Source of the DNA: Lytechinus pictus
Lineage: Eukaryota
Direction of reading: 5' to 3'
DNA: 64,000 nt
Assembly (NCBI RefSeq): GCF_037042905.1
Contig: NC_087250.1
Coordinates: forward strand, 19,780,001 to 19,844,000
How positions within the stretch are numbered: position 1 is the stretch's first letter; each line of letters begins with the position of its first letter. The notes beneath the pieces are model-generated. The model did not search any database, was not told the DNA's origin, and was given only the letters and a program-made list of their open reading frames with translations. Positions 1 through 64,000 of this stretch are shown here, in pieces. The position numbers were made by a program, and so were the translations under genes.

Positions 1-207
1 CTTTACTCTAGACATGGCTTTTTTTTCAAAGTGTTAAATTCGAGTCTGTAGTTGCAGACTATTACTGTGCTGCAGCTTCAACGATCTAATTCTGATATGA
101 ATGTATAATGTATCGCTTATCCTTCAACCGAGCTTGTAACAAACATGAATACATTTTTGGAATCCCGGAAACGCATGAAGATGCAAACACAGCTTCATGG
201 TGAATAT

Positions 208-491
208 CAGGGTCCCGTAACACAAAGGTTAGAGATCAATCATACGCTTAATTTGTATACCTTGGTCACATTTGCTCTACGGCGGCCGTACAGCGAGTCG
301 AAAACAGCCGTTTTAACAATTTTTGTACCAACTACATATTAGGTGGTTTGAATCAAAATTAATAAAACGGCTGTTTTCGACTCGCCGTACGGCCGCCGTA
401 GAGCAAATGTGACCAAGGTATTACGGTTAATGCAATCAATCGTAGAAAAATGTTCCACGATCATTGCTAAGCTTTGTGTTACGGGCCCCTG
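208..491. mobile_element. MITE (TIR cagggtcccgtaacacaaag / ctttgtgttacgggcccctg) carrying a nested MITE
   Basis: Imperfect ~20-bp terminal inverted repeats; related TIRs recur at 6451-7018 and 7051-7789. Confidence 0.65.
258..420. mobile_element. TA-flanked palindromic MITE (Tc1/mariner-type), copy 1
   Basis: ~55-bp near-perfect TIR ccttggtcacatttgctctacggcggccgtac..., TA at both ends; second copy at 35222-35384. Confidence 0.85.
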
Positions 492-557
492 ATCATTCGC
501 TTTTACGACGCATTTTCGAACATAGCTAATGTATTGCCAAATGTCCTTCATGACAAT

Positions 558-827
558 GAGGTCTTTGTCGATAGCTGAAATTAAAAAAAGAAGTTTCGTC
601 CTGTACTAACCGCACAGAAACGTTGTTAGCGCTAACAGTGCACTAACGGCGGTCCTGTTACAACCGGTAATGTGGCAGCGATGTCTAATGTTACAACAAT
701 GCATTGCTTAATATTGAAATAAATGTTCAACAATCCGAAAGATATGACTGGGCTTACTGTTGGCGCTCTGTTAGGCTAACAACGTTTCTGTGCGGTCGGC
801 ACGGGACAAATTTTCGACAAAGACCTC
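558..827. mobile_element. Degenerate MITE
   Basis: Inverted ends gaggtctttgtcga / tcgacaaagacctc and internal inverted pair accgcacagaaacgttgttagc / gctaacaacgtttctgtgcggt. Confidence 0.6.
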
Positions 828-1019
828 CTAGCTGTGCATTGTTGACGGGCATTTAATTGTGTTCTAGAATTCATTCTGCTTGTTTGTGGGGGAAACTAGC
901 TAATGCCGCTGTACGAGGGCGCTATTCAACAAGTCAGGGTACACGAATCAAGTCAATGCAAAGTGTCCCTTTATAAAAGTTTAATCAATCAGAATCGTGA
1001 TCTGTTAACCGCTAGAATA

Positions 1020-1094
1020 TTACAGGTAGAAGTATGGTTTCGGACGTCTCTCTTCCCTTTCTGCTACTTCCCTGACTTCAGGTCCCGGGTTAGA
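1020..1094 (-). CDS. MS4A/CD20-like gene, terminal coding exon (SNPGPEVREVAEREERRPKPYFYL*)
   Basis: Polypyrimidine tract ttttcattttcctttcag acceptor; phase 0 joins the previous exon; 24 codons + TAA. Confidence 0.7.
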   Translation of the reverse strand, partial: SNPGPEVREVAEREERRPKPYFYL

Positions 1095-1954
1095 CTGAAA
1101 GGAAAATGAAAAAAAAAAATCATATTAAGCTAATAATCGTCCCACCATGTGGATTATTCGAATCACATGACTAAGTCATCACTTTTTTTTTCAAATTTAA
1201 GTTAAATTCAAATTTATTTCACCAAAGCAACAACTGACATGGCATTATAAACATTGGTTCCTTGGGAGCGTTTCATGAAAGGACCTGTCGGTCGTTTTAT
1301 CCGACAAGTCCCATTTTATCCGACAGTTACCATAGTAACAGTGCTTCTCAGCCAATCAGAATCAAGAAAAGTTGAAAGATCTGACAACCTGTCGACCGGG
1401 ACGAAAAAGTTGATGAACGCTTTCCAGATTAAACAGAGATACGTACAAGAAACATTAGGGAGCATGATTTAGTAGCGTACCAGTAGAGCGTTGTGGGGGG
1501 GGGGGGGAGGGGGGGCGGTAGTGGCGTACCTGTAGAGCGTTGTGGGGGGTATATCACGACAACTACTTAAAGATCAGGGGGCTATTTGAGGGTTTGAAAC
1601 TGTTGTAAATTTTCCATTATGGCAACTACCATGGTAACCTTGATTTTGATTGGCTGCTGAGTCATGTTTCTATGGTAGTTGCCATAATTGCAAAGTTACA
1701 ACAGAAACGAGCCCCGGATTTAAATGTCAATGACATTAATCATGAGATATCATGATATAGTAGTTGCCAAAACATGAGCTCAGCAAGTTAGCCAGAGTTT
1801 GATGTGACGGTGGGGGGGGGGGGGGTTCTTAGAGGAAGACTTTGTCCCCATTCCCTTTAGAATATGTTTCTTATCTAAGTGGAACACTTTCTAAAATGAA
1901 GTCAATGTAAGGGCGTGGTATGTAGGCATTTTATTTCCATAACGATAAAATGAC

Positions 1955-2300
1955 AAATTGCCAATTCGTCTCCTGCCACCTCGTCCACTCACCACATGGT
2001 CTACTTTCATTTAGTGTAATGCCATTCCGTCCATCAACATTTAGTCTAACAACGATTTGGTCCATTAACCATTTGGACCAATGATCACTTTGTCTAATCA
2101 CCATTTCATTTTCATTCATTTTGCACAATTTAAAACTTAGTCCAATTAGACCAAATGGTATATGGACTAAATGGCTATTTGACCAACTGGTTATTAGACT
2201 AAATAAAAATAGACCATGTGGCGAGTGGAGGAACTGATGATAGACCAAATGATAGTAGACGAGTTGGCAATTGGACGAATTGGCATTAGACGAACTGGAA
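1955..2300. repeat. Interspersed element built from short inverted-arranged subrepeats (intron of the MS4A-like gene)
   Basis: ccaattcgtc/gtccatt motifs on the left are mirrored by tagacca/ggacgaattggc motifs on the right. Confidence 0.55.
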
Positions 2301-2354
2301 ATAAACCGATAAAATTCCATCCCGACCATGAATAATAATTGTCTGTACAGTTAC

Positions 2355-3071
2355 CTGGTAAGGATATTTTCTGTTTCTATTTTCTCTCTCAATCGTATGA
2401 GGTTGGTGTGTGGTGGTCGTTTGCCTCGTCTTTGAACGTTCGTAGCTCGGTTGACGGGCGTGGTCTGGATAATGGGCGTGGTCTGGATGATGGGCGTGGC
2501 TTGGATGATGGGCGTGTTGATTATGGGCGTGGTATGGAAGTGCAACACGGTTATCTTCCGTTATTGGTTCCATGTGGTGATGAAAACTGGGTCTTTCGAT
2601 GGTTTTAACGACCTGTAGGCCTACTCTCGGCAACGGGGGAGAATTGCCATACACGACCTCGCCCATCGCGTCGCCGTGGTGATATTGAGGCGTGGCTTCC
2701 TCCTCGATGATGGGGTACGCTTTCCTCGCACCATCCCTCTCATCCCATCCGTTCCCATGATGCACCTGCGCAGTAATCGCAGGTCTCTCGTAGATGAAAC
2801 GCACACAGTCTATGCACAAGCCAATGAACACCATGAGAATGATAATAACGCATGACGTGATTACTGTAGAATATATCGGTGTCAATGAGAGCTGAAGGTC
2901 AGTTAGATTGTCATTTGTAGCATTCGTTTGTGACGTCACAGTGAGCTCAGTGACGGGGTGATTAGTGATGATACCCGATGCGGACATTGTCCATGACGTC
3001 AGCGCTATGATTAAAAATGATACGATCGCAGCCAAAACGTTGGTAGTAGGGAGTAGCAAAGATATGCCGCC
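2355..3071 (-). CDS. MS4A/CD20-like gene, coding exon 3 (TM3, loop, TM4, long His/Pro-rich cytoplasmic tail)
   Basis: Acceptor ttttttttggacag|GGC, donor CAG|gtaact, 717 nt phase 0-0; hydrophobic segments NVLAAIVSFLIIALTSW and TVITSCVIIILMVFIGLCI. Confidence 0.8.
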
Positions 3072-4082
3072 CTGTCCAAAAAAAAAATGTATGAAAAATA
3101 AAAAATGCAATTCGATAATATCATTAATATAATAATATCGATATTAGATTACAGCTGCTAATGATAATGAAAATATAAACTTATTCTCCTCATATCTCGC
3201 ACAGGGAGGATTCTAGCCCTGGCTAGCATTGGAAAAATTTGCAGACTTGTTTTAAAACAGTTAATGAAAATGCTTGTTTCAGAATTAGTTAATAAGGCAT
3301 TCTATACTAGAAATCAAATCATAAATTTCAGTAAAAAGTCAAGAGCTTTTGCCCTGTCAGTTTTCTCTTTTTTGTCGGAACTTATGCCACGGGCACGAGA
3401 GGGCGCATTATCAGCGACTAATGCCCGGGATAATGCCTTCTTTGAAAGGGCATGAATACTGTGGCCAATAACGACAATGTCCCGCATTCTGAAGTATTCA
3501 ATTCAATTTAGTCCATCAGATTGTTAGACAACCAATTCGCTCACCCCTGCTGTCTGGGAATAATAACTGAAATGAGTTTTCTCCCCATGATGTTATTACG
3601 AGGGAAGAGCAAAGTATAAATAAACGCACAGTGAAAGCAAAATTATGAGATTTTTAGCTTTCCATAATTATTTTATCACAGGGTTAGAACCTGGCCTGAG
3701 TTAAACCGGACCAATGACTTTAATACGCAATAAAAAAAACACGGGGATTTCAATAAGTCCCACAGTACTGGATCCAATCAATCGTTAATCTATGGAAATC
3801 CATCAATGTCATATTTCTTTCTACAGGAAATTTGAACAATGTCCTCTGTAAAACAAAAAGAAGCACAGTGAATTTTCAAGAAAACAATGAATGTATGAAT
3901 ATACATCATAGTTAGAAAATATTTTGAACAAACTTGCATAATAGATGTTGACTTTGCTGGCCATCCATAGTTGTGATTGATCGGACCAATCGCAGCTTTT
4001 TGTAGGACGGGGTCAAGGTAGAGGATAACGTAAGATGACAAACTTATATTAAAAACCTAACTATTCAATGAATGTATTTTAC

Positions 4083-4139
4083 CTTTTCTTTGTTTCTATC
4101 CAATCCTTTTACAGCATTCACTGCTCCTAATATGATATA
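4083..4139 (-). CDS. MS4A/CD20-like gene, coding exon 2 (YIILGAVNAVKGLDRNKEK)
   Basis: tttttttttcag acceptor, AAG|gtaaaa donor, 57 nt phase 0-0; completes TM2 after GTPMWGGLA. Confidence 0.75.
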
Positions 4140-5088
4140 CTGAAAAAAAAAATGGCAATAAACCCAGGAATGAATTAGAATACAATCAATGATTTTGTAA
4201 ATAATGGGATAACAACCTAATAAGGGGCGGGGTATTGACAAAAGAAGGATTATCATTATGAAATAAACATCACACTGAGCGATTATTACGAAAAATTGAA
4301 GTACCGAAGCAAATTTCTGACAAAATGTAATACATTGAGTCATTGACAGAAGTATTGTGCAAAGAAGTGTATGGAGATTGAACAGCTTTATATGAAGAAA
4401 ACTCTGATCTCCTTTGTACATTTATTCTGTCATTCATAAGTCTCTAAAAAACCCTGCGCAGAATATAAGATCCAACTGCTATCTGATTCTTGAACAAATG
4501 TCATTGAGAGTTCAAACAAGTAAAAAATACATTGTGATGAAAGTATTAGAAGTTCACAATACTTTGTAAATTAAATCTAAGATTGTGATTTATTGCAAGA
4601 TGTGTGGTCGGAAGCGGGGCAATTCAAACTCAGCTTCAATCTGTGCCCGATGGCAAGATTGCTATGACGTTTCTATACGATATGCAATAATAATAATAAT
4701 TATAAATAATAAAATCGATGTAAGTCCATTGGGGAGACTGGGGAGACTTTGATTGTCAAGATTTGATAGGTTAGCCATGTTACTCTATTTCCTCCCGCTT
4801 GATATTTCTTTCAATCAATGTGAATATTACAGCACATGATTTAAAGTTCAGTGTTGACCTATTGGTGTTGGTGTTAGGTCATTTTTACACGAGTAGAACA
4901 CCAAACATAAACTACAGATGGTCCTGAAAGTTTTGGAGCCAATAATGTGATCTGGATCAGTTTTACAAACTCAGAATAGATTGAGCAAGGGGAGGCAATC
5001 CATATTTCAACACCAATACCAACACCGGACTAGAAATCACCCATTGATGTTGAACACGTTGAATGTTACAAATTGTAGGGGAACTTAC

Positions 5089-5244
5089 CGCTAGCCCTCC
5101 CCACATCGGTGTTCCCATGGCGCCATGATGGTAAGAACCCGGATGTATAAAGGATGCTATGGCGCCAATCACGTTGAGTATGATGCCATAAGAGATGAGG
5201 ATCACACCCAGTATTGTGACGTAAGTATGACGTAATCCTGCCAT
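5089..5244 (-). CDS. MS4A/CD20-like gene, coding exon 1 (TM1 and GxPxWGG motif)
   Basis: tacag|G-ATG start, 52 codons, GCG|gtaagt donor; GTPMWGG resembles the conserved G-x-P-x-W-G-G motif at the start of MS4A TM2. Confidence 0.8.
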
Positions 5245-5310
5245 CCTGTATGTGATTAAAGCGAAAGAAACCGGTGTTTACGAGTTTTTATTTAAGATAC
5301 AGCAATCTCC

Positions 5311-5531
5311 TATACTGCAAAACTGCGGTGTTAATTTAACACCAGTCCGGAATCTATAAGACCACACCTGTCCAGAGAAGTGTTAAAACAACACTGGATT
5401 GGTTTTGGACTAATTCCAGATAGGCGTTTATACAACACCAATAAATCACCATGTTGTTTCAACACTCCTCTGGTGTGATTATAAATAATTTCCGGACTGG
5501 TGTTGAATTAACACCGCAGTTTTGCAGTGTA
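5311..5531. mobile_element. MITE with ~40-bp TIRs
   Basis: actgcaaaactgcggtgttaatttaacaccagtccggaa / ttccggactggtgttgaattaacaccgcagttttgcagt. Confidence 0.75.
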
Positions 5532-6450
5532 AACAACAATGGCATATATCATTATTACAATAATTATCCTAGTAATTGAGTATTCATAATAAGCAAAAGA
5601 AAGAAATTTCCACACCAATTCAAGAGCCAGTAACATAAAACAAACTGTTATATTGAAGTTTTAAATTGATATATTCCACAAAATAATAAGATTTGAAGCC
5701 TCTGAAACTTTGAATGGTACAGAGCCATGTTAATTTACAGTATTGCGTCATTCAATCGCATGGTACACGCACGATCAAATTCAGCTCAAGATTGCTCAAA
5801 CAAAACTGATTTCATTTTTATATTTTGGAATGTTAATCATGGAGTCGTTTGAATTTCCATATAATTGTGACTAGAGCTTACATAAGAAGTTCTCTCTTTC
5901 TTCCCTATAAGTCATTTTTTGTCACTTTTTACTAGGTTACCTTTTTTTTTAATTCTACGCGATATAATATGTCAAGTCTAGCCCCCTAAAAATGTTTGGC
6001 TTATCACACCAGTGCTATCAATAATGAATCTATCAAGCTTCACAATGTAGACTATTAATTACATAAAATTATACCAAATTAAAAGTAGGTCAATATACAT
6101 AGACCAAGGGGATTAATAAATGATTGTATTAGAAAGTTATTGCTTCCATGACGCACGACGCTTTCAAGAACACAGATAATCTATTGAAGTGGCTGTGAAA
6201 TGACAAAGGACAGCTGGGAGCTATAGGCCCTTGTCGAAAACTGATATAGGACCTGTCGGACAGCAGTTTCGTCCTAAGTTCCAGAGTTGATGAAAATTCC
6301 AAATATGGCGTTTTTGCAGAGTCCAGGGCGAAACTGCTATTTGGATGCACCAATTTTCGACAAAGACTTCTTGGTTGATCATTGTCAAGAAGGGCGTTTG
6401 GAAATGCATTTTTACATGTTCTTGAATACGAAAACTCCCTATCAGCGGAT

Positions 6451-7018
6451 CAGGGCCCCGTCTTACAAAGAGTTGCGATTGATCTGATCAATCGCAACTA
6501 TGGACGGCCAGCAACATCAACATCTAATATGCATGTTTGTTCAAAATATTTTTCAGCTACTAGTATGATGTATATTCATTCATTCATTGTTTTCTTGAAA
6601 ATTAACTGTGCTTCTTTTTGTTTAGAAAGGACATTGTGCGAATTTCCTGCAGAAAAAAAATATGACACTGATGGATTTCCATAGAGTTACGATCACTAGC
6701 GTACCTACGGGGGGGGGGGCAGTCTGCCCCCCCCCTGACGAACCACAACCCATGCAAAGGACGTATCCCTGCCCCCCCCCCCCCCCCTGACGAGCTTGAA
6801 GACCTTTTTATTTTTTTTTAATTTTTTTTTTTGCTTGTCAAATTTTTTTCTGGTACGAAATCCTTCATTTGTGATTGAAGACCTTTTTTTTTTTTTTTTT
6901 TTTTGCTTGTCAAATTTTTTGGCGGACGGTTTTGCCCCCCCCCTGTGAAAAATCCCAGGTACGCCACTGGTTACGATTGATTTGATCGATCATAACTCTT
7001 TGTAAGACGGGGGCCCAG
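6451..7018. mobile_element. MITE (gggccccgtcttacaaagagtt TIR family) with a nested hAT-type MITE
   Basis: TIRs at both ends; related copies at ~3770-4015 and 7051-7789. Confidence 0.75.
6694..6969. mobile_element. hAT-type MITE (cactagcgtacct...aggtacgccactg)
   Basis: Exact 8-bp TSD gttacgat at 6686-6693 and 6970-6977. Confidence 0.85.
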
Positions 7019-7289
7019 AATTATGCTATATGCTATTAGACGAAGTAGATCAGGGTCCCGTTGCAGAAAGAGCAGCAATCAAACGCAACTCTAACAAAAT
7101 CGCACGCAACTTGATTTTCAACCAATCAAAAGCGCGTATTTTGGACTTGCGCTTGATATTTTGACTTACAAAAAGTTACGATTGATCCGATCAACCTCAA
7201 GTATATGGAAATCTATCAATGTCCATTTTTTTTTCTTCAGGAAATTTGCTAAATGTCCTTTGAAAACAGAGAGAAGCATACTGAATTGT

Positions 7290-7645
7290 GGAAGCGTCGT
7301 GGTGTATAGCGGTTCTGACTCTCGCCTTGTAATCAGAGGGTCGTGTGTTCGAATCCCACCATGGCCTAGCGTCCTTTGGCAAGGCGTTAATCCACACTCT
7401 GCCACTCTCCACCCAGGTGTTAAATGGGTACCCGGTAGGATGTGAAAGCCTATATGTATTATGCCTAGCAATTGAGTCTTGGAACTCTTGTTGGAATGCT
7501 CCCCAGGGAGTAGAGAAGGTGCATACATTGTATGCGGGCATGCAAGGATCCGATGACCGGGGTAATAATATGTCTGTAAAGCGCTTAGAGACGTCGTTCC
7601 GATGTATTAAGCGCTATATAGATGCGGAATATTATTATTATTATT
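7290..7645 (+). mobile_element. tRNA-derived SINE inserted in a MITE
   Basis: A-box/B-box head (gtggtgtatagcgg...gttcgaatccc), central ccacccaggtgttaaatgggtacc core, LINE-like tail gtaaagcgcttagag...(ATT)n, attgt TSD. Confidence 0.85.
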
Positions 7646-9854
7646 ATTGTCAAGAAAACCGACAGTGTAAGTATGAATATACATATCTAGAAAATATTTT
7701 TGAACAAACATGTATTTTAGATGTGTTGCTGGCTTTCCATAGTTGTGGTTGATTGGATCAATTGTAACTCTTTGTAAGACGGGGCCCAGATACAATCCTC
7801 TTCCATTATCCATACCATATACACTTTCACTTAAATCCGAAAAACGGAGTGCACTGAACTATCATCACTAGTTACGTAACATCCCTTACTATTCCCAGAT
7901 TAAATCGGTATTTTGCAAGTAAATGGAGATCTGCCCCCTTTCAACCATGCATTGAGGCTTATACCAGATTTCTTAAGGAAATAGTCAAACTCTTGTAAAT
8001 TTCTACAATAGCGTATACAAAATTGTCGTTTTGGTATAGAGCGTCTATTGTGTCAAATGAAAAGTTTGAAAGTTTCAGTTGCCTTAGGTAGATTTCAAAA
8101 TAGAGCATATAGTGTAAACCGCATGCCAATAGTATAGCACATGGAGCTGAAATAAATATGGACAGTAAAATTGAATGTATTAATTCAAATCACGTTATTT
8201 GGTAAAACTGATAAAAATGAATAATTCATTTTAATTGCATGAAATATATGTATCTAAGGATACTGCCTATACCATCACATTAGATTACAGTTTTTCACAC
8301 TTTTTTTTTGTTACAGCAGACGTCACTTAGTTGAAAGGCTAGTCAAAAGGATCTATAGGCAAATTCTTTTTGATAAGTTGATCTATGAATATAAAAAAGT
8401 GAATTTGAATTAAAATACTGATAACAATTTAGTTCTATATAAATGTTAACAAACAACTGCCCATTTTTCTTCTTGCCCGTTTTGGGTATAAATTTACTGA
8501 CTTTTCAGATGATCAAATCACTTTTTTTTTCTCGTAAATTTAGTTAATTACTATATTGTATTAATCATGCTAAATGTTTGTTAGCTGCATGGGCATTTAT
8601 TAAGTTTATGTTTCTGCCATTTCTTATCGATGGGTATACATCAATCGATAATATATTCTATCCTCACGCATATAGCATGTATAGGGACCTGCAGGTGTTA
8701 TGCGTCTATTAGATACTGTATTATCATCTTAGTTATTATTATTAATTTCTGCCAATGAGTGAAACGGTATCCAAATAAAAATTAATGAAAGTCTCTCATA
8801 TTACTCTTTCCTATTAATTGAGACGGAAATACGAGCAGCATCATGACCGTACGCAGCGGGGTGGGGGCAGTTGCCCCCCCCCCCAGAAATTTTGAAAACT
8901 GACATGTTTTTACTGAAAATTTTCACAAAAAAATTCACCAAAAGTATGCAGAAAATCCTCTAATTTCATTTTGACGAATTGCAAAAAACGCCCTTATGAT
9001 ATTCTCGGTCACTTCGCTCCCTCACTTTTGGGTTTATAGTTGTGAAAAAGTTTCCACGTGCTGCCACCCCCTCCCCTGCGAAAAATTTCTGCGTACGGCC
9101 AGGAACATCATGAACATTTGGAAAATGAATGTTTCTGACCCTGGAAATTGAAATCGTTATCAAATACACCCGATTGTCAAAACACATTTCCAATTTTTTT
9201 TGCTGCTTTCTGAGTATACGTCAATCAAAATGTTATTTAAAAAAATATCAAATGAATGTACTGAAAATGATTTCCCAAAACCATTATTGGTAAAATCATT
9301 TCTAGAATGCCAAACAAACAAAAATCTTTATAATATAACTATTTTCTTTTAGGTTTTGGTTAAGTATTATTATACATGTAATACAAAAAAATAAATAATA
9401 GTAACATTATTTCAACGGTCGTTTCTGGCATCGTCTATTATCGTATTTGTACTCTTTGAAGGGGATAACAATTCCATGGCCTTATTCACATGCAAGCATT
9501 TTTGTGAAAGTTAGTTTGGGAACATATCCGTATTTTAATATTTCCCGTTAAACTCTGTTTATTCAAAGCTGTTAACTAAATGAACCCTACAGTAGTTGTT
9601 TGAACTGTCTTAAAAACTGTTTAAAATCTTAACAAAACAAAATATAACTTCAATCTTTAATTCTCAATAATTTAGTCATAGTTGTTTAAACTGTTTAACT
9701 ATACAGTAAGGTTAGTATAATATAAACAGCTCTGCATAATATTTTTAAACAGCTTTTCTACAGTACAGGAGTACTGGATTCATATTAAACATGAATATAA
9801 TAATATGGGCAATCAGACTTGCAATTAAAATCTATGAATGAGTTCAAGACTTAC

Positions 9855-9960
9855 CCAATATGTGTCCAATCTGGATTATGCTGGAATAGAAGTAGGAGTG
9901 GTAGACCGACACGACAGTAATACCTCACCCCTTGTCTGAATACGTGAAATTAGTGCGCTA
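9855..9960 (-). other. Putative non-coding first exon of the MS4A-like gene (5' end uncertain)
   Basis: Strong donor TGG|gtaagt at 9854 in locally GC-richer sequence; the coding ATG sits right after an acceptor, so an upstream UTR exon is required. Confidence 0.4.
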
Positions 9961-11342
9961 ATATGGAGGGGTTTTCACGGACGAGTGGTTACAGTAATGG
10001 TTACCTTTCACCATCTAAGCCCTTTAATATATTTTTTACATTATATAGGCTTCCATGTCTGAGATATTTTCGTTGATTACTATAAAACGCCCGCTAGCTC
10101 CAATCATTTGGAATAACCTTCTTTTATATATAAAAGATAGCCCTTCCCTTTCCGTTTTCAAAAGGAGACTAAAATCATATGTAATTGACAACTACACTAC
10201 TTAATTCATTTTCTTTATTACAGGCTTTATCGTTAGTTTTTTTATGTTACGTATTTAGGTTTTGTATATTGTAATTAATTTTTTTTGGGGGGTATAATTT
10301 GTATTTTGTTCTATTGGTGGCAGCACCAATAAGGCTTCTCTGCCTTCTAAGGTGTCTCCTCGTTTCATAAATTATTTCTATTTCATGTATATTCCAATAT
10401 GTTTTGGAAATGTTATTTATAATATATGAACGAAATAAATGCATATGAATGAATGAATAGGCCCATGCCCCTACTGATGTAAAAAAAGAGAGGGGGAGTT
10501 GAAACTACTCACAGAAAAGTTAATCCACGACTGAGAAAAAAGGGAAAAATATGAAAGGGCAATTAGCAAAATAAACATTTTTCAAAATATGATATCAAAA
10601 TCTGTCACAATAAAAACTTACTTTTTTGCTTGCTCCATTCACTCGATCCCTCTCGCAATCCTTCTATATCTCCCTTCTATATACCCATACTTCCCTTTTA
10701 CTTTAGAATGTAATATCATCTGATTTATTGTTTAATTGTGTTCCTTATATCTATATTATATATTACGTCTGGTAATATTTTGATGTTGCTATGTATGTTA
10801 ATCATAATATTGTGAAACTGAAATAGATAAATCAAAACAAATCAAATTAAAACGCGACAAGGTTGACTTTTTAAGGAAAATCTCCTCTCTTCTTCCTTCA
10901 TTTTTTTTTCAATCAGATGATAGAAAATAACACACGCCTTTCTGTCTTATGCTTCATTAATTTTGTAGCAGTTGTGATGGGTATTATCAGTTTCTGCTTC
11001 AGTTATTTTACACACACCCACCGATCTGTATTACTAATACTGAAACATGAGTGCACATTCCTCTCCCCCTTTTTTCTAGTTCCCTTTTCATTGTTACCTC
11101 CTGGATCTCATTGAATGTGGGACTACTATTATTATCCAATAGTATTATTAATTAATATTTACCAGATTTATTTTGTTAAAGATAAAACAATAATTCTTTG
11201 ATGTGTTATTTTTAAAATAAAATGATAAACAAATCTGAGTTTCAAGTATCAACATATGTGACGACTTCAAAAGGTTCAACATTCATATCAGAGCTGTACT
11301 ATGCAAGGTCCGTTAGCTCAGTCGGTAGAGCAGAGTGCTAAT

Positions 11343-13659
11343 CAGTGGCGTAGCTACGGGGGGGGGGGGGGGGGCACGTGCCCCCCCCCCTCCCCTGAGA
11401 TTTGGTGTGCCCCCCAGGTGCCCCCTGAAAAAAATTGGCAGAGCAAAAAAAAAAAGAAGAAGAAAAAAAAAGGAAAAGAAGAAAGACAGAAGAAAAAAAA
11501 GAAAAGGAAAATAAGAGGAGGAAGACGAGTGAATGAAATAATGTGAAGGGAAGACTTGCAAAAACAAGTGGAATGCCTCTGGCCGTCTCACCTGCATCAC
11601 GCGATTCAATATAGCAGCAGTGCTGATTTTGAAAACTACTATAACTCGCACAAGATGTTCAGTGATACTTGGTTACTCTTATTTCCACGTTTTATGAACT
11701 AGACCAATACACTTATAGAGATATGATGGCAATTCAACAAATACCCCCAACGTGGCCAAAGTTCTTTGACCTTTGACCTTGATCATGTGACCTGAAACTC
11801 GCACAGGATGTTCAGTGATACTTGATTACTATTATGTCCAAGTTTTATGAACTAGACCAACACACTTTCAAATTTATGGCTGTAATTCAACAAATACCCC
11901 AATTTGGCCAAAGTTCATTGACCTTAAATGACCTTTGACCTTGATCATGTGACCTGAAACTTGCACAGGATGTTCAGTAATACTTGATTACTATTATGTC
12001 CAAGTTTCATGAATCAGATCCATAAACTTTCAAAGTTATGATGGTAATTCAACAGATACCCCCAATTCGGCCAAAGTTCATTGACCCTAAATGACCTTTG
12101 ACCTTGGTCATGTGACGTGAAACTCATGCAGGATGTTCAGTGATACTTGATTAATCTTATGTATAAGTTTCATGAACTAGGTCCATATATTTTCTAAGTT
12201 ACGATGACATTTCAAAAACTTAACCTTAGGTTAAGATTTTGATGTTGATTCCCCCAACATGGTCTAAGTTCATTGACCCTAAATGACCTTTGACCTTGGT
12301 CATGTGACATGAAACTCAGGCAGGATGTTCAGTAATACTTGATTAACCTTATGGCCAAGTTTCATGAACTAGGTCCATATACTTTCTAAGTTATGCTGTC
12401 ATTTCAAAAACTTAACCTCAGGTTAAGATTTGGTGTTGACGCCGCCGCCGCCGTCGGAAAAGCGGCGCCTATAGTCTCACTCTGCTATGCAGGTGAGACA
12501 AAAACCACAAATCTTTCATGTTACTATATAAAACTTTTGCTTGCGCTTCGCGCCAGAATTGCCTGTTCGATGAAATTCATATCTTGCTCAATAGGCTGAT
12601 ATGGAGCAAGTTTTGAAGTCAATATACAAAATATATTTTAGCTCGGACATCGAGCTAGCTCTCATCATTTTTTTTTCATTAACAAATTTAGGTGTTCTAG
12701 CTGTAAAATATCCCTTTTATAGTCTACATATCAGCATTTTTAAGCTCACGCTGCGTGGTGAAATTGTTTGATTTGCCAAGTTCCTATTGTCTACGTGTAT
12801 TTCATAATGTTCCATTAAACAAATGTATTCAGACTGCCCAGATTCTAGGTCTAAATCTAAAACATGCGCGATAGCCTGCATGTTCTTTATATTAAATGTA
12901 CTTAAATTATCCAGTTTCGCATCAGAATATCAATAATTGTCTGCTCACGCTTCACGAATGCATTATTAATGATACCCAATTAACTATATCCTATTTATGA
13001 TTTACAAAATATGAATAGAGTGTCCCGCTTTTAGGTCTAAAATCTCAATTTTCTTCCTCTCGCACTTCGCGCTCACATCAATTGTTTAGTTACATACCTA
13101 TCCCATTTATTAATACAAAAAGTGCTTAGAATGACCATTTTTTAGGTCGGAATTAAAAAAAAAATTTGCTCTCGCTTCGCGCCTTCATTATTGAAATATA
13201 TACCGTCTTCGTGGGTAACTGTAAGCAGTCCTTAACAGGTCCCTTTTCGATAATGCTAGAACAGTTAATAAAAATTTCTGCTCGCGCTTGGCCTTCGCAG
13301 TAACCATCTAGTTACATACGAATCTTGTTTAGGATCACACATAACATTGCACAGAATATTACATTTTCAGGACAAAATACATGAAAGTAAAAAAAAAAAA
13401 TCGCTCGTGCTTCGCGCTCGCACTTTTTATAAGGCTTATGAGATTATTTCATGTTTATGTTGTTCTATAAGAATAAAACTAAGAAGTGACTGATCGGGGA
13501 AAATATAGGTGAAGATAATTTCGGGCCCCGTCCCCTATTGGCGAAAGTCGGATCCGCCCTTGTGACACATACACACACAACAGAAAAAATGGTGCCCCCC
13601 CCTGAAAAAGCAAGGACCCCCCAGTGCCCCCCAGGAAAAAAATCCTAGCTACGCCACTG
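11343..13659. mobile_element. hAT-type non-autonomous element (cagtggcgtagcta...tagctacgccactg)
   Basis: Perfect 14-bp TIR; 8-bp TSD gtgctaat at 11335-11342 and 13660-13667. Confidence 0.9.
11564..12500 (-). mobile_element. Helentron-associated (DINE/HINE-like) element with internal ~180-bp tandem repeats
   Basis: 13-bp subterminal IR gtctcacctgcat / atgcaggtgagac, adjacent short inverted repeat, ~4 tgacctttgaccttg...caggatgttcagt units, A-run flanks without a TSD. Confidence 0.65.
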
Positions 13660-14039
13660 GTGCTAATAACGCTATGGTCGTACAGGTCCGATTCCCATGT
13701 GGACCAAGAAATTAGAATGTTTTTTTTTTTTCAGACTCTAAAAAGACTGGACATTTTAAGGTGTTGGAAGTGGGGGGGGGGGGGGGCTGGTAAGAATTAA
13801 ATCTCAATAAACACACACACGCGTAATGTAAGCCCCCCCCCCCATTCTAGAAAGAAAAATAGATTGAAACACCGTCGGTGTGACAACACACTGTGGTCAC
13901 AGTATGTACAAATTCCTTCCACGTACCACAGACATGTTTTAAAAATGTGGTACAAGGTGGCGTCAACGCTGGGAATCATTAGAGTTATGACCTCACACAG
14001 AATGAATAAAAAAAACCCACCTTTTCCCGATGAAATGTT

Positions 14040-14890
14040 AATGCGACCCCAATGTGATGAAAAACCAATGACATATTATTGTTTACACTGTGTTTATATA
14101 CTCATTAAGTATGTCACTTTTTAACTCTGTGGTTATAGTCACTGTGAGTGAGAACAATGTTCCAATTTATCACAGTGAAATGACTTTGTGAAAACAAGTG
14201 CGATGAAAAACCAATGACATTATTTTTCATACAGTGTCAAAGTCATTTCACTATGAGGCACTTTTTAACTCTGTGGTTAAGTCACTGTGTGTGAAAACAA
14301 TGCTCCAATTTACCACAGTTGAAAGACTGTGAACCAGTGTGATGAAAAATCAATCAAATATTTTCATATTGTGTTCACAAAGTAATTCCACTACGGCAAA
14401 GTGTGGCACTTTTTCACTCCGTGGTTAAGTCACTGAGTAAAAACATTGTTCCAATTTGTCACAGTGAAATTAATTTGTGAACACAGTGTGATGAAAAAAA
14501 AACCAAATATTTGTTTATACTGTGTCCATATAGTAATTAAAATGTGATAAAGTGGGGCACTTTTTAACTCTGTGGTAAATTCAGAGTGTTTGAAAACTTT
14601 GTCCCTATTTACCACAGTGGAATGACTGTGAACCCAGTGTGATGAAAACCAATCAAAATAATTTTCCGCTGTGTTCATAAAGTCATTCCACTGTGATAAA
14701 ATGGGAGCTTTTTCTAATTCTGTGTTTAAATCTCTTTGTGTGAAATCGTTCCGATTCATCAAAGTATAATGATTTTGTGAACACAGTAAGATGAAAATCA
14801 TCAAATTAAATAAATTATTGTACTGTGTTCATAATTTAGAGTCATTCCTCTGTGATAAAGTGGGGCACTCTTTTACTCTGTGTGAAAAGA
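14040..14890. repeat. Diverged ~147-bp tandem array (~6 units)
   Basis: gtgatgaaaaaccaat...ctttttaactctgtggtta recurs at ~14053, 14199, 14338, 14488, 14638 and 14789. Confidence 0.8.
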
Positions 14891-15124
14891 TGTTCCCAGC
14901 AGTGGGATGACTATTTGAGTGTATCGCACTGTGATTTGGGAATCCCATAGAAAACCAGAGATGCCCTTCTTTTTTCTAGCACAGATAAGCGCACAAACAC
15001 GCACGCACATACATCAAGCCCACACCCACTCTCCCTCCTTCCAACAACCCATGAAAGTTTCTTCCTCCTATCATTCGCTATTTCATAGAAAACGAGGGAT
15101 ATCCCCTTTTTGCTAGCATGGATA

Positions 15125-15650
15125 AGCACACAAACACACACACCCATATATCCACACACACACACACACACTCACCCTCAAACACACACACCCTCCCTCC
15201 CTCACACACACAGAGACACTCCCTCTGTTCCTGCCTCTTTCCCACTTCACGAGAACGTTTCTTCCAATCATTTGCTACCCCTCATCTATTTTATCTCAAA
15301 GTCATATTTCAAATTCAAATTCATATGATTATCAATATCACTCTTCTATTTCACAAGCTATCCCTTGTCTTTCTCACTCATTGTTTCCTTCCCTATTTCT
15401 TTGTCTTGTTCTTTCTCTCATTCTCTCTCTTTGTGTTTTGTTCTCCCTCTTTTTTATTTCCCATCTCCCTCCAATGCTCTTTCCCTATCTCCCCTCCATT
15501 TTCATCTACCCTTCTCTCTTTCTGCCCCCCCCTCTCATACACACATACACACATACACCCACACACACAACCACGCAGATTAACCATTCCCCTCTTTTTC
15601 TCCCACTTCAATTCCATATCTCCTCTCGCCGCTTTCCTTCTCATGTATCT
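15125..15650. repeat. (CA)n and CT-rich low-complexity tract
   Basis: Direct inspection. Confidence 0.8.
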
Positions 15651-16189
15651 CCAATTTCTTTACTGATAAAGCTTTCACACACCATAAATGCAAGTAAAAG
15701 GTTTTTTTAAAGAATACGAACAATAAATGATGGAAATTTAGTTTACAGTAAAATACTTTAATCTTTACATTTAAATATTATCACATTTTCAGATAACCAA
15801 ACAGAAAATAATCTCCTCTTTACACTTATACATTTTTAACTTAAAATAAAAGGACATAATATGGAATCATAATAAAGTAATCTGATCCCGTTAAAACATA
15901 ACCCATATAAAAATACATTCCATCTTAATGTTGGCATGAATTGCATATCTGGAGCCAAATGAAATAAACAAACATGAGTTTCATTAAAATCAGATGACAT
16001 CTAGCAAGGTAATGGCTTATTTTCATATCTGCACTATTTTGTTGAATTACTCATACGTAAACATGCATCTCACCTAATTGTTTTCTGATTTGACATGTTC
16101 ATGTATTGAATAAATATGTATGGCTGTTAGAGGAGGTGGTTGGATCTACATGTATGTTCCCGAAGTGATGCTGGAATGCGACTATTTTC

Positions 16190-16571
16190 TTAAAGTGATT
16201 GGTTAACATTGGTATGACTTTTAAAAAATCTGAGCTAGAAGGTCACACTTGTCACCTGTGTCTGTGATATGTTACAAAAATGAAGCCCAGAAAAAATTGC
16301 GTTCGAAAATAATTATTTAGTGCTTCAAAAATTGAAATATAAAGTGACCGAAAACACCATCTTAATTTCATCCCATACACTTATGTGTACTATTTAGGCG
16401 TCTATTTACAAAATCCGGGTTTGCCTTGTAGTTTTAGCTTTTCATTCTCAATAATGGTTGTTTTCAGGGTTTATTAGTTCTTGTAGTTCTTACATGCACT
16501 TGTACACATGTTTCATCTTGGTTTGAGAATTTTTTTAATTGGCTGCTCACAAAGTTAAACAATACCTTTAA
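16190..16571. mobile_element. TTAA-flanked non-autonomous DNA transposon (Kolobok-like)
   Basis: TTAA at both ends; imperfect TIR agtgattggttaac / gttaaacaatacct. Confidence 0.5.
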
Positions 16572-18354
16572 GGAACGCAGCCCCGAAAGAAAATGGTCGC
16601 ATTCGCATCACTGAGGGGACCACAGTTGAATCAAACCTCTGATCCAAGGCCATTCATATTTGGTTTATAATCCGTCATTGGTATTATAATCTTTAAAATA
16701 CAGAGAAAATGTAATTTAATTACTAACAATGTAAGGAATCCTGGTCTGTGAGTGAGAAATCATTCAATAAAATTTGACAAAGTTGGAGGTGATTGCGTGT
16801 GTACGGGCACTGGGTTATTAATTTAAGCGGCTAAAAGCCCTGCTTATGATGTCAGGATTCATGGCATTTTTGCTAAATTTGTGACATTGGTTGGAATTAT
16901 CTTTGGTCACATGACTGGGTTTAGACCAATCACCTATTTAGATTATTAGTATGACGGATAATAATATAATATATGAAATAGACATACAGTATTCAGATCT
17001 TCTGAATGGACTCTTCATTTAATACATAAAAACACAATTTCTGTACCTCATCATTTCTTACATAATTATTTTGATACACATGTCAAAAAATGTGAAATAA
17101 TAAAGATTTTGTAATGAAGGCACAAAGAGAACATGGGGACTTAACTTCAAACCTTGTTAACATCACCAATATGTCTCTTTGACTGAAATAATGAGAATCT
17201 ATAAATTTCATTAAATTGATATCTCATACATATTGCACTGTACACAAATCAGCAAATATCATACACAATAATATTGTGGCTCATATAATTTTGAGTAAGA
17301 ATTTACACACAATCACAAAAATAACAAATATTCTACAAAAATTTACATGTAGCCATAGCCTATTAGATATGGCTACATTTCTTATAAAGCAGGCAGATTT
17401 AACCAGAGTTACGCACTGATGTTAAGATTACACCCAGAATTAGCCCCCCAAAGGCTTAATTTTGCCAAAGAAACAAAAATTGTTGACAACGAAAGCTAGC
17501 GACCAAACTAGCTGATAAGTCAAAGTAGATGGTATTTTTTGAATAAGAAACAGTCCTCTTCTATCGGGAAGGGTTATCCCCAAAATGTCTGCCAAAATAT
17601 ACAAGTATACAACCCCCATCCAACCCTGCACACCACTGATCGAAAATGTGCTACAATTATGCTAATTTGTACATGTATCAAATCATTCTTATTATCATAA
17701 TGGTAGATTCATTACAAGAGGGGTAAACATCATGCTAACTCTGACAATTATTGTTTTACAAATAGTGAAGCATGATGAATCGGATATACATTTCAAGTAG
17801 CATTCATCATCTGTTACATCCCGAAAAGTGGATGCGAACTCTGTATGTTCTATCCTTAAGATTAATAACATTTGAAATTAAAGCCCGTATAAGCTTTGGT
17901 AAGTGGTCAATAATGTGAATCATATATTGCATAAGCTCTATGATAGCTAGCCTCTTGCAATATTCAAAATTACACTAACAACTTATATGTACCCATATAA
18001 TTCTTTTTATCAATGATATTAAAAATATTTATGTGTTCCTTTGTTATTTGTTTGCTACAACTTCGATATGAGCATCTCTAACAAGATATGTCGCATTATA
18101 AATTGCGTATTTATCATCATTATTATTGAGTAGCATCTAACATTTCAATCTTACAAGAATGCATGCAGCCAAACAATACTTTGGTCTAAATTTGACTTTC
18201 GGGTACCTGTTTCATAAAGACTTGTAATAACAAATGCACAATTTCTATTTCTATGACAAATGTACAATCAACCAACCAGATTGAAGGATCTCAGTAGCTT
18301 TGAACTGTTGTAAATTTGTTAATACATGTATATCAAGTTTTATGAAAGGGACTT

Positions 18355-21300
18355 CAGATCCTAGAGAAAATTGTCGAAAAAGCATCTGGGTGAACTCTGA
18401 AGCTAGTCTTCAGCAAATGTCAAACGGGCAATCGACAGTGAAGTTCGCAAGAAAACTTCTCTAAAGGAAAAACTCCAGAGAATGAAGATCATCATAAGAA
18501 CAAAGAATAGCGGAGATGATGATATGTTGTGCATCAGCCATTGTGACTGACTGGTATAGCTAGGATTGAAAACAATGAACAATGGAATTCAATATGGCAG
18601 AGCTTTGGAAAACAGGAAGAATATGCTAAACAATTACACACAGAGGCAAACATACCTTATAATAAATGTGGCATTGAGGAAATTCAAAGATTACAAAAAT
18701 AACTGAATGGCAAAATAACCGAGTAATCGTCATTTCCCAAAAAGAATTTGAACAGTATCATTTTTGTTTGACCCGAGGACAAAGAAACATCCCCTTTTTA
18801 ATACTTGTATTGGAATTGCCCCAGAGCTGTTCTAGTGAATAATCATTTAATGGACAAGAAGTTGCGAGATATAAAAGGGCCAGTCTAGAGCAGTAATGGG
18901 CGACATTTTGATCGCTGGAAAGAATTTGAAGGCGCACATCAATCAGATCCTAGAGAAAGTCGTTGCCAAAGCAACTGAGTGTACTCTGAAGCTAGTCTTC
19001 AGCAAATGTCAAACAGGCAATCAACAATTAAATTTGCAAGACGTTTCTAAAAGCAAAACTCCCGAGAAGAGATCATCATAAGGACAAAGAATAGGGGTGA
19101 TGATAATATGTGTTGTCCATAGGCGATTGTGACTGGTATCTAGCTAGGATTGAAAATGATGAACAATGGAATTCAATAAGGCAGAGCTATGGAAAACAGG
19201 CAGAATATGCTAAACAATTACACACAGAGGCAAACATACCTTATAATAAATGTGGCATTGAGGAAATTCAAAGATTACAAAAATAACTAAATGGCAAAAT
19301 AACCGAGTAATCGTCATTTCCCAAAAAGAATTTGAACAGTATCATTTTTGTTTGACCCGAGGACAAAGAAGCACTCCCTTTTTAATACTTGTATTGGAAT
19401 TGCCCATTGCCCCAGAGCTGTTCTAGTGAATAATCATTTAATGGACGAGAAGTTGTGTGATATAAAAGGGCCAGTCTAGAGCAGTAATGGGCGACATTCT
19501 GATCGCTGGAAAGAATTTGAAGGCGCACATCAATCAGATCCTAGAGAAAGTTGTTGCCAAAGCAACTGAGTGTACTCTGAAGCTAGTCTTCAGCAAATGT
19601 CAAACAGGCAATCAACAATTAAATTTGCAAGACGTTTCTAAAAGCAAAACTTCCGAGAACAGATCATCATAAGGACAAAGAATAGGGTGATGATAATATG
19701 TGTTGTCCATAGGCGATTGTGACTGGTATCTAGCTAGGATTGAAAATGATGAACAATGGAATTCAATACGGCAGAGCTATGGAAAACAGGCAGAATATGC
19801 TAAACAATTACACACAGAGGCAAACATACCTTATAATAAATGTGGCATTGAGGAAATTTGAAGATTACAAAAATAACTGAATGGCAAAATAACCGAGTAA
19901 TCGTCATTTCCCAAAAATTTGAACAGTATCATTTTTGTTTGACCCGAGGACAAAGAAGCATTCCCTTTTTAATACTTGTATTGGAATTGCCCCAGAGCTG
20001 TTCTAGTGAATGGACGAGAAGTTGCGTGATATAAAAGGGCCAGTCTAGAGCAGTAATGGGCGACATTCTGATCGCTGGAAAGAATTTGAAGGCGCACATC
20101 AATCAGATCCTAGAGAAAGTCGTTGCCAAAGCAACTGAGTGTACTCTGAAGCTAGTCTTCCGCAAATGTCAAACAGGCAATCAACAGTTATAAATTTGCA
20201 AGACGTTTCTAAAAGCAAAACTCCCAAGAATAGATCATCATAAGGACAAAGAATAGGGGTGATGATAATATGTGTTGTCCATAGGCGATTGTGACTGGTA
20301 TCTATAGCTAGGATTGAAAATGATGAACAATGGAATTCAATACGGCAGAGCTTTGGAAAACAGGCAGAATATGCTAAACAATTACACACAGAGGCAAACA
20401 TACCTTATAATAAATGTGGCATTGAGGAAATTCAAAGATTACAAAAATAACTGAATGGCAAAATAACCGAGTAATCGTAATTTCCCAAAATGAATTTGAA
20501 CAGTATCATTTTTGTTTGACCCGAGGACAAAGAAGCATTCCCTTTTCAATACTTGTATTGGCATTGCCCATTGCCCCAGAGCTGTTCTAGTGAATAATCA
20601 TTTAATGGACGAGAAGTTGTGTGATATGAAAGGGCCAGTCTAGAGCAGTAATGGGCGACATTCTGATCGCTGGAAAGAATTTGAAGGCGCACATCAATCA
20701 TATCCTAGAGAAAGTTGTTGCCAAAGCAACTGAGTGTACTCTGAAGTTAGTCTTCAGCAAATGTCAAACAGGCAATCAACAGTTAAATTTGCAAGAAGAC
20801 GTTTCTAAAAGCAAAACTCCCGAGAAGAGATCATCATAAGGACAAAGAATAGGGGTGATGATAATATGTGTTGTCCATAGGCGATTGTGACTGGTATCAA
20901 GCTAGGATTGAAAATGATGAACAATGGAATTCAATATGGCAGAGCTTTGGAAAACAGGCAGAATATGCTAAACAATTACACACAGAGGCAAACATACCTT
21001 ATAATAAATGTGGCATTTAGGAAATTCAAAGATTACAAAAATAACTGAATGGCAAAATAACCGAGTAATCGTCATTTCCCAAAAAGAATTTGAACAGTAT
21101 CATTTTTGTTTGACCCGAGGACAAAGAAGCATTCCCTTTTTAATACTTGTATTGGAATTGCCCCAGAGCTGTTCTAGTGAATGGACGAGAAGTTGCGTGA
21201 TATAAAAGGGCCAGTCTAGAGCAGTAATGGGCGACATTCTGATCGCTGGAAAGAATTTGAAGGCGCACATCAATCAGATCCTAGAGAAAGTCGTTGCCAA

Positions 21301-22160
21301 AGCAACTGAGTGTACTCTGAAGCTAGTCTTCAGCAAATGTCAAACAGGCAATCAACAGTTAAATTTGCAAGAAGACGTTTCTAAAAGCAAAACTCCCGAG
21401 AATAGATCATCATAAGGACAAAGAATAGGGGTGATGATAACATGTGTTGTCCATAGGCGATTGTGACTGGTATCTAGCTAGGATTGAAAATGATGAACAA
21501 TGGAATTCAATACGGCAGAGCTATGGAAAACAGGCAGAATATGCTAAACAATTACACACAGAGGCAAACATACCTTATAATAAATGTGGCATTGAGGAAA
21601 TTCAAAGATTACAAAAATAACTGAAAATAACCAAGTAATCGTCATTCCCCAAAAAGAATTTGAACAGTATCATTTTTGTTTGACCCGAGGACAAAGAAGC
21701 AATTGCCCATTGCCCCAGAGCTGTTCTAGTGAATGGACGAGAAGTTGTGTGATATAAAAGGGCCAATCTAGAGCAGTAATGGGCGACATTCTGATCGCTG
21801 GAAAGAATTTGAAGGGGCACATCAATCAGATCCTAGGGAAAGTTGTTGCCAAAGCAACTGAGTGTACTCTGAAGCTAGTCTTCCGCAAATGTCAAACAGG
21901 CAATCAACAGTTATAAATTTGCAAGACGTTTCTAAAAGCAAAACTCCCAAGAATAGATCATCATAAGGACAAAGAATAGGGGTGATGATAATGTGTTGTC
22001 CATAGGCGATTGTGACTGGTAACTAGCTAGGATTGATAATGATGAACAATGGAATTCAATAAGGCAGAGCTATGGAAAACAGGCAGAATATGCTAAACAA
22101 TTACACACAGAGGCAAACATACCTTATAATAAATGTGGAATTTAGGAAATTCAAAGATTT
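18355..22160 (+). repeat. Tandem array of ~550-595-bp chimeric units (Gypsy RT fragment + Polinton pPolB fragment), block 1
   Basis: atgggcgacatt anchor at 18896, 19487, 20056, 20651, 21227 and 21779, plus a more diverged leading partial unit. Confidence 0.9.
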
Positions 22161-22350
22161 GAAAATACAACTCAACCGCAAAATAACAGAGACTTCAAAC
22201 AGTTATCATTTACGTTGGTCCAAAGGACCAGTTATTTTTCCTTTAATTGTATTGGCACAATGATCACATGATCTTGTGACATCACTAAGTGCCTTCTACA
22301 ACAGATCATACTTCTGCACAAAGTGTCTGACAGTGACAGGATACAATATC
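21950..22350 (+). pseudogene. Polinton/Maverick protein-primed PolB, N-terminal region fragment (decayed; duplicate at ~30960-31360)
   Basis: Reads, with stops and frameshifts, ..CCP*AIVTG..ARI..DEQWNSIRQSYGKQAEYAKQLHTEANIPYNKCG...IIYVGP...LYWHNDH.DLVTSLSAFYNRSYFCTKC; resembles the region preceding the pPolB exonuclease. Confidence 0.7.
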
Positions 22351-22619
22351 AACTTAAGTGCAAAATGCTTGCAAGCTCTGGCACATTACAGACTGCACAG
22401 CACCTCAGAGGCGGTGGAACATCAGGCTCATACAATGAAAGTGGAGGGGCACCTATTGTTTGGCAGACAAAAGGTGCCTCTCCACTTTCTATGTCCGAGC
22501 CTGATGTTCCGCTGCCTCTGCTGCACCCGCCAAGAATGACAATCTTCATCACTGCGATGTGTGTCACATAGTGTGGAGGTATACAGCTTCTGGGAGAGAA
22601 TTTGTGATGGAGAAGGAAT

Positions 22620-22870
22620 TACATGACTGGATGGAGGAGCTTAGTCAGTATGACATGCGCCTGGAACACCGCCCAGGCAAGAAACATGTCAATGCCAATG
22701 CTCTGTCTAGGGTCCAATTGCCGAAGGCGCTCTGTGAAGAGTATCGTTTGGGGTTTGATCTGCAGCAACTGCCATGCGGAGGCTGTGGGTACTGCTCCGA
22801 GGCACATCAAAACTGGGCCACATTCGGCACGGTGGTGGACAATGTTGTGCCTTTCGCAGGCCGTGCCGCA
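22620..22870 (+). pseudogene. Gypsy LTR-retrotransposon RNase H C-terminal fragment
   Basis: WMEELSQYDMRLEHRPGKKHVNANALSR followed by CGGCGYC..AH..W..F...VDNVVP. Confidence 0.8.
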
Positions 22871-23479
22871 AAGGTGGGATGTTGCAGAAGTTGACCCCTT
22901 CAAAAATTGTATCACCATCGCAGCAGAATGAGGACATAATATTCAGCATAACTTTTTAATGCCATATGATATACCATCGCCTAGATTCCACCCAGAGGTG
23001 AACCTTCACAGGACATGCAATCCAATATTGCAATAAGATGGCTGATTTATGTTGGCCAACAAGAGTATGTCTATATTCAACATGCTAGAAACAAAGGTGA
23101 GGAATGGGTTGGACAATATAAGGTGGATGGGTTTTGGAGTAACAACAAGAGTTCATGGGTGTTTTTGGTATTACTGCCCAAAATGTTACCATGGCCACAC
23201 ACCCTGTCAATGTGGCAATGTAATGTAATGTCATGACATGACATGTAATGTAATGAAATGTAATGTAATATAATCAATGTCATGTAATTTAAGGAAATGT
23301 AATGTAATGTAATATAATGTAGTTTTGGACAAAGGTGTAGGTGATCTATAATATACTCTTGAAAAGGATTTCCAGGAGAGAGGATTACAGTGCCATATTC
23401 GAGGCCAGAATTATTCACAGTGGAAGGAATGCCACCGAGCATCACTTTAACAAATCCAGGACAGTTGAGTTCATACCAG

Positions 23480-23651
23480 GAAAAGCATTTCCGGGAGGAA
23501 AGCGGATTTCAGTGCCTTATTCAAGACCAGAATCATTCACAGTGGAAGGAATGCCACCGAGCATCCCTTTAAAAAACCCTGGCCAATATGGGAAGGAGGC
23601 TCTTCTTAGCATCCTTCAAAATATTGAAAACATACAATTCCAGAGTATGAG
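23480..23651 (+). pseudogene. GTF2I(TFII-I)-repeat-like exon B, intact-frame copy (stop-containing copy from 23977)
   Basis: KAFPGGKRISVPYSRPESFTVEGMPPSIPLKNPGQYGKEALLSILQNIENIQF matches the I-repeat pattern VPY..VEGLP..IPF..P..YG...L..IL...E.I.F. Confidence 0.6.
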
Positions 23652-24321
23652 GTTGGAGTGAGGTTCTCACTTATTTCGTAATACTGTGCCTTTTACAGTG
23701 GGCTTACAAATGCAAATTTTTATATTACCAGTGTACAGAAAATGAGAAAAATCCAATACGTTGACTTAAACATATCTCTATCCCAGAATCAATAAGTAAG
23801 GTTCTTACCAAGTAGGACATCCACACGTTATGAATTCACATTATCAAGACAATTCTGAATTAGGATTGCAAAATAGTTTTGAACATTTCAAACAAGCCAG
23901 AAAACCTAGAACCAAAAATGTAATGTATTGTATATATGAAGCTAACTTGTTTCAATTGTTGTTGAATTCGTACCAGGAAAAGCATTTCCGGGAGGAAAGT
24001 GGATTTCAGTGCCTTATTCAAGACCAGAATCATTCACAGTGGAAGGAATGCCACCGAGCATCCCTTTAAAAAACCCTGGCCAATAAGGGAAGGAGGCTCT
24101 TCGTAACATCCTTCAGAATATTGAAAATATACGATTCCAGAGAAAGAGGTTCTCACTTACTCCGTAATACCTTTTACAGTGGGCTTACAAATGCAAATTT
24201 TTATATTACCAGTGTACAGAAAATGAGAAAAATCCAGTACGTTGACTTTAACATCTCTCTATCCCAGAATCAATAAGTAAGGTTCTTATCCAGTAGGACA
24301 TCCACACGTCATCAATTCAAA

Positions 24322-24404
24322 TTGCATGGGTTGTGGCTCGTCAGGGGGGGGGGGGGGGCAGACTGCCCCCTCTGCGCCCCCCCCCCCCCGTAGGTACGCT
24401 AGTG
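24322..24404 (-). mobile_element. One terminus of the 6694-type hAT MITE, at the segmental-duplication junction
   Basis: Reverse complement of 6694-6757 (cactagcgtacctacggg...cacaacccatgcaa). Confidence 0.75.
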
Positions 24405-27304
24405 ATAATAAATGTGGCATTGAGGACATTCAAAGATTACAAAAATAACTGAATGGCAAAATAACCGAGTAATCGTCATTTCCCGAAAATAATTTGAACA
24501 GTATAATTTTTGTTTGACCCGAGAACAAAGAAGCATCCCCTTTTTAATACTTGTATTGGAATTGCCCATTGCGGCATTGCCCAAGAGCTGTTCTAGTGAA
24601 TGGACGAGAAGTTGTGTGATATAAAAGGGCCAGTCTAGAGCAGTAATGGGCGACATTCTGATCGCTGGAAAGAATTTGAAGGCGCACATCAATCAGATCC
24701 TAGAAAAAGTAGTTGCCAAAGCAACTGAGTGTACTCTGAAGCTAGTCTTCAGCAAATGTCAAACAGACAATCAACAATTAAATTTGCAAGACGTTTCTAA
24801 AAGCAAAACTCCCGAGAAGAGATCATCATAAGGACAAAGAATAGGGGTGATGATGATATGTGTTGTCCATAGGCGATTGTGACTGGTATCTAGCTAGGAT
24901 TGAAAATGATGAACAATGGAATTCAATACGGCAGAGCTATGGAAAACAGGCAGAATATGCTAAACAATTACACACAGAGGCAAACATACCTTATAATAAA
25001 TGTGGCATTGAGGAAATTCAAAGATTACAAAAATAACTGAATGGCAAAATAACCGAGTAATCGTCATTTCCCAAAAAGAATTTGAACAGTATCATTTTTG
25101 TTTGACCCGAGGACAGAGAAGCATTCCCTTTCTAATACTTGTATTGGAATTGCCCATTGCCCCAGAGCTGTTCTAGTGAATGGACGAGAAGTTGTGTGAT
25201 ATATAAGGTGCCAGAGCCATCGCTGGAAAGAATTTGAAAGCACACATCAATCAGATCCTAGAGAAAGTAGTTGCCAAAGCAACTGAGTGTACTCTGAAGC
25301 TTGTCTTCAGCAAATGTCAAACAGGCAATCAACAGTTAAATTTGCAAGAAGACGTTTCTAAAAGCAAAACTCCCGAGAAGAGATCATCATAAGGACAAAG
25401 AATAGGGGTGATGATAAAATGTGTTGTCCATAGGCGATTGTGACTGGTATCTAGCTAGGATTGAAAATGATGAACAATGGAATTCAATATGGCAGAGCTA
25501 TGGAAAACAGGCAGAATATGCTAAACAATTACACACAGAGGCAAACATACCTTATAATAAATGTGGCATTGAGGAAATTCAAAGATTACAAAAATAACTG
25601 AATGGCAAAATAACCGAGTAATCGTCATTTCCCAAAAAGAATTTGAACAGTATCATTTTTGTTTGACCCGAGGAGAAAGAAGCATTCCCTTTTTAATACT
25701 TGTATTGGCATTGCCCATTGCCCCAGAGCTGTTCTAGTGAATGGACGAGAAGTTGTGTGATATAAAAGGGCCAGTCTAGAGCAGTAATGGGCGACATTCT
25801 GATCGCTGGAAAGAATTTGAAGGCGCACATCAATCAGATCCTAGAGAAAGTGGTTGCCAAAGCAACTGAGTGTACTCTGAAGCTAGTCTTCAGCAAATGT
25901 CAAACAGGCAATCAACAGTTAAATTTGCAAGAAGACGTTTCTAAAAGCAAACCTCCCGAGAATAGATCATCATAAGGACAAAGAATAGGGGTGATGATAA
26001 TATGTGTTGTCCATAGGCGATTGTGACTGGTATCTAGCTAGGATTGAAAATGATGAACAATGGAATTCAATACGGCAGAGCTATGGAAAACAGGCAGAAT
26101 ATGCTAAACAATTACACACAGAGGCAAACATACCTTATAATAAATGTGGCATTGAGGAAATTCAAAGATTACAAAAATAACTGAATGGCAAAATAACCGA
26201 GTAATCATCATTTCCCAAAAAGAATTTGAACAGTATCATTTTTGTTTGACCCGAGGACAAAGAAGCATCCCCTTTTTAATACTTGTATTGGAATTGCCCA
26301 TTGCCCCAGAGCTGTTCTAGTGAATAATCATTTAATGGACGAGAAGTTGTGTGATATAAAAGGGCCAGTCTAGAGCAGTAATGGGCGACATTCTGATCGC
26401 TGGAAAGAATTTGAAGGCGCACATCAATCAGATCCTAGAGAAAGTTGTTGCCAAAGCAACTGAGTGTACTCTGAAGCTAGTCTTCAGCAAATGTCAAACA
26501 GGCAATCAACAATTAAATTTGCAAGACGTTTCTAAAAGCAAAACTCCCGAGAACAGATCATCATAAGGACAAAGAATAGGGGTGATGATAATATGTGTTG
26601 TCCATAGGCGATTGTGACTGGTATCAAGCTAGGATTGAAAATGATGAACAATGGAATTCAATATGGCAGAGCTTTGGAAAACAGGCAGAATATGCTAAAC
26701 AATTACACACAGAGGCAAACATACCTTATAATAAATGTGGCATTTAGGAAATTCAAAGATTACAAAAATAACTGAATGGCAAAATAACCGAGTAATCGTC
26801 ATTTCCCAAAAAGAATTTGAACAGTATCATTTTTGTTTGACCCGAGGACAAAGAAGCATTCCCTTTTTAATACTTGTATTGGAATTGCCCCAGAGCTGTT
26901 CTAGTGAATGGACGAGAAGTTGCGTGATATAAAAGGGCCAGTCTAGAGCAGTAATGGGCGACATTCTGATCGCTGGAAAGAATTTGAAGGCGCACATCAA
27001 TCAGATCCTAGAGAAAGTCGTTGCCAAAGCAACTGAGTGTACTCTGAAGCTAGTCTTCAGCAAATGTCAAACAGGCAATCAACAGTTAAATTTGCAAGAA
27101 GACGTTTCTAAAAGCAAAACTCCCGAGAATAGATCATCATAAGGACAAAGAATAGGGGTGATGATAACATGTGTTGTCCATAGGCGATTGTGACTGGTAT
27201 CTAGCTAGGATTGAAAATGATGAACAATGGAATTCAATACGGCAGAGCTATGGAAAACAGGCAGAATATGCTAAACAATTACACACAGAGGCAAACATAC
27301 CTTA

Positions 27305-30300
27305 GGCCAAGTAAAAAAAGAAAGTAGTTGATCGTCCTCGCGCGCATCTATTTTGGCCGCCGCATGAAAATTTTTACTATTTACTATTAGGAGTGGGCTA
27401 TACATGGGTCAAAAATACTTTTTTTGTAATTTCAATATGACAACAGTTTTTTTTAATTCCTTGTAATGTATCTCAACATGAAACAACAATATTTTTTGTC
27501 TCGGGTCCGAGAAAAAAGTGTGCCGGGCCAAAATCCAAAATGGCCGCCAAAACCCCCCAAAATCACAGTTTTGGCCACAACTTTATTATTTGGTGGTCAA
27601 TTTCTCTGGTTTTGGTGTCTATTCATATGTTTTTTGGGGCAGGCAATTTGTTTTTCCTATAATTAGTACTTTTAAACCATTATTTGTAGAGTTAAAAGGT
27701 AATTATACCTAAATGTTCCCATTTTTGTAGCCTTTTTTCAGCCAAAAAGTGGGTTTTATCATCCTGGGGTTCTGGGATATTAGATGGTACGAGGTCAACA
27801 ATAGCAAGCAGCTTCATATAGCTATATTGCTTTTATTCCTCCACTTTGGGTTTTACGGATATTTGTGAAATATATCTTATTAAATAAAAAAAATGTCAAT
27901 TATCCATTGGGGCTATACAGTATACATATGTACAATGTACTGTACATACATACTGCACTGCATAAATGCATTGGCCACCATGACAGATAACAAGGCTTGT
28001 ATAAACTATAGTGTCATAGAAATGAGCTCTCAGGTTTAGAATTAGATGCCTCAGAAATTGAAGATATGTTTTGTCTCAGAAATTGAGGACATGTTTTGTC
28101 AAATATGCTAATTCAGGGGGCGGAGAGAGGTAATTTACACTGTAGCTATTCTGGGCCCCATTGCATAAAAATTTACCATTATGTTAACTTAACTTAATGG
28201 TAACTTGCATGCAATCCTTTATTCTGATTGGTTGTTGATCAGCGTTACCATGATACTAGTAGTTACCTGACCCCATAAACATAGGCCAGTTAGACACCAG
28301 AACCAGGTTAAAAAAAGCCTCCAAATGAAGAAGATATGGTTAAAAATGTGATGTACGTATATATACATGTATGTGATATTTACATGAAAGTTTAATTTAC
28401 GTTGCTGGTTTCACCATGTACATCAGCTGACAAGGAATCAAATTCTAAACCTTTGAAGCTCATTTCTATGACACTATAGTTTATATACAGGCCTTGTCAT
28501 ATGCCATGGTGGTCAATGCATGGATATATGCAGTGTAGTACAGTGTAGTACAGTGCATTGTACACCGTATAGCCCCTATGGATAAATGACATTTTCTTTT
28601 ATTTGATAAGATATATTTCACAAATATCCGTAAAACCCAAAGTGGAGGAATAAAAGCAATATAGCTACATGAAGCTGCTTGCTATTTTTGACCTCGTACC
28701 ATCTAATATCCCAGAACCCCAGGATGATAAAACCCACTTTTTGGCTGAAAAAAGGCTACAAAATGGGAAAATTTAGGTAAAATTACCTTTTAACTCTACA
28801 AATAATGGTTTAAAAGTACTAATTATAGGAAAAACAAATTGCCTGCCCCCAAAAACATATGAATAGACACCAAAAACCAGAGAAAATGACCACCAAATAA
28901 AAAAGTTGTGGCTAAAACTGTGATTTTGAGGGGTTTTGGCGGCCATTTTGGATTTTGGCCCGGCACACTTTTTTCTCGGACCCGAGACAAAAAATATTGT
29001 CATTTCATGTTGAGATAAGGTAAAAGGAACACAAAAAAACTGTTCCCACAGTAAAACCAAAAATCACCCATTTATAGCCCACTCCTATTACTATTTTCAA
29101 AAATTGGCTTTAAAAAAAAAAAAAAAAAAAAAATGGTGATGTTTCTCCTCCGTGCCTGCTTTCCTTTTTGATTGCAGCATCATTTTTCTTGATATCTACT
29201 ATTTTTATGGCTGCTGATTAGCGAAAAAAAATCACAAGATTGGCGAGTGATTTGCTCTCATGTGCTCTGGGATCTCTCTCGCAACTTCAAAAACAATTGC
29301 TAAGTCCGATATCGCCGTAACTGCAAGAAGGAAAAAAATTCTGATTTGTTTTTTTATTGGAATTTTGAAGATACCATCATAAATTAGCGAGAAAATAAAG
29401 TTTGCAAACTCGGAAAAGATCACGGATTTCTTCATTTTTAGTGCATTTTCCGGGACCCCGCTTCCTAAATCTGAACTAATCTGTCGCGTGCTTTGGAAAT
29501 ATGGCGCAGATAAATCAATTTTAATGATGTAATTTGTATTTTAGCGGGGTATTTTGGTGAGTGATAGCGCCAGTACTTCTATGTGTGTTACGGTGAATGA
29601 GCTGTGCTTGTGACTCTGTTGGGTAAATGCATGTGTGCTGGGATGATGTGATTGACTGTGCTGGCGCGACATGTGAATTTGTGAAATGAATTGAATTTTC
29701 TGGCAAGTTTTCTTACGTCAGCAGGCAATGCATTGAATATTCAAAAAATAATTTGAAGTGGGTTATTCATTATCAATATTGAAAATCATTAATGGGATTC
29801 CAGTAAGTGCCAATTCTGTTCAAATTTGATAAACTTCATTCTTCCTCGAGCTATTCAATTTGATGGACAATTGTAAAAATTAGTAAATAGATCTAACACT
29901 AACAGTTACAAATATTGAAATAATAAACATTATGTGAACAATTAACAATTAATTCAATAATCATTTAACATTTGATATCAATTAAAAAAATGAATAAAAA
30001 TTGAACAGTATTTAACATTATGTAAACGAATATACAAGCAGCTGGAAACTGCGATGCGAAACCATGCCCAGAGCTAAAAAAGAGATTGGCTCTGGAAAAC
30101 TGAACATGGCTCCATGGTAATAAAAATGACCCCTCCCCCAAATGCATGTTTTACCCTTACATATATATTAATATAGAATAATGTTTAAATCATTCACTTG
30201 ACATGAACATTTTGTTTTACAACAAGTAGCGGTATACATCAGTAATACTTCAGTAGATTTTTATCGCATAATATATTTTCCATATAGATTTCCAATCAAT

Positions 30301-30587
30301 TGCATACATGTATATATATATATATTTCTACTCATTTATTATTAATATTTGAGCATGCATCGATCACATAATTCGAGCTTGACATGGCCCGACAATCATT
30401 TGAATAAAAAATAGCAAAAAAAATAGTAAATAGTAAGGACCTCCCTCATCACTGATGTCAAAAAACGGGCCGAGAAAATGCCTCCTTGTTTTTAAAAAAA
30501 ATAGCAAGATAGCAAATAGTAAGGACCTCCCTCATCACTGCTCTCAGAAAACCCGGACGATCAACTACTATCTTTTTTTACTTGGCC
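27305..30587. mobile_element. Non-autonomous PIF/Harbinger-type DNA transposon (3283 bp)
   Basis: ~33-bp TIR ggccaagtaaaaaaagaaagtagttgatcgtcc / ggacgatcaactactatcttttttacttggcc, 3-bp TTA TSD; the empty site ccttataataaatg is present in sister repeat units. Confidence 0.9.
27388..29087. mobile_element. Foldback element with ~660-bp inverted arms, nested in the Harbinger-type element
   Basis: Arm 27388-~28050 is the reverse complement of ~28435-29087; flanked by a 7-bp direct repeat ttactat. Confidence 0.85.
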
Positions 30588-31624
30588 TTATAATAAATGT
30601 GGCATTGAGGAAATTCAAAGATTACAAAAATAACTGACCAAGTAATCGTCATTCCCCAAAAAGAATTTGAACAGTATCATTTTTGTTTGACCCGAGGACA
30701 AAGAAGCAATTGCCCATTGCCCCAGAGCTGTTCTAGTGAATGGACGAGAAGTTGTGTGATATAAAAGGGCCAATCTAGAGCAGTAATGGGCGACATTCTG
30801 ATCGCTGGAAAGAATTTGAAGGGGCACATCAATCAGATCCTAGGGAAAGTTGTTGCCAAAGCAACTGAGTGTACTCTGAAGCTAGTCTTCCGCAAATGTC
30901 AAACAGGCAATCAACAGTTATAAATTTGCAAGACGTTTCTAAAAGCAAAACTCCCAAGAATAGATCATCATAAGGACAAAGAATAGGGGTGATGATAATG
31001 TGTTGTCCATAGGCGATTGTGACTGGTAACTAGCTAGGATTGATAATGATGAACAATGGAATTCAATAAGGCAGAGCTATGGAAAACAGGCAGAATATGC
31101 TAAACAATTACACACAGAGGCAAACATACCTTATAATAAATGTGGAATTTAGGAAATTCAAAGATTTGAAAATACAACTCAACCGCAAAATAACAGAGAC
31201 TTCAAACAGTTATCATTTACGTTGGTCCAAAGGACCAGTTATTTTTCCTTTAATTGTATTGGCACAATGATCACATGATCTTGTGACATCACTAAGTGCC
31301 TTCTACATCAGATCATACTTCTGCACAAAGTGTCTGACAGTGACAGGATACAATATCAACTTAAGTGCAAAATGCTTGCAAGCTCTGGCACATTACAGAC
31401 TGCACAGCACCTCAGAGGCGGTGGAACATCAGGCTCATACAATGAAAGTGGAGGGGCACCTATTGTTTGGCAGACAAAAGGTGCCTCTCCACTTTCTATG
31501 TCCGAGCCTGATGTTCCGCTGCCTCTGCTGCACCCGCCAAGAATGACAATCTTCATCACTGCGATGTGTGTCACATAGTGTGGAGGTATACAGCTTCTGG
31601 GAGAGAATTTGTGATGGAGAAGGA

Positions 31625-31880
31625 ATTACACGAGTGGATGGAAGAGCTGAGTCAGTATGACATGCGCCTGGAACACCGCCCAGGCAAGAAACATGTCAAT
31701 GCCGATGCTCTGTCTAGGGTCCCATTGCACGAGGTAGTCTGTGAAGAGTATCGTTTGGGGTTTGATCTGCAGCAACTGCCATGCGGAGGCTGTGGGTACT
31801 GCTCCGAGGCACATCAAAACTGGGCCACATTCGGCACGGTGGTGGACAATGTTGTGCCTTTCGCAGGCCGTGCCGCAAAG
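31625..31880 (+). pseudogene. Gypsy RNase H C-terminal fragment, duplicate copy
   Basis: WMEELSQYDMRLEHRPGKKHVNADALSR. Confidence 0.8.
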
Positions 31881-32480
31881 GTGGGATGTTACAAAAGTTG
31901 ACCCCTTCAAAAATTGTATTACCATCGCAGCAGAATGAGGACATAATATTCAGCATAACTTTTTAATGCCATATGATATACCATCGCCTTGATTCCACCC
32001 AGAGGTGAACCTTCACAGGACATGCAATCCAATATTGCAATAAGATGGCTGATTTATGTTGGCCAACAAGAGTATGTCTATATTCAACATGCTAGAAACA
32101 AAGGTGAGGAATGGGTTGGACAATATAAGGTGGGTGGGTTTTGGAGTAACAACAAGAGTTCATGGGTGTTTTTGGTATTACTGCCCAAAATGTTACCATG
32201 GCCACACACCCTGTCAATGTGGCAATGTAATGTAATGTCATGACATGACATGTAATGTAATGAAATGTAATGTAATATAATCAATGTCATGTAATTTAAG
32301 GAAATGTAATGTAATGTAATATAATGTAGTTTTGGAAAAAGGTGTAGGTGATCTATAATATACTCTTGAAAAGGATTTCCAGGAGAGAGGATTACAGTGC
32401 CATATTCCAGGCCAGAATTATTCACAGTGGAAGGAATGCCACCGAGCATCACTTTAACACATCCAGGACAGTTGAATTCA

Positions 32481-34047
32481 TACCAGGAAAAGCATTTCCG
32501 GGAGGAAAGCGGATTTCCGTGCCTTATTCAAGACCAGAATCATTCACAGTGGAAGGAATGCCACCGAGCATCCCTTTAAAAAACCCTGGCCAATATGGGA
32601 AGGAGGCTCTTCTTAGCATCCTTCAAAATATTGAAAACATACAATTCCAGAGTAAGAGGTTCTCACTTATTCCGTAATACCTTTTACAGTGGGCTTACAA
32701 ATGCAAATATTGATATTACCAGTGTACAGAAAATGAGGAAAATCCAATACGTTGACTTTAACATCTCTCTATCCCTGAATCAATAAGTAAGGTTCTTACC
32801 CAGTAGGACATCCACACGTTATCAATTCACATAATCAAGACAATTCTGAATTAGGATTGCAAAACAGTTTTGAAAATTTCAAACAAGCCAGAAAACCTAG
32901 AACCAAAAATGTATTGTATTGTATATAACGCTAACTTGTTTCAATTGTTGTTGAATTCGTACCAGGAAAAGCATTTCCGGGAGGAAAGCGGATTTCAGTG
33001 CCTTATTCAAGACCAGAATAATTTACAGTGGAGGGAATGCCACCAACATCCCTTTAAAAAACCCTGGCCAATATGGGAAGGAGGCTCTTCTTAGCATCCT
33101 TCAAAATATTGAAAACATACAATTCCAGAGTAAGAGGTTCTCACTTATTCCGTAATACCTTTTTCAGTGGGCTTACAAATGCAAATATTGATATTACCAG
33201 TGTACAGAAAATGAGAAAAATCCAATACGTTGACTTTAACATCTCTCTATCCCTGAATCAATAAGTAAGGTTCTTACCCAGTAGGACATCCACACGTTAT
33301 CAATTCACATAATCAAGACAATTCTGAATTAGGATTGCAAAACAGTTTTGAAAATTTCAAACAAGCCAGAAAACCTAGAACCAAAAATGTATTGTATTGT
33401 ATATAACACTAACTTGTTTCAATTGTTGTTGAATTCGTACCAGGAAAAGCATTTCCGGGAGGAAAGCGGATTTCAGTGCCTTATTCAAGACCAGAATAAT
33501 TTACAGTGGAGGGAATGCCACCAACATCCCTTTAAAAAACCCTGGCCAATATGGGAAGGAGGCTCTTCTTAGCATCCTTCAAAATATTGAAAACATACAA
33601 TTCCAGAGTAAGAGGTTCTCACTTATTCCGTAATACCTCTTTCAGTGGGCTTACAAATGCAAATATTGATATTACCAGTGTACAGAAAATGAGAAAAATC
33701 CAATACGTTGACTTTACATCTCTTTATCCCAGCACCCATAAGTGAAGGTTCTTATCCAGTAGGACATCCACACGTTATCAATTCACATTATCAGGACGAT
33801 TCTGAATTAGGATTGCAAAACAGTTTTGAACATTTCACACAAGCCAGTAAACCTACAACCTAAAATGCATTATATTGTATTGTATATAAAGCTAACTTGT
33901 TTCAATTGTTGTTGAATTCGGTCAGGAAAAGCATTTCCGAGAGGAAGGCGGATTTCAGTGCCTTATTCAAGACCAGAATCATTCACAGTGGAAGGAATGC
34001 CACCGAGCATCCCTTTAAAAAACCTTGGCCAATATGGGAAGGAGGCA
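32481..34047 (+). repeat. ~478-bp tandem array, each unit carrying the GTF2I-like exon B
   Basis: Exon starts at 32487 (intact), 32966 and 33444 (1-bp deletion), and 33926 (truncated). Confidence 0.85.
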
Positions 34048-34957
34048 GTTAATAAGAACATAGGAGGAGAGGAGGCCAGTAGGGCATGATACTAGGAAGT
34101 TCTTTCAGGTAAGTGGGGATTCTAATGCATGGTCTGAAGGCGATGATCCTCTAGCCAGGCATCCCCCCAGAGGCGGAGGCAAGGGGTGACAATGAGGGCC
34201 AGAGTAAGAGGAGGGAGGGGCCCCTCGGCTCCACCCCCACCAATGACTTGGCGCGAGGGATGTGCGGGTGGGCATTTTACCTGAAAAGGAAGCTCTTATA
34301 ATATGTTATTTTGTTTAAGGTTCATAACATACACTTCTCATATAAAAAATTTGTAATATCTGGTTTTGTTTTTTCTTCCTGTCACTGAAGTGCAAGATGC
34401 TCAACCAGTTTGGATACAAGTGCCTCTTCTTGGCAGTCCACAAATCGGCAGAGGACTATTTAGTTACTGGCACAGAAGAGGGGCAGAGAATATCACAGGA
34501 TAAAAATCTCCTATTCACATTTTCATCATATGTGGTACCAGAGGGTAATAGAAATAAGTGGTGATACATTTTAGACAGAGCATGCAATGAACCTTCTAGT
34601 CATATCATATACAGCAAGTGCATAATTCATTTATTTGTTAAAATTCATTTTGCAGTGTTGATAATTTTCACGCATTAGCTGTTGTCCCCATCATTCTGAG
34701 TTATTCAGTAACTTTATACTTTTTTTACGGTGTTGCACGTTTTGCATGGCTCAACAATTTACTCTGCCCCTAGAGAAACTGCCACTGTTAAGGTCAAGAT
34801 AACTTAAGTGCTGTACAAGTACATTTTCATCAAATAAGTGTTTTTGCTTTGTTTTGTTTTATTATGGTTTGATAATATTATACTCTTTATTGATTGAGCA
34901 TTTTTCCACAGAATTGAACGGTTGAATATTAATTCATTTTTGTTTTTGTCTTACCAG

Positions 34958-35040
34958 TAACCAGGACCAACCGTCACTAGATTCGCTTGGTGACGAGGCA
35001 CTCAGAAACAGAGTTCAGAATTATTTCAATGAAAGATACA
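34958..35040 (+). pseudogene. GTF2I-repeat-like exon A (NQDQPSLDSLGDEALRNRVQNYFNERY)
   Basis: tttttgtcttaccag acceptor, A|gtgagt donor; LRNRVQNYFNERY resembles the LRxxVExLFNxKY start of the I-repeat; phase compatible with exon B. Confidence 0.55.
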
Positions 35041-35221
35041 GTGAGTAGTGTACCCCTGAGTTTGGATGTTATATGGGTGGTTGGATGTTTTCATTGAATG
35101 ATCAGTGTTGTTTTAGTTTTTTGCTTCTCATGTTCCTGCATTTATTGAACAGACTTTATGCTTAATACAAGTGAAAGATGCTTAATCCTCTAGCAATTCC
35201 TTCCGTGCAGCTGTATATTAA

Positions 35222-35384
35222 TACCTTGGTCACATTTGCTCTACGGCGGCCGTACGGCGAGTTGAAAACAGTCGTTTTATTCATTTTTATTCAAACCACC
35301 GATATGTAGCTGGTACAAACAAATGTTAAAACGGCTGTTTTCGACTCGCCGTACGGCCGCCGTAGAACAAATGTGACCAAGGTA
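35222..35384. mobile_element. TA-flanked palindromic MITE, copy 2 (opposite orientation to 258-420)
   Basis: Same TIRs; internal spacer is reverse-complemented. Confidence 0.85.
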
Positions 35385-36489
35385 TAAGCACAATCTGGTA
35401 GAATGGGAATGCCATTGTGGTGTGATTATGAAGATGCCAATAAAATAGTCTTAAGGTTAAACAGTTTATGTATGTCTCTGAAGCTTAAATGATATTGGCT
35501 GGGCTTCTTATTCAAAAAAAAAAAATTGGGGGGGGGTTTAATATAATTTGGCAGAACACAGAAAAGTGAAAGATATTTTGACATGTATATGTTGATATGG
35601 CGAGTCAAAAGACAGATAAGAAATATGGGGAATATGCAGTGGCGTGCACAGGATTTAGCTATGGGGGGGGGGGGCAAGAAAGCAATTCCCCTGAGTAGAT
35701 ATCAGCACCCAAGTTCCCCAAAGTGGCATACCGATTGGCGGGAAGGGAGCAATGTCATGGCCCCCCTGTGCACATGCTACTGGGGATATGCATTCCTTAA
35801 TTGGACCTCCCCTTAACTTACATGTTTTCATTTTATGTTTCTGATGTTGATTCGGCAGTACAAGGCCAATCAATTATTATCATAATTATTATTATTCTTT
35901 ATAATGAAGATGAACTTCAAGTCAATGAATTACGGCCAGTGCTACCGCAGGTACCCCCTGCCAGCCAGCCCCAGCTAGCTATTTGAGCCAAATCCCTTAA
36001 TCAGAATGAACAAGTACATAGAGGTGGTATAGAGGCAGAGGACCAAATGGAGAATGACAACGACGGTAAGATTAAGTTTTAATCAGACAGTGTGGTGTGA
36101 TTAAATGTATAAATTTCCTTCTAAGTGAATAACATTGATTGTCTATTCATATGGCCAGAATGTCATATTTAAAATTATGAATATTTGTGTCTGCATATTT
36201 GTGTTAAAGCCTGTCTTTAGATCTGGTAAATCCCCCCATGGCTTTATCACTATTCCAAATTATTACTACCTATTATGAATGGGTATGGCCTATTAGTTAT
36301 GATGAGGATAGAGGGAGCTAGATATCAAAGATTTGAATATTTTAAGTTTTAATAAAGAATTGGCGGTTGGAAAAAGATTTAACGGCCAATACACTTCTGA
36401 TGATAGGGGGTTACATCCAGCGCATGTATCAAATTACTCCATATGACAATGAGTTAGATTTACCTCAGGAATAAGACTATGTGCTGAGG

Positions 36490-37700
36490 GCGTGGGCAAG
36501 GTTCTTGTATGTGGAATACTGTTAAGTGCGGTTATGGACTCCCCTTCCAGATGTACCTTCAAGGAATTTACTCAGTTTAATGGAAGCGTGGGGTGCCCCA
36601 CTGTCTTTTGCCAGGGGAGACGATACATACATACAGCAGGTGGCGGTCATACCCATGCATATCCTTCCAAAGCGAGTAATGCATCTGGTCACCATGATCT
36701 CGGAACCCGTGACCAAACCATCAGTTTGCATACTAAGCCCAGGGGAAGGGAAAGCCAGTTGGAGTTAAAGGCCATAGTTTTTTTTTGTCCCGAAATTCGA
36801 CATCATAAATAGAATTGCAGTAGACCACATGCATGGGCTAATTTTAGGTGTGACAACAATGTTGATATCATTGTGGTTTGACAATAGCTCCCATGCAGCA
36901 GAATTCTCCATCTCTAAGCTTGTGAAGAAAGTTGATAGGCATAACAAAACATTTCTACACCCAACTGCATTTCCAGGATACCCATAAAGATCGAAACACA
37001 AATCAAATTTTGGAAAGTGTCTGAGTATAGGTCGTTCATACTATTTTACGCTTTGCCTTTTCCTTGGGGGTATATTGCGTGATGATTATTTCCAACATTT
37101 CTTGTTGCTGAATGATTCTGCATTAATTTTATTGTCTGATTCAATATCAAGTGCATCTCTGTTACAAGCAGAGAACATGTTGAAGCACTTTTGTCTTCGA
37201 ATAGAGAGCCTCTATGGCAAAAGATATATGACCTGGAATGTGCAAAGCCTTCTCCATTATGTAGAGAATGTGAGGTTTTTAGGATCACTTTGGGCCAACT
37301 CCTGTTTTCCATTTGAAGATTTTAATGGTGATATTAAAAATCTATTTCACAGTACAAGGGGCATTTGTTCACAGGTTGTCGATGCTGTTAGTTTACAGCA
37401 AATAATTCCCAACTTTGAACTACCATCCTATTCTGTAGGTTCAAGCGCTCGTTTATTTCATGACCACTTGACGAAACAAAGGTCTCGTAAATTGTCCGAA
37501 GAAATATCTGCTGGAGTGCTTGTGATCGGAACCATGGAAGAAATTAACATTGGCCAGATATATCACATACTGTGCATGGTCAAGTGGTTTGTAAAGTTAA
37601 GAGATTCTCAAGGCTGTTTTAAGAGGTATGGTTATCCACTCTAAGTCCTACTGGCCAGGCATCAAGCGCAATAGCTTTACAGTGGATTTTGGGAGGCAAA
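36490..37700 (+). pseudogene. CACTA/EnSpm (CMC) transposase, frameshifted remnant
   Basis: Ordered motifs DSPSR..FTQFNGSVGCP, DHMHGLILGV....LW, WKVSEYRSFILFY, LHYVENVRFLGSLWANSCFPFEDFNG. Confidence 0.8.
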
Positions 37701-38313
37701 GATAGGAGCATTTGTTTTGGCCAAGTCCTTTATTTCTTGAAATGTTATATTTTGTGTTGTAATCCCATATGTGATAAAAGTTGATGTTGCCACAAGCCCG
37801 TGTACTTTGCCATTGTTCAGGAATTTAAGCATCACAGTTTAGTGTTGTCGTCAGACACATTCACTATTATACGCCTGCAAGTAATATTGTACCTGTACAA
37901 GTAAATGACAAAGGAGAAAGCTATCAGTGTATTTTCAAACTGGAAACAACCAACATTTCCACAATGGGAGGAGGGGTTCTGTGCAATTAGAGAATTGTCT
38001 CATTTTTATTTGTTATTTTATCTGTACTAATAAATAGTATTATTTGATTGTTTGTATCTGTTTAATTTATTCTTCTTTATTTTCATACCACTATAACGAT
38101 CATTATCGCCAACTTCATTTGATTTGAATGTGCATGCAGTTTGCCAGTGTATTGTTACATTTGGATCAATCTATATTGTATCTATTACGTACTGTTAATT
38201 GGAGATGTATGCTTTTGAATTTCATTTTTTTTACATTGGAATCTCACTTTCCACCAGCAACAATTTAGTCTTCTGATTTTTTTTTACTAATTTCTGTGTT
38301 GTTCTCATCAATT

Positions 38314-39084
38314 GCCACAATTCATGGGAAGAGCAGAGCGACAACCTGCAAATTAGATGTCATTCGGCCAAAATCGAAGAGAAACAAGGCAATACCACCG
38401 GCCCTGCAAGTTTTCATCGCCCTGTGATTTTTCGCCACAGGGTCGGTTGTTGACAGCAGTGCCACAATCCATAGAGAGAGCAGAGCGACAACCTGCAAAT
38501 TAGATGTTATTCGGCCAAAATCGAAGAGAAACAAGGCAATACCACCGGCCCTGCAAGTTTTCATCGCCCTGCGATTTTTCGCCACAGGGTCGGTTGTTGA
38601 CAGCAGTGCCACAATCCATAGAGAGAGCAGAGCGACAACCTGCAAATTAGATGTTATTCGGCCAAAATCGAAGAGAAACAAGGCAATACCACCGGCCCTG
38701 CAAGTTTTCATCGCCCTGCGATTTTTCGCCACAGGGTCGGTTGTTGACAGCAGTGCCACAATCCATAGAGAGAGCAGAGCGACAACCTGCAAATTAGATG
38801 TTATTCGGCCAAAATCGAAGAGAAACAAGGCAATACCACCGGCCCTGCAAGTTTTCATCGCCCTGCGATTTTTCGCCACAGGGTCGGTTGTTGACAGCAG
38901 TGCCACAATCCATAGAGAGAGCAGAGCGACAACCTGCAAATTAGATGTTATTCGGCCAAAATCGAAGAGAAACAAGGCAATACCACCGGCCCTGCAAGTT
39001 TTCATCGCCCTGCGATTTTTCGCCACAGGGTCGGTTGTTGACAGCAGTGCCACAATCCATGGGGTGAACGGAGCGACGACCTGC
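38314..39084 (+). repeat. 147-bp tandem array (5 units + partial) derived from a Harbinger transposase HTH segment
   Basis: Units start at 38314, 38461, 38608, 38755, 38902 and 39049; the + frame reads IRPKSKRNKAIPPALQVFIALRFFATGSVVDSSATIH. Confidence 0.85.
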
Positions 39085-39459
39085 CGAGTGCAGCATAAAG
39101 CATGAGGTAAGACTTATCGTTGCTCTATTTTATGGGTCGGTTGAAACTGTAGCACGGTCGGCTGGCCCTGAAATCTCAGCGGTGCTCCCTTCTACCTTCG
39201 CCGGAGGATGAGGGGTAATTTGCACTGTCTTTCCCGTTCACGTTATTGGCCGATCGAGCTACCAATCTCAGTAACGAGGTTCTCAGCCGAAATTTCAAGG
39301 AATTAACATAGTACCTTACAACATTAGTACCATAGATCTATGATAAAACTAAAAGTATGGAAATAAAGGGTTAGTTATTTTTAAGCTGAAAAATCTGTCC
39401 GAACAGTTCAGCTATAAATCCTTCCTGGTGACCACTGCTCAAATCAACAAGGTTCTCAA

Positions 39460-39850
39460 CTACATATCAGTCGCTGACCCATGAATTACAGCCTATATTG
39501 GGTGATTTTCTAGGAGAATTAACTGACGAGTTGGATGGTAGGCACATTTCTACATTTCTTTCAGGGAGACCCTAAAATTATGCGTATCAATTAAACAATG
39601 GCAAGACAAGTTGTAAAGTTAAGGGGATTGCATTCAATTATGACAATGGACAATGAATCAATTTCGATGCAATGAAAAAATGATCCCGACAATGGGGACA
39701 GATGATGAACACAAAATAACTGTCACTGATCACTATCAAATAACAAAAGAGGTGAAAAAGAAAACGATCGAGACAAAGGAATCCCATAAAGATTATGGAG
39801 TAGAGTTTGACAAACAAGTTTTGCGTCTGACTCTTTCACGTGTTGATACG
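39460..39850 (+). pseudogene. Polinton/Maverick pPolB C-terminal fragment (partial duplicates at ~40868-41050 and ~46683-46870)
   Basis: PILGDFLGELTDELDGRHISTFLSGRP*NYAYQLNNGKTSCKVKGIAFNY...INFDAMKK...KDYGVEFDKQVL, matching the pPolB GELTDEL / GPKxYxY / KxKG motifs. Confidence 0.85.
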
Positions 39851-39984
39851 CAGGGTGTAGTATTTTTATTCATACAACTGTCCTTGTTTTCTCACAGGGA
39901 GCGTCAAGTTTGCCAACATTTTGCATGCCCGTAAGGCCGTAACCATCCCAAGTATCAGGCCACAGAGATCGTGGAACTCTTCAA

Positions 39985-40340
39985 CTACTCTCTGGTAAGG
40001 GAAGAGAGGCATACATGTAAACCAGGGTATCCTCTGATCATGTAGAGAACTACAGTGTAGTGAAGGAGGCAGTTTTGAAAAGGTATGATCTCACTGCCAA
40101 GGCATATACGGTAAAATTAAAGGATCACTATGTTAGGAAAGACAAGACATACGTAGAATACTCTGTACAGTTGTTTTGTAGGTGGTTAGAGGGTGCAAAT
40201 GCCGCCTGGGATCTGAATAGGTTAAAACAAGAGATCCTTAAAGAACGGATGCTCACATAAGTCCCTTATGATCTGAAACTGTGGTTAGTGGATCACGAAC
40301 CTGTCACTTTGGAGGAAATGGCTAGACTCGCTGATCAATA
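39985..40340 (+). pseudogene. Gypsy (Gmr1-like, SCAN-related) Gag fragment
   Basis: YSVVKEAVLKRYDLTAKAY...TYVEY...FCRWLEG...LKQEILKE...LKLWLVDHEPVTLEEMARLADQ. Confidence 0.65.
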
Positions 40341-41445
40341 AATGACTGGTAAAAAGACTAAGTCAGGTGGGGAAAACCTGGGAGTTAAAGCCCAATGAGA
40401 TAAGTGGGAGCTTCCCAGCAAGTTGGTGGAAGGAAGGATACACGTTGGTCCTAATATTCTGGTAATGGGAGAGGAGATAGGACCAATCAAAATAATGAAC
40501 TTTCAAACTTCAATCAACAATGAAAACAAGACCCAGCTCGCTAGCCCGGCATTTCTCGTCATGAATCTCCAGAAGAGAGCGCCAATCTCTTCAATTTTCA
40601 ATCAATATCAAATCAAAGGAGCCTTAATTACTAGTTCTAATTATTATATAATAGTCATTCAATCTTATTCAAATCAATATAACATTAAATTTCTCCACGA
40701 TTCTTTTATCGACGTACATTTTTTTGTTTTTTTCCCCAAAATTTTAACTTGATAACTGAAGAAGTAAGAAGGTAAAGAGGCGGATTTGAAGCTGTTATCG
40801 GCAGCTGTTAAATTTTAGAGTTTTAGGTGAGTGTATTTTCAAATATTTTTGTCAATGTTACATTGACAATGGAAAAAATGATCCCGACAATGGGGACAGA
40901 CGATAAACACAAAATAACTGTCACCGATAACTTTCAAATAACGAAAGATGTGAAAAGGAAAACGATCGAGACAAAGGAATCCCGTAAAGATCGGACAGAG
41001 TATGTCAAATAAATTTTATGTCAGACTCTTTCACATTTTGGTACGCAGGGTGCAGAATTTTTATTCATACAACTGTCCTTTTTTTTTCTCTCACAGGGAG
41101 GGTCAAGTTCGTCAACATCTTCCACGCCCGTAACCATCCAAAGTATCAGGCCACAGAGATTGTAGAACTTTGCAACTTTCTGGCTGCACCAAACGAAGTA
41201 CAGAAGTTTCTAAGTGTCTTCCAGGCAATTTTAACATCTGCAAAGGCAGCAAACCGGGAGGAAGAAAGCGAGAAGTTAGGTACAAAGACTGCCAATTTGT
41301 TTGTGAAAGATGAGGCTAGCAAAGGTGAGAAGGGACAAGGTAACAAAAGGGTGGAGAGAGTTGGATTCTTGTGAAGGTACTGAAATGGATGTAAACATAG
41401 TAAACAAAGATCCCCCTTTACCAAGTCCAAAGAAGGATGCCTGTA

Positions 41446-41720
41446 GTGCTGTGCATCAGCATTTCACCCAAAGATTTGGAGAAAAATGGACCGTTCATCA
41501 AATGAAAGAATTGTGGAAGAGGCAAAGGATACTTGCCAAGATAAAATATAGTGAATACCGAAGAAAGCAAAGAGAAACAGGTGGAGGTCCATCTCCACTG
41601 AAAGCGACTACATTGTACACTACTGATCAAAGAGATTCTGCCGTACGATTTCATTCAGCCCCAAAATCCATACGATGACGATGTCATACTTCAAAATGAC
41701 CAGGCCATTTCAGCCCTGGA
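41446..41720 (+). pseudogene. Myb/SANT-like DNA-binding fragment (Harbinger accessory-gene type)
   Basis: FTQRFGEKWTVHQMKELWKRQRILAKIKYSEYRRKQRETGGGPSP; the ..TGGGP signature follows the helix. Confidence 0.7.
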
Positions 41721-42066
41721 ATTCATCACTGGTGACCATAAACATACTTTAAAGAGTAAGAAGAGAAATTAGACTCTTTGCAATATATTTTTGCTAGTCA
41801 AGATCTAGATCAAATTGATCATGTTAATTTTGTACTTGTATTTTTCAATTTGCATAGCAGGAAGTACTGATGTCAAATGCAGGAAAGATGTGCGGTGTTA
41901 CTGGGGATATCTTGGAAGACACATTTATTTAAGAGTAATGCAAGCATACCCCGATGGAGCAGGAAGATACAAAGGAACTGTGCTGCGAGTCCCGAGATTT
42001 ACCAATTTTACCGATGTGTTCGAGTCACCCCTATTAAATAATGAACTTTCAAACTTCAATTAACAA

Positions 42067-45000
42067 TAGGAGTGGGCTATAAATGGGTGATTTTTGGTTT
42101 TATTGTGGCAACAGTTTTTTTGTGTTCCTTTTTACCTTATCTCAACATGAAATGACGATATTTTAGTCTCGGGTCTGAGAAAAAAGTGTGCCGGGCCAAA
42201 ATCGAAAATGGCCGCCAAAACCCCCCAAAATCACATTTTGGGCCACAAATTTTTCATTTGACGGTCTTTTTCTCTGGTTTTGGTGTCTATTCATATGTTT
42301 TGGGGGGCAGGTAATTTGTTTTTCTTAAAATTAGTACTTTTAAATAATTATTCGTAGAGTTATAAGGTGATTTTACTTAAATTTACCAATTTTTAAAGCC
42401 CTTTTTCAGCCAAAAAGTAGGTTTCTTCGTCATGTGGTTCTTGGATATTATACAATACCAGTTGAACAGTAGCAGGCAGCTTATATAGCTATATTTTTTA
42501 TTCCTCCAAAAATTGGGGTTATGGATATTTGCGAAATATATCTCATCAAATAAAAGAAAATGTCATTTATCCATAGGGTAATGTTTTAACCCGCACCCGT
42601 TGCGGTATGGGTTAACCTGCCGGTATGCCCCCGATCGCGGGTTGCGGGCCGTGTTCATTCTCAAACCCGCAGATCGTCATACGAAAAAAAGGGAGAAGTA
42701 ACGACGCATAATAAAAACATAAACAATGAAAATTTAGTTAGGATCATGTGCTCCTTACGTGGCGGATTCTTTTAGAGACGTAGATATTTCCTTTTAAAAA
42801 ATGCCGGCGTTTGTGAACAGTGAACAGGACTGAGACAGTTTGACATAATACATCGAATTGCTCTTTCAAAGGAGCGCCAGTGCAGCGCAGTCAAAATCAA
42901 TCGCATATCGAATTAAGCAAAAAGATAAACGCAGCTTAAGATTAAGAGCGAAGTTGATTATCAATTAGAAATTGTTAGGCCGTGCGAACCTGCTGTCACG
43001 TGACAAAGCTGTCCCACATACGAGTCGACTCAGCTATCGCCAGCCCATTTTATTTGATTCATCTATAAAAATGATAATCACGGATCGCAATCTTTATATT
43101 ATCTTGTTATGATCAATTACCAGTTGAAAATAAAATTGGTGGAAGCAATCTAAACGACCTGAATGAAAATTATCATGTTCATGTTCATAACGATTCAAAA
43201 CAGATCAACGACGCCTAATTTGAGTAAAAATTTGAGTCAGAATGAAAAAAAATGACTGAGTAAAGAAACTAATAAAATAGATGAATGAAAGACAGTTTAA
43301 AACTTTAAAGTAAGTTTGAACTAAAGTGAGATTAAAAAAAATACAATATGAATGAAGAAATGAACGAACCAAACGATAAGTTTGAACTGGGAGGCAGGAG
43401 ATCTTTTAATGAATAAGTGAATATCAATAATGAACTTGAAACTTAATGAATTACTTTCTTATTTTCCACGACAAGTGTTCCCACTCAATGATTGGAGCTA
43501 ATTAATTGGAGCTCACTGCTCATTGATAACATGGGTCCTAGTATGATCCATGCTGATAACAAGGGGACGGGAATCTGAATCCGACACTTTATATATGTTC
43601 CAATATATTATTTGGATAATTCCGCCTCAGTCCTGTTTACGTAACAATGAAATTGATTGACAAACGGCGATGTAATTGGCAGCTGTATCTTCTCTGCAAG
43701 TCTGCATGAAACATTCACTTTCCCACGCTCCCCACCTCCTTGCTAGTCGGCACTATCGATTTATTTACCGTGCAGATTAAAGGAAGTATTACACTTGGCG
43801 GGACATTTGATTTGATATTAATAAAAAGACAGAGCGAAACCTTAAGTTGTTAAGCTCTTGTTAGATAACCACCAAAAACCTGCTGTATTCCGCCTGTTTG
43901 AGAAATTCGGTACTTCCACCATTATCTCCTTATCAGAATCTCAAAATCCCCCTAATTACTGAACAAAGACCCCTTTCTTTTAAATTACAATATACTGTAA
44001 ACACACATTTAGGGTTGATGTTGATGATTTCTTTCCACCATCATTCTGGCTTCATCAACCAAATCGAGTAGACACGGCGAACAGAACGTCTGATGTATGG
44101 AATCATTTCACCGATGACGAGGCAGATAGGGCATATGCACACTGCAATTATTGCAATGCTAGGAGGAAGGCCGGAGAAGGCCGAAATAGCGGGAGGAGTA
44201 ACCTGCGTCGTCATCTCATGGATTGCCTCACTTACGCTCGTCATCGACGTCGTAATGAAGCTGCTGTTCCACAAGCTGCCGGCGACGCCGAAGCAGCAGC
44301 ACACCCCGGGGTAGCACCAGCAGCACCCAATCGTGAACATGAACGACATCCAGTGGCCCCTCGGCCTCGTCCACGAGACGGCCATGTGCAAGAAACTTTA
44401 GCGGAAAACATTGGCAGAAGGGCGAAATACAGGAGGGATAGCGTCAGATCGCAGGAAATAGACAGATCCATCGGAAAAATGATGGCTTTTGATCTTACAC
44501 CCTTCAGTATCGTCGAGAACGACGGGTTCAAGCAGCTTCTTGGGAAGCTGGATTCTCGATACGACATCCCATCTCGTCCGTATTTCTCTCAAACTGTGGT
44601 GCCTGGCCTCTACAATGAGATGAGGGAGAAACTCATCTTTGACATTTATTTATTTTATACTTACCCTCAAAATTTTACATACGCTCAAAGTTTACTTCAT
44701 AGATATATTTTGGTACCATCTACATTTAAACTTGGAGGAAAAATAAGTTTAGAAAGTTCATCATTTTCTGCTCCATATAAATGTTGCCACATCTACATAT
44801 TACAAACAGTACATGTTTCAGATATTAAACCCTTTTTTCTGTTTTGTTTTAGTAACATGGACAAAAAGTCCATGTAACGTAGTTACAAATATTATTCCAC
44901 ATCATAGAAGAAAGTACATGTACATGAGGATTATAAGTTTTTCCATCCTGTCTCTGTATTTGACATGTTTCAAGGTTTATATAAACCTGTTATGGGTCAG

Positions 45001-45755
45001 TTATCTGTCCAAAAAAATTTATCACAGAAAAGATAAGATATGAAAAATTCAAAAAGTATAAAGTGAGAAACTACTTGATATTTGGGTAGTTACTATAATC
45101 ATTGTTATGTTGTCAAATGCATTTGAGAAGTTTTGCCATTGAATGTTACTGTCATTACCATAGTTTCCATGAGAAAAACTATCATAATAATCCTTTTGTG
45201 TTTCTTTAGAATAGAAAATATACAAGTTGTTAAAAAAAAAAGTCCATGTAACGTTGTTATTTCATTCCGATTGTTATGATGCATGACATAGAAGTATGAA
45301 GGTGAACACACATAATTTTTTGGAAATCAGTTAGTTCAATAGTGCTGGAAAACATGTAGATCATTAGGGAATTGTTTTGGAAGAATTCAATTTTGCACTT
45401 CTATGTCACACTTTTTGACCCAACCTCATGGAAACACCCTTATACAGGCCTTGTTATCTGTCATGGTGACCAATGCATTTATGCAGTGCAGTATGTATGT
45501 ACAGTACATTGTATACTGTATAGCCCCAATGGATAATTGACATTTTTTAATTTAATATGATATATTTCACAAATATCCGTAAAACCCAAAGTGGAGGAAT
45601 AAAAGCAATATAGCTATATGAAGCTGCTTGCTATTGTTGACGTCGTACCATCTAATATCCCAGAACCCCAGGATAATAAAACCTACTTTTTGGCTGAAAA
45701 AAGGCTACAAAAATGGGAAAATTTAGGTATAAATACCTTTTAACTCCACAAATAA
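42067..45755. mobile_element. Second, disrupted copy of the foldback element (arms 42067-~42580 and ~45441-45755)
   Basis: Homologous to the arms of 27388-29087; the interior is replaced by a hAT fragment. Confidence 0.75.
44011..44640 (+). pseudogene. hAT transposase N-terminus (BED zinc finger + Hermes-like dimerisation domain), 3'-truncated
   Basis: One open frame: SDVWNHF...AHCNYC...SNLRRHL...DLTPFSIVENDGFKQLLGKLDSRYDIPSRPYFSQTVVPGLY; probable left end tagggtaatg at ~42574. Confidence 0.85.
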
Positions 45756-45814
45756 GGAATAATCAACAAAGAAACACATTAAAAAGAAAATGATGCAAAG
45801 AAATGTGCCTGGAG

Positions 45815-46080
45815 TGCATGTGCATCAGCATTTTACCCAAAGATTTGGAGCAAAATGGACCGTTCATCAAATGAAAGAATTAAGGAAGAGGCAAAGGATA
45901 CTTGCCAAGAAGGAATATAGTGAATACCGAAGAAAGCAAAGAGAAACCAGTGGAGGTCCATCTCCATCTCCCCTGAAAGCGACTACACTACTGATCAAAG
46001 AGATTCTGCCGTACGATTTCATTCAGCCCCAAAATCCATACGATGACGACGTCATACTTCAAAATGACCAGGTCATTTCA
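45815..46080 (+). pseudogene. Myb/SANT-like fragment, duplicate copy
   Basis: Near-identical to 41446-41720. Confidence 0.7.
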
Positions 46081-47759
46081 GCATCACTTTTAAATCAAAA
46101 TCAAATCCAAGGAGTCTTAATCACCAGTTCTAATTATTACATAATTCTCATTCAATCTTATTCAATTCAATATAACATTAATTTTCTACATGATTCTTTT
46201 TTCGACGTTCATTTTTTTGTTTTTTTCCCCAAAATTTTAACTTAATAACTGAAGAAGGTAAAGAGGCGGATTAGAAGCCGTTATCGGCAGTTGTGAAATG
46301 TGTTCAAGTCACCCCTATTAAATAATGAACTTTTAAGCTTCAATTAACAATGAAAACAAGACCCAGTTCGCTAGCCCGGCACTTCTCACCATGGATCTCC
46401 AGAAGACAGCACGAATCGCCTCACTTCTGATGTAAAACAAAATTCAAGGAGTCCTTATAACAAGTTCACAGTATTATATAATTCTCATTAAATCTTATTC
46501 AAATCGATATAACATTAATTTTCTTCATGATTCATTTTTTTATGTTCATTTTTTTTTCTTCAAAATTTTAACATGTAGTTAGAAGGCAAAGAGGCGGATT
46601 TGAAGCTGTTATCGGCAGTTGTGAAATTTTTGAGTTTTATGTGATTGTATTTTTCAAATATTTATGTCAATCTTACATTGACAATGAAAAAATAATCCAG
46701 ACAATGGGGACAGATGATAAACACAACATAACTGTCACCGATAACTTTCAAATAACGAAAGATGTGAAAAGGTAAACGATCGAGACAAAGGAATCCCGTA
46801 AAGATCGGACAGAGTATGTCAAACAAATTTTATGTCAGACTCTTTCACATTTTGGTATGCAGGGTGCAGAATTTATTTTCACACAATTGTCCTTTTTTTT
46901 CTCTCACAGGGAGGGTCAAGTTCGTCAACATCTTCCATGCCCGTAACCATCTCAAGTATCAGGCCACAGAGATCATGAAACTTGAAATATAAATGTATAT
47001 GCTTCTTGAAGACTTCAGTTACCATACACTCTTTGTATTTTTTTTTCATTTTTTTTTTTTGGGGGGGGGGGGGCAATCTGACTAACTTCTCAGAAAGTAA
47101 TATTGTTTGCTCCACAAACATAATGTGCTAACAAATTACATTGTATTTTTCTATTTAAATTTTGCAGGAAATACCGATATGTTGCATAAAGGAAAGTCGT
47201 ACGATGGTGCTGGGGATATACCTTGGGAAAGATATAAGAGTTCAAATACCTGCCTGCATCCATTCAAGGATAATGCGAGCTTACCCTGCCGGAGCTGGGA
47301 AGTACACAAAGGAACTGTGTCGAGAGTCCTGAGACGCTAGTTTCCTTGATTCAGTGGATAAAAATCCTGCACAGACTGTCAGCGCCGGATTCAAGGCCGA
47401 AGTCTTGACTGCGGGTCGAGTGCCCCCAGTAGCAACTCCGGGAATTCCCAATCAGATGGTTTTCACCACTTTCCGGACCGTCTGGAGTTAAATTCAAGGA
47501 TCCTGTGACCGTTCCACAGAACCTTGGAGACCCTGTGAAGCTCCAAAGGACCCTGAAGACCCTGTTGTAGTCCCACAGGGACCCAAAATCCCTGCGGCCG
47601 AGGAGACTATGGACCTGGCCTCTGATGGGGAACCAGATATCCACAGATCCGATTCTGAATACTCCATTCCATCGGAGTGGGAAAGGAAGCAGGACTCTCG
47701 CCCGAAGAGAGTGGGACCCCGGGGCAATCCTGGGTTGTGGGAGACGCCCACTTGATCGG

Positions 47760-47880
47760 CTCTGTGACCATATTTATAGTCATATGCCGGCGTTTCTGCA
47801 ACCTTTAAGGTCCTCCGTGGGAAGAACGTGTTTACGAGCAGAACAACAGCTCGTGATCCTCAAATTCCTTGCGAGGGAGC
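47760..47880 (+). pseudogene. Possible Harbinger transposase HTH fragment
   Basis: LQPLRSSVGRTCLRAEQQLVILKFLA; short motif only. Confidence 0.4.
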
Positions 47881-49398
47881 TCATCCAGAGTGAGCAATTG
47901 TCCACCCTCGTGGAGTGGGTTAATAACATGACTGCCAAAGGAAGGCGGTATGAGTGGAATCTTCCCGAAAGTGTTCAGGAAGAGATGAGTAGTATGTGGT
48001 GCTCAATGCAAGTGCCAGCTGGGATTCACCATCCACCATCGGCAATATTTAATTGTCACACCGTCACATCATCTAACTGGCAACAGTCTTGAAAATGCTA
48101 TACCAGTTCTGCTAGTAGCTATGTCATGCAGTCCCGAACAGAGCATAATTCACTCCTTTCTAGTTTGCTGTCTAAACCTTGCAATCAAGGAGAGTTGTGT
48201 GAATATGGTGCTTAGAGTCCCTGCCTTTGACCTAGAAGGTCCCTCTCATTTCAAATTGAAACACAAGTTGTATGTGTGCTGTGAAGCCTTACTTATTGAT
48301 CAAAGTTTCACACCCCCCCCCCCCTTAGCAACAGCCGAGCAAATGATATTACAACCAGAACGTTCCATTCTGCTTGAAGGGGTAATGCAGACAAGTAAAA
48401 GGATAAACAAAGTGTGTGGAGTCTATATCCTTACCAGTGGCAGTGGAAGAAGTTTTTTTAAACAATTTTGATGACTTATGACCAGCACACTTCATATTAT
48501 AGATGCTTCAGATTGGGAGAATAGGGAGAGGAGATATGTGAAATCATATTGTTATTATTTTAGTAAGTTCACTCTATTTCTAATCCAAAGAGAAAAGTGA
48601 TGACATAATCTTACTCTACAAACTTAACAGTAATTTTTTTTTGTTATTTTCATTTTTTTGCCACATTTGAAACAATTCTGTATTTATTAATAGATTTTTA
48701 ATTTTTATTATTATTTTTATTTTTAGTATCATTATTATTAAAATTATTATTATTATTTTTTTTTTTTTTGGGGTGTATACTAAATCTACTGATAATCCTG
48801 AGGTGTAATTATCATTAGGTTACAGGCTAGATGTAAACGAGGTCTAGTAGTAGGGTAACATAGCCTCTAGATTTCTACTTGCTTCTTTTTACTTGATTTT
48901 CTTCAACTTTTAAGTTTTACAAAAATCATTCATTTTTGGTCTTTCTCGCCAGCTGCCACATGTTGTATTCCTGAATTTGAATCCTGTCAATTTTTCTTTC
49001 AGTTTAGGATGTCCACTTTGCCAGTGAGGAGCACAAGAAAAATGAAAGAACATGATTTAACCGAAACTTGAGCAACGGCCAACTGACAATACATTGCTAC
49101 AGAGGAAACGGTCAACTACAAAGCTGTACCCACTCAAAGTAAAAGAATCCAAGTACATACATGTAGATAAAATAAAGAATTACTTGTAATAGAAGATCAC
49201 ACCGAGAAAGAGTTGAGTTCTAAAGAACTTGACACTTGGGTTGAAGCCAGGAATATAGTTGATATTTCCGATTCATTTGTCAATGAAACAGAAGAACAAA
49301 AAAATAAATCATTGAACATTTGAAGATTGCAGACAACGAAGCTTGCAGAGCCAAACGTGGAAAGTATTTTGAACATAGAACTTCCAATACCGCAAAAC

Positions 49399-49833
49399 AT
49401 ACTTGAAGAAATAGCATCACTAGGATAAAATAAGTCGGCCTTTAGAGTCCGCTATCGTTTCTCTATTAAGGGAGAATGTCATCTTCATCATCAACATGAT
49501 TGAAGCAGACTTGAAGAGGATCGAGGAGAGGAACAATCCTCTACCTGTCAGTCTACAGGTTTGGACTGCTCTACAATCATATGTCATTTGTGAGCAATTA
49601 ATTCTTTTATCCTTAATACTTGAAGAAATAGCATCACTAGGATAAAATAAGTCGGCCTTTAGAGTCCGCTATCGTTTCTCTATTAAGGAAGAATGTCATC
49701 TACATCATCAACATGATTGAAGCAGACTTGAAGAGGATCGAGAAGAGGAACAATCCTCTACCTGTCAGTCTACAGGTTTTGACTGCTCTACAATCATATG
49801 TCGTTTGTGAGCAATTGATTCTTTTATCCTTAA
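49399..49833 (+). repeat. 217-bp tandem duplication containing a HARBI1-like transposase N-terminal fragment
   Basis: Units at 49399 and 49616; FRVRYRFS..ENVIFIINMIEADLKRIEERNNPLPVSLQVWTALQSY. Confidence 0.75.
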
Positions 49834-49997
49834 TATCACCCAAAAGGTACTATTGCTTAGCTGTAGATGTATATTTTAAATGCTAATAAATCTTCCATAG
49901 ATTTTTATCGAATGGCATTAAAAAGAATGAAAGACAAATACTGTTGAGTGTTCTTATTTTTATTTCACTCTTCAAATCAAATAAAACGTGCAACACC

Positions 49998-50210
49998 ATG
50001 CCTGCTGTTGCATACTGCAAGAATTTTAGTGTCTTTTTGACACTGAAAGCATATTCTATCCTCTACAACTTGGACAGCTCTGGTTTTCTCCTCGACGGAG
50101 AATATTTTCAATTCTATGAGTCAACTGAGGAAGCAGCTAATGTCCAATGGTGGAGTTGGTCCAGGTTTACTCTGCAGGAGACACCCACGTTTGCGTACTT
50201 CAATTTCTAG
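49998..50210 (+). CDS. Small unknown protein, paralog 1 (70 aa)
   Basis: accATG start, TAG stop; divergence from paralog 2 is dominated by synonymous changes. Confidence 0.5.
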   Translation: MPAVAYCKNFSVFLTLKAYSILYNLDSSGFLLDGEYFQFYESTEEAANVQWWSWSRFTLQETPTFAYFNF

Positions 50211-50441
50211 GTAACAACAACCCCCCCAAAAAAAACACATAAATAATGAGTCAAGCGGAGTAAAAGCAACAGATTTGAATTGGAACCTGAAAAAGCGTGC
50301 AAATTATTATTTCTAAAAGTTTCTTTCTTGGGGAAAAATCTCAGATGAAGGGAAGTATAAAAAGTAATAAAAACAGGCCTGAACAAATAACAATTAGATC
50401 TAATTCAAATCAAATACGGTACAACGTGCAACACAGTGACC

Positions 50442-50690
50442 ATGCCTGCTGTGGCGTATTGTAAGGATTTCAGTGTCTTCTTGACACTAAAAGCTTATTC
50501 TCTGCTCTATAGCTTAAACAGCTCTAGTTTTCTTCTTGACGGAGAGTACTACATGCTTTACGGATCCAGTGAAGAAGCAGCTCATGTACAATGGTGGAGC
50601 TGGTCGAGGTTCACTGTGGCAGAGACACCCACGTTCGCATACTTCTGGGTAACAACAACCCTCCCCCCCCCAAAAAAAAAAATAAAATAA
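50442..50690 (+). CDS. Small unknown protein, paralog 2 (TGG at the position of paralog 1's TAG relative to the shared 3' flank, giving read-through)
   Basis: accATG start, upstream gtataaaaag TATA-like motif; 55/68 aa identical to paralog 1. Confidence 0.45.
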   Translation: MPAVAYCKDFSVFLTLKAYSLLYSLNSSSFLLDGEYYMLYGSSEEAAHVQWWSWSRFTVAETPTFAYFWVTTTLPPPKKKIK

Positions 50691-52764
50691 AATATAAATA
50701 ATGAGTCAAGCAGAGTAAAAGCAACAGTGGGAAAATCTTTGATAAAGGCAAGTATAAAAAGTAATAAAAACGGGCCTCAACAATAATATCTAATTTAGAG
50801 CTAAGTAAAAGAACAAATTAACATAAAATAGCTTTTTAGTTTAAAAGTTTTCTTGTGCATTATCAGCAATTTATTTTTCTCTCCATCCCCCATCTCTCTC
50901 ACGCTCTCTCATCCTCTCTGAATTTTATTTCTTCAATTAGATCCTTTAAATGTTGAAGCCCATCGATCAAGCTTTAATGTGTCAATCAGGGGAATTCCCT
51001 GTGTCTCTCGATGGCCTTGGAGGTCGAGACAGAATGCTGCATGCCATGCCACATGTGCCATTTGATCTCTCTCACATGTTCTTTCCATCCATGTTGAGAA
51101 AAGTCCATTCATAAATAATTTAGACTGATATCCAGCCTTTTATGTTTTCCATTCGATTGATTTTCCCCACTTTACAAGGCAGAGAGGGTATTTCTCTAGA
51201 TATTCTCAATAAAACGACTGTATTCGATTTATTAATATTCATGAGGATCGTAAGCACGTGATCAAAAAGATCGTCGGAATCATGTATATTCAACAGCTCT
51301 GGATGACGTCATTTTTAGTTTTTTGCTTGGGAATCGAAAACCCTGATAGGTATTGGCATGAAACTAACAAGAAAAACACTAGAATACTATTTTCTAACTA
51401 CCATATAAAGTGCAGCTCAAAAAATGCACGGGATCATATTTTTAAAAAGTTTTTCATCGGTCTCCCTAATAATAACAAATTTGCAATAACAGTTAAAAGC
51501 TACTGATATCCTTCAATCTGATTGGCTGATAGAAACTGTGCATTTGTTATTATGACAAGTCTTTATTAAACAGGACCTTACATCTTACTCTGCAGATTTG
51601 CCGCTGGTCGAGCAAACAATCAATCATCAAAAATAATTCAAAATTCATTTTTGCAAGATTGAAATATGAAATGATTTTCTAGTATAATTCATATTATTGA
51701 CCCTTGATACTCAAGCTCCTAGTGGGGCTACCATTACAATGTACAAGTCCCAACTATATAAACTCTTGCATGATCCTTCGGCCCGTATTCTTAAGTTCGG
51801 TTTAATTAAAACTCTGGTTTCAAGTTGTGGTCTAACTATGGAGAGCCAGTTGTTTCATAAATCTCTAACATTAGAGGTTCAATGCATCAGCTCATTTGAC
51901 TCCCAAAACATTATTAACTGCCTGGGAAGGATAAGTATAACAGTTGTCTTCAACATTGAATAATTAGTGAAGAGCACAGTTAACATGAGAAGCATACACT
52001 GTAAACAAAATTTTGAAATGTTTGGCTTCCCATAATTTTAGCAGAGTAAGACAATGGTCCAAGTTGAACCCGACTGCAGAATACGGGCCTCAGAGTACAC
52101 TGTACTTTCATTAGGTTGCTTCCTTTGCTTTATTTTCTTCAATTATCTGCATGCTTTCAAAAAGGTGTTGTGCCATAGTGGTTTTCCTGCATTTCCCATT
52201 ATATTGTCTTTTCATCATGGACAAAAAATAACGGAATTGCAAATGGAAAGCTGCTTGAATGATTACTTGAGAAAAGACACGAATCTGACCTTTGATGCGG
52301 TTCGTCGCGGAACTCCTTCCAATCTTGTAGAGTGGACATCGTGTACCAGTCAGCAATGGTTTCAGGCCATGAACATCCTTGAACTCCAACCCCCAAAGAA
52401 TAGATCTCTAGGAGCTGACTTGTACAGTTATAATACCTACCCAGCATCCCTGTGCAAATCAAATTACACAGATTTTTACCTCCTGCATGAAGAGTGGCAC
52501 GTGGAGATCAATGCCTTGCCTGAGGAACAAGCGCTGAAAGTGAAGTCCAGAGGTCCACGGGCAACATGGTGTGTGGTCCATATCAACTGACGTCTACAGA
52601 TATTGTAATTCCCGCTGGCTTTGACCATGAAGTTCCAGTAGGAAACAAGATAGGTACATCTAGTTCATCAAGCACATGAAGCTCCATGCTTTTGTCTAAA
52701 ATCCACAAATCTAGGGAAATGCCACTTCTATTCCCTGGCAGTTCTGGTAACAGTGGAAGATTGT

Positions 52765-52848
52765 TCATAAAGCGAGTGTGTCTCTGACTAGTTTTCTCAC
52801 CGCTGTTCCAACTGAAGCATTGGTCGGTCCAGAGTTCTGGTAGCTGAT
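52765..52848 (-). CDS. ATG101: Autophagy-related protein 101, last coding exon (ISYQNSGPTNASVGTAVRKLVRDTLAL*)
   Basis: cag acceptor; C-terminus ..DTLAL* as in vertebrate ATG101. Confidence 0.93.
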   Translation of the reverse strand: MSYQNSGPTNASVGTAVRKLVRDTLAL

Positions 52849-52892
52849 CTGAAGAGTCATGAAGAGAAAAGAATAATTAAAGACTACAACAC

Positions 52893-53076
52893 CTGGAGGC
52901 TTTTTCATAGAGCTGTTCCTAAGTTAAGAGCGACTTTAAGAACCACTGGTGACCCTTTCTTACGAGTTGAACCTTCGCCAATGAACATTTTGGTGTATAC
53001 CATTCATCATAAGAAAGGATCACCAGTCCTTTAAGTCGCTCTTAACTTATGAACAGCTTTATGAAACACCCAACTG
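52893..53076. mobile_element. MITE (ttcataaagctgttcgtaagttaag family); second copy at ~57920-58084
   Basis: Long inverted arms; two homologous copies in ATG101 introns. Confidence 0.7.
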
Positions 53077-53089
53077 GTACCTTTTTGGT

Positions 53090-54255
53090 TACCACTACTA
53101 ATACTAAAACCACTACCAATACTACTACAACTATCACAGACTACTACTACTACTACTACTACTATTACTAGGGACAGTGATTTTCCGTTTCAAAAAATTG
53201 CCTTTTCCGTTTCAGAAAATCTCAAATTCCGTTTCAGCATGTCAGAAAACGGAAATTCCGTTTCCCCATAGACTTTGTACACACGGAAAAGTGAAAATTC
53301 CGTTTACACATTTAATAGCAAAATCACAACACGCAAATCGCACTGGTCAAAATTTGTATCTGCTACTGTACCAACAACACAATAAAATCCGTTCTAATCG
53401 GATCTATGCGGGTGCATAAAATATTTCTACACACCCATTTTGCATGCATACATCCTCACCTTTCATATTATTAGCATTATTTCACGGTGAAATGATATTT
53501 CATCGATAATTTTGGGGGTTTTTGGACATCGTTATCATCAGTCAACGGCTATTGCCAATCCGCCATCTTGGATTTTAAGACCACGATATCGTGCTGTTAC
53601 ATCTTCAAACGTAGAGGGCAGCAACACACGACCGTGTAAGGAGTTGAACGATATGTGTGCATGTGAAGCCCAACCCGGCCGGCCGGGTACGGGTACGGTG
53701 CGGGGTACAATCGAGTGTGCTGATGTCAAGTGCAGTCACGATGTGTGAATTGTCATGATAGTAGCGAAGTGAGATCGTGTTTTCTGGGTTTTTTGGGCCA
53801 TTTAATATTCTCATTTTGTTGTGATTTTGGAGTAATTTCTGTTGCTATTCTGTGTATTTTGAGGGAAAATACGTTTTCCGTGATTTTCCGTTTGAAATGC
53901 CACTTTCCATTTCAAAAGGCCCTTTCCGTGAATTCCGTCCGTTTTCCGCGATCGCGGAAAATCACTGTCCCTATACTACTACTACTACTACTACCACCAC
54001 CACCACTACTGCTCATACTAATACTAAAACCACTACCAATACTACTACAACTATCACAGACTACTATTACTACTACTACTACTACTAATACTACTACTAC
54101 TACCACCACCACTACTGCTCACACTAATACTAAAACCACTACCAATATTTACTTCTACAACTATCACAGACTACTACTATTACTACTACTGCTTCTATTA
54201 CTACTACTTCTACTACCACTACTACTCCTACTACTACTAGCACAACCACCACTCT
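53090..54255. repeat. (CTA)n/(CCA)n microsatellite split by a MITE at 53169-53973
   Basis: Microsatellite on both sides; TIR tagggacagtgattttccg / cggaaaatcactgtcccta. Confidence 0.85.
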
Positions 54256-54563
54256 GATAGTAGCAATGATTAGTTATATTGACCGGTCTCGGTTTTGTGA
54301 TGACGATGGTTTATCAAATTATCAAATAACAAGGATCCATATCAATATCTTACAAACAAAATATAATACACATCGTGTTTGCTCTGCAATATTACTCAAA
54401 TATGTTACCTCTGAAACAGGTCAAATGCCTTCAGCTGTGCCTCAGGTAAACTGAGCTGTTCCTAAAGCATCTTGTGCATTAGTTCTTACCAATGCCCTCA
54501 ATGATGTACATTATATTATAATAGTGCACAGAGAGGATATCTGATCAGTACATATATACATAC

Positions 54564-54730
54564 CTTGAAGAGATATGGTTGTACATCAGAAAAGGACGTA
54601 TTGAAGACTGTATCTAGCAGTGGTTGATTTGGAGCCTTCGGTAAATAATCATGTCTGTTCATAGCTTCTACTACGCATATCACCTTCTCACCAAGTAACT
54701 CGCCAAGCTTCTCACGGTAGGCTTGCCTCT
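54564..54730 (-). CDS. ATG101: ATG101 coding exon ([32 protein letters not shown]...DVQPYLFK)
   Basis: cag/gtatgt boundaries, 167 nt phase 1-0; matches the MNRHEYLPK..DVQPYLYK motif. Confidence 0.95.
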
Positions 54731-54744
54731 CTGTGATCGTAATG

Positions 54745-55090
54745 ATAATATATTATCTGGTTATAAATAATGCGCTTAAGACATACATTGTACGAATCTG
54801 AGCACTAACAGATTATTATGGTCATCGGATGCAGTCAGTCATTATCGCGCACCACTTACATCATCATCCACTCTCATGGGAGTATTCCAGCCTGTCGCAA
54901 GTGAGGCGCACACAAAACTGGATGAACTACAATGACTTCAACATTCTACTAGGAACTCATTTAGCACCTGAATAGAGAGTGGAAAATTGCGGATTAATAA
55001 CTTGCCAAAGGACGCTAGGCCATGGTGGGATTAGAAAACATGACCCTCTGATTATGAGGCGAGTCAGAACCACTGCACCATGGCTCTTCC
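54745..55090 (-). mobile_element. Degenerate copy of the tRNA-derived SINE
   Basis: Reverse complement of the 7290-7430 head (ccaaaggacgctaggccatggtggga...gagtcagaacc). Confidence 0.75.
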
Positions 55091-57380
55091 CTCCCTCTCA
55101 ATCATGCTACAGCCTACAGGGCAATAGGAAGCCTTGAAGAGATGCGGTTCTACATCTGAAAATGGCATATGATTGATCAACACCTTTGCTGATAACTATA
55201 TAGTATTTGGAAAAAGTCGGATTTTTCCTTTAAGATTTACTTACAAGAGTTAGACGAAGAGGGTGTAATATGTTTGTCTTATCACAACATTGAAATGTAC
55301 ATCCCAGAACAAATAGTTCCATTTTGGTAAAGTTATTATATTGAATATGGACTGTTATTAGAAATGAAAATTATATGTAATTATGTAAATTTGCTTGGGA
55401 TAAAGTGTACTTCTTTTTTTAATGAAATTATATTACGAAATGGTGTTATAATTTAGTAAAGAGGAAGGATCTTGTGAAAGTGATTATGATACGCGGGAAG
55501 AAAACCCGCTTGGTCAGTAGAGATCGATTGTTTTGAGGTCATTGGTCAAGGTACTCAGTGAGGAGAGCAATCAGTCAGAGAGTCCTGTAGGATCCAGATA
55601 ATTTATATCACAATCCTGTCGAGGTATGTTGATTGATATGTGCTATTTTATAAGAGAAGAATATCTATGTCTTGGAATATATATCTCTAAATCATTAACT
55701 ATTATTAGAGCATTGAATCATATTTTTCTGTTAGGTCAAGGATACCTACTACGTGGCATGTTACGTAACAATCAATGTGTGTGTATATATGTATCGGGTA
55801 CCTACCGACTCAAGATGGTAGCACTCTTTCCTTTTTGTCTTGGAATTGCCAAATTGGAGGAATATGTTTATGTAGATGTTTTTCTTTAACGCTCGATGAA
55901 TTATTTACCTGGTGTATATAAATAGACGATAAGTAGAATTTATCAATGTGAATAATTCGTAAACCGGGAGATTTGGTAAATAGTAGCCTCAAGGTCAGGT
56001 AAGGTCAAATCGTTTCGTACTGATGGTTTCGATTAATTATCGATTTAACTTTAATCGATTAATACTTTCGCCAGTTCGGTTATATATTTTAGATTTTAGA
56101 ACGATACGTGATCAATTTATATTATACAATCACATATATTAAGGATTGTTGTATCGTTTATTTATTTAGGAGTTCGAATGGTACTATGTTCATTTGTTGA
56201 TGGAACTAGCTGGATTGCGATGAAAGATTTCTGGGTTTTCTACGAAGGTACGAAAAGTTATAAATTTTCCTTCAAATGTAATGACTGTGTGTTCAAAGTG
56301 ATACCTTATAATATTTGGATAAAAATGATTGGTGAATTGCATTTTTCCTTCGAGCATTGAAGGCATTATTGATCATTTCCTTCTTTGGATCAAGGTGTTA
56401 GAATTAATAATTCTATTTTTGGTCAATATGATTTTTAGGACATTTACAGTTAACCGATTGTAATTTTCCTGTAAGATTTATAAGAAATCTAAGAGGTATA
56501 ATGATATAGTTGAGTAGCTACTCATGCAAATGTATGTTATTATTCATTTTAGATTGCAGTGTTGGGTACCGGAATCTGACATTAGAAAACGATTGTTTTG
56601 GTCCTTGGTATGGTCTTTAGCCTGTATCTGCCCTAGTCGGGTGAGTCAAGATGGCCGTACTTAAAATATTGATACGTGCAGTATTTTTACAAAAATTAAC
56701 GTTGTTTTGTGATCGATTACGGAAGTTTGAATTCGTGCGAGATATATAAAAGAGTGATATATTCGGAAAAATGTTTCCAATGGTTGCTATATAAATTGTG
56801 AATTCATATATTTTACATTGGAAGAAAATGATTGCAAAGGAGATCAATTTAAGCTTTAGAACCATAATAATCTATGATACTTGTGACTATTTAATTGTCG
56901 ATAGCTGAGTTAATAACTTGTTATAAACATTGTTACTTTTCGGTTATTATCGAGCGCAGACTTTAACTATTTAATTGATTGCAAATCAGTAAAAATTACA
57001 CATATTGCAGTAACCTGCTCAGTGATCGAAAAGTGTACTCGTAATATTAAGAATATATACTCCGTCTTGACATGTAAATGCTTTATTTCATGCTGTAATG
57101 ATATTTTGAACATTATACTCATGTTCTTTATTGTTTCTCTCTTTTCTGCTTGCAGAGGTTTTTTTTTCCTTTTTGTTATTTTCTGAACAACTGTTGTGCT
57201 CAAGTGGGAAATTAAATTCCGCTCACAGCCTACAACTCTCGTCGTATCGTGTCTTTTGTGTTCTGGAGTGTCCTGACAACTTCCCCCAAAAATCCAGAAT
57301 ACTACAACTATAACAGTCAAATTCTGTTCTCCATAATTGCGCTACCTACACAACTGGTTGGATGTTAGTACTTCACTCAC

Positions 57381-57495
57381 CGTGCTCATTAGTGAGTGTA
57401 ACAACGTTGATGATTAGCGTCCATACTTCCCACGGTATGCTCTCATCTGGAAACGGCCAACGATTCTTCTTCTTCTCGTAAAACTCCAAGGAAAT
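57381..57495 (-). CDS. ATG101: ATG101 coding exon with the WF finger ([27 protein letters not shown]...)
   Basis: ttttttccag/gtgagt boundaries, 115 nt phase 0-1. Confidence 0.95.
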
Positions 57496-59138
57496 CTGGA
57501 AAAAATTGAAAGAAAAAGTATCTTAAATTGACAAGAAATAACAGGCAAATAATGTTATGTTGATTTCTTTTGTTGCTGCTATTCTCTGTAAGGGAGCATC
57601 TTGCTCGACAAGCGTAAGCTTTTTGAGGTGGTACCCGTTTTGTAACCTTTGTACATTCTATATTGTAACATCTGTAAAATGTATGAATGAATTTAAGACA
57701 AAACATTTATACAGTAAGATATGGTAAAAAAGGAAAGCATTGGTCGGAATGAGAAGCATACTCAAGACAAAGAAGATTATTGAATAAAAGACTACAAAGA
57801 GGGAGTCTCATCATGGCATTACGTCAAACCCCCGTTTGGAGAAAGACCGCAGTTCAGATTGCAAACTGCGGTTCTATACCCCATTTTGCGTTTGTAAATC
57901 CCAAAATCATTTCCAAGCCCAGGGGGCCGTTTCATAAAGCTGTTCGTAAGTTAAGGCGACTTTAAGAACGACTGGTGATCCTTTCTCGCGCGCTAAATCA
58001 TCGCCAATGGTGTGTACCATTTACCGCAAGACAGGATCACCAGTCGCTCTTTATTTACGAACAGCTTTATGAAACACCCGCCTGATCAACCCCGCTAGGC
58101 CAGGTAATCCCTGCTGTCTCAATTTTACCTCCACAGGCCAGATTATGAGCGTTGAGCCAAGGACGAAATGATAAACAACAGCTGTGCTATTACGTAAGAC
58201 TTCTCTGCCTGTAGTAGGACCTTCGGAATGAAATTATTGTATTCGATATTTAATCACGTTTTCAAAGGCATATTGTATTCAGAAATCCAATGTTAGTCCA
58301 TTTTCAATTTTGAACGAAGAAAATCGACCTCGAAATAAGGAAAGTAAGTGAGTTAAAATGACGGCATGCTTTGCAGGGACCGCGCTCGGGCTGTTGTGTT
58401 ATCTTCGGACCAAGTCAAGAAACAGGTGTTTTGATACTTAAATTGCTTGCTTCGGGCAGTTATGGTTTGTCGTACTTGGAGAAGAGAATTGATTGAGGGA
58501 AACGGGGTATAGTGTTCTCAAATGGAGGTTTTCGTCATGGCACAAGAGTCACTAGCCAATGTGGGAAAATACAAACCGATGTAAATGATGATGACACAAA
58601 TCTACTAATACAAAATAATTAAACAATTCTTGGTTAAAAAAAAAACCTTTGATTGTAGTGATTTACCCAAAACAGTTAGCCACGCATATATTATTTGTAG
58701 CAATATACCTCGCTTGTTGTGATTTGTCAAAATGCCAGTTGTGGAGGCAATTTCAAAATGAGTGTGTACAAAAGTCAATAAAATGACCACTGAAGTGTCT
58801 GTTTGCATAAAAAATAAAATAAATAATAAATAAAATATATGTGCCAAAAGTTTCTAGAAGAAATTGTGTAATTGCTGAGATATTTACAAGAGAAGCATGG
58901 GATGCACACAAAATGTCAGCCTGAGGTCTTTTTCAAAGCAATAATAATACATGGTCCCACATGTGTTTACCTGTAATGGTGATCTACAGTGCAATCGTTT
59001 TCAGCTTTAATTTCATGATTTTACAAAATTCAGTTTATGTAGCTGTACCAGATTTAGATGCACAATAATAAAAATGACAATCTTGACTACACAGCCTTTC
59101 TCATGAAATCACTGTTTGCTGAAACACTTTCATTCAAC

Positions 59139-59908
59139 TTAACCCTAAAAAGACTGGGGGGGGGGCTGATTCAGCCCCCCCCTCAACATTTTTCGCGATA
59201 AATCTGTAACGCGAAAAGCTGGCGCCGCGCCGTTCCATGACTTTTTTCTTTCAAGTCTTGCGCAACTTTTGAGACCAAATTTGCGACGCCCGGGTACGTG
59301 GTTCCGAAATTACGCAACATTTTGTAAGTGCATGTCGACCTGAAATTGCTAAAAAACGTGAATTTGTGTACAAATCCAATGCAAATTGTGTTTTTAGCCA
59401 AAATTCATAAATGTATCATTATTTTCAATTTTACTAATCAAACTCAATTAATTTCATCTTGTTTATGGTCAAAATAAAGTAGCGGACAATTTCCATTGAA
59501 AAAACAATAAAAAACAAAAAGTCGAAAAACAAAGAAATACATAAGAAATTTGAAAAACAATAAAATACATAAGAAAAGAATTGTGATATTGAATTTTTTT
59601 TAAAATACATTTGATCAGAATCGTTCAAAGAGTCTGTGAATAAAAAAATAGCAGTTTAGAGGCCTTATTTAGTTAATTAGAGCAAATCTTGGATTTTACG
59701 CATAAATTAGCATAATTAATGAATTATGAGATTTTTCGGAAAATTTGATCCTACAGTCTTGGAGATTATGCCATGGGTAATGCACGTGCCAATGTTCGTT
59801 GCGATCGCGCAGTCGACGGCCGAGATCATAGGGGGGGGGGGCTGAATCAGCCCCCCCCCCCCCCCAGTCTTCTTAGGCATCGAAATAGCCCAGTCTATTT
59901 AGGGTTAA
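59139..59908. mobile_element. piggyBac-type MITE
   Basis: TTAA TSD; TIR ccctaaaaagactggg / cccagtctatttaggg plus subterminal gctgattcagcccc repeats. Confidence 0.8.
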
Positions 59909-59938
59909 ACCTTGTTCTTTCCTGAAAAAATTACTTAC

Positions 59939-60037
59939 CTGTCCACTGTGAAGCCCATCATTTGATTTTAAGATGTCCCTGAAACCAGAGACCTCTTTCT
60001 TCAAGAAAGCATCCAACTCTGCGGAGTCGCATCGGAT
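59939..60037 (-). CDS. ATG101: ATG101 coding exon (IRCDSAELDAFLKKEVSGFRDILKSNDGLHSGQ)
   Basis: ttcag/gtaagt boundaries, 99 nt phase 0-0. Confidence 0.93.
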
Positions 60038-60874
60038 CTGAATGAAGCAATTTGTTTTGAGATTTAAATCATTAAATTATCAATGTAGGGGCTGTCACTC
60101 AACAACAATTTCGCCATATATTCCACCGTATGAATGCTACATGTCATTCAGGGATTTTTTTTCTCCATTTTTGGGTCTACTTTCACAACCAAGTGCCTTA
60201 ATCTGCAACATTGCAGTGAATGGGGGAATTTGGGGGAATCTTTTTCCAAGACTCTAGCATTTATTGAGCGAAATCGCCTCGAGCCCCCAAGTAATTTTTT
60301 TCCCATGATGTCGTCTCACCATTTTATCCTAATCTTTGATATAAATGCTTTTGCGCCGTTATTGATTTTCGACAAATAAAAGGCACATAAAAGGGACTTG
60401 CATTTGATTTTTTTAGTTGTGTTTAGATGCAACTGTGCTCCATAAGGGCAGAAGGAGCAAAACAGAAATAACTTTCTTTTCCAAGCTCAGCATTTTCAAG
60501 AAACTAGCTAGAAGATGGAAGCATATGTTGCTGGGTATTTCAGATTTCTGATAATCTTTCCCAACATTAATTGAGAACAAAGTCTGCCTGCATTTCCTTT
60601 AAGATTTTCTTCTAATAAATCCTTGATTTTATACCCTTTCATTAAACAAGATTTCTTGATTTTTTTTATATCATTCTTAAACACCTTGACCTTAAATACA
60701 TTATTCAGATTACCCTTTATAGAAATAACTGCTTTATTTACACTTACATTTTATATGCCAATGCAATACATATTTTTAATAGTAAAACACAACCAGAAAC
60801 CAGAAAAGCAAGGACAAGAACGCAAACATAAAGAGAAGAGATAAAAAAAGACAATGAGAAAGAGAAAGACTTAC

Positions 60875-60958
60875 ATAGCTGAAGTCAGTATAGTCACAGT
60901 CTAGTTCCACCATTCCTATCGTGCCAATAGAGTACGTCCCTTCCTGCTTGTACTGAAA
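60875..60958 (-). CDS. ATG101: ATG101 coding exon (FQYKQEGTYSIGTIGMVELDCDYTDFSY)
   Basis: ttcag/gtaagt boundaries, 84 nt; EGTYSIGT signature. Confidence 0.95.
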
Positions 60959-61633
60959 CTGAATGTAAATAAAAGGCACAACATAACAACAACAAAAGAT
61001 CATCACTGCAGGCAGTGGTACCAGATTGTTCTGGCCAAACAAAGACTTGGTAGGGTGGGCTTTTGTGTTTACAATGGCCAGACCCCAAAGTTCAGAGCGT
61101 CCCTATGCCACTGACTGCAACAACATAAGATAGTGAATAAGGAAAAAAAATAACTCTTGGCTGTCCAAGTATCTCTCATAAAAGCACCACTTTCACATGG
61201 GTGCCATGAGTCATTTAACTCTTAACAATGAATGAACCTGACCGTGGTATTGTTTGTGAGGGTTGATTGATTTCCTCCTCTCCTTTTTTTTAAATAAGAA
61301 ACTTCCTGGGTCTCCTGGAGGATGTATTCATTTTTGTTTACTTGTAAAGAAGGTACAATATCTCTTCAACTAAGTGGTTTCGAAAGAGAAATCAAAACTA
61401 CAAAAACTATGGGACAAAGGGGCCTCAATACGGAAATACTTGGATGTGCAAAAATGCAGATGAAACACATCTACAGGTGTGTATCGATGCAAACAAAGCA
61501 AATGAAGAGTTAAGAATGAAACAAATAATGTCCAATTTTGGATCCACGTTCCCAACTCATTAAAACACCCTGGCACATACATGCACCTAATTTTACACAT
61601 GCTACTAGCACTGCACCCAACAATTCTAGCTAC

Positions 61634-62035
61634 TTAAAGATAAATTCCAGTTGTGGGAACGATCTCAAAATGACTTTTTACAGAATTTAATATAATGATC
61701 ACCAAAGTGTCTGTTTGTATGAATAAAAAATATGTGCCAAAGGATTCTGGAAGAAATTGTGTAATTGCTGAGAAAGAAGCAAAATAAGCGCGGATTCGGT
61801 CACTTCCGTCGGGTCTTTATTCCAGCAATAATAATACACTGTCCCACGTGTGCCTATCTGTGTTGGCGATCTTCAGTGTGGTAGTTTTTTAGCTAGATAT
61901 TATAATTTCACAAAGTTCAGTTTATGTAACTGTACCAGATCTAGATCCACGATGATATATCAATACTTTACCTTGGTTTTACAGACTTTCTCACGAAATC
62001 AGTGTTTTACTGCAACTACGTTCATTTAGCTTTAA
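61634..62035. mobile_element. TTAA-flanked (Kolobok-like) non-autonomous element; decayed relative at ~58730-59135
   Basis: TTAA ends, imperfect TIR; internal homology to 58780-59130. Confidence 0.6.
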
Positions 62036-62213
62036 ACAAATTTACCACCCTAAGAAAATACTTAATTAAAAAAACCTTTGCTATTACGCTCCTGTCTCAA
62101 ACATGTAGTTATTTCAAGATTCAATGCAACCGGACAAATTTCTAACTACTATTCCTACTACTCCTTCTCCCGAGTAATGATTGAAGGAAAAAAAATATTA
62201 TTACCCAATTTAC

Positions 62214-62291
62214 CTTTCCAGTTGTTCGATGAAAGAGAAGTGTGTGAAAGAGACTGAGAACAACCTCTTCAATCTGCCTCCCTTCGACAGT
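62214..62291 (-). CDS. ATG101: ATG101 coding exon (TVEGRQIEEVVLSLFHTLLFHRTTGK); the start-codon exon was not found in the window
   Basis: ttacag/gtaaat boundaries, 78 nt; matches VEGRQVEE...HTVLLHRSTGK. Confidence 0.95.
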
Positions 62292-64000
62292 CTGTAAGAA
62301 AGATGATACCAATATACACATGTCAGTCAGAGGAAATTGTTAAAGTACAAAGCTTTCATAGGGCAATGGTTAATCTGCTTTGATCCTCAAATTGGCAATG
62401 AACATTATTTTCTATTCATGAGCATACTCTGAACAAAAATAGACTTGGATGCAACAATCCGAGTCAGAATAAATTATAAAAGTAACAACACATTGGCAAA
62501 TAGCAATCATTTCAAAAAGTGAGTTTGTTTGTTTCGTTTTTTTCTTTCTTTTTACATTTGAATTTTTATTATAATTACATTGATACATGAGGGGCCTACA
62601 AAAATCAAGCATTTTTATATAGGCCTAGTTAAGCCCACATCATCGCAATGTGAAAACATTGTGCTGCGTCTCGTGCTTCAACAGATAAAGAATGCTCACT
62701 TGTAAAAAATGACATTACATGAAACTTCTTGTAATACATTCCAATATCTAGAGCCCCTTTTTTATATTTGCTGTGAATTACATCTTTCTACAGAACATGG
62801 TTTATCTGCTTTACAGTACATGTACATGTAGGACTCATGACCTCTAATTTTTTAAATACATTTACAATGCCTTTGCCAATTTTGTATATTCAATGTGAAT
62901 TAACTACTGTATCTTTCTACAAAAGAATGTTAATACTTTACCAATTCAAATGTTTGTGATCGAGCATTCATGGTTGATTGGATCTGTATAGTTCCTTCTT
63001 AAGCTGATGGAATTACTGATCTATAATGACCTGAAAAAAAACCAATGAATAAACATATTGTTTATATCATAACCTTGTTCCTTAAATGAGTGTCTACTAG
63101 TATTGCAATGGCAGTTTAAATCTTATTCTTTGAATGATAAGAATATCATATTATTAAATATGGTCAGTCACTAGATTTATGATAGGCATAAATTATGAAA
63201 AAAAAATCATATTTTGAAAATTTGACCAAACATGAGAATCCTGTTTCATCGCACCACTATTGGGTGTTGCAAGAAAATATTTAAAATCAATTACAAATTT
63301 GAGATGCAAATTTCAAGTGATGGATTATTTTTAACTATATACCTAAATCAAATCATTATACTAATAGCGAATAGGCATGAGTGCGAGATTTTGCATGAGG
63401 TGAAAGAAAGATGCTCTATTCAACGAGGCGTTAGCCGAGTTGAATAGAGCGTTTCTTTCTTCCACCGAATGCGAAATCACGCACTCTTGCACGAATAAGA
63501 ATATTCGCTATTTGTGTTGTACAACGCCTCGGAATTTAGCAAAAATATGAAAAAAAACAAGAGTTTATCCCTGTAGTAATCTTTGAAAAGGGAGCAAAAA
63601 TACTGTAAGCGAAAAGCAAAATCCCACAAGCGCACATGACCTTGGGCAGCATTGCGCATTTAGCCAGCAGGCTTATACGCGTATTGCACCTTCATTTTTA
63701 CTGAGCGCAATGAATTAAATCGTATTGTGACGTCACCTCCTAAAGCCGTACAACGGTACATTTTTTATGGTACGTCTTGTGTGCAACGGTACGAATGTTT
63801 GACATTCAGCCTCCCATTTGCTCGCGTACAACAAGCTTAGTAGGCGTTGTACAATGTATACTAGTCGGTGCAAGAAGCAGACCATCATCAGTCAATTGCA
63901 ATTTTGGGACCTAAATTTGACTTGCGATCAAATGCAAGATTCTTCAGTAGAGGTGCCGGTCCAAAAATTGGGATTGTCCCAGAAAACAAGGATATCATCA

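Follow-up and report, generated by a model that had tools for sequence, protein, structure and literature searches.

Plus-sense mobile-element remnants downstream of ATG101 in Lytechinus pictus: a likely decayed transposon nest crossed by read-through transcription

Drosophila flamenco, a uni-strand somatic piRNA cluster, has its own promoter, is far larger than the locus described here and carries fragments close in sequence to active elements. The formation of satellites from internal fragments of mobile elements is a general phenomenon. In mammalian gonocytes, piRNA clusters of the piC-DoG type arise downstream of genes via transcriptional read-through and have an antisense-enriched transposon content, as described in a study that also refers to flamenco (PMC11615739).

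The window, a 64,000-nucleotide stretch, contains a 32-kb block behind ATG101 (18.35-50.8 kb) in which each orientable mobile-element coding remnant lies on the plus strand. The remnants were identified by tblastn with intact relatives from the same genome, and Pfam was run on those relatives.

The Polinton polymerase remnant and its arrays

The regions 18.35-34.1 kb and 39.5-39.8 kb together form a single Polinton pPolB remnant, with collinear pieces running from aa 217 to 1377, all on the plus strand. The reference, present at two other loci, was an uninterrupted 1392-aa pPolB ORF (PF03175, E 3e-49). Tblastn with this own-genome polymerase bore out the N- and C-terminal parts named in the first-pass annotation and added a middle part; aa 1-216, 397-714 and 995-1265 are absent. 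Searches with ORFs of intact-looking Polinton copies (at least 100 aa for L007, at least 80 aa for L020) gave no integrase, ATPase or capsid genes and no terminal repeats in the window.

Two internal pieces of the gene are repeated head to tail, with 88-95% identity between units. The 585-bp unit is present in 13 copies, each corresponding, by repeat finding and tblastn, to pPolB aa 228-333 (E 1e-23 to 1e-28, and 2e-18 for the truncated last unit), and the 480-bp unit in 6-8 copies, each ending in aa 936-994. A Gypsy RT reading of the 585-bp unit was rejected, its RT-looking sequence being pPolB aa 228-333. The Gypsy RT claimed at first pass could not be upheld elsewhere either, as RT-bearing ORFs of four own-genome loci (L011, L013, L014 and L023) had no match in the window.

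Tandem array I (18354..22191, +; repeat finding, self-blastn, tblastn) comprises about 6.5 units, broken copies of pPolB aa ~228-333. The unique pPolB core (21931..23207, +) carries aa 228-396 at 21960-22567 and aa 715-871 at 22586-23207, with a 115-bp palindromic MITE at 22406-22520. Two 480-bp units follow (23374..24358, +), each a GTF2I-like I-repeat and then pPolB aa 936-994, and array II (24405..27304, +) contributes five units of aa 228-333. At 30586..34100 (+) lies a segmental duplicate of 21573-24322 plus further 480-bp units, which repeats the last 585-bp unit, the core, a Gypsy RNase H piece (31623-31886) and the I-repeats; by self-blastn this 2.75-kb segment is 96.9% identical over 2750 bp (21573-24322 versus 30586-33310). 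The C-terminal part, aa 1266-1377, is found at 39478..39839 (+), collinear with the N-terminal and middle parts. Strong matches to the arrays were confined to this locus in a same-genome search.

Other remnants, young elements and independent orientations

Nested in the pPolB remnant is a Gypsy RNase H-integrase linker fragment (22616..22879, +; tblastn), with 84% aa identity to aa 199-286 of the L011 pol ORF and a duplicate at 31623-31886. A Gmr1-like Gypsy polyprotein fragment (39979..41433, +) covers the Gag/SCAN plus protease region, with aa 157-327 (SCAN/Gag) at 39979-40493 and aa 517-569 at 41273-41426, and is split by 40490-41177, a local duplicate of repeat R1 and the pPolB C-piece. 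Tblastn also placed a frameshifted, nearly full-length pseudogene of a ~520-aa CACTA/Transposase_21-like transposase at 36483..37889 (+); its nearest relative is a sea-star protein, and no DNA-level relative was found in the own genome.

Further downstream, 41428..41997 (+) contains a Myb_DNA-bind_5 fragment (41430-41742) and a P2RX7_C-like piece (41881-41997). The Myb fragment recurs at 45820-46083, within a stretch (45796..46982, +) where the Myb piece, repeat R1 and the pPolB C-piece are each duplicated locally and in direct orientation. At 47087..48086 (+) lie another P2RX7_C-like piece (47142-47323) and part of a TatD-DNase-linked ORF family (47832-48086), which are collinear in one parent locus (L016). 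Between foldback arms lies a hAT 5' part (42583-44646), whose BED ORF (43984-44646, +) has 92% aa identity to its parent. GTF2I-like I-repeats were recognized in five ORFs.

The plus-strand Gypsy RNase H (now the RNase H-integrase linker), Gypsy Gag (now Gmr1-like Gag/SCAN), CACTA transposase, Myb/SANT, hAT BED and I-repeat exons of the first-pass annotation were all recovered. Its Harbinger pieces were not: ORFs of at least 150 aa from 10 own-genome Harbinger loci gave only E=0.027 (49929-50108), and a Harbinger reading of 47832-48086 was rejected, this piece belonging to the TatD-DNase-linked family. The "small ORF pair" dissolved into low-complexity ORFs, with no Pfam hit, of a multicopy ~2.1-kb non-coding repeat whose pieces occur in both orientations relative to the parent.

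Young sequence in the block is limited to non-coding foldback elements and MITEs, which match other copies at 93-100% identity. A 1.6-kb non-coding element within 27302..30594, 93-99% identical to at least 11 copies, is interrupted by a 1.7-kb foldback element (27382-29094, inverted arms of ~660 bp) that is 95-97% identical to at least 24 copies. A 170-bp palindromic MITE (35219..35387) is 94-100% identical to many genomic copies. The foldback arms enclosing the hAT 5' part (42034..45755) lie at 42034-42578 and 45440-45755, with another repeat between them at 44646-45439. A 147-bp tandem repeat (six copies, 38166..39200) is open on both strands and draws spurious Pfam hits. Within the ATG101 3'UTR, repeat R1 is represented by two pieces (49971..51000) that are inverted relative to those at 40.5 and 46 kb.

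Tblastn with ORFs of same-genome relatives turned up no credible minus-sense coding remnant within the block. The same searches returned minus-strand matches outside it (7053-7175, 11344-11567, 13538-13667, 51318-51455 and 59440-59496), so that strand was within their reach. Hence the co-orientation of the fragments on the plus strand stands, but their claimed number does not: INDEPENDENCE fails, the at least 10 independent fragments falling to 7-8, as the pPolB pieces are one gene with local duplicates. The statistic based on tenfold independence was overstated because pPolB pieces are collinear and because tandem units and segmental or local duplicates were counted. All arrays and duplicates are direct, and Myb, repeat R1 and the pPolB C-piece have local duplicates by self-blastn. 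After collapsing, there remain pPolB, Gypsy RNase H, Gmr1-like Gag, the CACTA-like pseudogene, Myb, the P2RX7_C/TatD-linked ORF, hAT BED and the I-repeat, giving a two-sided p of ~0.016-0.008, uncorrected for the post hoc choice of this pattern from very many windows.

The block's reading frames are full of stops in all frames. The remnants compared are 72-88% identical to their nearest relatives, and 8 of 13 fragment-versus-relative comparisons contain no perfect 26-mer.

Minus-strand RNA beyond ATG101

As proposed at first pass, ATG101 lies on the minus strand and points into the block. Its upstream exons (54519..62339, -) carry Pfam ATG101 hits in ORFs 54519-54752 and 62145-62339, and an RNA splice joint, 54564>52848 (13, 21 and 3 reads in three runs), connects the exon end at 54564 to the start of the terminal coding exon at 52848. 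The terminal exon (49940..52848, -; RNA joint and depth, translation, hexamers) encodes the last 27 codons, ending '...VRKLVRDTLAL*' with the stop at 52765-52767. The ~2.8-kb 3'UTR, in which AATAAA occurs proximally at 52129 and distally at 49959, extends to ~49.94 kb and covers the right edge of the nest.

Transcription was followed in three runs of stranded rRNA-depleted RNA-seq (X9, X10 and X11), examined down to 35.7 kb. Terminal-exon depth is 4-9x down to ~49.7 kb. Beyond this point, in the 18 bins of 49.7-35.7 kb that are not dominated by repeats, mean depth is 0.14, 0.36 and 0.84x in the three runs, with signal on the minus-RNA strand in 6/18 (X9), 12/18 (X10) and 18/18 (X11) bins and zero depth on the other strand in all bins of all runs. 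Sparse minus-strand-only RNA, which the first-pass annotation had anticipated past the polyA signal at 52129, reaches at least 35.7 kb; ATG101 termination is leaky, sending this RNA through at least 35.7-49.9 kb. Read-through amounts to 2-20% of terminal-exon depth, and to 2-4% in two of the three runs. X11 shows 0.2-3.7x across the block, ~20% of terminal-exon depth, a level too high for trivial leakage that may point to a long, tissue-specific transcript. The reads at 35.7-49.9 kb gave no indication of an independent promoter or splice pattern.

The minus-strand transcript of 34.1-49.9 kb contains 25 AAUAAA hexamers (1.58 per kb) versus 16 on the plus strand; it is not depleted of them, and so gives no hint of having adapted to serve as a long precursor. 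From 18.35 to 34.1 kb the minus-strand RNA would have six, versus 22 on the other strand, and all six fall in later MITE insertions.

Origin of the block and comparison with known systems

The block is most likely a decayed mobile-element nest, passively crossed by ATG101 read-through, a reading that we hold with modest confidence and that implies no dedicated function. One Polinton (Maverick) would have inserted with its polymerase gene in plus sense and then decayed. Unequal, orientation-preserving duplication could have multiplied two internal pPolB pieces into the 13 585-bp and 6-8 480-bp units, and the 2.75-kb segment too. Other elements (Gypsy RNase H, CACTA-like, Gmr1-like Gag, Myb, the P2RX7_C/TatD-linked ORF, hAT BED) would have landed in or beside the Polinton and been truncated, and young non-coding foldback elements and MITEs probably inserted last. 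The shared plus sense would come mainly from common descent and direct duplication, and the residual bias over 7-8 events may be due to chance, or to antisense insertions being better tolerated where the DNA is transcribed. Two observations sit against a graveyard of this kind: the observed transcription runs antisense to every one of the 7-8 families that can be oriented (two-sided p ~0.008-0.016), and X11 coverage passes the 49.94-kb poly(A) site without a drop.

A putative uni-strand piRNA cluster, in which read-through from the ATG101 promoter supplies minus-strand RNA antisense to every remnant, is a tentative and rather unlikely alternative. Uniform plus orientation and minus-strand-only RNA mean that two premises of the TE-memory interpretation hold; its tenfold-independence argument did not. 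The RNA is confined to one strand over 35.7-52.8 kb in three stranded runs (continuous in X11), every orientable family is antisense to it, and truncated elements of many families are densely nested in the block. The piC-DoG type is known from mouse, human and hamster (PMC11615739), and transposon piRNAs have been reported in somatic cells of a starfish (PMC6085071), the CACTA-like piece being closest to a sea-star protein. If such a cluster existed, it would yield piRNAs against Polintons, Gypsy and DNA transposons, and tandem pPolB amplification would raise the anti-Polinton guide dose. However, read-through is weak in two of three runs, the remnants have diverged from their closest relatives and share few or no perfect 26-mers with them, repeat R1 lies in both orientations, the would-be precursor carries the 25 hexamers noted above, RNA-seq revealed neither an own promoter nor a splice pattern, and with so many windows scanned, chance alone should produce such an orientation statistic repeatedly.

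Selection without piRNAs, removing insertions whose promoters, splice sites or poly(A) signals face ATG101's way, appears improbable. In animals, retroelements inside transcription units are well known to be biased towards the antisense orientation, but this bias is modest, not 8/8. Here the transcribed strand is known from RNA-seq and every orientable remnant is antisense to it; the hexamer counts fit such a filter at 18.35-34.1 kb and run the opposite way at 34.1-49.9 kb. Moreover, the greater part of the block follows the main poly(A) site (~49.94 kb), so insertions there should have little consequence for the ATG101 mRNA. A single composite element (a Helitron-type or Pack-type cargo carrier with captured co-oriented fragments, at many loci) would suit the short, abutting fragments without termini, but is highly improbable and largely refuted, on strong though not absolute evidence, since DNA searches of the same genome, run with all parts of the block, placed each piece's relatives at different loci (Polinton at C5:36.89, C3:0.33 and C3:12.14 Mb; Gmr1-like at C6:7.57, C3:78.03 and C5:54.01 Mb; Myb at C6:8.24, C2:19.75 and C21:2.67 Mb; hAT at C11:26.97 Mb) and showed no second locus with the fragment combination among the best candidates scored.

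Compared with intact-looking Polinton/Maverick copies (L007/L020 and L008), the block keeps polymerase pieces only, collinear with the 1392-aa gene at 74-78% DNA identity. Like satellites derived from mobile-element fragments, its 585-bp and 480-bp units are cut from coding sequence and stand head to tail at 88-95% identity, whereas its arrays are short (13 and 6-8 units) and limited to one locus. It shares with flamenco nested, truncated elements antisense to a single transcription direction, but differs in that no own promoter was seen, its fragments show 72-88% identity to their relatives and a repeat family runs both ways. With respect to piC-DoG, the block, at most a candidate cluster, differs in its weak read-through and non-mammalian host, and in that half of it derives from the amplification of a single Polinton gene and not from many insertions; it resembles piC-DoG in that a protein-coding gene is followed by tens of kb of dense, truncated transposon pieces antisense to the gene, and in RNA that extends past the annotated poly(A) site on the gene's strand only (PMC11615739).

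Probable amplification in place of a Polinton polymerase remnant

Repeat finding and self-comparison showed that 18.35–34.1 kb of the block is not made up of unrelated pieces. A ~585-bp unit occurs in 13 copies (18354–22191, 24405–27304 and 30586–31198, all +) and a ~480-bp unit in 6–8 copies (23374–24358 and 32381–34100, all +). By self-comparison, the segment 21573–24322 is duplicated at 30586–33310 with 96.9% identity over 2750 bp. When 20796–24400 was searched against the DNA of the same genome, collinear matches were obtained at three other loci (74–81% identity), two of which hold an uninterrupted 1392-aa ORF with DNA_pol_B_2 (E 3e-49), the protein-primed family B DNA polymerase (pPolB). 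In L007, the one of them that was searched further, an A32-like ATPase ORF lies next to pPolB; these loci are Polintons. The uninterrupted ORFs lie in copies at C5:36.89 Mb (L007 3423–7598, −) and C3:0.33 Mb (L008 3081–7256, −). In the C5 copy (L007/L020), the A32-like ATPase ORF adjoins pPolB and an rve-chromodomain integrase ORF is nearby (L020 5893–6993, +).

The own-genome 1392-aa ORF was used as tblastn query, and its pieces are found in N-to-C order, on the + strand throughout. Each 585-bp unit encodes aa 228–333 (E 1e-23 to 1e-28; 2e-18 for the truncated last unit), the unique core at 21960–23207 and its duplicate encode aa 228–396 and 715–871, and each 480-bp unit encodes aa 936–994. 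The C-terminal part, aa 1266–1377, is at 39489–39823 (+), with extra copies of aa 1326–1377 at 40866–41018 and 46686–46832 (both +). The left half of the block is, on this sequence evidence, the remnant of a single polymerase gene that was amplified in place. The 585-bp unit resembles a reverse transcriptase (RT), but the first-pass label of Gypsy RT did not hold: no RT was detected by Pfam, the RT-bearing ORFs of four same-genome loci (L011, L013, L014 and L023) have no RT-region match in the window, and the RT-looking sequence is pPolB.

The protein-primed family B polymerase is thus represented in the window by collinear tblastn matches to a PF03175-positive ORF, the gene being broken and incomplete. 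Of the other Polinton hallmarks (capsid genes, a packaging ATPase, a retroviral-type integrase and terminal inverted repeats), none was found in the window, and tblastn gave no match there for the A32-like ATPase, the rve-chromo integrase or the other ORFs of the intact-looking copy (L007/L020). Because these other ORFs are without a match, the Polinton sequence is classed as a remnant and not as an element.

Inside the 480-bp units, at the place expected for pPolB aa ~890–935, are GTF2I-like I-repeats (23341–23658, 32348–32674, 32955–33152, 33433–33630 and 33916–34086, all +). These are genuine by Pfam, with a best E of 2.9e-10 that exceeds the gathering score. Close copies are confined to this locus, the sole other own-genome match being at C1:37.93 Mb (37% identity), and a search of longer proteins found no relatives.

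Young non-coding insertions are also present. A 1.7-kb foldback with ~660-bp arms (27382–29094), of which at least 24 copies at 95–97% identity were found by DNA comparison, is nested in a 1.6-kb element (together 27302–30594). A related foldback (42034–45755; arms 42034–42578 and 45440–45755) encloses a hAT fragment, and palindromic MITEs at 22406–22520 (115 bp) and 35219–35387 (170 bp) have 89–100% identity to many copies. None of these foldbacks and MITEs has a coding sense. DNA-transposon mobilisation in this genome appears from these identities to be recent.

Other coding remnants and the count of independent orientations

Pfam analysis of 436 stop-to-stop window ORFs (≥50 aa) detected only GTF2I, zf-BED and ATG101, matches within a 147-bp tandem repeat being spurious. 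No family was found in the + strand read-through frames of 34101–42200, and Pfam alone is therefore blind to these remnants. They were identified via same-genome relatives, whose open frames were scanned with Pfam. Rfam and tRNA scans of the whole window gave no RNA genes. The open frame at 2289–3143 (−), 285 aa long, has a hydrophobic segment, a tail rich in histidine and no Pfam match; it probably belongs, as an exon, to a further minus-strand gene at the window's left end.

All of the remnants obtained in this way are on the + strand. A Gypsy RNase H–integrase linker at 22616–22879, duplicated at 31623–31886, has 84–85% aa identity to Gypsy pol. A Gmr1-like Gypsy polyprotein is represented at 39979–40493 (aa 157–327) and 41273–41426 (aa 517–569), the fragment being split by a local duplicate; it matches a 1491-aa ORF (L013 1894–6366, −). 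This reference is a Gypsy-type polyprotein in the order SCAN, CCHC, integrase, SH3, RT, RNase H, with integrase before reverse transcriptase, which is the Gmr1-like gene order. Own-genome relatives and Pfam identified a Myb_DNA-bind_5 protein at 41430–41742 (duplicate 45820–46083) and a P2RX7_C-like ORF at 41881–41997 and 47142–47323. A piece of a TatD-DNase-linked ORF family at 47832–48086, identified through own-genome relatives, is collinear with a P2RX7_C-like piece at one parent locus.

The source of 47832–48086 is an ORF family related to the TatD-linked ORF (L011; L016 4459–5067, +). In L011, downstream of a Gypsy pol ORF with a terminal PHD finger (4697–7159, +), there is an 894-aa ORF in the same orientation (7235–9916, +) with a TatD-type DNase domain at its C-terminus. 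We know of no described example of a TatD-carrying Gypsy.

The hAT fragment at 43984–44646 corresponds to the BED-finger part of a hAT gene (92% aa identity), the parent of which also has the hAT dimerisation domain. A frameshifted, nearly full-length CACTA-like pseudogene of a ~520-aa protein was recognised at 36483–37889 by protein comparison. Its best relative, at 48% identity (E 1e-39), comes from a sea star and is uncharacterised; the Atlas model of that protein gives TM 0.78–0.88 against Transposase_21/CACTA clusters. Two further labels of the first-pass annotation did not hold. Harbinger was not confirmed: Pfam detected no DDE_Tnp_4 in the 436 ORFs, and when ORFs ≥150 aa from 10 own-genome Harbinger loci served as queries, the best match had E=0.027. 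The ‘small ORF pair’ consists of two low-complexity short ORFs, without Pfam match, of a multicopy ~2.1-kb repeat (R1). The two sides of R1 are divergent in its parent copies, and its pieces at 40.5 and 46 kb have the opposite orientation, relative to the parent, to those at 50.0–51.0 kb.

The first-pass annotation had counted at least 10 independent co-oriented fragments. All orientable remnants are indeed sense on the + strand, but collapsing collinear pieces and local duplicates reduces the count to 7–8 events: seven transposon-derived (Polinton pPolB, Gypsy RNase H, CACTA-like, Gmr1-like Gag-protease, Myb, P2RX7_C/TatD-linked ORF and hAT BED) plus the I-repeat. The chance of agreement, originally put at 0.002, becomes 0.016–0.008 (two-sided, 7–8 independent orientations). 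This statistic is weak on its own, because the pattern was chosen after the fact and in a single window among a very large number.

Own-genome tblastn and inspection of minus-strand ORFs gave no credible minus-strand coding remnants in the block; the method is not blind to that strand, since minus-strand matches were reported in the flanks. The candidate at 37930–38073 matches a low-complexity, non-coding-looking two-copy sequence. The one at 42712–43062 matches an ORF which, in the hAT parent as well, is located upstream of the BED gene and on the other strand. In appearance, the long minus-strand ORFs do not resemble protein sequences.

Transcription of the block from the ATG101 side

The proposal that ATG101 is transcribed toward the block was borne out. 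In the window (C6:19,780,001–19,844,000 of the 812-Mb assembly), Pfam places ATG101 in the minus-strand ORFs 62145–62339 and 54519–54752. An RNA splice joint, 54564 to 52848, spans a minus-strand GT..AG intron and is supported in the three runs by 13, 21 and 3 reads, and the exon starting at 52848 encodes the expected ATG101 C-terminus with a stop at 52765–52767. ATG101 therefore points into the block.

Three raw, stranded, rRNA-depleted RNA-seq runs of the same species (X9, X10 and X11; ~6% of each read) were mapped on 35000–54999. Reads over the ATG101 exon and splice joint were all ‘first mate on +’, and this class therefore represents minus-strand RNA. Its depth was 4–9x from 52.8 kb to the 49674–50340 bin and, in two runs, almost nil in the bin after that, which fits a distal ATG101 AATAAA at 49959 and a ~2.8-kb 3′UTR overlapping the block's right edge; X11 shows no step at 49.9 kb. 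ATG101 appears to use this distal signal, which is ~2.2 kb past the proximal one at 52129 given in the first-pass annotation; X9 coverage shows no decrease at 52.1 kb.

Within the block, RNA was scored on 18 bins in 35667–49673 not dominated by multicopy repeats. The opposite-strand class was zero in these bins in all three runs, while the minus-RNA class was above zero in 18/18 (X11), 12/18 (X10) and 6/18 (X9). Mean minus-RNA depth at ~6% sampling was 0.84, 0.36 and 0.14x respectively, or (as depth x 667 / 150) roughly 67, 29 and 11 reads against none opposite, and amounts to ~20%, ~4% and ~2% of the terminal-exon bin. Minus-strand RNA is therefore present, at a low level and over at least 35.7–52.8 kb, possibly as one long transcript. 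The remnants are antisense to it in every independent orientable family (7–8 of 7–8), the non-coding repeat R1 occurring in both orientations. Within the block, the three runs over 35000–54999 showed neither splice joints nor clusters of read starts.

The run index, which held total RNA-seq and probable DNA runs, listed no RNA runs for 34200–42000. A run labelled ‘RNA?’ (X1) was not used as evidence, since its even word depth and its short contigs from both strands resembled DNA at low coverage. In the last ATG101 intron (53009–54342), plus-strand RNA at 12–59x runs opposite to ATG101; simple and multicopy repeats abound there, so the reads may originate elsewhere.

Readings of the locus and known systems

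On balance we favour the reading that the block, which lies in the transcriptional wake of ATG101, is nothing more than a decayed nest of transposons built on a Polinton and enlarged by direct duplication. A putative read-through piRNA cluster is a possible but distinctly less probable reading. The anatomy of the block and its one-strand read-through match the mammalian ‘piC-DoG’ clusters described in PMC11615739, and transposon piRNAs are reported from starfish soma (PMC6085071). However, read-through is low in two runs, one repeat family (R1) lies in both orientations, and AAUAAA is not depleted on the transcribed strand in 34.1–49.9 kb, the would-be precursor having 25 such hexamers. The remnants are, moreover, old (72–88% identity to the nearest relatives compared), and 8 of 13 comparisons with relatives gave no perfect 26-mer. 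Every fragment has 3–70% of its 26-mers within ≤3 mismatches of the relatives compared, and closer relatives may exist.

A filter on orientation operating without piRNAs is an unlikely account of the locus. Less likely still is an elaborated form of the piRNA reading, namely that in this deuterostome, which is not a mammal, the ATG101 promoter drives a read-through piRNA cluster whose antisense polymerase fragments, amplified in tandem (13 + 6–8 copies), would raise the dose of small RNAs that give immunity to the virus-like Polintons; Polinton copies with uninterrupted polymerase genes are still present in this genome. A composite element (Helitron or Pack-type) is essentially excluded: in own-genome searches with the best candidates scored, relatives of each piece sit at different loci and no second locus has the same fragment combination, which makes a multicopy element very unlikely.

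As it stands, the block is a transposon graveyard of an ordinary kind, though its anatomy is instructive in that one Polinton polymerase gene has given rise to local satellites. It also warns that counts of co-oriented fragments need to be reduced to independent events, with shared descent and duplication taken into account. Should small RNAs arise from the block, the downstream-of-gene route to piRNA clusters, so far described in mammals, would reach another animal lineage, and read-through would also be tied to Polinton control.

Follow-up and report, generated by a model that had tools for sequence, protein, structure and literature searches.

GTF2I-type I-repeat exons in Lytechinus pictus point to a probably transposon-borne invertebrate family homologous to vertebrate TFII-I

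The question raised by this locus is how exons resembling the repeats of vertebrate TFII-I came to lie beside a transposase in Lytechinus pictus. The window, by which we mean the whole stretch of DNA that was analysed, is 64,000 nucleotides long (NC_087250.1, positions 19,780,001 to 19,844,000). An earlier note on this DNA had proposed that two exons, A and B, encode both halves of a GTF2I-like repeat, that they belong to a multi-repeat gene, and that the gene was carried by a DNA transposon, possibly the adjacent CACTA element. GTF2I and GTF2IRD1 are central genes of Williams-Beuren syndrome. One review traces the common ancestor of these two genes no further back than early vertebrates (PMC7298749).

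The assignment of the exons to the I-repeat was found to be correct. Exon B matches the Pfam GTF2I model (PF02946) with 41.6 bits (E 1.6e-10, cut-off 27), the paralogous exons score 29.8–39.3 bits, and exon A alone has no Pfam match. Using an HMM constructed from 21 vertebrate repeats, the A+B peptide was determined to score 51.7 bits over positions 1–71 and exon B alone 35.7 bits; A+B exceeded all 300 controls in which B was placed behind a shuffled A (maximum 39.8 bits). The PDB sequences that match at E<=1 are all GTF2I-family repeats (10 of 10), and the structural comparison called for in the earlier note recovered the I-repeat fold in the family. As judged by sequence, these are genuine GTF2I-type I-repeat exons in an invertebrate, beyond chance, and the positions read earlier for exon A and for the start of exon B stand. 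The accompanying statement that TFII-I genes are best known from vertebrates needs to be qualified, as Pfam and NCBI already label I-repeats in cnidarian and echinoderm proteins. Exon B alone, used as a homologue query, gave 16 candidates, none of which scored; a query with an eight-row alignment gave 182 matches, and 119 of the 120 among those listed were from vertebrates.

The features of the locus are collected in Table 1. Exon B was found to possess a strong donor, A/GTAAGA at 32651/2, and its resulting phase of 1-1 matches that of the intact C12 gene; the weak phase-2 donor at 32658, on which the earlier reading relied, was rejected. On finding the phase-1 donor, we gave up the reading of B as a terminal exon (stop at 32675). 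The phase-1 donor of exon A is the same in all paralogues, and the exon is phase 1-1 at three other intron-containing loci (C1, C12, and C9). In the window, the AG dinucleotides preceding exon A provide phase 2 (start at 34958) or phase 0 (start at 34965, after a second AG at 34964). Since B ends in phase 1 and the acceptors of A provide only phases 2 or 0, splicing of B to A is out of frame, contrary to what had been claimed, and because every copy of B is upstream of A, splicing of A to B is impossible in the genomic order.

Table 1. Features of the locus, in order of position in the window
Feature	Position	Strand	Remarks
Duplicate of 30586-33310	21573-24322	+	97% identical, three further B pieces
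B' in duplicate block	23361-23463	+	
B in duplicate block	23480-23644	+	open frame, GT donor
B in duplicate block	23977-24141	+	stop, donor lost
B', truncated and diverged (about 83%) second exon-B type	32368-32470	+	joined straight to B1 acceptor
Exon B1, C-terminal two thirds of I-repeat	32487-32651	+	165 nt, phase 1-1, open frame
Exon B2, tandem copy	32966-33129	+	in-frame stop and 1-nt deletion
Exon B3, tandem copy	33444-33607	+	lesions identical to B2
Exon B4, 3'-truncated copy	33926-34046	+	without donor
Exon N, homologue of TFII-I N-terminal dimerisation domain	34391-34544	+	phase 0-1
Exon A, I-repeat linker and first helix	34958-35040	+	donor A/GTGAGT, phase 1
MITE, high-copy, palindromic	35219 to about 35388	n/a	intron 3' of exon A
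Exon X, acidic, proline-rich	35859-36065	+	phase 1-1, one in-frame stop
CACTA/EnSpm-type transposase remnant	36453-37644	+	5'-truncated, several frameshifts and stops
Dispersed terminal repeat, probable CACTA right end	37931-38238	+	14 of 27 copies listed end at 38238

The copies of exon B are the result of a tandem of ~480 bp (32471-34046) together with the block duplication of Table 1. An open frame with a GT donor is retained in two of the six acceptor-bearing copies (23480, 23977, 32487, 32966, 33444, and 33926), and the other four are broken. These copies are tandem and block duplicates and not the exons of a multi-repeat gene. The window contains one exon A and disordered tandem half-repeats, not a single open reading frame with several complete I-repeats; with the wrong donor, the wrong phase, and a scrambled order, the proposal of a multi-repeat gene spliced from B to A at this locus is not supported. 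Situated between B4 and A is exon N, which had been overlooked. It scores 27.7 bits against the family profile and is 38% identical to P0186 (E 1.7e-4) and 51% identical to the C9 exon. A 19-nt micro-exon near 34772-34790 that would bridge the phases of N and A was considered and dropped, with zero supporting reads. Exon X could be either the acidic linker of the family described below or a 5' part of the transposase gene.

Intact relatives were identified in echinoderms, cnidarians, and one mussel. These proteins are composed of a homeodomain-like region, an HMG-like box, the N domain, an I-repeat, and often a chromodomain, with an acidic linker between the I-repeat and the chromodomain; the aromatic cage of the chromodomain is intact. 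A nemertean relative has an I-repeat and a chromodomain. There is usually one I-repeat in the invertebrate proteins, with two in P0001 and four in P0149, and this expansion is seen to be independent of that in vertebrates. Genome queries with P0135, P0256, and P0162 gave no further clear family locus, with weak matches at C3:3.30 Mb and C4:2.14 Mb.

The relationship of these proteins to vertebrate TFII-I (GTF2I, GTF2IRD1, and GTF2IRD2; PDB 1q60, 2dzr, 2d99, and 2eje) extends over two domains. The sequence and fold of the I-repeat are held in common, and in both groups the N domain is followed directly by the first repeat. A profile constructed from 14 invertebrate N domains only was found to match shark and amphibian GTF2IRD1 with 33.7–36.4 bits and GTF2I with about 17–21 bits, against maxima of 2.0 for unrelated fetched proteins and 1.3 for reversed sequences; one truncated family member scored 9.6 bits. 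Profile-profile comparison of the invertebrate and vertebrate N domains gave 93%, with E 3e-7, over 63 columns. A phase-1 intron follows the first helix of the repeat in the window, at C1, C12, and C9, and in the GTF2IRD1-type vertebrate contig L068, so that the comparison of intron position and phase suggested in the earlier note came out in its favor for the one vertebrate repeat compared. The vertebrate gene models P0243 and P0129 break just 5' of the cysteine at which exon N starts, an indirect hint that a second intron, at the start of N, is common to vertebrates and the family. In a tree of N plus the first repeat (26 rows, none dropped), the seven vertebrate rows form one clade (100/100), and the row from the window groups with C9 and P0186 (94/99); the tree does not resolve which invertebrate lineage is nearest to the vertebrate clade.

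We regard the homology of the invertebrate family to vertebrate TFII-I over both N and the I-repeat as very nearly certain, and the profile match and the shared intron show that N plus I-repeat is the module that opens vertebrate GTF2I and GTF2IRD1. The expectation that these exons matter for where the TFII-I family came from was well placed. Vertebrate TFII-I has 5–6 repeats, whereas the invertebrate genes, usually with a single repeat, are multi-copy and dispersed, and their products, unlike vertebrate TFII-I, have the homeodomain-like and HMG-like regions in front and often the chromodomain behind. The copy in the window also differs in being broken. The transposon part of GTF2IRD2 is a C-terminal fusion with hAT (Charlie8), and most proteins labelled “GTF2IRD2” outside mammals are hAT transposases that lack the repeat (PMC10641963). 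The hAT fusion is an event separate from the transposon link of the family considered here.

The predicted topology of the N domain is a long helix, a beta-hairpin, and a helix, as in the MADS box of SRF/MEF2 and the dimerisation domain of NRF1. The domain is thus predicted to fold like the MADS box and NRF1 and not as a leucine zipper. This helix-hairpin-helix fold is shared by NRF1 (PDB 8k4l) and by SRF, MEF2, and SEP3 (1k6o, 1egw, 7x1n, and 7nb0). Sequence identity to the N domain is 13–20%, NRF1 and MADS sequences are absent from the best 60 of 95 PDB profile matches, and the N-domain proteins have no MADS or NRF1 Pfam match. Human TFII-I is known to form homodimers and to bind specific DNA sequences. 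Its self-association requires the first 90 residues (PMC4055408), and the N-profile match in the vertebrate proteins falls inside the equivalent region. A prediction of the N-domain dimer (P0135 133-212, two copies) gave a score of 0.23 against a mark of 0.32 and was used neither way; a solved structure of the TFII-I N-terminal dimerisation domain was not found in the PDB searches made. In NRF1 the dimerisation domain is paired with a separate downstream DNA-binding domain (PMC10810270), and this is also the layout of N followed by the I-repeat. The joint structural alignment of the I-repeat and the NRF1 DNA-binding domain gave an rmsd of 14.5.

The distribution of the genes suggests mobility. 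One cluster from the soft coral Dendronephthya has 16 members on about 10 scaffolds, 97–100% identical in the 7 compared, a copy count possibly inflated by haplotype duplication. One cluster from the sea cucumber Apostichopus has 9 members on 5 sequences of 27–43 Mb, 88–100% identical in the 5 compared. We conclude that the family probably is or was transposon-borne, and to this extent the earlier proposal of a transposon-borne parent gene is retained. No element ends enclosing any I-repeat gene were found in the DNA covered, which did not extend upstream of the C1 transposase, and the search for ends common to the family loci and upstream of the C1 gene returned just common repeats.

With somewhat less than even confidence, we propose that the family is the helper gene, itself non-catalytic, of DNA transposons that carry two genes and that KDZ elements are its main carrier. 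Both Pfam KDZ matches over the cut-off in the genome come from a single intron-rich gene on C1, which is located tail-to-tail with the family gene for P0268, on the opposite strand and with 2.4 kb between the two 3' ends. The encoded protein has CxC and KDZ domains (Pfam PF18758, PF18802, and PF18803) and keeps the D, D, and E motifs. In L. variegatus, the equivalent pair is LOC121428660 and LOC121428662 (consecutive accessions; 96.9% and 89.4% identity), which is probably the same insertion as the C1 pair and not a second one. C6 and C20 hold decayed pieces of the C1-type KDZ gene, whereas the pieces on C18, C11, and C2 are more distant, and none is beside a family gene found here, so that one of the six KDZ places found is paired with a family gene. 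The KDZ protein P0300 has no tblastn match in the window, and the nearest C6 pieces among those listed are 11 Mb off. There is no KDZ fusion among the 307 fetched proteins, the search for KDZ homologues in other species gave one protein among four candidates, and the CxC2 family search added nothing. The search of the flanks for KDZ termini and a target-site duplication was overrun by a common repeat.

Precedent for such cargo is available. KDZ elements are reported to carry non-catalytic cargo such as TET/JBP, and in fungi this cargo reportedly moves between KDZ, EnSpm, and other lineages (PMC12730594); I-repeat or homeodomain-HMG-chromo cargo was not found in the literature searched. Because TET/JBP cargo moves between KDZ and EnSpm lineages, links of the present family to KDZ and to CACTA could both hold. 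Each of these two carriers rests on one locus. We weight KDZ above CACTA because both genes of its pair are intact, because the element is rare, and because its surroundings are no patchwork of fragments. An estimate from uniform chance (0.003 and 0.001) was rejected as a discriminator between KDZ and CACTA because it cannot choose between them.

It is unlikely, although a serious alternative, that the family is instead an old metazoan chromatin or transcription factor of the host, duplicated and retroposed in several lineages and lost in others, with the KDZ and CACTA neighbors incidental and the window a duplicate that has decayed in a repeat-rich setting. The gene on C1, intact and conserved in two Lytechinus species, has left a processed copy, from which it follows that it was transcribed in the germ line. 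On C12 the gene model is intact (467 aa, two repeats), and the 50 kb searched showed no transposase; P0149 carries a C2H2 array and P0186 a MATH-like domain, fusions that resemble host genes; and a KDZ neighbor is absent at five of the six family loci. A host factor does not account as readily for the nearly identical full-length copies that two distant species have on many scaffolds, for paralogues of one genome that are far apart on the tree, against the species tree, or for the sole intact KDZ gene found in the genome being tail-to-tail with an intact family member.

The CACTA element of the earlier note fares less well as the carrier. CACTA/EnSpm elements have a DNA-binding, TnpA-like helper gene. 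It is rather improbable that the lineage formed by the window, C9, and P0186 served as upstream helper gene to this CACTA element, such that the KDZ and CACTA links are both real and the helper genes of the family move between DNA-transposon superfamilies. The presence of a CACTA transposase remnant on the same strand was borne out. The remnant itself has no Pfam match and no close relative in the genome (best 41%); it is assigned to the CACTA type since Transposase_21 (PF02992) is over the cut-off at 10 of the 15 other matched places listed, about 0.8 kb upstream. We take 38238 to be the probable right end of the element, from its terminal consensus and from the 14 of 27 listed copies that stop there. 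As this end is 0.6 kb past the transposase, any helper gene must be upstream, and N, A, and X are indeed 0.4–2 kb upstream on the same strand. The window lineage is also distinct from the KDZ-paired one, and exchange of cargo between KDZ and EnSpm is reported for TET/JBP (PMC12730594). With the right end present and no left end found, the CACTA element may originally have enclosed N, A, and X.

Against a CACTA carrier, no matching left end was found in 15000-45000, and no intact CACTA copy with an I-repeat gene was found. CACTA-like sequence is absent from all four other I-repeat loci searched (0 of 4; 30–50 kb around C9, C1, C12, and C20), including the 30 kb around C9, the closest paralogue; the sixth family locus (C20:16.69 Mb) was compared solely with the listed CACTA positions. 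None of the 15 other CACTA transposases among the matches listed is near an I-repeat locus. Another dispersed repeat, at about 36200-36400, parts X from the transposase, and the surrounding sequence is pieced together from fragments of unrelated elements. The best explanation is that the CACTA neighbor in the window is incidental or secondary.

If the KDZ-borne helper gene is the correct reading, its product would act through several modules. The N domain, with its predicted MADS/NRF1-type helix-hairpin-helix, would dimerise; the homeodomain, HMG box, and I-repeat would, from their folds, bind and bend DNA; and the chromodomain, which keeps its cage, would read methylated histone tails. The helper protein may thereby bind the ends of the element or its chromatin, aid the transposase, and direct insertion or withstand silencing. 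In vertebrate TFII-I, the homeodomain, HMG box, and chromodomain would have been lost and the I-repeat multiplied. More tentatively still, vertebrate TFII-I could be a domesticated, truncated DNA-transposon helper, its “leucine zipper” a MADS/NRF1-type dimerisation domain, and the module one common to TFII-I, NRF1, and MADS proteins; KDZ (perhaps CACTA) elements of cnidarians, echinoderms, and molluscs would then still carry the ancestral type, a protein with homeodomain, HMG, MADS-like, I-repeat, and chromodomain parts. The module is possibly also present in unannotated basidiomycete proteins, which are leads only.

The TFII-I family gains a pre-vertebrate form that goes as far back as cnidarians, together with a specific domain order for the ancestor and a fold of the N domain that can be tested. 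Should the transposon link be true, TFII-I would join the transcription factors recruited from DNA transposons, the recruitment would have been from a helper gene and not from a transposase, and KDZ elements would gain a chromatin-reading helper. In the open full-text literature, with subscription papers and supplements outside the search, we found no description of invertebrate I-repeat proteins or of their layout, and none of a MADS-like TFII-I N-terminus or of a link to KDZ.

As a locus this is probably debris, of value in that it points to the family, and the family is the finding. The window most likely holds dead, rearranged exons (N, A, B, and perhaps X) of one or two family genes, and we are confident that the locus is a scrambled pseudogene. 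The best scores for N and A are to C9 and P0186, and for B to the C1 type (119 vs 95); it is not certain that B is from the same gene as N and A. In two stranded RNA runs of one study (~6% of each run, tissue unspecified, and thus weak), the read depth is zero on exon A and almost nil on N, and the few reads at the locus are unspliced with the first mate on the + strand, which in such libraries usually indicates RNA from the opposite strand. The contig of one other individual (DNA-like data) is missing 7 nt at the acceptor of exon A and also lacks the MITE (35219-35385). A live gene, unusually ordered or alternatively spliced (B, then N, A, and X), is highly improbable: N, A, and B1 each keep an open frame and canonical GT-AG ends, and the locus is present in other individuals too, but no homeodomain, HMG, or chromo exons were detected within the 64-kb window, the phases permit neither an N-A nor a B-A joint, X contains a stop, the acceptor of A is polymorphic, and there are zero spliced reads in the two RNA runs.

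Among viral contigs, 192 pattern matches were obtained and none was confirmed. A scan of metagenomes gave five family loci of 1–2.9 kb, too short for neighbors to be read, of which four are of the invertebrate type and one is of the vertebrate type.

The intact family gene on contig C1 of the L. pictus genome (protein P0268), which lies tail-to-tail with an intact KDZ transposase gene, was found to be copied in its entirety, and without introns, on C20. The copy is broken, with main stretches that are 52–68% identical to the C1 gene. It is a processed pseudogene, and this implies that the C1 family gene has been transcribed in the germ line. A second KDZ-like gene, on C18, is diverged and matches the KDZ transposase query P0300 at 35–63%.

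Short tandem arrays of single exons from transposon-type genes recur in the L. pictus genome; their positions, with those of the other features, are collected in the table. The array on C20 is made of the last exon of the same KDZ gene that supplies the exon amplified on C6. Tandem arrays with a unit of about 590 bp are also found within the window; their degenerate coding fragment, which resembles a piece of a Polinton-type DNA polymerase, gave no clear Pfam match.

Tandem arrays and other features in the L. pictus genome
Feature	Location	Detail
Processed copy of C1 family gene	C20:16685080-16686556 (-)	
KDZ-like gene	C18:9504924-9510482 (+)	
KDZ exon array	C6:8.80 Mb	about 8 copies
KDZ last-exon array	C20:17.19 Mb	about 6 copies
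Exon B array	window 32471-34046	
HMG-like exon array	C9:1.83-1.85 Mb	
Arrays of unit of about 590 bp	window 18354-22191, 24405-27304, 30586-31198, 32000-32200	
Insert within tandem array	window 27304-30588	3.3 kb; 34-bp inverted repeats at its bounds
Second long inverted-repeat element	window 27382-29093	nested in insert
LTR-element fragment (presumed)	window 31512-31901, 22505-22894	
Tandem repeat	window 38298-39084	147-bp unit, about five units
Myb/SANT-like fragments, presumably Harbinger type	window 41307-41678, 45763-46245	
BED zinc finger with hAT-like sequence	window 43984-44877	Pfam zf-BED, E 1.8e-8
Short ORF	L043:2368-2550	

Two family proteins are joined to other domains. In P0149 from Anneissia japonica, four I-repeats precede a C2H2 zinc-finger array, and in P0186 from Strongylocentrotus purpuratus the family core precedes a MATH-like domain. 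These represent either host recruitment or gene-model fusions.

When L040:7228-7587 and residues 130–292 of the family protein P0135 were compared with the ESM Atlas, the best feature matches (0.92–0.94, with the query below the recognition mark) were unannotated Basidiomycota proteins, as were two structure matches with TM values of 0.41–0.42. Mollusc C2H2 proteins from the same searches align across the N region as well. The Basidiomycota and mollusc proteins serve as leads only. KDZ elements are abundant in basidiomycetes.

The short ORF in L043 is located upstream of exon N on C9, at a distance of about 0.7 kb; it has no Pfam match and resembles an OB-fold strand motif. The 147-bp tandem repeat of the window begins immediately behind the probable CACTA right end.

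Follow-up and report, generated by a model that had tools for sequence, protein, structure and literature searches.

The window analysed here, a 64,000-nucleotide stretch of the sea urchin Lytechinus pictus genome (assembly GCF_037042905.1, contig NC_087250.1, positions 19,780,001 to 19,844,000), contains two tandem open reading frames, A1 and A2, together with pieces of the mobile element from which they derive and the end of a host gene on the opposite strand (Table 1). A preliminary description, made from the letters of the window, had counted 13 residue differences over 68 aligned codons without indels, and different codons at 23 of the 55 identical residues, and had read this as purifying selection. 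Our recount agrees, and the pairwise dN/dS that had been proposed as a check bears the reading out: the differences fall 9, 6 and 29 at first, second and third codon positions, and the NG86 estimates (pS 0.68, pN 0.10; Fisher p 1e-13) give a dN/dS of 0.06, well under 1. Only one of the six frames is open in both copies, namely the coding frame, and the antisense frame that shares its third positions carries 3 and 5 stops, which rules out a minus-strand internal exon of the kind that a YAG and T tract resembling an acceptor might suggest. A2 is the longer of the two only because its codon 69 is TGG where the family reads TAG. The 3' flanks had been described as closer to each other than the third positions, and they are, with 18 differences in 140 aligned bases (13%) as compared to 68% of synonymous sites; since conservation of the flank relative to the reading frame is seen throughout the family, that remark holds as a property of the family as a whole. 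A further TATA-like copy near 50750, thought to have no reading frame behind it, is really the 3' flank of the second unit, as block D8 follows the first frame at 50332-50386 and the second at 50729-50783, and a block of this type lies downstream of the reading frame in every intact element.

Table 1. Features of the window that bear on genes A and B (positions within the window)
Feature	Position	Strand	Description
ORF A1	49998..50210	+	70 aa, allele of cargo gene A; stop TAG followed directly by donor-like GTAACA
ORF A2	50442..50690	+	82 aa, second A allele, 68 homologous codons; TGG at 50646-50648 in place of the family stop
A1 leader	49950..49997	+	homologous to element positions -62..-1 (blastn against the L013 element)
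Tandem junction: A1 3' flank (C/A tract, blocks D9 and D8) and A2 leader	50211..50441	+	repeats and blastn against L013
Transposon right arm	50649..51458	+	77% to L013, reaches element position ~+1040 from the ATG; acceptor-like AG at 50940
Gene B relic	40494..40832	+	ORF 40561-40749, out of frame beyond codon ~61; B profile E 7e-28
Partial B relic	46084..46248	+	fused in frame behind a presumed Myb/SANT-like fragment; B profile E 2e-19
Broken B relic with leader	46298..46639	+	B profile E 1.5e-15
ATG101 presumed last coding exon (52765-52908) and inferred long 3'UTR over both A copies in antisense	49870..52908	-	Pfam exons, RNA cover, AATAAA

In the 812-Mb L. pictus assembly protein A is matched 31 times, on 17 contigs (32 candidates scored), and a second query returned the same set. 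The 25 loci that we examined cover all A matches outside the window; without exception they either sit in DNA derived from the element or follow a transposase relic, and the majority share a common unit of 3.0 kb with A at its centre. The ends of this unit are sharp and common to the copies (-1475/+1515, TAGGG...CCCTA, with an imperfect terminal inverted repeat (TIR) of about 12 bp), and searches with them gave 35 left-end and 26 right-end matches. Among 17 two-ended copies, 9 are flanked by an exact 7-bp target duplication and one more by a duplication with a single mismatch; an exact 8-bp duplication was found in none of them. Recent movement of the family is evident from about 15 copies that share 98-100% identity. 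A six-frame listing of the L013 element holds no transposase-like reading frame. The element is thus a non-autonomous cut-and-paste (TIR) DNA transposon, with dispersed copies, sharp ends, inverted repeats, target duplications and no transposase. Of the gene-cassette array that had been proposed, the cassette-like unit within a mobile element stands and the array does not: a normal element carries one A, and the flanks are transposon arm sequence.

Measured against this element, the window copy (49950-51458) spans positions -62 to about +1040 and has neither a left arm nor termini; the last 480 bp or so of the right arm and its terminus are missing, and no right terminus motif occurs within the window. 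The nearest allele of A2 is that of L007 (87% at the nucleotide level, pS 0.36, pN 0.08), and the counterpart of A1 is a decayed copy at L004 on contig C1 (79%), which has the same two extra end codons. As both types exist separately elsewhere, the tandem joins two alleles that existed before it, and on sequence grounds it most likely arose by unequal exchange between them rather than by duplication in place followed by divergence. Joins of two alleles that resemble it are also present at L002 and L010. The window further holds three relics of a second gene, B, all on the same strand as the A copies; the fragment ahead of the one at 46084-46248 looks Myb/SANT-like, and Pfam made no Myb/SANT call on it.

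In the element, gene B (91 aa) lies in the left arm on the opposite strand and starts 361 bp upstream of A, so that the two genes stand head to head. Two genome queries with B gave 43 and 38 rows. Each of the two genes has its start and its stop within one complete coding exon, and in each the stop codon is a TAG with a donor-like GT after it. Their AlphaFold models (A, pLDDT 92.8 and pTM 0.76, E3-7 H10-22 E27-32 E35-40 H43-56 E64-67; B, pLDDT 80.1, E23-27 H30-43 E47-52 E55-60 H64-72 E85-89) have the same beta-alpha-beta-beta-alpha-beta, ferredoxin-like topology at an offset of 20 residues and common top structural neighbours at Z 7-9. The best neighbour of A is 7pnt_H (Z 8.8, rmsd 2.4, 70 aligned, the whole of A) and that of B is 2n2t (Z 7.7, rmsd 2.6, 66 aligned, residues 18-91). 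A profile comparison of A with B falls short of significance (hhalign probability 0.4%, E 0.17) but lies in the same 20-residue register. On these models A and B are likely paralogous. A prediction of an A+B complex scored 0.00 with alignments not used and the partner fold uncertain, and speaks neither for nor against pairing. Foldseek found no match for A or B at E<=0.001, its fold matches being all at E>0.01; E2 and LANA domains are among the weak fold neighbours of A, and LANA is among those of B.

The family is tied to a transposase through a single locus. L005 holds two tandem units, and in each of them what is left of a decayed transposase gene, its 3' part, is followed by a divergent A (34-46% identity); this was the only transposase-core match adjoining an A or B locus (91 matches; 86 of 169 candidates scored). 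The relic is 75-78% identical in nucleotides to the intact gene of L026, whose 1228-aa product is NCBI XP_054753364.2 of L. pictus. A sister autonomous family (L027/L028) encodes 1232 aa in about 8.7 kb; its TIRs are 15 bp long and begin with TAGGG, and each of its two copies is flanked by a 7-bp duplication. D465, D540, C586-H589, W740 and E856 are invariant in 22 relatives of these transposases, and would be the D, D, CxxH, W and E positions of hAT-type transposases; the C-terminus carries Spindlin-type (Tudor) domains. Relatives occur in echinoderms, molluscs, cnidarians, sponges and fish, and L. variegatus has an annotated transposase that falls in the same 90% cluster. Pfam found no hAT domain in the transposase, and by sequence it matched no solved transposase. 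Hence we call the transposon family hAT-like, on the basis of its ends, the length of its target duplication and these motifs. The animal hAT group with a 7-bp duplication is that termed hATw. This label is in use (PMC12905397), and while the canonical hAT duplication is 8 bp (PMC3517528), elements with 7 bp are known from fungal hAT7 (PMC12730594) and from Repbase entries marked '7-bp TSD' (PMC4455052). The TIRs of both the 3-kb family and L027/L028 fall within the hAT range of 5-27 bp. By the Repbase rule an autonomous partner shares the duplication length and the first 11 bases with at most one mismatch (PMC4455052); the ends of the 3-kb family share the duplication length with L027/L028, but only 7 of the first 11 bases match. 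For L005 and L026, which are nearer, a search for the element ends found none.

No A was found in L026-L032 outside the overlap with L005, and no B in L026, L027 or L029; the three intact transposase loci examined have neither gene. At least five short two-ended elements keep B without an A match, as judged by coordinates only, and B is broken in L006, L011 and L017. Neither gene, therefore, is needed for every mobile copy.

Across the family, codon models reject a dN/dS of 1 for A (2dlnL 72.7, 19 rows) and for B (2dlnL 131.9, from a nine-row alignment). Divergent A pairs have dN/dS values of 0.06-0.47, pairs at 0.00 being left out as saturation artefacts, and some close pairs carry no purifying signal (A 0.64, 0.74 and 1.80; B 1.85). 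In six of six pairs tested the third positions of A are more divergent than the right arm (10/68 vs 6/1192, 16/68 vs 12/1185, 29/68 vs 31/1182 for L018 and L011, 29/68 vs 37/1184, 21/68 vs 53/1160 and 16/68 vs 84/1070; p 1e-4 to 1e-23). In 12 of 14 pairs the spacer between A and B differs at 0-5 of its roughly 260 bases; the other two pairs had only 20 aligned bases. Young copies have a pi of 0.001-0.017 outside the two cassettes as compared to 0.022-0.074 within, and the variable zones start shortly before each ATG and stop 60-190 bp past each stop codon, where AATAAA motifs lie. By eye, no CpG or editing signature is obvious in the 27 variant codons of young A copies.

The two cassettes are, moreover, exchanged. 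L018 and L020, whose backbones are about 99% identical, have the same A (0/204) and spacer (0/261) and differ little in the right arm (3/1190) and left arm (20/643), and yet their B genes are unalignable as DNA and 41% identical as protein; L018 and L013 conversely share B (1/276) and differ in A (16/204). Twenty-one elements fall into 8 A classes, the commonest of which (14 copies) is combined with an L013-type B in 11 cases and with a B of 41-50% identity in 3, and the L013-type B is also paired with two other A classes. A and B are, in short, under purifying selection, more divergent than the arms and spacer around them, and reassorted between copies.

RNA reads do cover the window copies. 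Two stranded RNA runs from a single study, of which about 6% was analysed, give mean depths of 0.3-12 over 49820-51400, with first mates almost all on the plus strand and even cover over reading frames and spacers; over the window copies these runs contain no joints from the predicted A donors to the acceptor-like site at 50940, and they do not show a sense A mRNA. Pfam places ATG101 on the minus-strand exons 62145-62339 and 54519-54752, we take the exon nearest to the A copies to be its last coding one from its likeness to the human C-terminus, and a minus-strand AATAAA stands at 49964, where the RNA cover fades. Even, joint-free cover of one strand fits read-through from ATG101, and, assuming the usual library chemistry, the RNA is most likely antisense ATG101 3'UTR.

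Taken together, the window ORFs are almost certainly alleles of A, the central cargo of a recently mobile 3.0-kb hAT-like family that also carries B, and the window relic joins two old alleles of it. That mobile copies without a transposase keep A and B intact suggests a helper role, and we incline to the view that both proteins assist the spread of their own element, most likely by relieving host silencing or as a cofactor for a transposase acting in trans. Both would be made from a bidirectional promoter in the constant spacer. As to why the alleles are so diverse, we tentatively propose escape from small RNAs, although this falls short of likely. Sequence-specific small RNAs of the host would put frequency-dependent pressure on the transcribed A/B DNA, a rare nucleotide version of the same protein would escape, and old alleles would thereby persist; recombination through the constant spacer and arms could then move such alleles onto the currently active ends, and the window relic, probably read in antisense within the ATG101 3'UTR, is a candidate source of small RNAs. 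Splicing at the predicted A intron would bring the conserved right arm into the transcribed DNA as well, and transcribed and variable DNA would then match less closely. Cargo alleles, helper proteins and small-RNA escape together are the best explanation that we can offer, and as a whole it is evenly poised. Its boldest form, in which the paralogous microproteins of a transposase-less transposon are anti-silencing factors whose ancient balanced alleles are shuffled onto active ends so as to outpace recognition by small RNAs, and in which the host has trapped two of them antisense in the 3'UTR of a housekeeping autophagy gene, is doubtful.

But could the diversity of A and B have arisen with no selection for it? 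They might be functional accessory genes of several long-lived lineages that coexist or were introgressed, with conversion homogenising the constrained arms and promoter while the reading frames, too mismatched after divergence of their third positions, escape it. Exchange is evidently frequent, as seen in the mosaic copies and in the failure of the four-gamete test by 284 of 1225 informative site pairs inside A, dN/dS below 1 gives no sign of amino-acid diversification, and the annotation of a transposase of the same cluster in L. variegatus also fits. This scenario would however have to account for constraint or conversion that holds over more than 1 kb of arm and yet spares two patches of 200-280 bp. 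Nor does it sit well with the first and second codon positions of A, which also exceed the divergence of the arm in 5 of the 6 pairs, or with the retention of at least 8 A classes and at least 5 B types, mostly intact. We thus regard it as unlikely, if deserving of serious attention.

Selection might alternatively act on the proteins, each allele having a binding specificity of its own, be it for a DNA motif, a host factor or a partner, after the manner of VANC proteins, E2/LANA-type domains or toxin-antidote pairs. B alleles differ at up to 59% of residues, variation in A is concentrated in residues 22-43 while W51-W52-W54 and T62-P63-F65-Y67 are nearly fixed, and the E2 and LANA neighbours noted above would suit such a role. 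Yet the free reassortment of A and B argues against allele-matched pairs, the arms as the likely DNA targets are nearly invariant, and the fold matches are no better than the E>0.01 given above, which together make this reading improbable.

The remaining two alternatives concern the origin of the genes, on which the searches for relatives bear. Among 1.84 billion representatives, a profile search picked out just one true homologue of A outside the L. pictus genome (P0002, E 2.5e-4, hhalign 97%), which comes from a single 1110-bp contig, and no host protein family. P0001 (E 9e-12) was rejected as a homologue, its score being summed over seven weak stretches of a repeat protein, and L033, L034 and the only IMG/VR match were chance matches of 8 residues. 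PHROGs gave no family for window A1 (one weak row, E 0.16, among 12 members), BFVD no match, and Pfam, PDB sequence and the ESM Atlas nothing usable; a word-indexed protein search gave nothing usable for A (near lengths only) and nothing for B at E<=0.01 among 158 candidates, and the search of sequencing runs returned no matching run recorded as RNA. The preliminary description was right in seeing a microprotein family that it could not recognise and that is under purifying selection. Non-autonomous elements often carry captured pieces, and A and B could be host gene fragments (Pack-type cargo) in an element that lacks a transposase, with no role in it and a selection signal inherited from host paralogues; this is very improbable, as all 25 examined A loci belong to element DNA or follow a transposase relic, both genes are complete single coding exons, and the search just described found a lone homologue and no host family. 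The viral or Polinton cassette favoured earlier, which single coding exons, the compact head-to-head layout and the weak fold likeness to viral DNA-binding domains might recall, is hardly credible given that the two-ended copies examined all belong to a TIR transposon with 7-bp duplications, that the family is linked to a putative DDE transposase, that the 3-kb element has no polymerase, integrase or capsid genes, and that PHROGs, BFVD and IMG/VR yielded no viral homologue; the fold itself may nonetheless go back to an ancient viral source.

Non-autonomous DNA transposons are usually viewed as gene-less parasites. The present family keeps two unannotated genes under selection, and it is in these genes rather than in non-coding DNA that it varies most. 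Should A and B act against silencing, they would be among the rare cases in animals of a transposon that encodes its own counter-defence. With such alleles, a constant backbone and a tractable urchin, one can test directly whether a transposon evades small RNAs through synonymous substitutions. If the arms-race reading is true, this is a self-contained conflict between transposon and host in which synonymous divergence is itself the selected trait; if the neutral one is, the microprotein family is new all the same, and the transposon clearly illustrates mosaic evolution.

How does this family compare with known systems? It resembles hAT elements with 7-bp duplications in its short TIRs starting TAGGG, its non-autonomous derivatives and a linked, putatively DDE-type transposase with a CxxH motif. 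It differs from them in that hAT elements normally carry one gene whereas here transposase-free copies keep two microprotein genes under selection, and in that the linked transposase has no Pfam hAT domain and ends in Spindlin-type Tudor domains. A and residues 18-91 of B share their topology with ferredoxin-like domains such as uS10, PII/PstA, papillomavirus E2 and herpesvirus LANA, but at identities of 1-14% (VIA rows) no match stands out, the fold is a common one, and sharing it shows no function; the monomer topology of A and B fits a dimeric DNA-binding domain of the E2/EBNA1/LANA type, although the fold matches are not significant. Accessory proteins are on record for Kolobok DNA transposons (KolX and nucleases; PMC9587614), TET/JBP proteins in transposons of 11 fungal lineages and Myb/SANT proteins in Harbinger-type elements (PMC12730594). 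In these systems, too, a transposon family conserves a gene besides that for the transposase, but theirs are larger recognisable domains beside a transposase, whereas A and B are 68 and 91 aa long, belong to no known family and occur as swappable divergent alleles. The anti-silencing VANC proteins of Arabidopsis VANDAL elements are treated in a review which, in the part considered, names plant cases of counter-defence and states that against certain pathways none had been described (PMC6719617). VANC is similarly a transposon-encoded helper that diverges between related families in a proposed conflict with host silencing. It co-evolves, however, with target repeats in its own element, while here the arms are constant, the genes vary, and an anti-silencing function of A and B is putative; fast-evolving target motifs of the VANC kind are absent, the arms and spacer being nearly invariant and the L013 element being free of internal repeats by self-blast. 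Accessory genes in DNA transposons and hAT elements with 7-bp duplications are known already. The literature searched, Repbase Reports and most subscription journals lying outside it, describes neither A and B nor any non-autonomous DNA transposon whose allelic cassettes can be swapped.

At the left end of the 3.0-kb element, bases 5-10 of the terminal inverted repeat (TIR) occur in six versions among copies that are otherwise 98-100% identical, whereas the right TIR does not vary across the young copies. The transposases encoded at L026, L027 and L028 are 1228-1232 amino acids long and have C-termini of the Spindlin-type Tudor class, and further long open frames lie at 27.47, 17.34 and 12.47 Mb of contigs C15, C5 and C11, respectively.

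At L002 and L003, copies of the element's cargo gene A that lack codons 1-7 sit within tandem repeats, next to protein-kinase fragments, and L003 also carries an intact allele of cargo gene B on an inverted left arm. In an older element copy, at L007, the left arm is interrupted by an inserted piggyBac-type transposase relic.

Coordinates of the features described
Feature	Location	Strand	Remark
A copies without codons 1-7	L002:4155-5770; L003:3974-7142
piggyBac-type transposase relic	L007:938-2454	-	Pfam DDE_Tnp_1_7
Intact intronless DDE transposase gene	L026:3779-7465
Intact intronless DDE transposase gene	L027:3496-7194
Intact intronless DDE transposase gene	L028:3372-7070
Left-end variants	L001, L011, L012, L018, L022, L023, L025		compared with L013 and others
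Long tandem arrays, ~590-bp unit	window 18354-27304; 30586-31198
GTF2I-like repeat	window 23341-23658
BED finger	window 43984-44874	+
ATG101 gene	window 52765-62339	-

Within the window, we take the minus-strand exons at 2286-5277 to resemble a membrane gene of the MS4A/CD20 type whose tail is rich in His; Pfam called no domain on the one exon of this candidate that was searched. The units of the ~590-bp tandem arrays share about 85-95% identity and contain no open frame, and presumed LTR-retrotransposon fragments lie at 22505 and 31512. Positions 36988-49832 form a cluster of transposon relics, whose recognisable coding relics are all on the plus strand; besides the BED finger, the cluster includes a putative EnSpm-like relic (36988-37644), putative Myb/SANT-like relics (41307 and 45763) and a putative Harbinger-like 217-bp doublet (49399-49832). 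Transposon relics also make up most of what appears to be a 2.8-kb 3'UTR of the host gene ATG101.
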